Origin: Spironucleus salmonicida
Lineage: Eukaryota
Assembly (NCBI RefSeq): GCF_000497125.1
Contig: NC_090603.1
Span: forward strand, 124,001 to 188,000
DNA length: 64,000 nucleotides
Reading direction: 5' to 3'
A program made the position numbers and the translations under genes. Each line of letters begins with the position of its first letter. Positions within the stretch are counted from its first letter, which is position 1. The notes beneath the pieces were generated by a model. That model worked only from the letters and a program-made list of their open reading frames with translations, did not search any database and was not told the DNA's origin. Positions 1 to 64,000 of this stretch are shown one piece after another.

Positions 1-445
1 TTGAAAGAATAGGTTAGCAGAAAAAACACTCTACTTAGAGGCAGAGAGTTGCGTGCACCTAATATGTAGCAAACTACTTTCTAACTCTAAAAAATATTAT
101 ATATAATCTATGGATAATTTTTCGTAAATAATATGCGAACGGCTCAGTGCTATGCGCACGTGCACAGAAATACGAAAATCACAATTACACATCCTCACTG
201 CTTAGGCTGCTTGAACCCCCTGATATCAACCAATATCTGAATACCGGCCGCCAAAACCCCGCCCAATATCCCGCCAAGCCCAGTTATTAGGTAAAGCGGC
301 AGTAACGAATAAAGGTCGGACTAGTCAATGGTTTCAAAAATAGGAAGGCTAATGGACTGGTATCTGGCGATACAGTAAATTTCGCCTCTATTTATAAGGG
401 CAGAGATTTATTATATTGCGCTCACATTCTATATAATAAATTCGA
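1..445. repeat. Direct duplicate of 29647-30091, probably continuing left of the window
   Basis: Near-identical from TTGAAAGAATAGGTTAGCAG to AATAAATTCGA, then abrupt divergence. Confidence 0.92.
195..445 (-). pseudogene. 3' fragment (TM and tail) of the type-I membrane protein family at 29841-31472
   Basis: Encodes EFIIQNVS...LYLITGLGGILGGV..AGIQILVDIRGFKQPKQ-TGA; sequence beyond 445 is unrelated to the intact gene. Confidence 0.75.
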
Positions 446-1124
446 TTGATAATTTACCAAATATATGACATAATTGAATTGGTGTAGTAAAAATACGCGT
501 TAATAACGAGAAGGTAAATAAAAAATTGCGTGTATTTGATGATCTTTAGGAAATGATTCTCAAATAAGCTGGAGTTTTAGGTAAATGCGCAATTTACTAA
601 AATAATGAGCTGCAACTTCATGATGAATGGTTACAAAAACTCTTGTAAATTATCGTATATTTTATGCATTTCAAATATTCAAGTTAATTCGCTACCTTAT
701 ACATTATTTGTTTACTATATTTTATTTTATGATTGGTGCTAAATGAATTAAATAGTAATACATTGTATGGTAAATAAGATTTTTAGTGTGGACTATATAT
801 TATGCTTGGAATGTATTATACAATATCTCAAAATTCTATACAAACCCCGAATAAAATAATTTATATTTACTTGTATATTACGTATTTATGTTTAAAATTA
901 TAAATTGAAATTCTACTATATTTTCTGAATCTAACAAATATATGCCTGGTTTCTTCTAACTTCTACGTATTTATCGTTAATATTACTAAGCTTAAAAAGC
1001 GATACGTCCTCAAATATTATTCCTTCCTTTATATTAAACTGTACAAGAAACTAAGAAATGAACAAATTTTAATTTGAAGTTTACTGTAAATACTGAGATT
1101 GTGGTTTTTCCGCTTCTTTATAAA

Positions 1125-3200
1125 ATGTCATCCTACATATGCAATGACAACAGATGCCCCAGCGGTACTGTATGCCCATTTTACGCATCAACTGGTCAAG
1201 ATAAAATGTGTCGTCGTTGCAAGAATTATAATTGTGCCAGTTGCCTATCAAATGTGCTATCGCAATGCATTACCTGCAATTAGGGCTATTTCCTTTAAGA
1301 TTGGACATGCAAGCTTTGCCAAGCCGGTTGCAGAACATGTGAGAACGATTATGAATGCACTAGTTGCCTTTCAGGATATAAGTTGGATCAACGTTACTGT
1401 TATAAGTGCTCAGATAACTGTATTGACTGCAACACGTATGGTGATTGCAATATTTGCGGCCCAGGATTTTTTACTGAAGGTGGCCCTAACTGCCATAAAT
1501 GCAGCACCGGCTGCGTTAAATGTACTAACTCAAATAATTGTTCTGCTTGCTTCGATGGCTTCGAACTGGGCGGAATGGTCTGTAAAACATGCTCCATCGG
1601 TTGTAAGACCTGCAATAAGGGAGTTTGTACGTCATGCAGATATTCATTTGCGTTAAAGGACGGCAATTGCACGTCGTGCCCTGAAAACTGCGGCAAATGC
1701 ACAGCCGAAGGCTCCTGTATCACTTGTCAAGACGGAAGTTTCTTGAAGAACGGCATGTGCGTTTCGTGCGGTGATAACTGCATGGACTGCAAATCCGACA
1801 GTATGTGCCGCCTCTGCAAGGAGCGGTACGACATTCAGAGCGGGAAATGCATATTAAACGAATGTAACGATGTTAACAAATGCACTGACAATAAATTCTG
1901 CGCCAGGGATCCCGCGGGCAACAAGTGCGTCACCTTGCCCAAAAACTGCGTTGACGCTGACATTTCCGGAAACTGCATAAGATGTGAAAATATCTATGGG
2001 GTAGAAGACGGCAAGTGCGTGTACTGCGCAGTATATTGCAATATCTGCATTTCACCTAAGCAGTGCACCAAATGCTACGAGAACTACTTCCTCAAAAATG
2101 GCGTATGCACCAGCTGCTCCGACGGGTGCAGGTCCTGCGAAAGTGCGACAAAGTGCACGAGGTGTTGCCTGGGATATACGCTGGATCAAGATATTTGCCA
2201 AAAACAGGGGCCTCGCGAGTGCTCCAAGTCCAAGTCCTGCCCAAGTGGCAAATTCTGCTTGTATTACCCCTGGATAAGCACGTGCGAGACCTGCGCTGAG
2301 GGCTGCTCCGCCTGCTCCGATATCAAGTCCTGCACCGCCTGCATAGATGGCTACAGGTTGCATGAGTAAACGTGCGTTAAGCAAATTTGCACAGACTCAA
2401 AATAGTGTCATTATGATACATTTTGCGAGATTTTGCCTACCGGCAATATTTGCACCAACTGCTCCGAGGGGTGCAAGTTCTGCAGTACCGCAACAAAGTG
2501 CACGAGATGCAACCTGGGATATTCGCTGGACGGCGATATTTGCCAAAAGCAGGAGTCCCACGAGTGCACCAGCGACAAAGCCTGTCCAAGTGGCAAATTC
2601 TGCGAGAAGAAATACTTGAATAACACGTGTGAGAACTGCCGGGAAGGCTGCACCACTTGCACAGATTCCAGAACATGCCTTTAGTGCGCTGGAGGATATT
2701 TCAGTAGCAAAGGGACGTGCTAAAGCTGCAGCCAGAACTGCAAAAGCTGCAGGGATTAAGACCTTTGCTACGCATGCCAAAACGGGGCCGAAATGGTCGA
2801 CGGTCTCTGCGCGCAGCCGGTTTAGAGGATGAGCGGTGGGTCAATCGCCGGGATCGTTGCTGGGTTGGTTCTGCTTGTAGGGCTCATTGGTGGCGCTATA
2901 GCATTTGCGGTCGCGAGGAAGCGGAAGGTGCAGCGTTCGGTCTAGGGCGATTTGGAGGTGAAAAGGAGAATATCTAGCTTTAAGTAGACGACGACAGCAT
3001 TTGGAGCAAAGTCTCGAAGTGATAGTATTTGGTAAAGTTTATTGGTGTGTGATGAGTTAGGAGGTTTAAGGTACAGGATGAGCTGGGTGGGGAAGTGGCG
3101 GCAGAGTGAGAATGAAAAATTGTTGGTGGGTGGTAGGTGTGAATGTGCAGGGGCAGGTCTGGAGCGCAAGGGATGCAAAATTCAAAAATAGCTGGGCTGA
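1125..3200 (+). CDS. Cysteine-rich membrane protein (CXXC-repeat, VSP/CRMP-like), copy 1, tail frameshifted relative to copy 2
   Basis: Track ORFs 1074, 1383 and 2433 join in one frame with TAR=Gln; dense CXXC; TM GGSIAGIVAGLVLLVGLIGGAIAFAVA then RKRK; A4 at 2961 (A5 in the paralog) puts the TGA at 3020-3022 out of frame, next in-frame TGA 3198-3200. Confidence 0.85.
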
Positions 3201-3792
3201 TAATTTCACATTCAGCAAGCTTGCTTAACGAACAGGAGCCGGCAATCGCTGCGATACTTCGAAATAGGCTCTAGCTTCTAGCGCTATCCCTGAATGCGGT
3301 AGGCAGCGCACCCAGGTCTGGTAATATCGGAATACGGAGCGAGTGCATCAGGCATCTGGACCGGAATCCTGCCGCCATGGTTTGGGCCATATGGCAGCAC
3401 TCCTCCTTACTGTGTGCAGCAAACAGCCACCCAAAGTAGCAAAGCGGCTAAACACGCAGTTGAAGCACGCTGCGCCTAGAAGCTTCGATGGGACTAGTAG
3501 CTGGGGCTGGTGGCATTAGGGGTGGCAAGATGGGGCAGTATGCGTGCGCCGGGAACACCCAGGCGCATAGTAGCAAGGGGTTATGAAGCCCATGGCGGAG
3601 CACGCGTATATTTTTGATCCAGCGCTACCTCTCAGAAGGCTGGCGCCCAAATAAATGGTAAAGGCATGCCAGGGGTGCGAAGGGTAGGTGGGATTTGCGC
3701 GACTCTAGGGATGCTAATTGAATGCATGCAACGGATTTACCTTAGATGAGTAGGCCACCGATAAGAATATTCGGCTTCCGGCGCTTAACAGT
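2731..3792. repeat. About 1.06 kb near-identical direct repeat of 15262-16324 (CRMP 3' end plus downstream DNA)
   Basis: Matches from GCCAGAACTGCAAAAGCTGC to GCTTAACAGT with few differences. Confidence 0.92.
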
Positions 3793-4233
3793 GCCAAGCA
3801 GTAGGTACCCTCCAGCAGTAAGTAGTCAATACCAAAAGCCACTTAGGGCAGTCTTCAGTTTCAAAAGTGGCAAGCCATTTTTTATGACCGCGATGTGATC
3901 ATAACATGCCTCGCTGCCTTTAAAACTAAAGCAAACAAAAGTTACTTTTAGTATGAGCTACTTACTACTATAATAGTTTTACTTGTAGATAGATAAAAAT
4001 AAATAACGAACCACAAAATGTGAACCACAAAAAAATAAGAAGAATATAAATATATGTGTCTAGTATGCAAATTTTCACTTTATTCTGAGTACTAGATGAA
4101 ATTTTAGTTTTAGCCTGAGTTTTCAATATTTATAATGATACTTGAGGGATAATAAGTGCATATACCTTGGGAACCAATTTTCAGAACCACAAATTTTATC
4201 ATGTATATATACTAAAATAATTATATTTAAGTA

Positions 4234-4250
4234 AAGTCCCACTCCCCAAA
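4234..4250 (+). promoter_or_regulatory. C-rich element immediately upstream of the ATG
   Basis: AAGTCCCACTCCCCAAA-ATG after an AT-rich stretch; similar tracts precede kinesin, nagB and HDAC. Confidence 0.55.
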
Positions 4251-5423
4251 ATGCTAGGTGTTGTGTCTCGTGGCATCCGCGCTCCGATCATCAAGCAGGG
4301 AGACGAAATCCGCTCCATCGTGGTCGATACCGTTCTCAAGGCGGCCCAAGAAAACTCTGTGACCCTCCAGGACCGCGACGTGGTCTGTATCACCGAGTCA
4401 GTCGTCGCCCGCGCCCAGGGCAACTACGCCTCCACGGCGGCCATCGCTGCCGACGTCCGCACCAAGACAGGCGGTGGTACGGTAGGGCTGGTGTTCCCCA
4501 TCCTGTCCCGGAACCGCTTCTCGATGCTCCTCAAGGGCATCGCGCAGGGCGTGGACAAAGTGGTCATCCAGCTGTCCTACCCGGGCGACGAGGTAGGCAA
4601 CCTGCTGTTCCCCATTGAGGCTCTGCTCGCCAAGGGCATTAACCCCCACTCGGACCACTTCACAGAGGCCGCCTTCCGCGCCCACTTCCCGAGCACCATC
4701 CACCAGTTCACCGGCGTAGACTACATCGAATACTACAAGTCCGTCGCCGGCCCCAACTGCGAGATCGTGCTGAGCAACGACCCCGCGCACATCCTCGCCT
4801 ACACCGACGTCGTCATCGCCGCGGACATCCACTCCCGCGGGCGCACCAAGCAGCGTCTGCTCAGTCAAGGCGCGCGGACCGTGCTCTGCCTGGACGACCT
4901 GCTCACGGCCAGCGTGGACGGCTCCGGCTTCCAGCCCCAGTTCGGGCTCCTCGGCAGCAACCTCGCCCGGGACGACCAGGTGAAGCTCTTCCCCCGCGAC
5001 TCGCAGGCCCTGGTCGAGCAGATCCAGGCTGACCTCCTGGCCCGCACCGGCAGGACGCTCGAGGTCATGGTCTTCGGCGACGGCGCCTTCAAGGACCCCG
5101 TCGGCGGCATCTGGGAGCTGGCGGACCCCGTGGTGAGCCCCGGCTTCACTGCGGGTCTCAGCGGGCTCCCCAACGAGATCAAGCTCAAGTACGCCGCCGA
5201 CAACGAGCTGGACGGGCTGAGCGGCCCGGAGGCGGAGCAGGCCATGCGCGCCCTCATCAGGCGCAAGAGCGCGGACCTGGTGGGTAGCATCGCCGCGCAG
5301 GGCACCACGCCCAGGGCGCTGACGGACCTGCTCGGGAGCCTGGCGGACCTCACCACTGGCAGCGGCGACAAGGGCACCCCGTTCGTGCTGATCCAGAACT
5401 ACTTCAAGAGCTACGCCGAGTGA
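4251..5423 (+). CDS. Coenzyme F420-0:L-glutamate ligase (CofE-family)-like protein, bacterial type, probable lateral transfer
   Basis: 390 aa; motifs RGIRAPIIKQGD, DRDVVCITESVVARAQGNY, FPILSRNRF, GDGAFKDPVGGIWELADP, GTTPR.LTDLLGSLADLTTGSGDKGTP recognised as the Firmicutes-type family; high GC3; ends GAG-TGA. Confidence 0.85.
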   Translation: MLGVVSRGIRAPIIKQGDEIRSIVVDTVLKAAQENSVTLQDRDVVCITESVVARAQGNYASTAAIAADVRTKTGGGTVGLVFPILSRNRFSMLLKGIAQGVDKVVIQLSYPGDEVGNLLFPIEALLAKGINPHSDHFTEAAFRAHFPSTIHQFTGVDYIEYYKSVAGPNCEIVLSNDPAHILAYTDVVIAADIHSRGRTKQRLLSQGARTVLCLDDLLTASVDGSGFQPQFGLLGSNLARDDQVKLFPRDSQALVEQIQADLLARTGRTLEVMVFGDGAFKDPVGGIWELADPVVSPGFTAGLSGLPNEIKLKYAADNELDGLSGPEAEQAMRALIRRKSADLVGSIAAQGTTPRALTDLLGSLADLTTGSGDKGTPFVLIQNYFKSYAE

Positions 5424-5482
5424 CGTTTTCCTGTTTATCACGAGGTGCCGCGGGAGACGACCCCGAGTGACACGAAAGAAGC

Positions 5483-5722
5483 TCACGGAATGCCGGCCAG
5501 CCCCACGAACAGGGCGAACACCAGGCTGCTGAGGACGCCACAGAAGACGCCGACGCGCAGCTCCCCGGGCATGCTGCTGTGCAGCACGAAGGGGAGCGCC
5601 AGGACGTTGAACACGAGCCCCACGAGGATCCCGCACACGATCGCCAGCATTTTCTGGAAGCTGCTCATGACGCAGTTCACCGGCTATACGACGTTCCCCA
5701 GCCCCTCCAGGTTCCTCTCCAT
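5483..5722 (-). CDS. Possible small two-TM protein or frameshifted remnant
   Basis: MERNLEGLGNVVQPVNCVMSSFQKMLAIVCGILVGLVFNVLALPF...VFCGVLSSLVFALFVGLAGIP; a GC3-rich frame starting near 5793 (MRALNLEVEQQSDD) is shifted relative to it. Confidence 0.3.
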
Positions 5723-5860
5723 CACGAGCTGACCAGGTTATAGTCACTCTGGTCGTCGCTCTGCTACTCCACCTCCAGATTGAGCGCCCGCATCGGCGTC
5801 AGGGTAGCGCGGGCCGCAGCTAGGGGGGCTGCCTACGCTCCTTTTCCTTTCGCACCAAAA

Positions 5861-7633
5861 ATGACAGATGGTGCGCGCGCGGCAGACCGCAGCGGGGATG
5901 CTGCCCCAGAGTCCCAGGGCCTCATGACTACCACGCTACCGGCCGCAGCCGAGCTTCCCGATCCCCCCGTAGCACACCTCTCGCTCGACGGCAGGTGGGA
6001 CGCCGCAGTGCGCCTGGATGCTCTGACCAGCCTGGCCCTCGCCGATATGGACGGGACGGAGCCGCTCAGGTACGTGGAGAACGTGCGCGATCTGCGGCTG
6101 GAGCGCGTGAGCGGCAAGATGGATGTCGGCCCCGCCCTCGCCAGGCTCACCATCGTCGACTCGCCCATTATGTGCCGCAACCCCCAGGGCCGCGACCTTC
6201 CGAACCTGACCGAGGTAATCATATCATGTACGTCAAAGGAGTTTTCAGAACCCTGCGAATTGGCCAGCAACTGGCAGCCGCTGCTCAACATACTATAGGG
6301 GGCGAAATAGCTGAAGAACATGACACTGAATCGTAGCGGCACGCCTTACGCGAGTGTGCCGGATATGTCCGGACTTAGATAGCTGGAGATGGTAGCTCTC
6401 AATGGAATAACTGGCAGTATCTACTTTCCCCCCAGCCTGCGGAGCGTCACCCTCACGGATTGCATCGATTCGATCTTCTAGTGCGATGCCGATTCACTGC
6501 CGGACCTGCGAGAGATATTCCTCGATGATGTGTACTGTGATTAACCTTCCTTGAATAACATATTGGGAACGGCTAACGGGTTGCGGAAGCTGACGTTGAA
6601 ATATAACGGTTCCTATTACGATGAGTATTAAGTGTGTCCACCATAAATATCTAGACTGAAATAGCTGGAGACGCTGGTGCTTGACAGAATAGAGGGCGGT
6701 ATCTGTTTTTCCCCCAGCCTGCGGAGCGTTACCCTCACGGATTGTATTGTTTATAACTTCCAGTGCGATGCTGAGTCGCTGCCGGACCTACGAGAGATCT
6801 TCCTTTACGATGTTTACTGTCATTAACCTTCCTTGAATAACATATTGGGAACGGCTAACGGGTTGCGGAAGCTGACGTTGAAATATAACGGTTCCTATTA
6901 CGATGAGTATTAAGTGTGTCCACCATAAATATCTAGACTGAAATAGCTGGAGACGCTGGCACTTGGCGGAATAGAGGGCGATATATGTTTTTCCCCCAGT
7001 TTGCAGAGCATCACCCTCACGAAGTGTACCGTTAATAACTTCCAGTGCGATGCCGATTCACTGCCGGAACTACGAGAGATAGTCCTGGAGGGCGTAACCA
7101 ACGAAAGCACCTCCTTGGCTAGGGTGCTGCAGCTAGCACACGGGCTCTAGCGGTTTATCGTGCGCGGAACGGCTGAGAACTGCACCGCGGTATTGGAGCT
7201 ATACCTGCAGCCCTCGGTCATGATGCTGGAGCTCGATAGGGTGCGTCTGGAGCGGCTGGTCCTGGTCGGTGCCCCGTACGTGGAGCGGCTCCGGCTCCGC
7301 AACATCTGCATCCCGCCGGACCAACTGTCTGTGCTAGACAGGCTGGTGAGGGTCAGAACGGTCATGCATCTGAACGTGAGCTGCATTGGGGTGGGTTCCG
7401 GGCAGCAGGATGCCGCCAGCCTGTAGCAGTTCGCGCTTCCGGCCTTCATCCGGAGGCCTGGTGTGGACATTGACCTGGCCGTCCGGGTTGGGCAGTTGTA
7501 CGTCCAGCGGGACAGCATGGTGTACCAGGAGGGCGATTCCCAGCCGGTGGCGCTGCCCACGAGGCTGGCGGCGTTCGTGTACCGGCAGAAGATAGAGCCG
7601 CTGGTCGTCCTGTGCGGGGCGCTGGTGGAGTGA
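5861..7633 (+). CDS. Leucine-rich-repeat-like protein, 590 aa
   Basis: Single frame with TAR=Gln joining track ORFs 5780 and 7160; LxxLxxLxL-like units (LPNLTEVII, LRQLEMVAL, LPDLREIFL, LKQLETLVL); ends GAG-TGA. Confidence 0.75.
6380..7090 (+). repeat. Internal 282-bp (94-aa) tandem repeat, about 2.5 units
   Basis: TTAACCTTCCTTGAATAACATATTGGGAACGG at 6541 and 6823; CCCCAGyyTGC at about 6431, 6713 and 6995. Confidence 0.9.
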
Positions 7634-7658
7634 GCCGCTTCGAATCGTTCCGCTCCCA

Positions 7659-10500
7659 ATGCGGTCATTCTCACGTTGTACGATAAGCACCTGCGCTCGC
7701 GGCAGCCCACCCAGCCTGGTCGGCGGCTCTTCGACTACCTGCTGGGCGAGTACTCCGGGATCTATTACAGCGCGGTCCTTGGCTGCTGCGGCTTCGAGAG
7801 CGCTGTGAAGGTGTTCCTATGCGAGGGCCTTACCTACTACTGGGTTGTCCTCCACGAGTGATTTATGTTCCCCACAATGTGCTCCCGCACAGCGACCCAG
7901 CGCCACGGCCTTCCAGGTGTACCCAAACAGCATCTTGGCCGGCCCGCTTCCCAGCGGCCTGTGGTGGAGGTAGGTCACCTACAGCAGCGCTCCTGGTCCA
8001 GTAAGGCCAATCGCCTGCAAGATACCCGTGCAGCTGCAGCCTCAGCAGGTGTACCGCGTGCTGACCCCGGCTCTGACCGTGAGCTTGACGTACACCGTTT
8101 CGCTCATTTCAGAGGCACAACTATTAGATAATATTAGGGGCAAATTTCTATTAATCCTAAAAATGAGCACGCCAGAGTTGCAGTAAGAGACCATGAAGCA
8201 TCTGCTGTCCCTCAGTGGCGTATCCTACCGTCAAACACGATAGTTATACAGGTGCGGCTCCCGGTATCCGTGCAGCCCCTTGGGACTTCCTCACCTTCGA
8301 TTCCGCGCTCAACCACGCTGAGGAGGTGCAGGATGTACCAGAAAATGAAAAATTCAAGCAGCAGCCAAAATTGAAGAGTACGATCCTGAAGAGCACGGCA
8401 CCAAACACTTTGAACCTCTTCACCCCGGAGCCGCAATGTTCAAACTTCACGTTCAACGTATCAGAATACGCGCTGTAAGTCGGCAAGCAGCAGAAACTCC
8501 CAAAGGACACAGTAATCCACTACCTGGTGTCGCTGACCCAGAAGCCGTTCTAGCCCTGCAAGGGAGCGAAGTCCACCCTAGCGTTCGACGTTAATTTCGA
8601 TTCATCTAATCTCTACTAGTTATTCAAATTCACGGTACGGCCACCTACGTATTCTACCTGCTCCCGGACTACCGGAAGATCAGCAGCGGCTTCTGGTGGT
8701 TCTTAGGCAGGGCGAATGATGCGAAGTACCAGTTCCGCATTAACACTTTCAGCCAAATGCGCCTCCAGAACGGGCGCCAGGTATTAAAATCCGCAGATGC
8801 AGACCTAGTGACAAAATTCCACACTCCACAAGAAACTTCGGGCTCGGCGGTTCCTGCGGCGACCACATGGGGTTCGTATACTGCGACTGGCACTGCTCGC
8901 GGTCCCTGCATCAACCGAGTGCTGGGCGGTAACCTTCCCCCTCTACACGACCACCGATGCTGAGTTTTTCACCTACTCGTACCTGCGGCATCTTTACCTG
9001 CCGGACATAATGCACCAGGTGGGAGGAGTGCGGTTCATGCGAACTTAACACTCAAAAACTTCGAGTACTCCGCGAACGTTCTGAACCAAATCGTCAAAAA
9101 AGTCGTAAAATGATACCATCGAAAAAGCGGCCTACAGCTTCATTTCCAGTATGGAAAACACCAGTAAACGCTGCATTTCGCGAGTAACTACGACTATATG
9201 CACATTCCACACATCAATTACCTAAACTCGCTGAAAAACGACGAATTCGCCAAACCGAAGAAGCTGAAAAACTCTACATGCCTCAACCAGCCCCGTTCAT
9301 CGAAATCGCCCGGACACAAAATCCGATATCGCAATCTCCGCTATAATCCCAAACGACACCTACCAGATTGCTCACTTTACCGACTTCTTCTTGACCGAAA
9401 GCTCCACATTTTCGAAAAGCAGTGCTAAACGATCGCCGCTACACCGGAAAAGTGCATTACGTCCATTCTATGAAAGAACTGATTTAAAGCCCTTCCTTAT
9501 CGCCGTTTTCCCGCTCCCAAACATACACCCGGAACCCTCTGAAATTCGACCAAAAACTCAGTCAGCGCAAAACAACACATCCAGAGTCATGCACTCCCAG
9601 ATTAAGCAGTATCATGCCCCCAAACAGCACATTCTTGCGACTTCGCGGAGGGGGTTTCGAGCCCGGAAAGCGAAATTCAGACCTTCGAAAAAGTGCGAAT
9701 TCGGTGATACTGCAGTAGGCTTAGAAGTTATAATAGTTGTAATAGTTATAATACTATAATACTATAATACTATAATAGTTCGTGGACGAACCTCCAGAGC
9801 CGCCTCAACGAGGAGTCTGTGAGATGCATCGAGCAGGGCGGTCCGAAGGCGTCCTGGAACATGTCGCGGATAAGCTCAAAAACGTCGAGACCGAGTTATC
9901 GCAGATCGCTCGCGAGCTTGTGCAGAAATTCGAGCATTTGACGGTCGTTTCGGCGGCATAAAAAACGTCTTCACCGCGATTTTGAGCAAGAAATAACGTT
10001 GCAGGCTCACTTTCAAGGCTGATCTGAGCAAATTCTACGGAAAAACCGATATTTCAAAATATAATTATTTCGATATATAAGAGTATTAAAATTTTGGAAT
10101 TACATTACCCGCTTCGATCGCTAACCAGGCTAAAGATAATTTTGCGCTTTTCGACGAAATATTAGAGGATCAGCATGCCTAGTGCGCGAACTAGTGAAGC
10201 GATTCGCTCAGAATTCCCGTTACGTGATATAACACACTATCGCTGCTGAAATCGCCAGATCTGCACCCCTCATGCAAGAAAATGCTGAAATTTTAACTCT
10301 GGGGCTTGCGAAGAAGTTAGATATTCAGATGAAGCCCCTAGAGAAGAGCAATCTCGTAATTGACCTGAACCGGATCTTCGGTTTTAAGCAGGAGCTGAAG
10401 CTGTTAGCATCGTAATTGATTCTGAATCAGTAAGGGCTGAAAGGCTCAAAATGAGCGGTATCATAAAATAATGGTACCCTAGGATTGAGAAAAATTAGAA
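7659..10500 (+). pseudogene. Long degraded GC-rich gene remnant(s) of unknown family
   Basis: Successive coding-like segments in shifting frames with in-frame TGAs; no recognisable domain; boundaries approximate. Confidence 0.4.
9747..9778 (+). repeat. (TATAATAC)n microsatellite, 4 units
   Basis: TATAATAC x3 plus TATAATAG. Confidence 0.85.
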
Positions 10501-11944
10501 GAAATGTAGTAGTAAGGAACGCAGAGGAAACTGAGCAAATGCTTGATCTATTGTATAAAAATTAAAAACGGTTATGATCCCTAAGGTAATCTGAAGGTAA
10601 AGCATGTCAAGAATTTTTTCCTATTTGATGAGTGAAAGTATAACATCAAATTTGGAGCATTAAAGTTTAATACCACTTTATTATACTTAAAAAAGATTAA
10701 TTTTTATATTAATAAGGTTGAATGATGACAGACACGATAGAAAAAAACTTATATGAAACAACGAAGAAAATAGTTAAGTAGAATGTATTCTGCTATCGAA
10801 TGTAAAGTAAAACATAAATACGTAAATAATAAATATAAATCAATATAAGAACTAAAATATGATTAGCAAATATCTTACGAGTTAAAATTTGAATACTATT
10901 TATTAAGACTAGAATAATAATTGCAATCAAACTCTTAGACATCATCTAAATTATATAATTAAATTCATTAATTAAGAAGAATAATGAATCTTGCAGAGGT
11001 ACTATAAAGATTGACATTTTAGTATTCGATAATATTTCAATAATTAAAAGGATTTTTTTAGTATTAATAAAATTGAATGGCATCAAATTCAATTAATTCA
11101 GATAACACAAAATAAAATGGAAGCCCTGAGGCGTACGATTCCTAAAGGGATCACAAAAATAAAAATGGTGTCTAAAAAATCAATAACAATAAATATAAAT
11201 TAACTTTTTTGAATACTTATTTTTTTAATAAATAAAATGAACAGATACGCAGTAATAAAAGATTGAGAATCAAAAAATCTTATAAAGAAGCGATACCAGT
11301 TCCATAAAAATAAGATACTGTAGAATAATATTCAAAAGAGGTGATCAAAAATATTGACTCAAGTAAAGTAAACTTCAGTCAAGCCAATTATAATAATATC
11401 ACTCATCTTTATTAAAGTTTGAAGAGGATAGTAATAATGCGAAATTTGGGCATTATAGCAAAATATTAACAGCGAGATATATTTCGTTAGAACTAACAGA
11501 TAGAATATTGTATGACATGGTCGAATGAGTTGTAGCGTTATCAGAGTACTGTTTTAATGGTAAGAAATAGGGTGACGTCAGACTATACAACACGATGAGT
11601 ATTTTAGATACGATTCTGTAAGAGAACTAATCAACCTCATCTAAGGTATGTAAGATTTATTTATAAGAATTAATTAATAGAGTTTTAAAAAACAATAAAC
11701 GAAAAGATTTCATTAAATTAGTTAGAATCTAGTTTAAATAATAACTAAAACGTTAACATGGTGTGGAATGTGAAAATATTTATTTTTTTTAAATCAGTAA
11801 TAAACGACATATACTATTTTTTCGTTTAATGGAAGAGTGATTTTATACTCACTTCTTTGTATTCGAGTATGTTAAATAGTTGGATGAGCTGGTTTTCTAA
11901 AAACTTAGATATTTTGTGTCGTATTATGAATTGTAAACTTATGG

Positions 11945-12737
11945 TCACCGTTATGGATGACCGTTTATAATTTTTAAGAGGCTGGAACAACCAATAGTTG
12001 TCCCTGCTTTGGGTTCATTACTACTATATAGCTGCATGAGACTTGTCCGAGGGCTCTTCATCTAGTAGTAGAAGATAATGCTAAAGTCAAGCAAGGGGGT
12101 GAATCTTATGTCCTATAAAATTTCTCTGCACAGAAGGACGTTGGACTCCTCAAGATGCTTGTTGCAGTCAAAGGTAACCACTGGGTTTGTGGGATCTGCC
12201 TGGTTTTTCATGAACAGCCCGCTTGTCAGCCGGAGCGTTTTGTTGAATGCGGACAGCTCGGCGTACACGCTCTGATTCAGTACGGGATCGTCCAGGGTGG
12301 CAGCATCTGCGAACAGCGTATTCGAATAGTCGCAGCCTGTAGTTTTGGAGCTGATAATGAGCGTCTCGCCTAGTATCTCGCACGTGGCAGCGGTCAGGCA
12401 GTCGTTGCTGTTGAAGCTCAACACCGAAAAATAGGAAAGGGTCTGTTTGATTTCGGCGTCCATGTCCAATATTTAGATTAAAAAGTTCGACTGCCTCGTG
12501 AGAGCGCCTGCCGCTTGCTGTTCCACCGTATCGAATTTTATCTCGACCCGAATATCAGCCAAGTGCTTAAAATTGTAATTTAGCGAACTGGCCGTCTCCG
12601 AATTGGCAAGCTCCACCTGGGCTCTGGCTAGTCGGCCGGAAAGCTGCTAGCACAATTGGAAAGCCCTGGAGTCGTCTGGCGCTAAGTAAGACGCTATGAG
12701 AGTGCCTTCATGTGTGATGGGATTGTAGGTAAAAGTT
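11945..12737 (-). pseudogene. 5'-truncated copy of the membrane-protein family carrying the short alternative C-terminus
   Basis: Matches 59192-59984; lacks ATG and signal peptide, with an in-frame TGA just upstream of the junction. Confidence 0.8.
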
Positions 12738-13820
12738 CAATATGAATATCGAAGCTATTAATTTGTTATACAAACTTGTGCATTTTACACAAGTAAATGT
12801 AAATTGTTAAAACTTATCTGGAAAACGTATGAGTATGGCAGGTTTGTAGCGTAGACCGATAATACCTTATTTTTAAATAGTATAGATAATGCTAGGCTAA
12901 TAATCCTAATGAAAAACTACTACTGATTTAAAATATCATGAATGACATTATTTCGTAAAAGGTACTTAGAATAAGAGCTGCTGCTTGTTAAAACTTATAA
13001 AGTGTCGATTATACTAAAATGATGCTTCTCGGTTTGGTCATGCAACTGCGAAGAGATAATAACAAGGTTTAATATTTTGGTCAAACAATACCAATAAGAA
13101 TATAGTATGAAACCTTCATGCCGGTTATGACATATATAACCTAGAGAGCTACATGATTTCTTGGCCTATAACTCAATATATATTAGCTGAAAATTACTTT
13201 GGTAAGTTCAACTTAATGATTAGGATACAAAATAGTGCAAATAACCTCATTGTTGACGATTAATTGTTTTATAGGAATAACCATGAGATGTGATGTTAGG
13301 CTTATGGGAATATGGTAAATGCTTTGTATTGATAGCAGCAATATAATATCCTGAATTATCACGAGGGCCTTGTAGATCCTAGAATTGCTGATGTATTTTA
13401 AAGATTCAATTTTGTTTATTATTTATATATAATTAATACTATATATTCTCTTTATGATAATCTTGTTATATAATTTGATAACCCTATCACATATAATTTT
13501 TTATATCTTAAAAAATAACATATTTATATAGTATTGTGCAAATGTTTTGAGTTCTATAACTGACAACAAAAATACTTCTACACTGCGTCTAAACTAATAA
13601 ATTAGTTTCCCATTATAAACTAAAATATTGCTACTCTATAGTAATAAATGAGCATTTTGTTTTCTAATTATCTAATTATCGTTATAGAATATTTAAATGG
13701 ATCGATTATTAGTATTTATAAAGTCACACTACATTTTCCAGAAACTAAGAAACAGCTAGAAACTAAATACTTTTGTTATGTTGAAGTTATAATAATATCA
13801 AGTTACCACTTCTTCATAAA

Positions 13821-15554
13821 ATGTCATCCTACATATGCCCTGATAAAAAATGCCCAAACGGTACCGTATGCCCAGATTATGCACCAAGTGGTCAAGATAA
13901 AATGTGTCGTCGTTGCAAGAATTATAATTGTGCCAGCTGCCTATCAGATGGGTTATCGCAATGCATTACCTGCAATTAGGGCTATTTCCTTTAAAATTGG
14001 ACATGCAAGCTTTGCCAAGCCGGTTGCAGAACATGTGAGAACGATTACGAATGCACGAGTTGTCTTTCAGGATATTAACTTAGAGGACGTTCCTGTTATA
14101 AGTGCTCAGATAACTGTATTGACTGCGACAGGTAAGGTGATTGCAATATTTGTCGTCCAGGATTTTTCACTGGAGTTGACCCTGACTGCTATAAATGCGA
14201 TACAGGCTGCGCTAAATGTGTAAACTCAAATAATTGCTCTGTTTGCTTCGATGGCTTCGAACTCATTAAAATGGCATGCAAAGCCTGTCCCATAGGTTGC
14301 AAGAACTGCAGTAATGGAATTTGCATTAACTGTAACTACTCTTATGCTCTAAAAGACGGTCAATGCACTAAGTGCTCTGAAAACTGCGGCAAATGCACAG
14401 CTGAAGGCTCCTGCAGCTCTTGCCAGGATGGAAGCTTCTTGAAAAATGGTATATGCTCGTCTTGCGGCGATAACTGCATGGACTGCAAATCTGAGAATAC
14501 GTGCCGCCTCTGCAAGGAGAGGTACGACATTCAGAGCGGAAAGTGCATATTAAACGAATGCAACAAAGTGAACAAATGCACTGATAAACAATTCTGCGGT
14601 ATTGATCCTACTGGCAACAAATGCGTCCACTTGTCCAAAAACTGTCTCGAGGCTGACATTTCCGGAAAGTGCATTAAATGCACCGCACCCTATGTGGCAG
14701 AAGACGGCAAGTGCGCGTCCTGCGCGGAACACTGCAAAACCTGTATTTCGTCTAAGCAATGCACCGAGTGCTATGATTACTATTTCCTCAAAACCGGTGT
14801 ATGCACCACCTGCTCCGACGGGTGTAGGGTATGCGACAGCCCGACAAAGTGCACGAGGTGCGGCAATGGATATTAGATGGACGGCGATATTTGCCAAAAA
14901 CAGGGTCCCCACGAATGCTCTAGCCCTAGCCCCAGCGCCAAGCCCTGCCCAAGTGGCAAATTCTGCTTATATTACCCCTGGATAAGCACGTGCGAGACCT
15001 GCGCTGAGGGCTGCTCCGCCTGCTCCGATATCAAGTCCTGCACCGCCTGCATAGATGGGTACATGCTGAGCGAGTAAGCGTGCGTCAAACAAATTTGCGC
15101 ATAGTCGAAGCCGTGCGAGTCCGGGTAATTTTGCGAGATGAAATCTACAGGAAATGCCTGCATAAGCTGTCTAAAGGGCTGCGCTACTTGCACAGATTCC
15201 AGCACATGCCGTTAGTGCGCAAAAGGCCATTTCAGTAGCAGAGGGGTCTGCGCACCCTGCGGCCAGAACTGCAAAAGCTGCAGGGATTAAGACCTTTGCT
15301 ACGCATGCCAAAACGGGGCCGAAATGGTCGACGGTCTCTGCGCGCAGCCGGTTTAGAGGATGAGCGGTGGGTCAATCGCCGGGATCGTTGCTGGGTTGGT
15401 TCTGCTTGTAGGGCTCATTGGTGGCGCTATAGCATTTGCGGTCGCGAGGAAGCGGAAGGCACAGCGTTCGGTCTAGGGCGATTTGGAGGTGAAAAAGGAG
15501 AATATCTAGCTTTAAGTAGACGACGACAGCATTTGGAGCAAAGTCTCGAAGTGA
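13821..15554 (+). CDS. Cysteine-rich membrane protein (VSP/CRMP-like), copy 2, 577 aa
   Basis: MSSYICPDKKCPNG...; CXXC repeats; same TM as copy 1; tail RKRKAQRSVQGDLEVKKENIQLQVDDDSIWSKVSK ending AAG-TGA. Confidence 0.88.
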
Positions 15555-16324
15555 TAGTATTTGGTAAAGTTTATTGGTGTGTGATGAGTTAGGAGGTTTA
15601 AGGTACAGGATGAGCTGGGTGGGGAAGTGGCGGCAGAGTGAGAATGAAAAATTGTTGGTGGGTGGTAGGTGTGAATGTGCAGGGGCAGGTCTGGAGCGCA
15701 AGGGATGCAAAATACAAAATTTACTGGCATGATAATTTCACATTCAGCAAGCTTGTTTAACGAGCGGGAGCCGGCAATCGCTGCGATACTTCGAAATAGG
15801 CTCTAGCTTCTAGCGCTATCCCTGAATGCGGTAGGCAGCGCACCCAGGTCTGGTAATATCGGAATACGGAGCGAGTGCATCAGGCATCTGGACCGGAATC
15901 CTGCCGCCATGGTTTGGGCCATATGGCAGCACTCCTCCTTACTGTGTGCAGCAAACAGCCACCCAAAGTAGCAAAGCGGCTAAACACGCAGTTGAAGCAC
16001 GCTGCGCCTAGAAGCTTCGATGGGACTAGTAGCTGGGGCTGGTGGCATTAGGGGTGGCAAGATGGGGCAGTATGCGTGCGCCGGGAACACCCAGGCGCAT
16101 AGTAGCAAGGGGTTATGAAGCCCATGGCGGAGCACGCGTATATTTTTGATCCAGCGCTACCTCTCAGAAGGCTGGCGCCCAAATAAATGGTAAAGGCATG
16201 CCAGTGGTGCGAAGGGTAGGTGGGATTTGCGCGACTCTAGGGATGCTAATTGAATGCCTGCAACGGATTTACCTTAGATGAGTAGGCCACCGATAAGAAT
16301 ATTCGGCTTCCGGTGCTTAACAGT
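15262..16324. repeat. Direct repeat of 2731-3792
   Basis: Near-identical sequence. Confidence 0.92.
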
Positions 16325-19300
16325 AGACACCCTCCACCTTATAGGTCTTAGTGGTGCATCTGACATTGTGTTCAATGCCATTACATGTTGTACTTATCCT
16401 TCAGCTCAGCTTGGAGTAAATCTCTAACCCCGGGAATCGTACTAAGTCACTGGGGGAAAATAGTGACTATGGAGCAGGGAGGTGCACATTTCGAGTGGAC
16501 GCGTTCCGTATCACCCCGGTTGCCAACTATAGAAACCACTATAACATCATAGCTCACCAAGAGCACTAAGTAAAGATCTCTTTGCCATTAGCCAATTCCA
16601 ATCAGCCGGTCAGACAAATTTTTACCAACAGCTCTGAAAATGAACACCGAATATTGACCCCATATTTTCTCATGTTCATTGCATTCCCCAGCAAATCGCT
16701 CTCCCCAGTCTTCCTATTTACCCAGGTCAACAATCCCCACTTCTCCACGTTTCCTTGGTGCGCGGAATCCTGCTCCGTAGTCAGTACCCAAGGTAGCTAC
16801 ACTACAAGGCACATACTTAAAGTTTAAGGGGATTTTTGCACCGCGCAAAGTCGTTCTGGCTGGCTGCGCAGTTCGGGTGGATATTTTGAAGAAGTTGTTT
16901 ACGAGGCAGATGCTATTTGATATGCTAAAGTTGGGCGGCCGGAGCAGATTGCGGGGTTGGTCGGTATATCACATAATTTAGAGTTTCGATCCTTCCCCTT
17001 CCACACACCATCCGAAGCTCACTGGCTACCCAACAGTTACTATGCTTACACGTCGAGCACTCACCACCATCTAAGCCCGCGTAGCGCTAACAATTATCAT
17101 TCACAGACACATGCACCTTTACGTTTCAGAATTTCCATCCGCCAAATCATACCATTTCTAGCACTTCCCACCTGCGCGGAATCGTACTGTGCCAATTTAC
17201 CATATCCGTTGGCCACATTTCGCGGTTGATACAAAGACACAAAACGCTCTAATCGTGGTACGCAGCTGATACATTATTTACCCGTACGTGAATAGTACTA
17301 AGCGCAGTTTTCCTGGACCTGCCGGTAGAGGTCACAGAAGAACGTCTGTCCTCGCGAGTGCCACTATAAATGTGCAGTTACGGCGCCTACCAGAATCACC
17401 GAAGCAGCCGTTGCAGGTGGTCTGGCTGCACCCCTGACCCTTTGATGCAGCGGCTGTAAGGGGAATTCGCACTAATTATCTATGAGAATCTAGGTCGGAT
17501 AATACATGGCTCTGAGCGAGCAATCACAGGTTAATCAGGAGTGTAAACATTGTGGTAGCACATTTTGAGTGCGGGAATGTGGTATTAAATAGTTTGGAAT
17601 AAGAATGTTTCGAAGCCCACTAAATTGTATAAATACATAAACCACAAATGAAACTTTGTGATGCCATATAACAATAGGTTAAACTTTTAATTACGGAAGC
17701 GATAGGGGGAAGAAATGCAGGAGCCGCTTAGTTTTGTATGTGTGAATGCGTGATTGTGGAAGACGGCAGGAGTACAGCAAACTGAGTTGCGCTAGATTTG
17801 CAGACACTGTGTATTTCTGGATGTGGTGTGCATGGACAATAATAGAGTTCGGCATGTATTGACTTGAAATCGCGCAAGTATAGTCTTTTGGTGAGAGGCG
17901 GCGTTTGAGGTATTTAAATACATGAATAGTAAATAAAGCAAGACATATAGAGTTTTATAAACTTTTTATACTTTTCCTATTGTAGTCAAAAATTGAAATT
18001 TTATAAAATAAATATTTTTTGAGATAATAACTATTGGCTAGCACACCTCCAGAAGCCTTACCCTTACTCTATCTGCTTCTATGCAGTGCCGTGCGTGAGT
18101 TTTCTGCGGTTTATCTTGACTAATGCTCTGCCAATAGTTAATTATATACCATATAATATAATTCAGATAAAGCTTTTCGCAATCAAGTTTACGCTACTGG
18201 GATTTCTTAAGGAACTTCAATCTGATACAATGTAGAAGGACGAGATTTTGCGGTTTTGGGAGTCCAAAGAGCTCAGAGAATACATTTCCGCAGCTTTTAT
18301 TTTTTCGAAAATGCAGGGTGGTGGAGTTTGCAATTCAGGAACGTGGGTCAATTGTATTATTATAATAATACTTACACTTAAATCTTATTATTATATAGAA
18401 ACCATAAATTAGTGGAACATGGTCTGCGCGGTATGAATATACGAGCGCTGACACAAAGTTTGGCCTACCATGCTAGTTAATTAATATGCCATTTAAAGTC
18501 AAAAGAAATGAACTGGAAGTATAGAGTGCTAGTTTTAAGGCATAGGTACTTTTCTCACATCGTGCTATGTTACGAATTTAGAGCACGCGTCCAAGCCTCT
18601 CAACGACTCCGAAGTAGTAATACGCGCTAATTTTGCAACCGTACACCGAGGCGGTTGACTCTATCTAGCGGCCGGATGCGCTGCCGAACGGCGGGACAGA
18701 AGACTACCAGCCATTAGGAGGGGGAGTTTGGCGTGCTACCATCATATGTGGGATGCGATGGTTGCTGTTATTGATACGACCGCGCGTCTGGAGTAAGGAG
18801 CTTCCTGGTAGACGCGCATAATCTACTATTGATTGAGGCAGATATCCCTCACGCCAGGTATAATGGCAGAGGAAATATATGAGGGCCCATGTACGATCTA
18901 TCTGCAGTAGAAGCGTTGGACGCAGCACTTATTGAGGCGCACACTTAGTGGGAAGAGCATCCATCAGCGCGGCTTTACAATCCTCGGGCCTTCAACCTCC
19001 ACTCTACCCGAGCGGCGCAGGTCACATAGTCGGCAGTACTGATGGTCCAGTTAGTGGGCCAACTCCTAAACCTCTCACCTTTGCTGTTGGTGACCACAAC
19101 CCAGTACGGCCTTACGAAGTACTTTTGAAAACCGCATATGGTCTAGGCGCTTGCATGACGCGCGTCACACAATCAGAAAAGGATAATTTTGACGGCCCGT
19201 GCACTAGCCCACTGCACTCTTATCTACGCATTGGGCATCACAAGTTGGGAGCGACATCAGCATAACCTTCGTCATTTTCGCGAAACTGATGCAACTGGGG

Positions 19301-20789
19301 TCCGGTATGATAGTGCTTCGGAGTGCCATATAGGCCTAGCCATTAGTAACGCTACTAGACGAAATCATAATACTGAACTTTCGGGCAAGACATTCAGTTT
19401 GCTGGGGGCGTCTTGTAGTTTGGGCGATTGCATTGCGGGTTAACATTTTCGCGCGTGCTGAGCTAGACCTCTGCGCCCGAAATTCCTTCCCTATGATTGC
19501 TCCCGCGGTTACATGCTGACCACAGTACCACTGCAAACTAAAATCTCACTCGAGCTTAATCGTATATGATGCCAGCCCAAAGTTGGCAGCATCCTTTGAG
19601 GAATGGGCATCCGCAGAGACTGGTTGGCGCTGTATGGAGCAATTGCACTCTAGAACTAAAAGTTTGGTCTGCGCATAAGTTCGCCAACTTTGACTTTGTC
19701 CGTGCTGCCTAGTGGGCTGGGCCTTGCACCTTACCACCTCGTTGTTACTACGCTGCTATTTAGGGATGGGGACGGAATAATCGCGTTCCAATCTGGGGTC
19801 AGAACCATACTCGGCGAGTCTGCTTGGCAGGAGAAATCAAGAGTACAATCATTTTAGAGAAATAATAATATCTAGTTGAATATATGCGGTTTACTATGTT
19901 ATATCTAAGATTTGCTATAGTGGATCCTATAGAATCTAATATGTATAAGTCGTCTTAGCTTACAACTAAAATTTTCTTATATTCGTATTTCAATTCCTAA
20001 CTATTCTTCTACTAGCAAGCAATATTTAATACAGTACAAATTAACTTATTTAAATATTCTAGTAATAAGTAGTTTTATCACTTAGCTTTTAGCAATTTCT
20101 ACTCCTATAAAGTAATACAAGGTACAGGTTTGAAGGTTATTGAGTTGTGCAAAGTAATATTGTTGAGTAATTATTATAAAATACTCTTAGCTAAGTTCTG
20201 TCAGCAAACTTTGCACATTTAAGAATTAGGCAAAGATAAGTGACATATAGTAATTACTACTGTAAAACCATTTTCTATTGAGTAAACTTACTTTATGACC
20301 TAATATTGCTCGTACTGCTTTACGAATAAATGAACTTAATAAAACTTAAATAAACAGCAAAGTATGGAATTTTGTCGTCATTTAGTGTTTAACTTATTAT
20401 ACTATAGTCAAATTCTTTGCTCTTAAATATATTTTACTTACACCTAAGAAGTAGTTTTCCACATCCGTAAAATAAACTCAAATAAAATCAAATAAAAATG
20501 TTATACTTATATTATATAATTATTATAATCTACATATTTTTGAAAATAAGCAAGCCTACTTTATATTACCCTTCCTAAATATGATGAGTTTCATGTATTT
20601 AAAAAATCATTTCATTTAGACGACGCTTGTGGCTTGAGTTTTATTTCGGGCATGCGACCAAAAAATTCGTTTAATACTATCCAAAGAATACTAAATGCTT
20701 TCAATAATTATACTTGACTTAATCTTAATATTGAGTTTAACACGGTTTCACTCCTGAGATCAATACGAAAGTATGATCAAAGATTAATA

Positions 20790-21341
20790 TCACTGGGTAC
20801 CTCTGTGGGATACATAGATTCCGTCAAGGAACTTTCTAAGATCTTTATGGCGGATCTTGACCGATTCATGGATCTGGGCGCAGAACATCGAAACGAATTC
20901 AACGTCGTTACCGGTGATGATAAGCTCATCCTTGATCTCCTTAGAGATTTCGATCTTGACACCAGGCTGAGCAGTTATTCTACGGACTTCCTATTCACGG
21001 AGGAAATTACGGATCTCAATAGTAGCACCGTTGTCAACAATGTTGACAGAGATGGGGAAATGGGCATAGGCGAGTCTCATCTTGTAGAGATAACCCTTGG
21101 TCACACCAGTGATCAGGTTCTGGATATGGGCTGTGATGGTTCTGGGAAGAGACTTCTATTAGCCTCTGGGGAACCATACAGTTACGATAACTTCGGCACC
21201 TACCATCTCAAGCTCACAGTGGGTGTGTGCAAAGTCGCGGAACAAGGTACCGCGGGGACCAGTTATGGTCACCTTCTTGCCAACAAGCTCGCACTTGACG
21301 CCTTCGGGGATAGTAATGGTACAGAGGTTCTTCAATACCAT
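20790..21341 (-). CDS. RPL9: 60S ribosomal protein L9 (uL6), 183 aa
   Basis: [62 protein letters not shown]; in-frame TAA TAG read as QQ; ends CAG-TGA. Confidence 0.95.
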
Positions 21342-21943
21342 GACGAGGGAGCGAAAAATTGAAAAAGAAGTGCAAAATCGACTAAACGGCCAAGCTCAAA
21401 TTAGCAGATCATATATTTGCCGATATATTAATGTATAATAATAGGTGTTACTGCCTGAAATAAATATCAATTTTGACTCAATTGAATTCTACGCTCTCCT
21501 GGTTTGTAGCAATATATATTATCATTTATGATCTAAACTCATCATCACGTGTAATAATCTAATTAAGCTAGATATAACTATTATAGCTAAAATTTAAGCA
21601 TAACTTCGTCTTAGCGCACATTGTTACCATCGCATTATTTGTGCATTTTAGCATATAATTCATGATCAATTCTACAAATTTCACTTACCTCCAAGTTTAT
21701 ACGCCCCAATCACATAATAAAGAGGATAAAACTAGCGAATCTTCTCTTTTCGCCTAACTTGAAATTGTCCAACTACGCATATTAAATTGTTATTTACGCC
21801 ATATATCCATCACCATAATCCTCGTTTTCATTCTCCTAATATTTTGCTTCAAAATAATTTAAAATAATAAAACCATACCGTAGAATATAATAATGCATAT
21901 ATTCCTCTAAACAAATTTAAACAAAAAACACTTTAAAAATTTT

Positions 21944-24900
21944 TCACTCCAGCTGCTGCAGACTGTATGTCGCCCTGAAATTCGGATCGGATTTCGCTTG
22001 AATTGACAGTATTTTCTCGCTCGCCAACTGCAGTTTCGGCACTGCGATTCCTCTGTGTTTCGGCGGGAGTTTGGTAACACATGTATCGAACTGCTTTATG
22101 TACAAAACCTGCTTCGGAGAAAGCTCTGTGATATAATCCTCGGTCTATTTTGGTATCGTCAAAGGGGACAGTTGGTCTGTGCTGGAATATTGATTTCCGG
22201 GCTTTGCTTATAGCTAGTTCACCTGAAGCTGCTTTAGGCGCTAATAGTTAGTGGTAGGGACAAATTTGGAGTACTAGCTGCTTCTAGCAGCGTTACCAAA
22301 GAATTTCTTATGCTCCTTGCGCGATTCAAAAAAGCGTCTTACTCCGGTTTGGCTCGTTTGAACTTCAGATAGTTTTGTATTGTCACGGTGATCCCAGTAG
22401 GAGCTTCGCATGTTAAAATACAGTAAGCTGAAGAATACAATAACTAGCGCTATAGATTATAATATAATGGCCAGCGGCGATATTGCATAGCTATTGTTTC
22501 TAGCGATTTAGTAATCGCCAACAGCAGTAATAAACTATGCCCAAATTGCTGACGAAATTAGATTGATACCAAATTCTACTGCCGAGATATGCATCATAAC
22601 CACAACATTTATCACGTTAAAGAAAATTTACGTGCCCAAACTTGAGAAAAAGATGTCATATTGTAGTATAGAATTTATAATTTCCCCCGGGTTTAGCAAT
22701 CCCACGGTAGTATTCACTAAAAATGATGCTAACGATAATCGACCAATTGCTCCAATCTCCCCATATTTCCCTAGAATAAGATCAAATAGATAAAATTGAG
22801 CGCCGTTAAGCAGAATAGCCAGATTTACCATCATCTAACCAAAAATAATGTTCCAGGCTGAAGATTTAGAGAAGTATCCAGAAGCCTAGGAATCTTATAT
22901 GGCATACATCACCTAGGCAAAAATTGGCAGTGCGATAGCAATGAATACTGCTAATTTTTATTGTGATTTGAATCGGAATCCAGCTAAAAATATGCACATA
23001 AATAACGTTACAAGGGGACTTGCTAGCTTATAAATTTGTTCCCCAAAATCCTACGATACCTCTGTCACGGCTTGATACTATACGAAATGAAAAGATAGTT
23101 CAAGCATAGCCGACAGAATGAACAGGAAAAAGTGAGACGGCAGATTATAAAAGAAACGACGATATGTAGGCGCTGCGAACAAGAATAACGTAAGAAGGAA
23201 TGGGATCATTGAAAATATGTTGACTGAAATTTGCATAAAGAAATTGTCTATATATACGTCCTAAATGGCTATAATTATGGCAAGAGCCTGTGAGAGAAGT
23301 ACGAATAACAGATGAGTTCCAATACGCTTAGTTATCCGTTTAATATAAGCTTTTATCCTTCTTTTTTTGCTTCTTGATATATTTATCGCAAATACCAGAA
23401 TAAGAAGCAAGAAAAAACAAATTACCATAGGAAGTATTATCATGAGCAGCAACCGACCAGTTCCAGACTCTAGTTTAATGCATTTCTGAGATACCAGCTT
23501 GTAATTAGACCCGCAGTAATCGCACAAAACCTCGCCTAATTAGCTTTTGAAGCATACACCGTTTTCATCTGTTAGCAGAGGGCAGCAACAGCGTTTAAAA
23601 GATTCTGTCCCGCATTCACAAGTGATAAAACCTTTAGCACAGTTCTAGCAAAAAACTCCGGACCAGCCAGCTTAGCATGCTTAGCATTAAAATGTATCTT
23701 GAATACTAACGCAGCTACCGCGGAATATGTCATTTTGTGGGATAGTGTTTTTGGCACACTGACCAAGAATATTCTACCTATCGGGTTGGCATATAATACA
23801 CTGGTGTTAGCTTAAATCGTAGCTGAGACATGTGCGGTCTGTGCAAGTGGCTATTGACGCATCTTAGTAGCAGTCTCCAGGGAAAATTACGGCGTGCTAT
23901 TTGCATTCTGTTCCAAAGGTATCCTCTACGGAACATTTAGAACAGTTGAACGATTCGTGTAATGGCCCACAGGTATGGCAGTAATCCTCTCCACTATTTT
24001 CTTTGCCGCAGGAATCTGATTCGGCTCTCAAACAATATCTCCCATATATTACGAACTCATCCTAGCACTAAAAGCAGTTACCAGCAATATTGTACCCCGC
24101 CTAACACGCCCCACATTAAATGGTATCACCAGTGTAGAAGCAGTTGCCTTAAATACAGCTTTAACATTTCATCAGACACTTATCAGCTCCTATTATTGCC
24201 TTTTCATTAAGAGGAAGCGTGTTAGAGCTGATGAATCCCACATAACAAACACTGCACTAATTTTTTATATCAAGATCGTACCCCCATGCGCAGTTTACAC
24301 ACAAAGGCATTGCATAGTTATATTAACATTTTTTACAGAAAGTATCTAACGGAATAGCTGCATTATTGTAGCATATCCCAGTAGAAATATCATTTCGATA
24401 ATAACAACTGCCATCTTGCTCTAGTTCCTTGCACTCACCGCACGTAGGTCCAGTGTAGCCCCGATAGCAATCACAAATAAGTACATTATTTAATTAAAAA
24501 CACGACCCATTAGGATTAATTACTTGTGGGTAGCACTTTCTTTCATGGTGAATGAACTATGGAAAACAACTATCGCAGAAGTACGACAGACCATCTTGGA
24601 AGCATTCGCCTGCGCATTCCGGGAGAACACACCTTATCATGCATTTTTAGTTTACTAATATCTTTCCTGGTATACAAGAAACACATACAACAGTTCCTGT
24701 ACTGTCCAGATAACAATCATCTTCGGTTACTTACTTGCGACAAGAGCTTTTGGCAAAAACAAACCCTTCCAAACAAATATTGCATTGTTGACCAGTAAGC
24801 CCTCCGTTGCAAGTAGAGCAGAGAATGCCCTAGAAAGTATGGAAACAAGTACCTTCTGGACAGGTATTACACGGTTTATAGCATCCATCGAGTGCATTTT

Positions 24901-27900
24901 CGTACCCGTTTACATTATCACAAGTAAAGCATCCATCTGAAATATAGCCTTCATCACAAAATCCTAAACATTTATAATTACCAATTTCGTCTATATAACA
25001 TCTATCACCGTGACACTTTTAGCAAATCTCTAGACATTATGTACCTATATTTATGTATCCTTCCCAGCAGCCTTAACATGACATCCCTTAAAAGTTATCA
25101 TTACATGAAGAACATATAATATCATCATTTTCGTAGTAGCAGTCACCATTACATGTATTACATAACATAAGACATTGCCCCAAAAAGCTACCAGTACCTG
25201 GCTAGCATGAATCGCAATATTTTCCCAGGGCATATCTTCTACATACACAAGTTTAATCAGGCTAGCAGTCGCCATTTATACAATTGCTTGGCAGGCACTA
25301 AAATACACACAAGTCATTTATCAAGATATAATTTTGTGAGCACGATAAGCAAATAAGGCTTCCCCCAACCTTTATACAGACCCCATTCGTCACCTTTTCG
25401 TCTTCTAGCGCGTAACATTTATACTAGTAAATATGTTCCCCCGCAGGACACATATCGCATTTTATCCCAAGAATACCTAGATTACAGGAAAAGCATTTTA
25501 TGTCGCAATCTTCTACAGGGCCTGTGCACAGCTCAGTAAAATAACAGTCACCAGCGAGGCATTCGTCGCACTTCTTTATGCAAGTGTTTCCATCTTTTCG
25601 AAATCCATCTATACACTCGCTGCAAAACGGCGCCTTCCATCCGAAATCGCAGACAGAGCATTCCCAGTCCCCAGCTGCGCCACTTAGATAAACACAGCTA
25701 GCACCATTTGCACAGCTATCTTTCAAGCAGGTGGTTTTGCATCCTAACTGCCCTCGAATATTGCAAAATTGGCAACTAATCCCACCAGTAATACTAGAGC
25801 AGTGGCACATCCCATTTATGCACAAACCACCATTGCAATCTAAGGAGTTTTTGCATTCGAAGGTATCGCAAATGGTGTTAATGCTTTCGTAGCCGCTGGA
25901 ACAAACGCATAAATTATTGGTAACGTTACCGTGGTAACAGTTGGCTGATTGGTCGTTTTTACATGTCAAAACATTCTATATTTCCTCACATTTATTAGGT
26001 CCACCGAAACAAAACTCGCAATTATCGATTTCGCACTAGGTTCCAGTCTTGCCCTACGGACACTCACAGCCGTTTGATTAGTGGCATTTTGCTCCATCTT
26101 GGCAGAAGTCTATAGGACAGACGAATTCTTGGCATAATTAGCCAGAAAATTCTACATTGCAGATTAAAGAGTTGCCGTCGAAAATCCCTTAACATCTATC
26201 AAAGCACAGGTTTTCTGGGTTTTTGATATTGATTATTGAAGAGAATAATATGCGTTATTGTGTGAATGGAGGGATTTCTGCAACCACATCTTCCACGTCC
26301 CCAGAACTACTTACTGTAAAAAAGTTCTTCAAGTGTATCATTTTATTATTAGTAGTATCGATAACCCAATTATTGGAAGCTAGAAGTACAGCCATATCAC
26401 TACTGGAACTCATTTTGGATTAACTTACTGTATATACTACATTCTACTTTCCTGTGCCACTCATTATGAAAATATTAGTCATTGTATTACTGGTATCTGA
26501 TGTATAAGTGGATTCACCTGCACACCGAGTTGAAAATATCTAATCAACTATATTTGTTAGTGTATTACTTACTGCGTTTTCGAATAGTATATTACAGCTT
26601 GAACTTTATGGGCTATTTATTAGGAAGTTTATTAAGACATCATTAAATTCTGAATTCTATCCGGTTTTTGAAATTCCACTTATAGATGTTTTTTCTGCGA
26701 TACTTACAGATCCACAAAGTACCAAAAAACTAACGTGTATTTCATTAATGCTGTCCGATAGGCCTTAAAATTCATTGATGACTAAGTTTCTTATTTAAAT
26801 TAAGTTTTAAACAATAATATTCTATAATTAACTCCTGGCAATAGCTTTAGCAACCCCATGTATGTAGCTTTTTTCAGTTTCTACCCCATAGTCTATAAAT
26901 ATAGAATTACAAAATGACGCATTGGTAATTTAAAGGTTGTTTACTTATTATCCTACTGGATAATACTAAATCACTGATAACAACTTTGATAAACGTATAT
27001 CCTATATTAGTGATATATTTGTAAATTAACTATTTATAATTTTTTAGCCAATACCCAAGCTTTGAACCATGCCTTTGGATCCACCACTTATTGTCAAATT
27101 AAAATTGGCCATTGATAGTTAAACATTCTCTAGATCTCCGTTAAAGTACGCAACTTTAAGTAATCCGCACTAGTCCAATTTAATTGTCGCGTTAATGGAA
27201 ATAAAAAGTATTTCAATATTCTATGCATTACTTTCTGATAATAAAATGACTTCCAATGGATTTTCCAATGCAGAATAAGATGATTGAATAGCAATGTTGG
27301 AAATTTAAGATTTTTCTTTAATATTATACGCTAGTTAATGAATTTTTGCTTAGGTAATAGAAAATGAGGCAATGTTTATTGAAATTTAGAGCTACTTTAA
27401 GTTTCCCTACATTTATCTACAAATTCCAAAAACTTACGCGGCCGAGGCAGGCTTATTGTACGACATTTGAATATAAAGGTAAAATTATTATATACTTACG
27501 ACAGTTTCCGCAATACCGTAAATTAAACCAGTTTCTCTGCCAGAAATGCTAATTTGTATGTCTTTTAAGGCTGCTGGGCTCGAAATTGCTATCCCGTACA
27601 ATTCTTCGATATCAAAAACATTAAAACTAACGGAAACAGGGAATTAGGAGTTTAGTATTTTGCAGAGACCAATAACTTATACAGCGTTGGTAATAAGCAA
27701 TTCTACTTCTAAGGACTTCGCCGTAAGACTATCTATTGTGCTTGAAATCCCGAATACTTTATATTTATTAACAATAGTATGGCAGGAGCACGTATACTTG
27801 CATCTTAAGAATTGCGAGTTTACTATTGACTCAAAATAGGTAATATCGGCGTTATGGCTTATTGAATCGCTTTGGATTCGAAATTAACAATCATAAATTA

Positions 27901-28201
27901 AAGCTCCCTGTAACTTTTAAATTAGCATAAACGAGTTCTCTAAATCTGATTCTACTAGAATAACTATGTTGCTAATCGATCCTGATAAGGATTCGATGAA
28001 TAAATAACCTCCTTTCATATTAGTGAACTTAATATTACGTCTGGCGCCAGATAAGGCTCCGCTGAATTAATTTACTAGGGATTCTTTCGAAATCTGAATT
28101 GAAATATCATTTAATAGAATAAAACTTTCACCTGGTAGCTTATTGAGCTGATTAAAATCGCCAGCAGATGATAAAGAAATTAAACTAAAAACTAAGATCA
28201 T
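21944..28201 (-). CDS. 2085-aa protein: signal peptide, beta-rich N-terminal region, EGF/Cys-rich repeats, polytopic membrane domain, cytoplasmic tail
   Basis: ATG at 28201 (MILVFSLISLSSAG); track ORFs 25424, 23261 and 22628 are all in frame with TGA 21944; EGF-like CxC and CxxC units at about 23480-26200; many hydrophobic segments at 22410-23460; not every codon checked. Confidence 0.82.
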
Positions 28202-28859
28202 TTTTTTTTATAACTCAAATAAATAAGATATTACTAATAATACTATTTGTTTAGTTTTAATTATTTTAAATAAATTTAATATATAATTGATTAGTAAGTA
28301 TAAAAAATAATATCGCAAATACTATTTATTTTATATTAACAAGGAAATTTCACAACTCTCCAACAAACCCAAAAAGTTATCGATTTTTAGAGCCAAAATA
28401 GAAGTGTATTATTGTTAAACTTCTATAAAATGACATATCGCAAAAATTTATTAACACCTATATCAAATATATACTATATAATCATTGCAGAAAATACTAG
28501 TATATTGTTAAATACTAAAATTGATAATATTAATTGAATGTTATAGTATAATGTGAAAAATTTAAATATAACAAATTTTGGTTAAACTAAATTTTTTTTA
28601 ATATAGTATTTTTAATTTTACATAAAATATTTTATGAAAATTAAATGTATTTATTATAGAAATTTACAATCTATAATGAGTCTAAAAGTATTTATTGTAG
28701 TTCTTTAGATCCTTAATATTGCAGCCGGACCACATATTTGCTAATATAATGTTCTCATAATAGTGTTATTTTTATTTGCTTAGAAAGTACCAATGTTTTC
28801 ATAACTAAAAAATGCATTTTCATCAAGCCAAACCAAGTAAAAATAAATAAGCGAACGAA

Positions 28860-29564
28860 TCACTCGAAGTCCACCCAGAACCCGCAGTCGGTGCCCTGAA
28901 GGAAGGAGGCCGGGCAGTCGGACGACACGCTGGCGAAGGCGGCGTCGACCGCGCATTTCTTGGCGTCGCCGGTTGCGAGGAGGACGAGCTTGCGGGCCTT
29001 GAGGATGGTGGAGATGCCCACCGTGAGGGAGGAAGTGGGGACCTGCTCATCGATGCCGAAGAAGCGGCGGTTGGCCTCGATGGTGGAGGGAGTGAGGCTC
29101 ACGAGCCTGGTGCGGGACTCGCAGGCGGATCCCGGTTCGTTGAAGGCGATGTGACCGTTGAGGCCGATCCCGAGGAGCCATATGTCCGGAGGGCAGCTGG
29201 ACACGAGCGCCTCGTAGCGGTCGCACTCGCGGTCGATGCAGTCCTGTGGTACCGAGCCGTCGAGGAAGTGCGTGTTGCAGCGCTGGATGTTCACGTGGCG
29301 GAACAGGTGCTCGTGCATGAAGTGGCGGTAGGACTGGGGGTGGTCGCCTGAGAGGCCGTAGTACTCGTCCAGATTGATGGAGCGTACGCTGGAGAAGTCG
29401 AGGCCCTCCTCGCGGTGCATGCGCGCGAGCTCCTGGTACACCGGGATGGGCGTGGAGCCAGTCGCGAGGCCGAGCACGGCGTCGGGCTTGGCGCGGATCA
29501 CGGCGGCGATCTCCCTGGCTACTTCGAGGGCAGGCTGGGCGGAGATGTTGCGGCAGGCTGGCAT
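28860..29564 (-). CDS. nagB: Glucosamine-6-phosphate deaminase/isomerase, bacterial type
   Basis: VLGLATGSTP, NLDEYYGL..DHPQSY..FM, LGIG.NGHIAFNEPG, TIEAN.RFF, TVGISTILKAR, PASFLQ. Confidence 0.95.
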   Translation of the reverse strand: MPACRNISAQPALEVAREIAAVIRAKPDAVLGLATGSTPIPVYQELARMHREEGLDFSSVRSINLDEYYGLSGDHPQSYRHFMHEHLFRHVNIQRCNTHFLDGSVPQDCIDRECDRYEALVSSCPPDIWLLGIGLNGHIAFNEPGSACESRTRLVSLTPSTIEANRRFFGIDEQVPTSSLTVGISTILKARKLVLLATGDAKKCAVDAAFASVSSDCPASFLQGTDCGFWVDFE

Positions 29565-29646
29565 TCTTGGGGGGCGTATACCGAGCCCAGCGAGTAGGGC
29601 CGCGTAGGGCTAGCCTGAGCTCCGAATGTAGATGCTGGGGGTCTCG

Positions 29647-30091
29647 TTGAAAGAATAGGTTAGCAGAAAAAACACTCTACTTAGAGGCAGAGAGTTGCGT
29701 GCACCTAATATGTAGCAAACTACTTTCTAACTCTAAAAAATATTATATATAATCTATGGATAATTTTTCGTAAATAATATGCGAACGGCTCAGTGCTATG
29801 CGCACGTGCACAGAACTGCAAAAATCACAATTACACATCCTCACTGCTTAGGCTGCTTGAACCCCCTGATATCAACCAATATCTGAATACCGGCCACAAA
29901 AACCCCGCCCAATATCCCGCCAAGCCCAGTTATTAGGTAAAGCGGCAGTAACGAATAAAGGTCGGACTAGTCAATGGTTTCAAAAATAGGAAGGCTAATG
30001 GACTGGTATCTGGCGATACAGTAAATTTCGCCTCTATTTATAAGGGCAGAGATTTATTATATTGTGCTCACATTCTATATAATAAATTCGA
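29647..30091. repeat. Direct duplicate of 1-445
   Basis: Near-identical sequence. Confidence 0.92.
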
Positions 30092-31472
30092 CTGATGTGT
30101 TTGCAGTTGAGAATGGCTCAATAACCTAGATTTCAAAAAATGGGGCATTCTCAATGTCTGTTATTAATCCATCTGGTATAGTCCTTTTATACATAAAAAG
30201 TGTAATTGATTGCCTAGTAAGGACATTAAGAGGACAATTTGGAAAGCCTATAACTTAACTTTTAATAATTATTTTGCCTTCTGCAGCTCCTGATGTGAAT
30301 AATAACTGTAAATCGGTTGATGTAAAACATTCTTAATACTTGGTAGGTTCTAGCATCAGAAAGTTCGCAGAACCATCTTCATTATGAATAATAACTCTGA
30401 AGAATAAATAAACGACTTCAATTTCCTACAGTATTTCAATATTCTTTTAGCAGTCTGTGTAATTTAATTATTTGCATTCAATAGAATACCTGGTGCTTTC
30501 ACTGGTAAAGCCTGATGTTTCTATTGAGGAAGTCCAGACAGTGCCTTCAGAAAATTTCATATTATCTGTTAATCCTACTATTGTTTACACTCGACCAGAT
30601 CCGAAGTCACATGCACCAGATGGGGTTAAGTAAAAAATAATAATCTGATTATTTAATTAATAAGTGGCATTTAAGAAGCAATTTTGAACACTGGCCTCAA
30701 AAATATTGTTGATTTTAGCATAAACCTGCATGAGACTTGTCCGAGGGCTCTTCATCTAGTAGTAGAAGCTAATGCTAAAGTCAAGCAAGGGGGTGAATCT
30801 TATGTCCTATAAAATTTCTCTGCACAGAAGGACGTTGGACTCCTCAAGATGCTTGTTGCAGTCAAAGGTAACCACTGGGTTTGTGGGATCTGCCTGGTTT
30901 TTCATGAACAGCCCGCTTGTCAGCCGGAGCGTTTTGTTGAATGCGGACAGCTCGGCGTACACGCTCTGATTCAGTACGGGATCGTCCAGGGTGGCAGCAT
31001 CTGCGAACAGCGTATTCGAATAGTCGCAGCCTGTAGTTTTGGAGCTGATAATGAGCGTCTCGCCTAGTATCTCGCACGTGGCAGCGGTCAGGCAGTCGTT
31101 GCTGTTGAAGCTCAACACCGAAAAATAGGAAAGGGTCTGTTTGATTTCGGCGTCCATGTCCAATATTTAGATTAAAAAGTTCGACTGCCTCGTGAGAGCG
31201 CCTGCCGCTTGCTGTTCCACCGTATCGAATTTTATCTCGACCCGAATATCAGCCAAGTGCTTAAAATTGTAATTTAGCGAACTGGCCGTCTCCGAATTGG
31301 CAAGCTCCACCTGGGCTCTGGCTAGTCGGCCGGAAAGCTGCTCGCACAATTGGAAAGCCCTGGAGTCGTCTGGCGCTAAGTAAGACGCTATGAGAGTGCC
31401 TTCATGTGTGATGGGATTGTAGGTGAAAGTTGAGTTGGGCTGGTAGCATGTTAAGGATAGTACAACCAGCAT
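29841..31472 (-). CDS. Type-I membrane protein of unknown family, 543 aa, only intact copy in the window
   Basis: MLVVLSLTCYQPNS signal-like start; open frame with TAR=Gln; C-terminal TM LLPLYLITGLGGILGGVFVAGIQILV; ends CAG-TGA. Confidence 0.8.
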
Positions 31473-32967
31473 TTTTCTGTAATTGAAAGGGATATTTAAC
31501 TATATATCTACGTTTTGGAAATTTGAAATTTAAAAATAAAATTTGAAGGATTTTGAGAAAGATGTTAAATCAATATTATGCTATTGTATTAAATTACATG
31601 TAAACAAAAATTTATTATGAAACTATACGAATTTATATTATATATTTATACTAATTGAAAAAATAATCGATTTAATTATGCATTCACTCATTTATAGTTT
31701 ATTATTGTAATCCTTTTAATAATAAAGTAAAGTTGCAGTTAAATGTATATTATTAAAATATTCTTAAATTTCCTTTTCCACGAATATAGTAATATAATAA
31801 TATTAAATAAAAATAAACATTATAATTTAAGTTAAAAATGCACTAAATCATGATACTTGGATAATTATAGCAAAATAATTTATATACACCTTAAAATTAA
31901 ATAAAATAAAGTATAGTTTAAATATTACTAAGTATACTAATAGAAACGCAAATACTCACCTTAATTTGCAAGTAGGAATTCTATTAATTTTTATTACCTT
32001 TTTATATGAATTTTTTAATTAGTGCCAAAATTTTAAAGTCATAATTAACAATGAACACAGTAGATTCTCACAATTTAGTTAGAACTAAATTATGAGTATC
32101 TACTACTCGATTTCGTTTTTTAACAGGACTAGGACTATATTAAATCAAACTTCTACACTAGGGTTATCCAAAAAGGCTGACGATACCAACTTATTGATAT
32201 CAGTAACTGCACATTGTAGACAAGACCATATCCCTCAAGAAACTCAGCAAAGTCTTTACAAAAATTCGTCCTTATCGGGATTGACAGTTTTCTTATTGCA
32301 TTTTCTTAGCACCGGAGATGCATTCTGGTAGTTTACGGATTTTCGAATGATTGTTAATATCACGTGCATTCTTAATGAATGGGAGAGTTATAATACCTAG
32401 AAACCAAGTTTTAACTAAAATTTAAATTGATCGTAGCAGTAAAAATTGTAGTTTACCATTTTAAATACGTATTTCACAATTTTACTTCCAAAAATACAGC
32501 TTTTACAGGACGGAGAGTGCTATTTCTGTATTGGCAACAGTCGATAAACATAATTTCCCACTACTCCGCATGTAAGCCTAACACTCATAAATTTTAGCAC
32601 CTATAGTTGAAATTTCACGTAATATAGAAGTAGTAAACCAACCTATGCAAACGTATAAAAATTAAAAAAAACGATAAAAAGAATTTCAATCGCTTTTCTA
32701 TTTCATTCATTGTTCAATTTATTTTAATCAATGTTGGCATTAAGGGGGTTTATTGGATGACTTACCACTCTTGAGCTGCTTTACAACTCAAATATTCTAC
32801 AATCCATAATTCTTCTTTTTAGTAAAGTTGGGTATTACTGCACATAATATCATAATGAGTATTTTCATATTTAGGATATATTAGATATAAACAAAAAATA
32901 TTAAACATATATCAATATAATATTTATTATTATCTTTTGGTTTAAATTAATATTTACTTTCATTAGA

Positions 32968-35900
32968 ATGAAATCTATATTTACTATTTTTAACTATGAT
33001 CATGTAAGGTTGTTAGATCTCCATATTACCTATTAAGATAGCTAATTACTAGTCAGTAGTCTTTCTCCATTCTAAGATGACGTCATCAAAGATGTTAAGA
33101 ATTATATTTCAATTAATGTTGATTCTGTGGAAACTTTAAAAGTTTTCCATGTATTTGTTGTACTTTATCAATAAAAACTTATATTTAATGACATTAGTAT
33201 TCGAAGATTTGTTATTCGTTACAATGTTCCGAAGCATGATATTTAAACTCATTAAATATCAGAATTATGGTCAAACTTAGGTATCCTATTAGTACACTTA
33301 GGATATAACGTGTATTAAACCACCTTAAATCTTGACTCTTCTACTTTAGCAGATCAATATTTTCAGGTTATTACTTGTTTATATCCACCATTTGAATATG
33401 TGGCGTCAGTTACGAATTCTATCTCTCAAAATCTGTCCACTTTAAATGTTATAGTTGTACTGCTATAATATACAGTAAAGAATTTAAGTCTTCTATCTCC
33501 AAATTTTTTGGCCTTTATTTATGGGTTATCTGCTAATTTCCTAACTTTGTAGGCTGGAAATGAATTAATGCAAAATTAGCATATAATATAATGTATTATA
33601 TAGGCAGAATCATTGTTTAACTCGCTTTCTTGGGAAGAAAGTGTTGATAATTTTGTAATATATAATTGTTTTCATCTTCCATTGCATTTAAAGGATAAAG
33701 TAAAGATCGATTTTTTTTAGTTGTTATGTGCACCTTCATTTATGTTCAAGACAGAGCATTTTATATTATAATCTTTGGTATCTGGATAAACTGCAAGTTA
33801 TAAAAATATTAAAAATGGAATTCTAAGCAATAGTTCTAGATCAGGGAAATCAGTATCTCTACTTTCTACATACTATTATAATTATTTCTCTTTAAGAAAT
33901 ACTACACTTTATGTATAGTGTGCATAAAATACTTCATAACAAATTTACTCTAACACTAGTTTAAACTATGCAGATGCACTAAAGATATTTTTCACTTCAG
34001 AAGATTATTAATACGAAAAATAAAAGTATAATAAAATATATGAGAAAATATTAGAAGAAATTTCCTAGAAATATATTTAGAATTAAGAAATATTGTAGCG
34101 AAAAAGCCCATTACTTAGTTTCAGGTAGTTATTTTTTGATTTGAAATATATTAATTTTTAATAGTTCTATTAAAAATACTCATTAAATAACAAAAAAATT
34201 TTTAATTATGCATCCGATATAGTATTATTACACATTGAAGCAGATAAAGACATCACATTATATGATACCTATGTTAATTCATAAACCCATAATTCTTTAC
34301 TGAATAAAGTTATGGATAACTATATATTTAATGAGAATGTGCTTTGCCCCTTACGACGGAATCACACGTCATTATATAACTAGTTATTTGTTGAAGAAAC
34401 TAAAAAACGCTAAGAGATTTAGCTGATTTTATTAACATATAATAATGTAGTTTTTGTGGATTACTTTTAAGAAGACTAAATAAAAGGATTAGAAAAATAT
34501 ATTCATGCATAGTATTTATTAATTTATCCCTAAGAAAATTGGTAAAATGAGTTGTATTTTTATTTGAAAGATCCAAATATGTGTTAGCAGTTTAGCATAC
34601 TTAGCTAATAATATTTAGAGTCTATTATCAAAAATTGCGAAAATTTTATTTAAGTAATGACACCTGATCATACCAGAAGCTATTAATAATTGTAAAATTA
34701 CACTAAATACTAAAGTATTTTGGGTATAACACAAGGAGCAGGATTAACTAAAGATTAAATAAGCATACTGATTGAACTACTTAAATCGTTATTGATTTTA
34801 TCTCCAACATTTATCAAAGAATAATTCGTTATAAAGATTTAAGAAGATTTTTAAGCATGTTGCAGGATATCACTTAATCTAAATGTTGCTATTTGCCTAT
34901 AAAGGATTGAAAAGACCTCGGAAACTGACTTAATTAAATTCTAAAAGGTTAAAATAATTGCTTTAGTTAATAATATGGTTGCTTACATTAACGAGTTCAT
35001 ATCTGCCAGAAAACCATCTATGCTGAGAGAAGTTAAAGACGCCATCAATAACGTAGAGGCGTATAAAATTCTGTGTCAAAATGCAGATGAGGCCTGGAAG
35101 GACCAGAAGCTTTCTTCGCTGTTTGACCTGATGAAGGTTTTGTAAAAATTTTACCCAGATTTTATTGATGAGAAACTAAAAACAGACCTGTAAATAATTT
35201 TTAGGGATATTCACAATAAAGTTTACAATGTAGATGTTATCACATATCTAAACAATATTGGGACGTTTCATGCTAATGATCTAATAAAGTTTTAGACGAA
35301 GGAGACCATTGAGGTTATTAGCAGTGTAGTTATTTACATTAACAAGTTCATAGCCGCCAGAAAAGGAACTCTCCCGAAAGAAGGTACTGACGCCATCAAT
35401 AACGTAGAGGCGTAGGAAATTCTGTGCTAAGCGGCAGATGAGGCCTGGAAGGACCAGAAGCTTTCTTCGCTGTTTGACCTGATGAAGGTTTTGTTAAACC
35501 TATATCCGGAATTTGCTACCGAGAAATTATAATAGGATTTGCAGGTGGTCGAGAGCTAAGTGTGCAAGCACAATGAAATAATTCTAGACTTTTCGCGCAT
35601 GTTGTCTAATATTGACGCCACCTATCTCGTGCCCATACGCTCATTGCAGAAGGAGACGGTTAAGGTTATTAACATTGTAGTTGTTTACATTAACGAGTTC
35701 ATAGCCGCCAGAAAAGAAAGTCTCCCGAAAGAAGTTAAAGACGCCATCAATAACGTAGAGGCGTAGGAAATTCTGTGTCAAAATGCAGATGAGGCCTGGA
35801 AGGACCAGAAGCTTTCTTCGCTGTTTGACCTGATGAAGGTTTTGTTAAACCTATATCCGGAATTTGCTACCGAGAAATTATAATAGGATTTGCAGGTGGT

Positions 35901-38661
35901 CGAGCGCTAAGTGTGCAAGCACAATGAAATAATTCTAGACTTTTCGCGCATGTTGTCTAATATTGACGCCACCTATCTCGTGCCCATACGCTCATTGCAG
36001 AAGGAGACGGTTAAGGTTATTAACATTGTAGTTGTTTACATTAACGAGTTCATAGCCGCCAGAAAAGAAAGTCTCCCGAAAGAAGTTAAAGACGCCATCA
36101 ATAACGTAGAGGCGTAGGAAATTCTGTGCTAAGCGGCAGATGAGGCCTGGAAGGACCAGAAGCTTTCTTCGCTGTTTGACCTGATGAAGGTTTTGTTAAA
36201 CCTATATCCGGAATTTGCTACCGAGAAATTATAATAGGATTTGCAGGTGGTCGAGCGCTAAGTGTGCAAGCACAATGAAATAATTCTAGACTTTTCGCGC
36301 ATGTTGTCTAATATTGGTGCCACCTAGCTCGTGTTCATACGCTCGTTGCAGAAGGAGAACATCCAGCTAATTGGTGGCGTGGTTGTTTATATTAACGAGT
36401 TCATAGCCGCCAGAAAAGGAACTCTCCCGAAAGAAGGTACTGACGCCATCAATAACGTAGAGGCGTAGGAAATTCTGTGCTAAGCGGCAGATGAGGCCTG
36501 GAAGGACCAGAAGCTTTCTTCGCTGTTTGACCTGATGAAGGTTTTGTTAAACCTATATCCGGAATTTGCTACCGAGAAATTATAATAGGATTTGCAGGTG
36601 GTCGAGCGCTAAGTGTGCAAGCACAATGAAATAATTCTAGACTTTTCGCGCATGTTGTCTAATATTGGTGCCACCTAGCTCGTGTTCATACGCTCGTTGC
36701 AGAAGGAGAACATCCAGCTAATTGGTGGCGTGGTTGTTTATATTAACGAGTTCATAGCCGCCAGAAAAGGAACTCTCCCGAAAGAAGGTACTGACGCCAT
36801 CAATAGTATAGAGGCGTAGGAAATTCTGTGCTAAGAGGCAGATGAGGCCTGGAAGGACCAGAAGCTATCTACATTGTGCTAACTGTTACTGTAAATGAAC
36901 CGTGTTTCCGATTAATTTGCGACATATGCTTCAAATTTAGTTTAGCATTTACCCTAGAAGTACAAGTAACAGGATAATTCTCCTTAAAAAGTGTAAATAA
37001 ACGATAATCTATTACTATTAGTGGACGAAGTTTTAGTTTAGCAGAATAGGAGGAGATCATATAATTAAGATCTTGTTTTTGAGAAATATACACAGTGTGC
37101 TAAGTTATATAAACCAATCGAATATTTAACTTTAATAATGATGAATTCTCCAATAATAGATAATCCAAGGGGATTAGATTAAGTTTAGAAATATTATAAT
37201 ACAATAACCTAAGGTTCGTCAAATAGTAATGGCTTATTAGTATTTATCTAAGAGTTATACAATTTAAGAGCTATTGAATCAACTTTTTGGCGAAGTATTA
37301 ATTACTATATTGAGCGAGTCTAAAGCCACATAAAAAGTTATAATATCAAAACCTAATGTATATATGCAGGAACTGATATGTCTATATTTAATTTCATTAA
37401 AAGGAACAACATACAGCAAAACATAGAATCAAGTTCTGATGTAAGGTCTTATTAGCATAGTAGAATTATTGGAATCCCGTAACCACATGTATCACTATTA
37501 AAGTAAATATTCAAAAGTTAACAGGTAACTATTGCATTGGATAATGACAAAGAGTTGATTAATAAAGTATAAGTTATGGCAGCTGTTACTTTTTTGGACT
37601 ATTACAATATCCAATGCCCTGAAAAAGCATTAGAAAAATAATTATATCTGCCTTTTATTTCTCCTTAACTGTGGTTGTGTATGAAAAACCAAAAAATAGC
37701 GTTTAATAATTTAAAGTAAGTTAATGTTAATAACTAGACTTTGTTTTCAGTTAATAAATCAAATTGCTTTGGATAGTATTTTGATATTGTTAAACTAGAC
37801 AAAAATATTCAGTATAATATTAATTTTGTTTAATATGATGAGTTTAAAATATTAACTACTTCATCTGGCTACATTAATTTAAACTATTTAGTGTTATTTT
37901 ATTACAAAATATAAATAAACTTTAGCAAGTTTATTAAAAATATTAGCAGCGACGATATTAATTAGTTATTAGTTATGTAAAACCTGCCGTATTTAACAGA
38001 AATAAACTCTTTATTATTATTTTTGTATACAATAGTAGGAAATCATGAAACCATATCTGATTTATCGAAAATATTTAAAGCACAAAATCTTTATTCCATT
38101 TATTTCAATATTGTTGGAAGTGATCTTCCATAAGCGGCTTCATTAGAGTTGATGAAGTCGATATGCAAAAATGCAGACTTTGTTTGCTTATAACAGCCAT
38201 TTGATGATTTTATTTATGATGACATTACTTTTAGTGAATTTTAGTAATCAATATTGAAGTATGGCTTGAATTATTCGAATCTTGTATTTTAATCATTGAA
38301 AACCACTGCTAGCTGTAAAACTCTAATATGCGCTATCTCAATAGACAAATAAGAGTTATTTAGAAAATATTAAACTATCGACTAAAAGCATCCGGACTTC
38401 TTAATCACTTTTCACGGTTTCACAGGCTTGGAGGGAATTATGGACTAGTAGGATGGTGTATACTACATGATGTTCGACTCTGGCTCTCATAGTGAGATAG
38501 GACTGACATTAAAAGCTAAAAACTTTTCTAAGTCGATTGCTCAGGTGGGTGTTATCTAGTCAGATATTATTCTTTTTTAGTCAGACGTCGTCACCCCTAA
38601 ATCTATGTTAAGAATATATGAGTCTGAAGTTAGGAAGTCAGCTAAGAAGAGGTAGAAATGA
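32968..38661 (+). CDS. Giant hypothetical protein, 1897 aa, with central 117-aa helical repeats, copy 1
   Basis: ATG 32968 (MKSIFTIFNYDH) to TGA 38659 in one frame with TAR=Gln; repeat core YINEFIAARK..LPKEVKDAINNVEAQEILCQ.ADEAWKDQKLSSLFDLMKVL. Confidence 0.8.
34960..36870 (+). repeat. 351-bp coding tandem array, order B-A-A-A'-A'
   Basis: Track ORFs 35560 and 35911 are 351 bp apart; GATGAGGCCTGGAAGGACCAGAAGCT recurs six times. Confidence 0.92.
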
Positions 38662-39120
38662 TCAACTGCAATTGTATATTATTTTATTCCATTCGTTAAG
38701 GCTCCGCAGCAGCTCGGCCTAACGCTAGAATGCGGTGCAGCTTTACATATAAACTACTTCCCAGACACCGTAAACCAGCCTATAATGCCAAAAGCACCGC
38801 ATACCACTGACCATTCCTCGAGTTACGGCACTCTTGAGATAACCGCAGAAGCCCAGAGTTTCGGCGTATTGTACCGTGACCAGATTCCACACAAACAAGA
38901 AACGGCAGAGACACCGCATTAATCCGTCTAAACTCCTCTGATACAGAGGCGGCACTGCGCGCTGCTTGTGAAGCCAAGGCGCCCATTTTTAGAATTTTAT
39001 CCTTTTATAACAATATAATATAAATACTAAATTTCAAACCTGTAGTATTTTTATTATGTTGTTATATATTGATATACTAATTCCTCTCCGCGAACTCCCC
39101 CTAGAAACCGCAAAAACCCC

Positions 39121-40887
39121 TCACACGCCCCTGACATGGTTCCCGGCCCACTCCGCGCCAGGAATCACCCAGACTCCCTCCGCCTCGTCCCACTTCGCCG
39201 CGTCCAAAATCGCGTCCAAAAATTTCTACGGCACAAATTACTCGACTATGATTTTTATACGCTCATAATCAATTATTGCCCCTTCCAAATTTTCGTTTTG
39301 CCCTTCCATTTCGCTCGCGAAATTGTTCCGAATTTCTTCTAAATATTCCGCTTTTTCGCTCCAAATTTTACCGTATTTCACCAATTTTCGAGATTGCGAC
39401 CCCACCAAATTTGCAATTGAATTTTCATTTTCCACTTCTTCTTGAAGGCGGTTTTGGTCCTCAAAAAGCTTCTTTTTCAGCTCTTTTTCGGCCAATTTTT
39501 GAACTGCGAGCTCCTCGCGGGCCTCCCTCAACTCCTTTTGCTGGGAGTCGATTTGGCTCTGAATCGAGTTTTTATCGATAATTCCGGCCTTCTGGCGCTC
39601 GATTTCGGCCTTCAAAAGCTCAGATTTTTCCCTCATTTTTTGCTGCTTTTCAGTCCTTTTCTGCAGCTCCATTTACAGCTCAGAAAGCTCCTTTTCCTGC
39701 TTTTCGATGTCGCCCTTGACGTCCGATTTTATCGTTTTCTTCTTCTTTATGATTTTTGTCAACTTTTGAATTTCATTTTCATTTTCATTTTCTACTCCAC
39801 CTGTTTCCACTCCACTTTCTGCCATAAAGTCTAATAATTCGCTCTCGAGTTTCTTAATTAAATCTCCCATTTCGCGTATCTGTGCGTCCTTGGGGTCCTC
39901 GTTTACCTTTGCGCGATTTTTGATCTTTTTCGCGTTGTTCGCGTAGCGCAGCGTCGATGCCGTCTCGTCGAAGTTCGTCGATGCTGGCGAGATCGCGCTC
40001 ACCATCAGCGTCTTTGCGTTGCCGCCCAGCGAGTCTTACAGCAAGTAAGTCAATTTGCTGTCCCGGTACGGCACGTGGGGCGATTTTTCGACCAGTTTAC
40101 TGATTACAAGGCCCAAAGTGCTCAGCGAGAGGTTGATCTTCGCGCCCTCTTGCAGGCGTGCGCCCGTAGCACCGGTCTTCTCTGCGCGCTCAGAACCTGC
40201 CAAATCGACCAAATTTAGCTTCCCCATACGAATTTTGCCGTTTTCTTCGCATTCGACAATTATTTGGAAAACTGAGTGCGATCTTGACGATGTGGCATTC
40301 ATCTTCGTCGCTGCAGTCGTGCGCTGCGCATTTCCGGCCTCCATGAGGAGTGAGATTTGGCGCGTCGTCGAGACGGGGTGGAAGGTCAAGTTTTCAATGA
40401 AAACTCCTGATTTTGGATTAGTTCTGACCTGCAAATTGCGCTGATTTGTGGTCAAATCACGAATTTCCTCGTTGTAGATCTCGTAAAATGCGGCGCGGAT
40501 GAGGTAGCGCTAGTCATTATTCGCGTCTGAAACGCAGTCAAAAATGCGAATTATTGCCTAAGGGATTACGCCGTCGTTCGCGTAGCCCATCATCGTGAAC
40601 GTCTTTCCGGAGCCCGTCTGGCCGTACGCGAAAACCGTCGCATTGTAGCCCTCCATAACCGAGGAAATAAGCGGAAATACTGACTCGTCAAACACGTCGG
40701 TTTGCTTCGACTACGCGTCGTAGACGGCGTCGAACGTGTAAGGGGTGATTTTCTTCGTTACCGGGTGTGTGGCAGTCACCTTGGACAGCGTCTTGTCCAT
40801 GCTGATCACGTTTGTCGAACCTTCGTCCTGCTCTTTTTGGGAGAACGGGCGCACACGCACGATCACTTTGACATTTTCCTCTGTCAT
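39121..40887 (-). CDS. Kinesin-2 (KIF3/FLA10-like) motor, 588 aa
   Basis: [64 protein letters not shown]; coiled stalk; kinesin-2-like tail IVEQFVP...WDEAEGVW...WAGNH. Confidence 0.93.
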
Positions 40888-40908
40888 TTGGAAGGGGAAG
40901 GAGTGGGT
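40888..40908 (-). promoter_or_regulatory. C-rich element upstream of the kinesin ATG
   Basis: Minus strand reads CCCACTCCTTCCCCTTCCAA-ATG. Confidence 0.55.
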
Positions 40909-41322
40909 TATAATATTGTATAATAATATGAGAGTAATACTAAAGTGGAAAGGAAAAATTGACGGGGAAATGAGTCAATTGCCTTAGAATGAAATATAAT
41001 GTATTGATTTGAATTTATGAATGAAATGACTAACGCAGTTAATGAAGTAAGTCATATTATTTTTGTATTTTAGCGTTTTTATGATTTTATGGTTTTGCAA
41101 ATGTTGGTTTGCTGGTATTTAATATATAGAGTTAGTTGAATTGACTTGAATTAGGATAAAAAGTTATATCGAGTTAAATTATTATAGAATCATTATATTG
41201 AACTACAATAGTGGAATGAAATTAAATCAAATTAATATATTATATAATATTATCATACTTGATTATAATATATAACAATATTAGAACTAAACAAAACTAA
41301 CAAAACCCAGCAAATTGAGAAC

Positions 41323-42825
41323 TCACCAGTCACTAATTTTGCCGCTGCCACCCCGTTTTTGCGAAATTCCGGGGAGCAGCTGCTTGTCGAGCACGTGGCT
41401 TGGAGTCTGTACGACATCAGGGTGTACGCGGCCGTTCGTGCCGAAGCCGTAGTTCAATTTTTGAGTATTCTGCGTTGGCGTCTTCACACTGTAATTTTGT
41501 CTGCCCTGCGTCATAGTTTTGCTCTACAGAGGCGTTCTTGTACGATTTGGAGACGCTAGCGACGAGTTTCTGCCAGATGAAAAAACTGGCTTTGAAGGAG
41601 AAGAAAATGCAGATTATTGCTGCTGTCTAGCACTTTGTTATATCATATACTGATTTGCATTTTGTGCATTTTGTATGTTATTATTCATTTATTGTTACTA
41701 TTAGCTGATATAACCCTGTTGATTTTCTCTGGCACCAATGGCGGACTATCTACCGCTTTGGCGAGAATCTACGCGTTGTTGTTGTACTTTGGTGGGTTAT
41801 TGTCCGGAACTCTCTGGATTTGCTTCCGGAATTTCACCTCTTTCTCTCATTCTCTGCTCATAAGCTATTAAGAACTATTGCTATTGACCTAGAACGCTTC
41901 CGGGTCTGCATACTCTTAGCCAGGCAATTACTTCTCGTGCGGTATAACCGTATTCTCTCATCATCCAAATGCCTATTAACGTGCCTGTTCGGCCTAAACC
42001 CGCTTTACAATGAACTGCTACAGCTCCTTGTTCGGTGTCGATGATTTTTAAAAATTCTTTAATAATCCGTTCGGTAGGTATAGAGCCGTCAGGATATGGC
42101 AAGTCATAATGGTGAATTCCTGATTTAATGAAATCTGCACGGTTGTAGCATGCTTCATTTAATCTTACAACAGCAGTGACCTATCTAGATTTAAATAGTG
42201 GAATATATGATGAAGGTGTGAAAGGGTGGTATTTAAAAAATGGGTGAGTCTGCGAAACTGGGCCAGCAATCGCCAATATCTTATCTGGAATAATGTATGT
42301 TAAATCACCATTTTCTACTTGTGAGTAGAAGTAATAATCATCATATTTAAATGAGTTTAATGAAAATATTTTGCTTTGCATTGCTCTCTATGCTGCAAAT
42401 AAGATGTCTTAAACAGTAACACCATAAGTGCAAGGTCCCATAGACGCATCTCTATACGGAGTTAATGCAGGTTATATCTATTAAACAATTTTTGAAACTT
42501 ACGCTGGTGGTTTATTGAGAACTACCACAAGAAATAATCCAATTAAAGTTATTGAATTTGCCCTAAAGTTATAACCAGGTGCTGATATATACACTAGTCG
42601 TTTAGATTTTAGATTTGGATCTTTTAATTTTGCTGAAAGTTGGGCAAAGAATGCATAAGTTTAACCTATATTTAAAGGTCCAAAATCTGCCTCGAAGGCC
42701 TAGTAAACTAATGTGTTATCAGTTGAGAAATAATGATGTTCAGAATCATCCTGCATAGATCCTGATGCAGTTGCATAGAAAAGTCTATCTGGAATGAACT
42801 CAATTAGTTTTGATGCTAGTGGCAT
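41323..42825 (-). CDS. CDC14: Dual-specificity phosphatase CDC14, 500 aa
   Basis: IEFIPDRLFY, ADFGPLNIG, PYRDAS.G, VENGDLTYIIPDKILA, AVVRLN..CY, PDGSIP, AVHCKAGLGRTGTLI, WLRVCRPGSVLGQQQ. Confidence 0.94.
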
Positions 42826-43418
42826 TTAGAAAATTTGAAGTGGAATTAAACATTAGAATTATTATATAAATTAAATGGCAATATAGCTAAAAATATTTTT
42901 ATTCAATATATAAAATATAAATCTTGATCGATAAGAGATAATTTCATAATTACATTTTAATACAAGTTATATATAATAATAATATTTAACGGAATTTTTA
43001 TTGATGATAACATCAAATACTATTAAATAATAATGAACCTCATGGTCTTTTAAATTAAAATAATATAAAATCATTTAAGATCTTATATAAATGAATCGCG
43101 AATTACGTTTTGTGTGAATGTTACTTTACTATATTTATAGGTTTTGCAGCACCTCATCATCAAATAACTACTAGGTTTTTAAAGTTTATACAACCTATCA
43201 TTTACAAGCAAGTAATTATCATAAATGTATACTAAAAGATAATTATATTAAATAGCTGCAACAATATCTCGTTAACAAAAACTACTAAAGTGATAATTTT
43301 TAAATTAATGCGATTATTTATTATAATATTCATACCAGATATATATTATTTGTTTTGATAAAATCGTATTATTTAAATAATATATAATATTATTAATATT
43401 TATGCCATTCCATTTTAT

Positions 43419-44846
43419 ATGGACTCAGACGAAGATTCTGATCTTTTACTTCCTCAGCAATTTAAGTAAAGACCACTAGCAAAAACATAGATTACAATAG
43501 ATGACCTTTCTTCTGATGCCGAAGTCCATTTACCAACACGATCTCCCGCTCTACCGCCTGGACGGCCACGAGATACTAAACCTTTGTAGAGACGAGCATT
43601 ATCTACATCTAATTAAAGAATCTTACCGAAACCAGGCTAGACTGTAATAGAAAGCTAACATTAATAACTAAATGAGCAAGTATTCACTACTAGAGCCCCA
43701 AAATCAGCTATTTAACCTAAAATTGCACGCTTAACAAGACCTCTACAACGAAATTTCAATGGAAATAATGAAGCTTTATCACCACAGGTATCCGTAAATT
43801 CATCAATACCTCTAAGATTTTTTGATGATATTGAAGACGTAAACGACGTCAAACCAGCAGTGCAAAATGGTCTTTTTCACAAATAATCACCACTTAGAGG
43901 AAATTATGGGCAAAACGAGGTTGTAAATCTTAATTTTAGTTAACCTCCGACTGAAGATTTAACAGGTTTAACACAAAATTCGATATTAAAAAAGAGCGTT
44001 GGAAGCAATAAAAAAGAGGTTAGTACTAAACGAGTATCTATTTTATCATCTTAAGTAGTCAAATAATAACCTGCTCGAACTTTTACACCTAAAGAAATAG
44101 AGGATTTGATATCTTTCTTAGATATTAAGAAAGACTGGAAAGTTTAGTATAACACATTGTAATCGTTTAAATAGATTGTTTCAAATTAATTTGAACTTTT
44201 TCTACCTCATATGGACTCAATTATGAACTAAATGCATTAGTTATTATAGGCACAACGATCTGCTGTGTTTAAAGAAGCTATCATTATGCTGGCTTCCATA
44301 TATAATTGTTTCACGGAAAACGATTGTTTGCAAATAGCTCCTCATATAGAAGTATCCATGTTTAATGTTCTACTCAAGGCAGGTTCAGCCGCTTAATAAG
44401 ATTTTCTAGCAGAATCAGCAGATAATTGTCTTAAAAATATAAATTGTTATATTAAATTTTTAATTTATAATTCAAAATATCCTAAAACTATTCATAATTC
44501 TTTTAGTATGCTTAATAGATTGCTATTAGATAAGTCTCCTGGTGTAAGATCGCGAGCTGCTTTTCTGACATCAGATATATTGGAGTACTGTATTGTATAA
44601 ATTGAGGATGGAAAAGATTTTACTAAAACTATTTTCAGATCAATTTCTTGTATTTTATTATAAACTTTGAATAAAATTTGCGCTGATTCTAATCCTGATT
44701 GTCGAAAAGGTGGTAGAAGGCTTTATTTCTTTGTTAAAGGTATGTGTAGTCATTGTGGAGTAGCATTAAGCTTATAATAATATAAGGGTGTGGAGGATGT
44801 TATTTACAGAGAAGGTGTATGCTCTATGTGGTGGGATGAACAGTGA
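43419..44846 (+). CDS. Protein with low-complexity N-terminus and C-terminal TOG/CLASP-N-like HEAT domain, 475 aa
   Basis: Open frame with TAR=Gln; DWKVQ..TL, QRSAVFKEA, LLKAG...DFLAESA..CL, DKSPGVRSRAA, DSNPDCRKGGRR fit the TOG HEAT pattern; ends CAG-TGA. Confidence 0.72.
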
Positions 44847-44958
44847 TTGAATTATATGAGACAGTTTAAAATGGTTATTAATTATGCCCAAATTCAAACT
44901 ATCAATCCTTGCTCCACTAGTAGTTAATTTATGCTGATAATTGTAATAACTTTATTTC

Positions 44959-46314
44959 TCACTCGTCTTTACCATCATTTGCTCCAATGTTAGCTTTCTC
45001 GCCACCGAAATCCCCTATGAAATTAGGTTCGTCCATTGCCGCAGCCTTTTCCACTCTTTCCTATTTAAGACGTGCCTTTTCACCTTCACTAGCACCCTCC
45101 ATTGCAAGTCCACCATGATATCCTGTTGTTTTCCCATAATTCTCTTCGCTTTGTGTGACGGCAATAGGGAGGTTGTTAAATGTACTACCTGTGTTAACGG
45201 CTGGAGCACAATTTAGGGATTTTAATTATTCATGGACAATCTTTAATTTTTCTTCAAGATCACGCTATGTATTTTAGTTTTCCATATTAGTTTTCATAAT
45301 TTATAGAGTAAAATCAGGCCCATAATATTCGTAAAATGCGTTTTTCGGAATTTGTGAGTTAAGTTCTACCCCACATGCTAATGCAGTTTCATATGTCCAA
45401 CAACGTGCAACATTACGAAGAGTATAACCTCCACCACCAAGTATAATTGTAGGAAGATTAAATGTTTTAACGAATTCTAAACAAGCACCATGCCCACGAA
45501 GTGTTAAATTAAATGAGCCTAAGCGATCACCAGCTAAAGAATCCGCGCCGCATTAAAGGACAACTGCTTCGGGTCTATAAAATTACATAACATCAGTTAA
45601 AACTGGTTTAAAAATGCTTAAGAATGAGTCATCATCAATTGCATCATCTAAAGGAACGTTGACTGCGTATCCAGCACCTCCATCGGCACCTTTGTCAGAT
45701 AATGCGCCTGTACCTGGGAAAAAGTCCTTTCCATATTTATGGAAACTAAGAGTGAGAACCCTATTAGTAGTATAAAAAGCTTCCTCAACACCGTCTCCAT
45801 GATGTATATCAATATCAATATACAAAACTCGTTTATATACCTTTAAGAGCTCGATAATGCTAATAACTATATCATTAACATAACAAAAACCACTCGCTTC
45901 TGCTGTCTTTGCATGATGTAAACCACCCATATAGCTAATTGAAATATCACTAAGACCTGCTATAAGATGACTAGCACACGCTAAAGAGCCTCCAGCTGCA
46001 GTAGAAATATAGTTATAAATTGAAGGGAAAATAGGACAATCATCACCAACACAAAATCGCTAACAGTCTTTAGCAAATTTATGAGTTGTTTCTGGTGTAA
46101 CAGATTTTAAAAACCTAACATACTCAGGAGCATGGAATAATGATAATTCTTCAAATCTAGCATCTCGTGGAGTGAAAAAGTTTAAATTTTCATCTAATCC
46201 ATATGCTAAAATTAATTCTTAAACCATTGCTGCTCTAAAAGGCTTCATAGGATGATTAAGTCCAAAATAGTAAGTTCCAAATGAAGGATTATAAAAATAT
46301 GAAACTCGAGGCAT
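44959..46314 (-). CDS. Class I histone deacetylase (RPD3/HDAC1-like), 451 aa
   Basis: [91 protein letters not shown]. Confidence 0.95.
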
Positions 46315-46393
46315 CCAATAAGGAATGGAGGCAGATAATGGAGTGGACAAATAATAATGTTATTATATCCTAAATATATATTAATTACAAAAA

Positions 46394-46789
46394 TCACTTA
46401 TTAAGAAATATCTTGTCGTCAAAAAGTAAAATATTATCTATATATGAGATTTTTTCGCCGTTTGTCTGCTATCTCCATTTTTTATAAGCTACTTCTACAC
46501 TATGTGATGACTCTTTTAACTATTTTTTATAATATGCACAATGATCATCAGGATTCTCCTGCAGACCATAATATTTCATCAAATCCTTAGAAGCAATTAT
46601 TTATTTGCTATTATAGATAGTTTTTGATAACTTAAAAGAAATATTTTTTTTAATTGAACTCTAAATGGGTTTATTTTCTATATTATCCCCTATGGTCTAT
46701 ATTTTCTCTTCTACAGTCTTTAATTTTGGCTTGCTAGAGTCATTGTAAAATTAAAGAATTTTCTCTGTTCTAGATAATCTTTTTTTCAT
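46394..46789 (-). CDS. Hypothetical protein, 131 aa
   Basis: MKKRLSRTEKILQFYNDS...LLFDDKIFLNK in one frame; ends AAG-TGA. Confidence 0.55.
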
Positions 46790-46903
46790 TTAGGTATGAT
46801 ATTATTTTATCTATATTATTTTTAAATTTTGATTTTTAAATTTTGTAATAAAATAATATATATTAAATACTAACTATTTGATAACGCGCTTTCCACATTT
46901 AAG

Positions 46904-48151
46904 ATGAAGTTCTTTACATAAGAAGATTTGCTGGCAGCAACTTTCAAGCAAGATAGATTGCTAGTGTAAGCACACGAGTAAATCAAGTAATAAAAGACCC
47001 TCATTCAGTAAAAGGACTTAAGTATTTGTAAACTAGAAAATCAACTGGAGATCAGCCAAAAACAGCTTAAAATCGTGGAGTCAACATAATTCTAGTATTT
47101 CTAGAACAATAACTTGTTATTGAAAAAGCTATCACTCTATCAAAATTCTACAGCTGAATCAATCATTTCGGATAATATTGCCCTCAAAAAAGAAATTAGG
47201 GGACTTTATTCAATCATAAGAAACAGCCGAAAATGGCAAAAATAGCATGGAATTACTGAGCTCAAAGAGCTGATTTACCTTTAACAGCAATAAATCAACC
47301 AGATGAGCGGAGAGAGTGTTTAGCAGTAATAAATTACTATTAAAAACTTAGACGCTTACTAACAGGCCGAATCTATTAATTAGTAGCTGAGCAAGCGAAT
47401 TTGCACCGAAAACAGCATTTCTGAGCAAGACAATCACACCTCAGAGCAGTCAATTTTGGAAACTAGCTTCAGAGATAACGAAAGTCTGCAGAGCTAAGTC
47501 AACTGGCTCTAAAGAGAAAATGCGTCAATTTTGTCGAAATACGAGTCGTTAGTTGCCAAATACGAAGACGTTTTGCACTCTCTAGCACTGGCCAGAGACG
47601 GGAAAAAGAGCCAAATATTTGAAGATGCCTCAGAACCCCTCAGCGCAGACGGTGCGCAGACCGTGGTTTTGCAGCACCAGATCACGGAATTTCAAGAAAA
47701 CTACATCGCCCACGACGCGTTCCAGACGGCCTGCGCGCCCAAAATCGAGCAGGAAACGCCAGAAACGCAGCAAATTCTCGGCGAAACTGCGCCTGCAGGC
47801 GCCTAGCGATTTTCCGAGGCCGCGGAGTCGGCGCGAAGCTCAGACGCGCAGGGCGGCGATGCGCCGCTGCAGCGCAAACTAGCGCTGACGAGTCAGCAGC
47901 TCGAGCGGTACCACGCGGTCGTCGTGGCGCAGAAGCGGGAAGCCGTGGCTCACACGCAGACCATCAGCGCCCAGAGGGCCGAAATCAACTAGCTGGAGCT
48001 CAAAGTCGTCGATCTGGAGTTCGCGATCGCGCAAACGGCCCAGGAGGCCGAGATCTGGGGGTAGAGTAGCCAGAACGCTGTAGAAATCACCAACAGGCTA
48101 CTCCAGAGCACGGAGGTGCTTAGAAAGAGCCTTTGCAGCGACGAGGACTGA
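46904..48151 (+). CDS. Coiled-coil hypothetical protein, 415 aa
   Basis: MKFFTQEDLLAATF...; Q/E/K-rich heptads; includes track ORF 47531 in frame; TGA 48149. Confidence 0.7.
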
Positions 48152-48217
48152 ACTTGTTTTTCACTTCGCAGGCGGATACGGCATAACCCCGGCAGTTGCA
48201 ATTGAAGCTCACTCAAA

Positions 48218-48775
48218 TCAGTCCAGCTGGATGCTGAAGTCGCTGCTCATCTCCAGGGTGAAATTCGCCTGTCCGTGCGATCTGAAGCTGCCAATGACCG
48301 TTTCGCTCTCCCACTTCTGGTACCTATCCTGGATAGGCGATGGGAGCATAGTTGGCTTCATCTGGATGTAGGAGGGCACCAGTGCGTGTTTCAGGGCCCT
48401 GCGCTGGTGCATTTTCCTCGCATTTTGAATGGCCACATTGAAGACCTGACAGTTGTATTCCCTGGACAGCAGCTCCTGAATGTCGTCTTTCTGGGTATGG
48501 AGGCCCACCTGGGTCTTGATGATGTCCATGTCATCCGCGGTAATCCGGTCAGCCAACTTGCGAACAAATGTCTCGCGGAACCAGTGGTACAACTTGCTTT
48601 TGCTGACGTGCAGCTCGTCCGACACCGTCTTCCACTCGACACCAAAGGCAGCGATCTGGTCAATTAGCAGCTGGTGATTAGCAGCCAATTCCGCGTATGA
48701 GTAATTCGAAAAAGATGCTAGGTACTTTGATAGAACTTCTACAGCAGCAGACTTGTTGATGCTATTTGTTACCAT
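48218..48775 (-). CDS. Hypothetical protein with an HTH/Myb-like segment, 185 aa
   Basis: MVTNSINKS...GVEWKTVSDELHVSKSKLYHWFRETFVRKL; start chosen at the AAAAATG context. Confidence 0.65.
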   Translation of the reverse strand: MVTNSINKSAAVEVLSKYLASFSNYSYAELAANHQLLIDQIAAFGVEWKTVSDELHVSKSKLYHWFRETFVRKLADRITADDMDIIKTQVGLHTQKDDIQELLSREYNCQVFNVAIQNARKMHQRRALKHALVPSYIQMKPTMLPSPIQDRYQKWESETVIGSFRSHGQANFTLEMSSDFSIQLD

Positions 48776-49830
48776 TTTTAGATTACAGGAAAATCGCAAA
48801 TATAATACTTTTTGGATCTTCGAGTGGCAAAGTCGAAGAGGAATTATAATTGTTTTCATATAATTAAATAACAAGCATGTTAAAAATATTTTATTCTAAG
48901 AACTTACTATTCAGATTAAAATGTTATTTGAATGCTATATCGTTATTGTTCGAAATTACTTTTTAGAAACTTAAATAATACTTATGGATTAAAATATATA
49001 ATTAGGATTGATATTATTTTGTGTTAAGATTAAATACTGTAGACCTAGTCTAATGGAATTATCCGGAATTTCCTTCCAATTCCAGTTTTGTGGTTATAAT
49101 GATTCTTTATTCTAATTCACATATAAAAGGATATCAGAATACTATTTGTATATTTTCGTTATTAGGGAATAAAGTTTAATGCTAAATATCATATTTTAGT
49201 ATACAATTTTTGAAATTATACTATATGCTTAAAATAAATATGAATGATGTAGTTATATAATCTGCACAAGTAAAATTCGATAATATACAATTAATTAATA
49301 TCTAAATATTGATATTATAGGTAAGGCACCATTCTAATGACAATTACCCAACAAACTATTAAAGCTATACCTAATAATAAGTTTTAGCTATTGGGTTTCT
49401 CTATAAATATTAATAAAAGTCCTAATTAATAAATAGTTTATAATTTTACTGTATAATATTCACTGATAAATATATTCGAAATAACTTATTATTATTCGCT
49501 GTAGGTTAGTTGAATATTAATTATACGAATTTCTTTATAATTATAATATATGTGATAAAATGGTTGAAAATAAAAAACTATTTATATTTTAAAACTATTT
49601 TATGTATTATTGATTAATTTGTAATTGATAGTTTAAACAAATATTAATGATACCTCATTTATAATATACTTTTATATTGAGATTATAAACGATTTATTAT
49701 TTGTAAATACAACCAAAAATGTTTATTGCGAAATATCTTGAATTTGCTTAGAAATTAGTGAAAAAACATAATACATTATAAGTTATAATGTTATGAATAA
49801 TATAACAGTTGTTATCAATTATCAGAAAAA

Positions 49831-50007
49831 ATGCTTGTTATTTTATCTTTATCATGCTACCAGCCCAATTCCCCTATTATTTACAATCATGTAACCTATT
49901 AATGTGTATTATTAGCGTTCTACTTGACACCGGACGACGCAAGGGCTTTTTAATTTCGCGAGCGAAATGGAAGGGCAAAACGAAAATTTGGAAGGGGCAA
50001 TAATTGA
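49831..50007 (+). pseudogene. 5' fragment of a diverged paralog of the type-I membrane protein, joined out of frame to the kinesin 3' copy
   Basis: MLVILSLSCYQPNSPIIYNHVTYQCVLLAFYLTPDDARAFQ aligns with MLVVLSLTCYQPNSTFTYNPITHEGTLIASYLAPDDSRAFQ; TGA at 50005. Confidence 0.8.
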
Positions 50008-50155
50008 TTATGAGCGTATAAAAATCATAGTCGAGTAATTTGTGCCGTAGAAATTTTTGGACGCGATTTTGGACGCGGCGAAGTGGGACGAGGCGGAGGG
50101 AGTCTGGGTGATTCCTGGCGCGGAGTGGGCCGGGAACCATGTCAGGGGCGTGTGA
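49952..50155 (+). pseudogene. Duplicated 3' end of the kinesin-2 gene
   Basis: Reverse complement of 39121-39324. Confidence 0.88.
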
Positions 50156-50614
50156 GGGGTTTTTGCGGTTTCTAGGGGGAGTTCGCGGAGAGGAATTAGT
50201 ATATCAATATATAACATAATAATAATAATACTACAGGTTTGAAATTTAGTATTTATATTATATTGTTATAAAAGGATAAAATTCTAAAAATGGGCGCCTT
50301 GGCTTCACAAGCAGCGCGCAGTGCCGCCTCTGTATCAGAGGAGTTTAGACGGATTAATGCGGTGTCTCTGCCGTTTCTTGTTTGTGTGGAATCTGGTCAC
50401 GGTACAATACGCCGAAACTCTGGGCTTCTGCGGTTATCTCAAGAGTGCCGTAACTCGAGGAATGGTCAGTGGTATGCGGTGCTTTTGGCATTATAGGCTG
50501 GTTTACGGTGTCTGGGAAGTAGTTTATATGTAAAGCTGCACCGCATTCTAGCGTTAGGCCGAGCTGCTGCGGAGCCTTAACGAATGGAATAAAATAATAT
50601 ACAATTGCAGTTGA

Positions 50615-53600
50615 TCATTTCTACCTCTTCTTAGCTGACTTCCTAACTTCAGACTCATATATTCTTAACATAGATTTAGGGGTGACGACGTCTGACTAAA
50701 AAAGAATAATATCTGACTAGATAACACCCACCTGAGCAATCGACTTAGAAAAGTTTTTAGCTTTTAATGTCAGTCCTATCTCACTATGAGAGCCAGAGTC
50801 GAACATCATGTAGTATACACCATCCTACTAGTCCATAATTCCCTCCAAGCCTGTGAAACCGTGAAAAGTGATTAAGAAGTCCGGATGCTTTTAGTCGATA
50901 GTTTAAAATTTTCTAAATAACTCTTATTTGTCTATTGAGATAGCGCAGATTAGAGTTTTACAGCTAGCAGTGGTTTTCAATGATTAAAATACAAGATTCG
51001 AATAATTCAAGCCATACTTCAATATTGATTACTAAAATTCACTAAAAGTAATGTCATCATAAATAAAATCATCAAATGGCTGTTATAAGCAAACAAAGTC
51101 TGCATTTTTGCATATCGACTTCATCAACTCTAATGAAGCCGCTTATGGAAGATCACTTCCAACAATATTGAAATAAATGGAATAAAGATTTTGTGCTTTA
51201 AATATTTTCGATAAATCAGATATGGTTTCATGATTTCCTACTATTGTATACAAAAATAATAATAAAGAGTTTATTTCTGTTAAATACGGCAGGTTTTACA
51301 TAACTAATAACTAATTAATATCGTCGCTGCTAATATTTTTAATAAACTTGCTAAAGTTTATTTATATTTTGTAATAAAATAACACTAAATAGTTTAAATT
51401 AATGTAGCCAGATGAAGTAGTTAATATTTTAAACTCATCATATTAAACAAAATTAATATTATACTGAATATTTTTGTCTAGTTTAACAATATCAAAATAC
51501 TATCCAAAGCAATTTGATTTATTAACTGAAAACAAAGTCTAGTTATTAACATTAACTTACTTTAAATTATTAAACGCTATTTTTTGGTTTTTCATACACA
51601 ACCACAGTTAAGGAGAAATAAAAGGCAGATATAATTATTTTTCTAATGCTTTTTCAGGGCATTGGATATTGTAATAGTCCAAAAAAGTAACAGCTGCCAT
51701 AACTTATACTTTATTAATCAACCCTTTGTCATTATCCAATGCAATAGTTACCTGTTAACTTTTGAATATTTACTTTAATAGTGATACATGTGGTTACGGG
51801 ATTCCAATAATTCTACTATGCTAATAAGACCTTACATCAGAACTTGATTCTATGTTTTGCTGTATGTTGTTCCTTTTAATGAAATTAAATATAGACATAT
51901 CAGTTCCCGCATATATACATTAGGTTTTGATATTATAACTTTTTATGTGGCTTTAGACTCGTTCAATATAGTAATTAATACTTCGCCAAAAAGTTGATTC
52001 AATAGCTCTTAAATTGTATAACTCTTAGATAAATACTAATAAGCCATTACTATTTGACGAACCTTAGGTTATTGTATTATAATATTTCTAAACTTAATCT
52101 AATCCCCTTGGATTATCTATTATTGGAGAATTCATCATTATTAAAGTTAAATATTCGATTGGTTTATATAACTTAGCACACTGTGTATATTTCTCAAAAA
52201 CAAGATCTTAATTATATGATCTCCTCCTATTCTGCTAAACTAAAACTTCGTCCACTAATAGTAATAGATTATCGTTTATTTACACTTTTTAAGGAGAATT
52301 ATCCTGTTACTTGTACTTCTAGGGTAAATGCTAAACTAAATTTGAAGCATATGTCGCAAATTAATCGGAAACACGGTTCATTTACAGTAACAGTTAGCAC
52401 AATGTAGATAGCTTCTGGTCCTTCCAGGCCTCATCTGCCTCTTAGCACAGAATTTCCTACGCCTCTATACTATTGATGGCGTCAGTACCTTCTTTCGGGA
52501 GAGTTCCTTTTCTGGCGGCTATGAACTCGTTAATGTAAACAACTACAATGTTAATAACCTTAACCGTCTCCTTCTGCAATGAGCGTATGGGCACGAGATA
52601 GGTGGCGTCAATATTAGACAACATGCGCGAAAAGTCTAGAATTATTTCATTGTGCTTGCACACTTAGCGCTCGACCACCTGCAAATCCTATTATAATTTC
52701 TCGGTAGCAAATTCCGGATATAGGTTTAACAAAACCTTCATCAGGTCAAACAGCGAAGAAAGCTTCTGGTCCTTCCAGGCCTCATCTGCATTTTGACACA
52801 GAATTTCCTACGCCTCTACGTTATTGATGGCGTCTTTAACTTCTTTCGGGAGACTTTCTTTTCTGGCGGCTATGAACTCGTTAATGTAAATAACTACACT
52901 GCTAATAACCTTAACCGTCTCCTTCTGCAATGAGCGTATGGGCACGAGATAGGTGGCGTCAATATTAGACAACATGCGCGAAAAGTCTAGAATTATTTCA
53001 TTGTGCTTGCACACTTAGCGCTCGACCACCTGCAAATCCTATTATAATTTCTCGGTAGCAAATTCCGGATATAGGTTTAACAAAACCTTCATCAGGTCAA
53101 ACAGCGAAGAAAGCTTCTGGTCCTTCCAGGCCTCATCTGCCGCTTAGCACAGAATTTCCTACGCCTCTACGTTATTGATGGCGTCTTTAACTTCTCTCAG
53201 CATAGATGGTTTTCTGGCGGCTATGAACTCGTTAATATAAGTAACTACACTGCTAATAACCTCAATGGTCTCCTTCGTCTAAAACTTTATTAGATCATTA
53301 GCATGAAACGTCCCAATATTGTTTAGATATGTGATAACATCTACATTGTAAACTTTATTGTGAATATCCCTAAAAATTATTTACAGGTCTGTTTTTAGTT
53401 TCTCATCAATAAAATCTGGGTAAAATTTTTACAAAACCTTCATCAGGTCAAACAGCGAAGAAAGCTTCTGGTCCTTCCAATAAGTAAAATTGCCCAATTT
53501 ATTTCCTTAAAAATTCTATTATTTTACTTTTAACTTCTATCTTACAAATAAAAACGAAATAATTATCAAATAATACTTAGCAAATAGTGCTATTAACTTG

Positions 53601-56600
53601 GAAAAAATATTTGAATATTTAAATAACTAATTTTTTTATACATTCAATAAAATTTCCTACGCCTCTACGTTATTGATGGCGTCTTTAACTTCTTTCGGGA
53701 GACTTTCTTTTCTGGCGGCTATGAACTCGTTAATGTAAATAACTACACTGCTAATAACCTTAACCGTCTCCTTCTGCAATGAGCGTATGGGCACGAGATA
53801 GGTGGCGCCAATATTAGACAGCATGCGCGAAAAGTCTAGAATTATTTCATTGTGCTTGCACACTTAGCGCTCGACCACCTGCAAATCCTATTATAATTTC
53901 TCGGTAGCAAATTCCGGATATAGGTTTAACAAAACCTTCATCAGGTCAAACAGCGAAGAAAGCTTCTGGTCCTTCCAGGCCTCATCTGCATTTTGACACA
54001 GAATTTCCTACGCCTCTACGTTATTGATGGCGTCTTTAACTTCTTTCGGGAGACTTTCTTTTCTGGCGGCTATGAACTCGTTAATGTAAACAACTACAAT
54101 GTTAATAACCTTAACCGTCTCCTTCTGCAATGAGCGTATGGGCACGAGATAGGTGGCGTCAATATTAGACAACATGCGCGAAAAGTCTAGAATTATTTCA
54201 TTGTGCTTGCACACTTAGCGCTCGACCACCTGCAAATCCTATTATAATTTCTCGGTAGCAAATTCCGGATATAGGTTTAACAAAACCTTCATCAGGTCAA
54301 ACAGCGAAGAAAGCTTCTGGTCCTTCCAGGCCTCATCTGCATTTTGACACAGAATTTCCTACGCCTCTACGTTATTGATGGCGTCTTTAACTTCTCTCAG
54401 CATAGATGGTTTTCTGGCGGCTATGAACTCGTTAATATAAGTAACTACACTGCTAATAACCTCAATGGTCTCCTTCGTCTAAAACTTTATTAGATCATTA
54501 GCATGAAACGTCCCAATATTGTTTAGATATGTGATAACATCTACATTGTAAACTTTATTGTGAATATCCCTAAAAATTATTTACAGGTCTGTTTTTAGTT
54601 TCTCATCAATAAAATCTGGGTAAAATTTTTACAAAACCTTCATCAGGTCAAACAGCGAAGAAAGCTTCTGGTCCTTCCAATAAGTAAAATTGCCCAATTT
54701 ATTTCCTTAAAAATTCTATTATTTTACTTTTAACTTCTATCTTACAAATAAAAACGAAATAATTATCAAATAATACTTAGCAAATAGTGCTATTAACTTG
54801 GAAAAAATATTTGAATATTTAAATAACTAATTTTTTTATACATTCAATAAAATTTCCTACGCCTCTACGTTATTGATGGCGTCTTTAACTTCTTTCGGGA
54901 GACTTTCTTTTCTGGCGGCTATGAACTCGTTAATGTAAATAACTACACTGCTAATAACCTTAACCGTCTCCTTCTGCAATGAGCGTATGGGCACGAGATA
55001 GGTGGCGTCAATATTAGACAACATGCGCGAAAAGTCTAGAATTATTTCATTGTGCTTGCACACTTAGCGCTCGACCACCTGCAAATCCTATTATAATTTC
55101 TCGGTAGCAAATTCCGGATATAGGTTTAACAAAACCTTCATCAGGTCAAACAGCGAAGAAAGCTTCTGGTCCTTCCAGGCCTCATCTGCATTTTGACACA
55201 GAATTTCCTACGCCTCTACGTTATTGATGGCGTCTTTAACTTCTTTCGGGAGACTTTCTTTTCTGGCGGCTATGAACTCGTTAATGTAAATAACTACACT
55301 GCTAATAACCTTAACCGTCTCCTTCTGCAATGAGCGTATGGGCACGAGATAGGTGGCGTCAATATTAGACAACATGCGCGAAAAGTCTAGAATTATTTCA
55401 TTGTGCTTGCACACTTAGCGCTCGACCACCTGCAAATCCTATTATAATTTCTCGGTAGCAAATTCCGGATATAGGTTTAACAAAACCTTCATCAGGTCAA
55501 ACAGCGAGGAAAGCTTCTGGTCCTTCCAGGCCTCATCTGCCTCTTAGCACAGAATTTCCTACGCCTCTACGTTATTGATGGCGTCTTTAACTTCTCTCAG
55601 CATAGATGGTTTTCTGGCAGATATGAACTCGTTAATGTAAGCAACCATATTATTAACTAAAGCAATTATTTTAACCTTTTAGAATTTAATTAAGTCAGTT
55701 TCCGAGGTCTTTTCAATCCTTTATAGGCAAATAGCAACATTTAGATTAAGTGATATCCTGCAACATGCTTAAAAATCTTCTTAAATCTTTATAACGAATT
55801 ATTCTTTGATAAATGTTGGAGATAAAATCAATAACGATTTAAGTAGTTCAATCAGTATGCTTATTTAATCTTTAGTTAATCCTGCTCCTTGTGTTATACC
55901 CAAAATACTTTAGTATTTAGTGTAATTTTACAATTATTAATAGCTTCTGGTATGATCAGGTGTCATTACTTAAATAAAATTTTCGCAATTTTTGATAATA
56001 GACTCTAAATATTATTAGCTAAGTATGCTAAACTGCTAACACATATTTGGATCTTTCAAATAAAAATACAACTCATTTTACCAATTTTCTTAAGGACAAA
56101 TTAATAAATACTATGCATGAATATATTTTTCTAATCCTTTTATTTAGTCTTCTTCAAAGTAATCCACAAAAAATACATTATTATATGTTAATAAAATCAG
56201 CTAAATCTCTTAGCGTTTTTTAGTTTCTTCAACAAATAACTAGTTATATAATGACGTGTGATTCCGTCGTAAGGGGTAAAGCACATTCTCATTAAATATA
56301 TAGTTATCCATAACTTTATTCAGTAAAGAATTATGGGTTTATGAATTAACATAGGTATCATATAATGTGATGTCTTTATCTGCTTCAATGTGTAATAATA
56401 CTATATCGGATGCATAATTAAAAATTTTTTTGTTATTTAATGAGTATTTTTAATAGAACTATTAAAAATTAATATATTTCAAATCAAAAAATAACTACCT
56501 GAAACTAAGTAATGGGCTTTTTCGCTACAATATTTCTTAATTCTAAATATATTTCTAGGAAATTTCTTCTAATATTTTCTCATATATTTTATTATACTTT

Positions 56601-57655
56601 TATTTTTCGTATTAATAATCTTCTGAAGTGAAAAATATCTTTAGTGCATCTGCATAGTTTAAACTAGTGTTAGAGTAAATTTGTTATGAAGTATTTTATG
56701 CACACTATACATAAAGTGTAGTATTTCTTAAAGAGAAATAATTATAATAGTATGTAGAAAGTAGAGATACTGATTTCCCTGATCTAGAACTATTGCTTAG
56801 AATTCCATTTTTAATATTTTTATAACTTGCAGTTTATCCAGATACCAAAGATTATAATATAAAATGCTCTGTCTTGAACATAAATGAAGGTGCACATAAC
56901 AACTAAAAAAAATCGATCTTTACTTTATCCTTTAAATGCAATGGAAGATGAAAACAATTATATATTACAAAATTATCAACACTTTCTTCCCAAGAAAGCG
57001 AGTTAAACAATGATTCTGCCTATATAATACATTATATTATATGCTAATTTTGCATTAATTGATTTCCAGCCTACAAAGTTAGGAAATTAGCAGATAACCC
57101 ATAAATAAAGGCCAAAAAATTTGGAGATAGAAGACTTAAATTCTTTACTGTATATTATAGCAGTACAACTATAACATTTAAAGTGGACAGATTTTGAGAG
57201 ATAGAATTCGTAACTGATGCCACATATTCAAATGGTGGATATAAACAAGTAATAACCTGAAAATATTGATCTGCTAAAGTAGAAGAGTCAAGATTTAAGG
57301 TGGTTTAATACACGTTATATCCTAAGTGTACTAATAGGATACCTAAGTTTGACCATAATTCTGATATTTAATGAGTTTAAATATCATGCTTCGGAACATT
57401 GTAACGAATAACAAATCTTCGAATACTAATGTCATTAAATATAAGTTTTTATTGATAAAGTACAACAAATACATGGAAAACTTTTAAAGTTTCCACAGAA
57501 TCAACATTAATTGAAATATAATTCTTAACATCTTTGATGACGTCATCTTAGAATGGAGAAAGACTACTGACTAGTAATTAGCTATCTTCATAGGTAATAT
57601 GGAGATCTAACAACCTTACATGATCATAGTTAAAAATAGTAAATATAGATTTCAT
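50615..57655 (-). CDS. Giant repeat protein copy 2, 2346 aa
   Basis: Same termini as 32968-38661; 7041 bp, in frame; expanded array. Confidence 0.8.
52405..55660 (-). repeat. Coding tandem array A-A-X-B-A-A-X-B-A-A with 1200-bp higher-order period
   Basis: Track ORFs 52808/54008/55208 and 53657/54857 are 1200 bp apart; 351-bp sub-period. Confidence 0.92.
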
Positions 57656-59150
57656 TCTAATGAAAGTAAATATTAATTTAAACCAAAAGATAATAATAAA
57701 TATTATATTGATATATGTTTAATATTTTTTGTTTATATCTAATATATCCTAAATATGAAAATACTCATTATGATATTATGTGCAGTAATACCCAACTTTA
57801 CTAAAAAGAAGAATTATGGATTGTAGAATATTTGAGTTGTAAAGCAGCTCAAGAGTGGTAAGTCATCCAATAAACCCCCTTAATGCCAACATTGATTAAA
57901 ATAAATTGAACAATGAATGAAATAGAAAAGCGATTGAAATTCTTTTTATCGTTTTTTTTAATTTTTATACGTTTGCATAGGTTGGTTTACTACTTCTATA
58001 TTACGTGAAATTTCAACTATAGGTGCTAAAATTTATGAGTGTTAGGCTTACATGCGGAGTAGTGGGAAATTATGTTTATCGACTGTTGCCAATACAGAAA
58101 TAGCACTCTCCGTCCTGTAAAAGCTGTATTTTTGGAAGTAAAATTGTGAAATACGTATTTAAAATGGTAAACTACAATTTTTACTGCTACGATCAATTTA
58201 AATTTTAGTTAAAACTTGGTTTCTAGGTATTATAACTCTCCCATTCATTAAGAATGCACGTGATATTAGCAATCATTCGAAAATCCGTAAACTACCAGAA
58301 TGCATCTCCGGTGCTAAGAAAATGCAATAAGAAAACTGTCAATCCCGATAAGGACGAATTTTTGTAAAGACTTTGCTGAGTTTCTTGAGGGATATGGTCT
58401 TGTCTACAATGTGCAGTTACTGATATCAATAAGTTGGTATCGTCAGCCTTTTTGGATAACCCTAGTGTAGAAGTTTGATTTAATATAGTCCTAGTCCTGT
58501 TAAAAAACGAAATCGAGTAGTAGATACTCATAATTTAGTTCTAACTAAATTGTGAGAATCTACTGTGTTCATTGTTAATTATGACTTTAAAATTTTGGCA
58601 CTAATTAAAAAATTCATATAAAAAGGTAATAAAAATTAATAGAATTCCTACATGCAAATTAAGGTGAGTATTTGCGTTTCTATTACTATACTTAGTAATA
58701 TTTAAACTATACTTTATTTTATTTAACTTTAAGGTGTATATAAATTATTTTGCTATAATTATCCAAGTATCATGATTTAGTGCATTTTTAACTTAAATTA
58801 TAATGTTTATTTTTATTTAATATTATTATATTACTATATTCGTGGAAAAGGAAATTTAAGAATATTTTAATAATATACATTTAACTGCAACTTTACTTTA
58901 TTATTAAAAGGATTACAATAATAAACTATAAATGAGTGAATGCATACTTAAATCGATTATTTTTTCAATTAGTATAAATATATAATATAAATTCGTATAG
59001 TTTCATAATAAATTTTTGTTTACATGTAATTTAATACAATAGCATAATATTGATTTACCATCTTTCTCAAAATCCTTCAAATTTTATTTGTAAATTTCAA
59101 ATTTCCAAAACGTAGATATATAGTTAAATATCCCTTTCAATTACAGAAAA

Positions 59151-59984
59151 ATGCTGGCTGTACTATCCTTAACATGCTACCAGCCCAACTCAACTTTCAC
59201 CTACAATCCCATCACACATGAAGGCACTCTCATAGCGTCTTACTTAGCGCCAGACGACTCCAGGGCTTTCCAATTGTGCTAGCAGCTTTCCGGCCGACTA
59301 GCCAGAGCCCAGGTGGAGCTTGCCAATTCGGAGACGGCCAGTTCGCTAAATTACAATTTTAAGCACTTGGCTGATATTCGGGTCGAGATAAAATTCGATA
59401 CGGTGGAACAGCAAGCGGCAGGCGCTCTCACGAGGCAGTCGAACTTTTTAATCTAAATATTGGACATGGACGCCGAAATCAAACAGACCCTTTCCTATTT
59501 TTCGGTGTTGAGCTTCAACAGCAACGACTGCCTGACCGCTGCCACGTGCGAGATACTAGGCGAGACGCTCATTATCAGCTCCAAAACTACAGGCTGCGAC
59601 TATTCGAATACGCTGTTCGCAGATGCTGCCACCCTGGACGATCCCGTACTGAATCAGAGCGTGTACGCCGAGCTGTCCGCATTCAACAAAACGCTCCGGC
59701 TGACAAGCGGGCTGTTCATGAAAAACCAGGCAGATCCCACAAACCCAGTGGTTACCTTTGACTGCAACAAGCATCTTGAGGAGTCCAACGTCCTTCTGTG
59801 CAGAGAAATTTTATAGGACATAAGATTCACCCCCTTGCTTGACTTTAGCATTATCTTCTACTACTAGATGAAGAGCCCTCGGACAAGTCTCATGCAGCTA
59901 TATAGTAGTAATGAACCCAAAGCAGGGACAACTATTGGTTGTTCCAGCCTCTTAAAAATTATAAACGGTCATCCATAACGGTGA
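59151..59984 (+). CDS. C-terminally truncated, TM-less variant of the type-I membrane protein, 277 aa
   Basis: Near-identical to the intact gene through ...RTSLMQ (59897), then 28 unrelated codons to TGA 59982. Confidence 0.6.
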
Positions 59985-62900
59985 CCATAAGTTTACAATT
60001 CATAATACGACACAAAATATCTAAGTTTTTAGAAAACCAGCTCATCCAACTATTTAACATACTCGAATACAAAGAAGTGAGTATAAAATCACTCTTCCAT
60101 TAAACGAAAAAATAGTATATGTCGTTTATTACTGATTTAAAAAAAATAAATATTTTCACATTCCACACCATGTTAACGTTTTAGTTATTATTTAAACTAG
60201 ATTCTAACTAATTTAATGAAATCTTTTCGTTTATTGTTTTTTAAAACTCTATTAATTAATTCTTATAAATAAATCTTACATACCTTAGATGAGGTTGATT
60301 AGTTCTCTTACAGAATCGTATCTAAAATACTCATCGTGTTGTATAGTCTGACGTCACCCTATTTCTTACCATTAAAACAGTACTCTGATAACGCTACAAC
60401 TCATTCGACCATGTCATACAATATTCTATCTGTTAGTTCTAACGAAATATATCTCGCTGTTAATATTTTACTATAATGCCCAAATTTCGGATTATTACTA
60501 TCCTCTTCAAACTTTAATAAAGATGATTGATATTATTATAATTGGCTTGACTGAAGTTTACTTTACTTGAGTCAATATTTTTGATCACTTCTTTTGAATA
60601 TTATTCTACAGTATCTTATTTTTATAGAACTGGTATCGCTTCTTTATAAGTTGGTTTTGATTCTTAATCTTTTATTACTGCTTATCTGTTCATTTTATTT
60701 ATTAAAAAAATAAGTATTCAAAAAAGTTAATTTATATTTATTGTTATTGATTTTTTAGAAACCATTTTTATTTTTGTGTTCACTTTAGAAATCGGACGCC
60801 TCAGGGTTTCCATTTTATTCATTTTATTTTGTGTTATCTGAATTAATTGAATTTGATGCCATTCAATTTTATTAATACTTAAAAAAATCTTTTTAATTAT
60901 TGAAATATTATCGAATACTAAAATGTCAATCTTTATAGTACCTCTGCAAGATTCATTATTCTTCTTAATTAATGAATTTAATTATATAATTTAGATGATG
61001 TCTAAGATTTTGATTGCAATTATTCTTCTTGTCTTAGTAAATAGTATTCAAATTTTAACTCGTAAGATATTTGCTAATCATATTTTAGTTCTTATATTGA
61101 TTTATATTTATTATTTACGTATTTATGTTTTACTTTACATTCGATAGCAGAATACATTCTACTTAACTATTTTCTTCGTTGTTTCATATAAGTTTTTTTC
61201 TATCGTGTCTGTCATCATTCAACCTTATTAATATAAAAATTAATCTTGTTTAAGTATAATAAAGTGGTATTAAACTTTAATGCTCCAAATTTGATGTTAT
61301 ACTTTCACTCATCAAATAGGAAAAAATTCTTGACATGCTTTACCTTCAGATTACCTTTAGGGATCATAACCGTTTTTAATTTTTATACAATATATAAAGC
61401 ATTTGCTCAGTTTCCTCTGCGTTCCTTACTACTACATTTCTTCTAATTTTTCTCAATCCTAGGGTACCATTATTTTATGATACCGCTCATTTTGAGCCTT
61501 TCAGCCCTTACTGATTCAGAATCAATTACGATGCTAACAGCTTCAGCTCCTGCCTAAAACCGAAGATCCGGTTCAGGTCAATTACGTGATTGCTCTTCTC
61601 TAGGGGCTTCATCTGAATGTCTAACTTCTTCGCAAGCCCCAGAGTTAAAATTTCAGCATTTTCTTGCATGAGGGGTGCAGATCTGGCGATTTCAGCAGCG
61701 ATAGTGTGTTATATCACGTAACTGGAATTCTGAGCGAATCGCTTCACTAGTTCGCGCACTAGGCATGCTGATCCTCTAATATTACGTCGAAAAATGCAAA
61801 ATTATCTTTAGCCTGGCTAGCGATCGAAGCGGGTAATGTAATTCAAAATTTTAATACTCTTATATATCGAGATAATTATATTTTGAAATATCGGTTTTTC
61901 CGTAGAATTTGCTCAGATCAGCCTTGAAAGTGAGCCTGCAACGTTATTTCTTGCTCAAAATCGCGATGAAGACATTTTTTATGCCGCCGAAACGACCGCC
62001 AAATGCTCGAATTTCTGCACAAGCTCGCGAGCGATCTGCGCTAACTCGGTCTCGACGTTTTTGAGCCTATCCGCGACGTGACCCAGGACGCCTTCGGACC
62101 GCCCTGCTCGATGCATCTCACAGACTCCTCGTTGAGGCGGCTCTGGAGGTTCGTCCACGAACTATTATAGTATTATAGTATTATAGTATTATAGTATTAT
62201 AGTATTATAACTATTGCAACTATTATAACTTCTAAGCCTACTGCAGTATCACCGAATTCGCACCTTTTCGAAGGTCTGAATTTTGCTTTCCGGGCTCGAA
62301 ACCCCCTCCGCGAAGTCGCAAGAATGCGCTGTTTGGGGGCATGATACTGCTTAATCTGGGAGTGCATGGCTCTTAATGTGTTGTTTTGCGCTGACTGAGT
62401 TTTTGGTCGAATTTCAGAGGGTTCCGGGTGTATGTTTGGGAGCGGGAAAAGGGCGAAAAGGAAGGACTTTAAATCACTTCTTTCATAGAATGGACGTAAT
62501 GCACTTTTCCGGTGTAGCGGCGATCGTTTAGCACTGCTTTTCGAAAATGTGGAGCTTTCGGTCAATAAGAAGTCGGTAAAGTGAGCAATCTGGTAGGTGT
62601 CGTTTGGGGATTATAGCGGAGATTGCGATATCGGATTTTGTGTCCGGGCGATTTCGATGAACGGGGCTGGTTGAGGCATGTAGAGTTTTTCAGCTTCTTC
62701 GGTTTGGCGAATTCGTCGTTTTTCAGCGAGTTTAGGTAATTGATGTGTGAAATGTGCGCATAGTCGTAGTTACTCGCGAAATGCAGCGTTTACTGGTGTT
62801 TTTCATACTGGAAATGAAGCTGCATGTCGCTTTTTCGATGGTATCATTTTACGACTTTTTTGACGATTTGGTTCAGAACGTTCGCGGAGTACTCTAAGTT

Positions 62901-64000
62901 TTTGAGTATTAAGTTCGCATGAACCGCACTCCTCTCACCTGATGCAGTATGTCCGGCAGGTAAAGATGCCGCAGGCACGAGTAGGTGAAAAACTCAGCGT
63001 CGGTGTTCGTGTAGAGGGGGCAGGTTACCGCCCAGCATTAGGTTGATGCAGGGACCGCGAGCAGTGCCAGTCGCAGTATACGAACCCCATGTGGTCGCCG
63101 CAGGAACCGCCGAGCCCGAAGTTTCTTGTGGAGTGTGAAATTTTGTCACTAGGCCTACATCTGCGGATTTTAATACCTGGCGGCAGTTATGGAGGCGCAT
63201 TTGGCTGAAAGTGTTAATGCGGAACTGGTACTTCGCATCATTCGCCCTGCCTAAGAACCACCAGAAGCCGCTGCTGATCTTCCGGTAGTCCGGGAGCAGT
63301 TAGAACACGTAGGTGGCCGTACCGTGAATTTGAATAACTAGTAGAGATTAGATGAATCGAAATTAACGTCGAACGCTAGGGTGGACTTCGCTCCCTTGCA
63401 GGGCTAGAACGGCTTCTGGGTCAGCGACACCAGGTAGTGGATTACTGTGTCCTTTGGGAGTTTCTGCTGCTTGCCGACTTACAGCGCGTATTCTGATACG
63501 TTGAACGTGAAGTTTGAACATTGCGGCTCCGGGGTGAAGAGGTTCAAAGTGTTTGGTGCCGTGCTATTCAGGATCGTACTCTTCAATTTTGGCTGCTGCT
63601 TGAATTTTTCATTTTCTGGTACATCCTGCACCTCCTCAGCGTGGTTGAGCGCGGAATCGAAGGTGAGGAAGTCCCAAGGGGCTGGACGGATACCGGGAGC
63701 CGCACCTGTATAACTATCGTGTTTGACGGTAGGATACGCCACTGAGGGACAGCAGATGCTTCATGATCTCTAACTGCAATTCTGGCGTGCTCATTTTTAG
63801 GATTAATAGAAATTTACCCCTAATATTATCTAATAGTTGTGCCTCTGAAATGAGCGAAACGGTGTACGTCAAGCTCACGGTCAGAGCCGGGGTCAGCACG
63901 CGGTACACCTGCTGAGGCTGCAGCTGCACTGGTATCTTGCAGGCGATGGGCCTTACTGGACCAGGAGCGCTGCTGTAGGTGACCTACCTCCACCACAGGC
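59192..64000. repeat. Inverted duplicate of 7957-12737, running to the window end
   Basis: Last 20 bases are the reverse complement of 7957-7976. Confidence 0.93.
62162..62209 (-). repeat. (TATAATAC)n microsatellite, 6 units
   Basis: TATTATAG array on the plus strand. Confidence 0.85.

Follow-up and report, generated by a model that had tools for sequence, protein, structure and literature searches.

Several duplication edges in a 64-kb stretch of Spironucleus salmonicida DNA cut through members of one small gene family. Is a gene of this family itself prone to breakage, so that it drives duplication around it, or are its pieces merely what duplication left behind? We favor the second answer with a probability of roughly 0.55: nested segmental duplications yielded the five family pieces of the window (the whole 64-kb stretch analyzed) as by-products, and the pieces do not point to a gene that is fragile in itself. 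The locus would then be an ordinary nest of segmental duplication and gene conversion.

Five pieces of one gene family

The kinesin, HDAC and CDC14-like genes of the window contain in-frame TAA and TAG codons, which shows that code 6 (TAA/TAG = Q) is used here. The whole window was therefore translated with code 6 in all six frames and searched with a family profile (alignment A1). The search recovered exactly five significant pieces, the number originally predicted, and nothing else at E<0.3. These pieces, M1 to M5, and the segments of the intact gene are as follows.

195..450, minus strand: M1, 3' end only (last 84 codons plus stop), in homology block a (1-450), which is clipped by the window start; profile match about 450 to 198, E 2.3e-16
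11945..12737, minus strand: M3, CDS nt 42-747 (12032-12737), then a tail of 28 codons read from block c (11945-12031); profile match 12736 to 11948, E 5.6e-85
29841..31472, minus strand: M2, intact gene of 543 aa plus TGA stop in code 6; profile match 31472 to 29844, E 2e-183
29647..30096, minus strand: a', final 256 nt of the M2 CDS and the 194 nt that follow it, a copy of 1-450
30097..30725, minus strand: mid, CDS nt 748-1376 of M2, single-copy in the window, GC 0.32, GC3 0.27
30726..31431, minus strand: s', CDS nt 42-747 of M2, 706 nt, GC 0.50, GC3 0.65
49831..49955, plus strand: M4, 41-codon stub, the diverged 5' end of another member of the family, 69% nucleotide identity to M2, GC 0.36; profile match 49831-49955, E 1.2e-09
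59151..59984, plus strand: M5, CDS nt 1-747 with the start codon, then the 28-codon tail from c that M3 also carries; profile match 59151-59981, E 1.5e-92

The product of M2 is predicted to have an N-terminal signal-like segment, a beta-rich ectodomain built as a string of beta-sandwich domains, and a C-terminal anchor, a transmembrane helix at about aa 502-536. It has no Pfam match and no CXXC-rich repeats, and it is 53% identical to S. salmonicida SS50377_22744 across 99% of its length. The family occupies a handful of loci in this organism, a number that would leave an enrichment test little power, and its coding sequence makes up 5.7% of the window. Two of the other loci are damaged: SS50377_22721/22720 is split into two open reading frames, and SS50377_25950 has 88 homologous residues followed by an out-of-frame continuation (the frame was read by inspection).

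The s piece is triplicated (30726-31431, 12032-12737 and 59192-59897). M1 (CDS nt 1377-1632) and M3 (nt 42-747) share strand and gene order across a distance of 11.58 kb, and together they miss exactly the 629 nt of mid. They are the collinear halves of one M copy in which mid is replaced by an 11.6-kb block. M3 is without the first 41 CDS nucleotides, the start codon and the upstream region; an older gene model, SS50377_11002 (P0002), covers this locus (12783 to 11948). M5 is an open frame of 277 aa that has lost the membrane anchor and half of the ectodomain, while M4 is fused to an inverted kinesin tail. With an anchorless M5, a startless M3 and two stubs of 84 and 41 codons, the suggestion that the locus yields chimeric surface-protein variants is weak.

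Blocks and junctions

The family pieces are embedded in the following blocks.

451..12031: composite block between M1 and M3, in the place of mid, 11.6 kb
451-1106: sp1, AT-rich spacer in the composite block
1125-3200: Cys-rich VSP-like gene b, in the composite block
4251-5423: F420-ligase-like gene, in the composite block
5861-7633: LRR gene, in the composite block
7957..12031: c, gene-poor, no gene recognized, inverted copy of c'
12738..13802: Xleft, AT-rich (GC 0.27) spacer that meets s at 12737/12738, upstream of Cys-rich b'
13803..16324, plus strand: b', paralogue block of b (1107-3792), 82-97% identity
13821-15554, plus strand: Cys-rich VSP-like gene of b'
31432..39324: e, left arm of a young inverted duplication
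32968-38661, plus strand: repeat gene of e (1897 aa, 351-nt tandem repeats)
39121..40887, minus strand: kinesin gene, with the duplication edge 39324/39325 inside it, 204 nt short of the 3' end
49952..59191: e', right arm of the inverted duplication
50615-57655, minus strand: repeat gene of e' (2346 aa)
59898..64000: c', partner of c, runs off the window end

The left arm e holds the start and upstream region of M2, the repeat gene and the 3'-terminal 204 nt of the kinesin gene, and 10.6 kb separates it from the right arm. M1 and M3, both 5'-truncated, lie 656 and 1065 nt upstream of the paralogous Cys-rich b and b', in the same orientation; the Pfam VSP model matches both of these neighbors. 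The b/b' alignment begins sharply 18 nt before the ATG, and the spacers sp1 and Xleft in front of it are dissimilar. Family remnants were sought in c, Xleft and sp1 by profile search, and in 451-1124, and none were found. The ends of the 11.6-kb block carry no terminal inverted repeats and no target duplication, and a scan of the window for tRNA and Rfam genes returned none.

Four junctions were placed by self-BLAST and base-level inspection.

450/451 = 30096/30097
12737/12738 = 31431/31432 = 59192/59191
30725/30726 = 12031/12032 = 59898/59897
39324/39325 = 49952/49951, with AATT common to both sides

Three of these agree exactly with the original prediction, which had placed the remaining one at 445/30091, 5 nt away. 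At each of them, 98-99.9% identity gives way to sequence without detectable similarity. As had also been claimed, they fall at different positions within the family CDS (nt 41/42, 121/122, 747/748 and 1376/1377). However, the junction 39324/49952 cuts a family member, M4, only at its 49951 side, the other side being the 3' end of the kinesin gene. Here AATT (49952-49955) is compatible with both parents and amounts to a 4-nt microhomology; this is the one joint of the four at which microhomology is readable, the pre-event target sequences of the other three being missing.

The four junctions are not four independent hits. M3 and M5 share their c/s junction by descent, and it counts once although it appears at both loci. 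A single replacement, made in a copy that was dead beforehand, left 450/451 at one end and 12031/12032 at the other. The junctions thus trace to about three events.

Divergence and composition of the copies

Four age classes of duplication can be told apart by divergence, at 2.4%, 1.6%, 0.3-0.5% and 0.1%. Over 4068 aligned nt, c and c' differ by 86 substitutions, of which 46 are transitions, and by seven gap events; 85 of the substitutions fall in the first 3500 nt (2.4%) and a single one in the last 569 nt. Directly abutting this older DNA is a young tract, 11460..12737, common to the M3 and M5 loci, with one difference in 1278 nt. The pair a/a' shows seven substitutions in 450 nt and no indels, and e/e' shows 16 in 3509 nt and 8 in 2425 nt (0.33-0.46%), with no indels outside the tandem array. 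Among the s copies the differences per 706 nt are three (M2-M3), two (M2-M5) and one (M3-M5). Such homology-bounded young tracts inside older duplicates are consistent with conversion or homology-primed copying. The three informative sites in s are compatible with either copying direction, and the order of the duplication events is not fixed by the data.

Base composition changes abruptly inside M2. GC3 stands at 0.65 in s but at 0.27 in mid, with a value of 0.49 in a (Fisher p 5e-16 and 5e-4), and since s and mid are similarly conserved at the protein level (53% and 56% identity to the paralogue), protein constraint does not explain the step. The best model with two change points puts the first at CDS nt 748, exactly at the junction 747/748, and the second at nt 1457 (support interval 1415-1551), about 80 nt off the junction 1376/1377. 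The triplicated s is a GC island with an edge at 747/748, compatible with long-standing GC-biased conversion, although the direction of GC change is unpolarized in this comparison among copies. The single-copy M4 stub is AT-rich (GC 0.36 vs 0.49 for M2). GC enrichment is not universal among copies, e/e' being AT-rich though duplicated, and GC3 varies for other reasons too, as the single-copy kinesin gene reaches 0.61.

Independent sequence evidence

The two M3 junctions are both crossed by the older, independent gene model P0002, and a contig of run X5 extends across 12737/12738, covering 706 nt on one side and 654 nt on the other. At the variant positions listed from public contigs, variants in c carry the c' letter in 13 of 13 cases and variants in a carry the a' letter in 5 of 5, while the c contig of run X2 mixes letters of both paralogues. 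Both paralogues therefore exist in independent short-read data. The public contigs also contain a variant copy of Xleft. Contig 24 of run X5 joins a variant of Xleft plus s to mid plus a, and not to c; it represents an additional copy beyond the window or else is chimeric.

Origin of the locus

The segments and junctions described above are observed, and the historical steps that follow are inferred from them. A unit of about 18.7 kb would have been duplicated directly, with its end 41 nt into the M gene, giving a promoter-less M copy fused to Xleft at 12737/12738. In this dead copy an 11.6-kb block would then have replaced the middle 629 nt. This block would consist of stitched copies of nearby DNA (the Cys-rich b, F420-ligase and LRR genes and an inverted c'), and its arrival would have created the junctions 450/451 and 12031/12032, the latter being the copy or the source of the identical joint between c' and the s copy of M5. 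Later, repair or replication synthesis may have made the young inverted copy of s' and e, primed in shared homology and terminated by the 4-nt microhomology join in M4 (49951/49952). Gene conversion among the copies would afterwards have kept s and a near-identical and raised their GC, so that the GC step in M2 coincides with a duplication edge. The edges may cluster in this family because the first truncation left redundant, dispensable copies that tolerated later joints, because dispersed s copies offered homology for further exchange, and because joints were duplicated along with the blocks. Template-switch copying is a reasonable mechanism, given the inverted copy, the 10.6-kb gap between its arms, the stitched 11.6-kb block and the 4-nt microhomology. 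Of the original reading, the duplication edges at different positions in family CDS are supported and template switching is plausible, while a fragile gene as driver is not supported by these data.

We consider it quite unlikely that the coding DNA of the family, through inherent fragility or as a hotspot of template switching, repeatedly starts or ends duplications and drives local amplification. Four non-homologous joints do lie within family CDS at four positions, four of the six uncensored homology boundaries touch this 5.7% of the window (nominal binomial p 0.0018-0.0045), other family loci are broken as well, and small inverted repeats adjoin two of the three M2 edges at 10 nt or less. 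However, the joints reduce to about three events, one inherited and two being ends of one replacement; the nominal p-values refer to non-independent boundaries and to a family picked post hoc among about 15 window genes; the breaks at the other loci are a frameshift and an ORF split rather than duplication edges; and the inverted-repeat proximity has an estimated chance probability of about 0.05. Base-level inspection found no motif common to the breakpoints, and 80-nt DNA folding energies are ordinary at all 13 boundary positions (GC-corrected percentiles 0.15-0.87). Three events in one small family within 64 kb nevertheless exceed a uniform model (nominal p 0.002-0.005), and some preference for the gene is possible.

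We also hold unlikely a scheme of tolerance and decay, in which the region began as tandem or inverted repeats of a unit that closes with a full M gene, the joints are cost-free scars of deletion or replacement that accumulated in redundant M copies, and selection on the neighboring Cys-rich surface genes amplified these and carried M pieces along. The position of M1 and M3 in front of b and b' speaks for this scheme, as do the decay of family members elsewhere, the intact source copy M2, whose variant letters are borne by RNA-type contigs with a poly(A) end, and the description of Cys-rich membrane protein genes as large, expanding families of this genome (PMC9509377). Against it, sp1 and Xleft are dissimilar even though b and b' align sharply, so that the units are not simply homologous, and the M4/e' joint is an inverted-copy insertion and not a deletion. 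It also overlaps with the nested duplications favored here, differing mainly in the share given to loss as opposed to copying. That the pieces and joints stem from assembly errors, such as wrong joins or false duplicates among the long-read contigs of this repeat-rich region, is very improbable. In the two DNA-type runs the k-mer depth of s reaches only about 1.2-2x the flank depth, against an expectation of three copies, although depth does not equal copy number; X5 contig 24 gives s other neighbors than the window does; and among the contigs listed none spans 450/451 (best 30 nt) or 12031/12032 at a 31-nt threshold. On the other hand, the mutations look real (transitions make up 46/86 in c/c', with only seven indel events in its 4.1 kb and none in e/e'), and divergence is graded from 0.1 to 2.4%, unlike that of a false duplicate. 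P0002 was assembled independently, a contig of a second study crosses 12737/12738, and c-type and c'-type letters are both present in short-read contigs. Moreover, the published assembly was checked against optical maps, with read pile-ups inspected at the largest duplications (PMC9509377).

Comparison with known systems

Replication-based complex rearrangement (FoSTeS/MMBIR) and break-induced replication offer one comparison. The window resembles these in its direct and inverted copies from within tens of kb stitched at one site, its 629-nt deletion at the insertion, its single 4-nt microhomology joint and its lack of transposon marks. It differs in that microhomology is readable at one joint of four and that its segments diverge by 0.1-18%, their ages blurred by later conversion; a single catastrophic event is therefore not demonstrated. 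Core duplicon gene families occupy the edges of segmental-duplication blocks in primates, and here too one family recurs at nested block borders with truncated and fused copies. In contrast to the core duplicons, the M family is tiny, the pattern comes from one 64-kb window, and expressed fusion genes are hypothetical. Mosaic surface-antigen families that arise by ectopic recombination, such as Giardia VSPs and S. salmonicida CRMP1/2, likewise consist of membrane-anchored surface proteins in a recombining, duplicated neighborhood. Unlike these, M has no Pfam match or CXXC-rich repeats and a predicted beta-sandwich ectodomain, and its chimeras are fused to unrelated DNA rather than to other family members, with loss of the anchor.

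A further likeness is with the duplicated regions of S. salmonicida itself (Xu et al., 2022; PMC9509377). In the assembly, built from PacBio reads and optical maps, 19.2% is duplicated at at least 2 kb and at least 95% identity, and the GC of duplicated regions is 44.7% vs 30.7%. As in the window, these are multi-gene blocks, 95-99.9% identical, with GC above that of single-copy DNA, often including members of multi-gene families and lying beside Cys-rich membrane protein genes in gene-poor DNA. The main text of that study gives genome-wide totals, without junction anatomy, the M family or a coincidence of GC step and duplication edge. GC-biased interlocus gene conversion has been suggested for this genome (PMC9509377). 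The sharp GC islands formed by near-identical copies, with borders that cut through a gene (GC3 0.65 to 0.27 at the junction), resemble its expected outcome, whereas the youngest and longest pair, e/e' (8-9 kb), lacks GC enrichment and the substitutions are unpolarized.

The kinesin, NagB, F420-ligase and 2085-aa proteins of the window have exact database matches, all on one 1.07-Mb contig, and three of the four fall into clusters, at 90% identity or more, with named proteins of S. salmonicida. NagB has four more paralogues on the same contig, and additional ones exist for the F420 ligase and the 2085-aa protein, which indicates that the duplications reach beyond the window.

The M Family and Its Five Pieces

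Read in genetic code 6, in which TAA and TAG stand for glutamine, the window holds one intact member of a membrane-protein family, referred to here as M, and four incomplete ones. A family profile run against the six-frame code 6 translation of the window returned exactly five pieces and no others, at the coordinates that the original prediction had assigned to them:

195-450, minus strand: M1, an 84-codon stub (CDS nt 1377-1632)
11945-12737, minus strand: M3, CDS nt 42-747 with a tail read from unrelated DNA; no start codon
29841-31472, minus strand: M2, an uninterrupted frame of 543 codons (31472 to 29841)
49831-49955, plus strand: M4, a diverged 41-codon stub
59151-59984, plus strand: M5, with its start codon and upstream DNA, encoding 249 family residues and 28 unrelated ones, and no anchor

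For annotation purposes, M2 is the intact gene, M5 a truncated frame, and M1, M3 and M4 are pseudogene fragments. The suggestion that such rearrangements give rise to chimeric surface-protein variants finds little support in this inventory: no chimera of two family members was found in the window, and the altered pieces are anchorless, startless or stubs.

M2 shares 53% identity with S. salmonicida SS50377_22744 over 99% of its length. Through an exhaustive HMMER search (E<=0.001), 11 family proteins were gathered, among them several that are incomplete or remote:

SS50377_22721: 333 aa, N-terminal part of a family protein
SS50377_22720: 136 aa, C-terminal part, neighbour of SS50377_22721
SS50377_25950: 155 aa, 88 homologous residues followed, by inspection of the sequence, by an out-of-frame continuation
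SS50377_11002 (P0002): an older gene model with a family match
several Hexamita inflata proteins: 480-530 aa, 19-21% identity in the alignment

The family alignment has 21 invariant columns, seven of which are Cys. M2 shows the features of its relatives throughout, namely full-length similarity, an N-terminal signal-like segment, the conserved Cys pattern and a predicted C-terminal transmembrane helix. Modelled by AlphaFold on an alignment of 12 sequences (moderate confidence, pLDDT 66.8), M2 is beta-rich, and the predicted transmembrane helix falls at residues 502-536. Foldseek matched this model to generic multi-domain beta-sandwich proteins alone (Ig/FN3-like strings, TM 0.11-0.22), which speaks to a fold class and not to a family assignment. 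M2 matches no Pfam family at E<=0.01, and it does not show the CXXC-rich repeats and Pfam VSP match by which Giardia VSPs and Spironucleus CRMPs are recognized; the two cysteine-rich genes of the window, b and b', match PF03302 at 4e-11 and 3e-12. From the family set and the structural model, M is best described as a small family, confined to diplomonads, whose members have a type-I anchor and a predicted beta-sandwich ectodomain; it stands apart from the large cysteine-rich families. Given the family set, the signal-like segment, and the predicted ectodomain and anchor, the label "membrane-protein family" is a fair one.

A profile search of a 90%-cluster database returned two entries, P0001 and P0002, and nothing further. 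In an exact look-up against a collection of 15 billion proteins, neither M2 (543 aa) nor the M5 frame (277 aa) was present, and neighbouring genes were. M2 may therefore be unannotated or differently annotated in the public record.

Duplicate Blocks and Their Joints

The pieces of M lie at the edges of paired duplicate blocks, mapped by self-BLAST. Within M2, s denotes CDS nt 42-747 (706 nt), the middle is the single-copy stretch nt 748-1376 (629 nt), and a is the last 256 nt of the CDS with 194 nt downstream.

a: 1-450, partner (a') 29647-30096
b: 1107-3792, partner (b') 13803-16324
c: 7957-12031, partner (c') reverse complement of 59898-64000, where the match stops at the window end
s: 12032-12737, partners 30726-31431 and reverse complement of 59192-59897 (three copies)
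e: 31432-39324, partner (e') reverse complement of 49952-59191

These are segmental duplications in the usual sense, that is, long paralogous stretches in one molecule with 0.3-2.4% substitutions, mostly without indels, whose similarity is lost abruptly at the edges. At base level, the four joints lie at 450/451, 12031/12032, 12737/12738 and 49951/49952, all within 5 nt of the figures in the original prediction and three of the four exactly as given there. They cut the gene at different positions, as had also been claimed: CDS nt 1376/1377, 747/748, 41/42 and, in the diverged M4, 121/122, respectively. The observation was accurate and careful. M1 seemed in one tblastn search to run on past 450, as far as 680, but this was an alignment artefact: a separate search with 451-1124 showed no similarity (best E values 0.16-0.76).

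M1 and M3 lie on the same strand with gene order kept. Together they are one copy of M that lacks the first 41 nt and in which the middle 629 nt are swapped for the 11.6-kb block 451-12031. Public contigs of the intact gene, aligned to 1-13700, jump from 450 to 12032 and so display the same relation between M1 and M3. The c-to-s joint of M3 is also the c-to-s joint of M5, and the two loci are alike over 1278 nt bar one base. Remnants of M4 were sought in c', and none were found.

Unequal Ages and GC Composition

The duplicates differ from one another to graded extents:

c/c', first 3500 nt: 2.4% difference
c/c', last 569 nt: 1 substitution
a/a': 1.6% difference
e/e': 0.33-0.46% difference, no indels outside the tandem array
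s copies: 1-3 of 706 positions differ
b/b': 82-97% identity

From this gradation it follows that the duplications are of unequal age.

Composition follows the block map as well. The GC3 of M2 drops from 0.65 in s to 0.27 in the single-copy middle and stands at 0.49 in a; protein identity to the paralogue hardly differs between s (53%) and the middle (56%). In the best model with two GC change points, the first falls on the junction itself, at CDS nt 748; the other, at nt 1457, lies within a, about 80 nt from its edge. M4, a stub in single copy, has an AT-rich composition. The islands expected from GC-biased conversion, near-identical and GC-richer copies with a step at the homology edge, are thus found in s and in part in a; e/e' (GC 0.32) forms none. 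The window may thus help in the interpretation of GC islands as marks of multi-copy DNA.

This agrees with what has been described for the genome as a whole. Duplicated regions (at least 2 kb, at least 95% identity) make up 19.2% of the S. salmonicida assembly, often carry members of multi-gene families, and have a mean GC of 44.7% vs 30.7% elsewhere; few genes and a high GC mark the surroundings of its cysteine-rich protein genes, and gene conversion is among the points that the authors raise (PMC9509377). The window is an ordinary, well-resolved example of this published landscape of duplication and conversion, and the process is a known one. What it offers is the base-level anatomy of one example of the segmental duplications that form about a fifth of the genome, displaying nesting, inheritance of joints, and the probable maintenance, by conversion, of similar and GC-rich pieces as far as a duplication edge within a gene.

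Joints and Copies in Independent Data

The S. salmonicida assembly was built on PacBio reads, with an N50 of about 14.6 kb, and on optical maps (PMC9509377). The differences between c and c' look like ordinary mutations, with 46 of 86 substitutions being transitions and few indels. P0002, which was assembled earlier and independently, begins in the AT-rich spacer 12738-13802, passes through s and ends in the c-derived tail (window 12783 to 11948). It differs from the window at seven amino-acid positions and crosses both joints of M3.

Public contigs from four coded sequencing runs of two studies (X1, X2, X5 and X6) were aligned to the left part of the window, 1-13700. The joint 12737/12738 is crossed by an X5 contig that extends 706 nt to one side of it and 654 nt to the other; at its far end this contig does not enter c but carries 629 unaligned nt followed by 68 nt of a. 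The spacer that it carries is diverged by 2.6%, and the same variant occurs in the DNA-type runs. Over 12738-13475, public contigs hold this second version (15 differences in 575 nt) beside that of the window, and one contig joins the variant to s, the middle and a. Such a contig represents either a further uninterrupted copy outside the window, a haplotype without the 11.6-kb block, or a chimeric contig spanning a repeat. The contig that extends farthest over 450/451 does so by 30 nt, 1 short of the 31-nt bridging rule, and is not counted as a bridge; among the contigs listed for 1-13700, none bridges 12031/12032.

The copies themselves are visible in the same data. All 13 variant letters listed in c are the letter of c', and all five in a are that of a'. 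An X2 contig over c mixes the letters of the two paralogues, which places both c and c' in the X2 reads. The depth of s is about 1.2-2 times that of its flanks in X1 and X2, with visible GC bias, and is not to be read as a copy number. Contigs of X5 and X6, whose RNA-type label is a guess and not on record, have a loose oligo-T/adapter end at about 179 (equivalent to about 29825) with M2-type letters at 250 and 252, which suggests a transcript end or poly(A) site of M2 some 16-19 nt past its stop codon. None of the RNA-type contigs listed runs from s into the c-derived tail and 10969-11425 is uncovered, making them uninformative on expression of M5 or M3.

How the Pieces Probably Came to Lie at Block Edges

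The pattern is consistent with a history of template-switching copying, during repair or replication, and of interlocus gene conversion thereafter. Several templates, as in FoSTeS/MMBIR-type events, are visible in the block 451-12031, where 629 nt of the gene have given way to DNA copied from b' in direct and from c' in inverted orientation, and e' is an inverted copy lying 10.6 kb from its source. Events of this type would leave 2-15 nt of microhomology at their joints; at the M4-to-e' joint, the one of the four with both parents readable, AATT is common to M4 and the inverted kinesin tail. The reading rests on these stitched direct and inverted copies of nearby DNA, on the small deletion at the insertion, on young tracts that are bounded by homology and lie within older duplicates, and on GC islands in the multi-copy pieces. 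It draws further on the young inverted arm, one side of which merges into older homology while the other ends in the microhomology joint. Best read, three events took place, in an order that we infer. A direct duplication would have ended 41 nt inside M; a composite block would then have taken the place of the middle in the dead copy; and an inverted copy of the stretch from the s copy within M2 through e would have landed in M4. On this reading, family pieces cluster at edges since redundant copies tolerate joints, s offers homology for more exchange, and blocks carry their joints along with them.

Other routes to the same map fare less well. Non-allelic homologous recombination between family members would join M to M, and all four joints link M to unrelated DNA; edges bounded by homology are found at the young tract 11460-12737 alone. 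Insertion by a transposable element was likewise rejected. Shuffled sequences score as well for terminal inverted repeats as the ends of 451-12031 and 49952-59897 do, no direct repeat or target-site duplication flanks them, and Pfam found no transposase or reverse transcriptase among the 27 ORFs scanned. Hairpins as a cause of breakage were considered in view of small inverted repeats near 30096 and 30725. These are within chance expectation, and DNA fold energies in 80-nt windows are ordinary at all 13 boundary positions (GC-corrected percentiles 0.15-0.87).

The original prediction had gone further and proposed the family as a fragile site or template-switch hotspot that drives local duplication. 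Template switching is plausible as the mechanism, given the stitched copies and AATT, and fragility as the driver is unsupported: besides the ordinary folds, no motif common to the break points was found, nor did the tRNA and Rfam searches reveal special or structure-prone DNA there. Of the six uncensored homology boundaries, four touch coding DNA of the family, and this DNA takes up 5.7% of the window (nominal p 0.0018-0.0045 for boundary overlap). With the family picked post hoc from some 15 genes, and with events that are not independent, these figures do not establish a true preference of breaks for the M gene, which we consider unlikely. The family's loci are also few, which leaves little power for a genome-wide comparison. 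We would give similarly long odds to the wider idea that family coding DNA is a preferred start or end site for repair or replication copying, a "core duplicon" that seeds and spreads with nested duplications and whose footprint is the GC island of the 5' half. If true, the hotspot would be a tractable protist case of a gene family organising duplication.

Genetic Code and Neighbouring Genes

In the bacterial code, few long frames are found in the window. In-frame TAA and TAG are the sole separators of three adjoining kinesin frames and of the two halves of M2, and with code 6 long genes appear. Besides M, these are:

1125-3200 and 13821-15554: b and b', two Giardia-VSP-like cysteine-rich membrane proteins (code 6 frames)
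4251-5423, plus strand: F420-0:gamma-glutamyl-ligase-like gene
5861-7633, plus strand: GC-rich gene for a leucine-rich-repeat protein, with a tandem array of three 282-nt units at 6346-7191
21944-28201, minus strand: gene for a protein of 2085 aa, its ectodomain Cys-rich and EGF/CXXC-like, its C-terminal membrane region made up of several helices
28860-29564, minus strand: glucosamine-6-phosphate deaminase (NagB-like) gene
32968-38661, plus strand, and 50615-57655, minus strand: two copies of a gene of 351-nt repeats, one per arm of the inverted duplication
39121-40887, minus strand: kinesin (code 6 frame)
within the window: CDC14-like phosphatase and histone deacetylase (code 6 frames)

An exact look-up places four proteins of the window (kinesin, NagB-like, F420-ligase-like and 2085-aa) on a single 1.07-Mb contig, and three of these four cluster at 90% or more with named Spironucleus salmonicida proteins. 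On that same contig, the NagB-like gene has four further paralogues of at least 90% and the 2085-aa gene has one; copies of the F420-ligase-like gene lie on two contigs. With paralogues of these three genes elsewhere, the duplication nest extends past the window.

The gene-poor stretches yielded less. A Pfam scan of 12 ORFs in c and other such stretches gave nothing meaningful, and no tRNA or Rfam genes were found across the window. The older part of c/c' (7957 to about 10000, and 62000-64000) has a GC of about 50%, and low-depth contigs of the guessed RNA type cover c. No convincing code 6 open frame and no Pfam or Rfam match were found in this older part; it may represent the remains of a decayed gene, or else DNA that is transcribed but does not code for protein.

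The F420-ligase-like and NagB-like genes stand out in composition, with GC of 0.66-0.67, GC3 of 0.91 and zero TAA or TAG glutamine codons. Either a bacterial-like origin or strong GC enrichment by conversion could lie behind these features, as could the two combined. The arm copies of the 351-nt (117-aa) tandem-repeat gene are unequal in repeat number, encoding 1897 aa at 32968-38661 and 2346 aa at 50615-57655. In two units of the right-arm copy, an AT-rich stretch of 171 nt replaces 24 nt; the left arm is without it. This stretch, found shortly downstream of gene-sense positions ~54865 and ~53665, reads in frame in code 6 and could be an insertion or an unrecognised intron.
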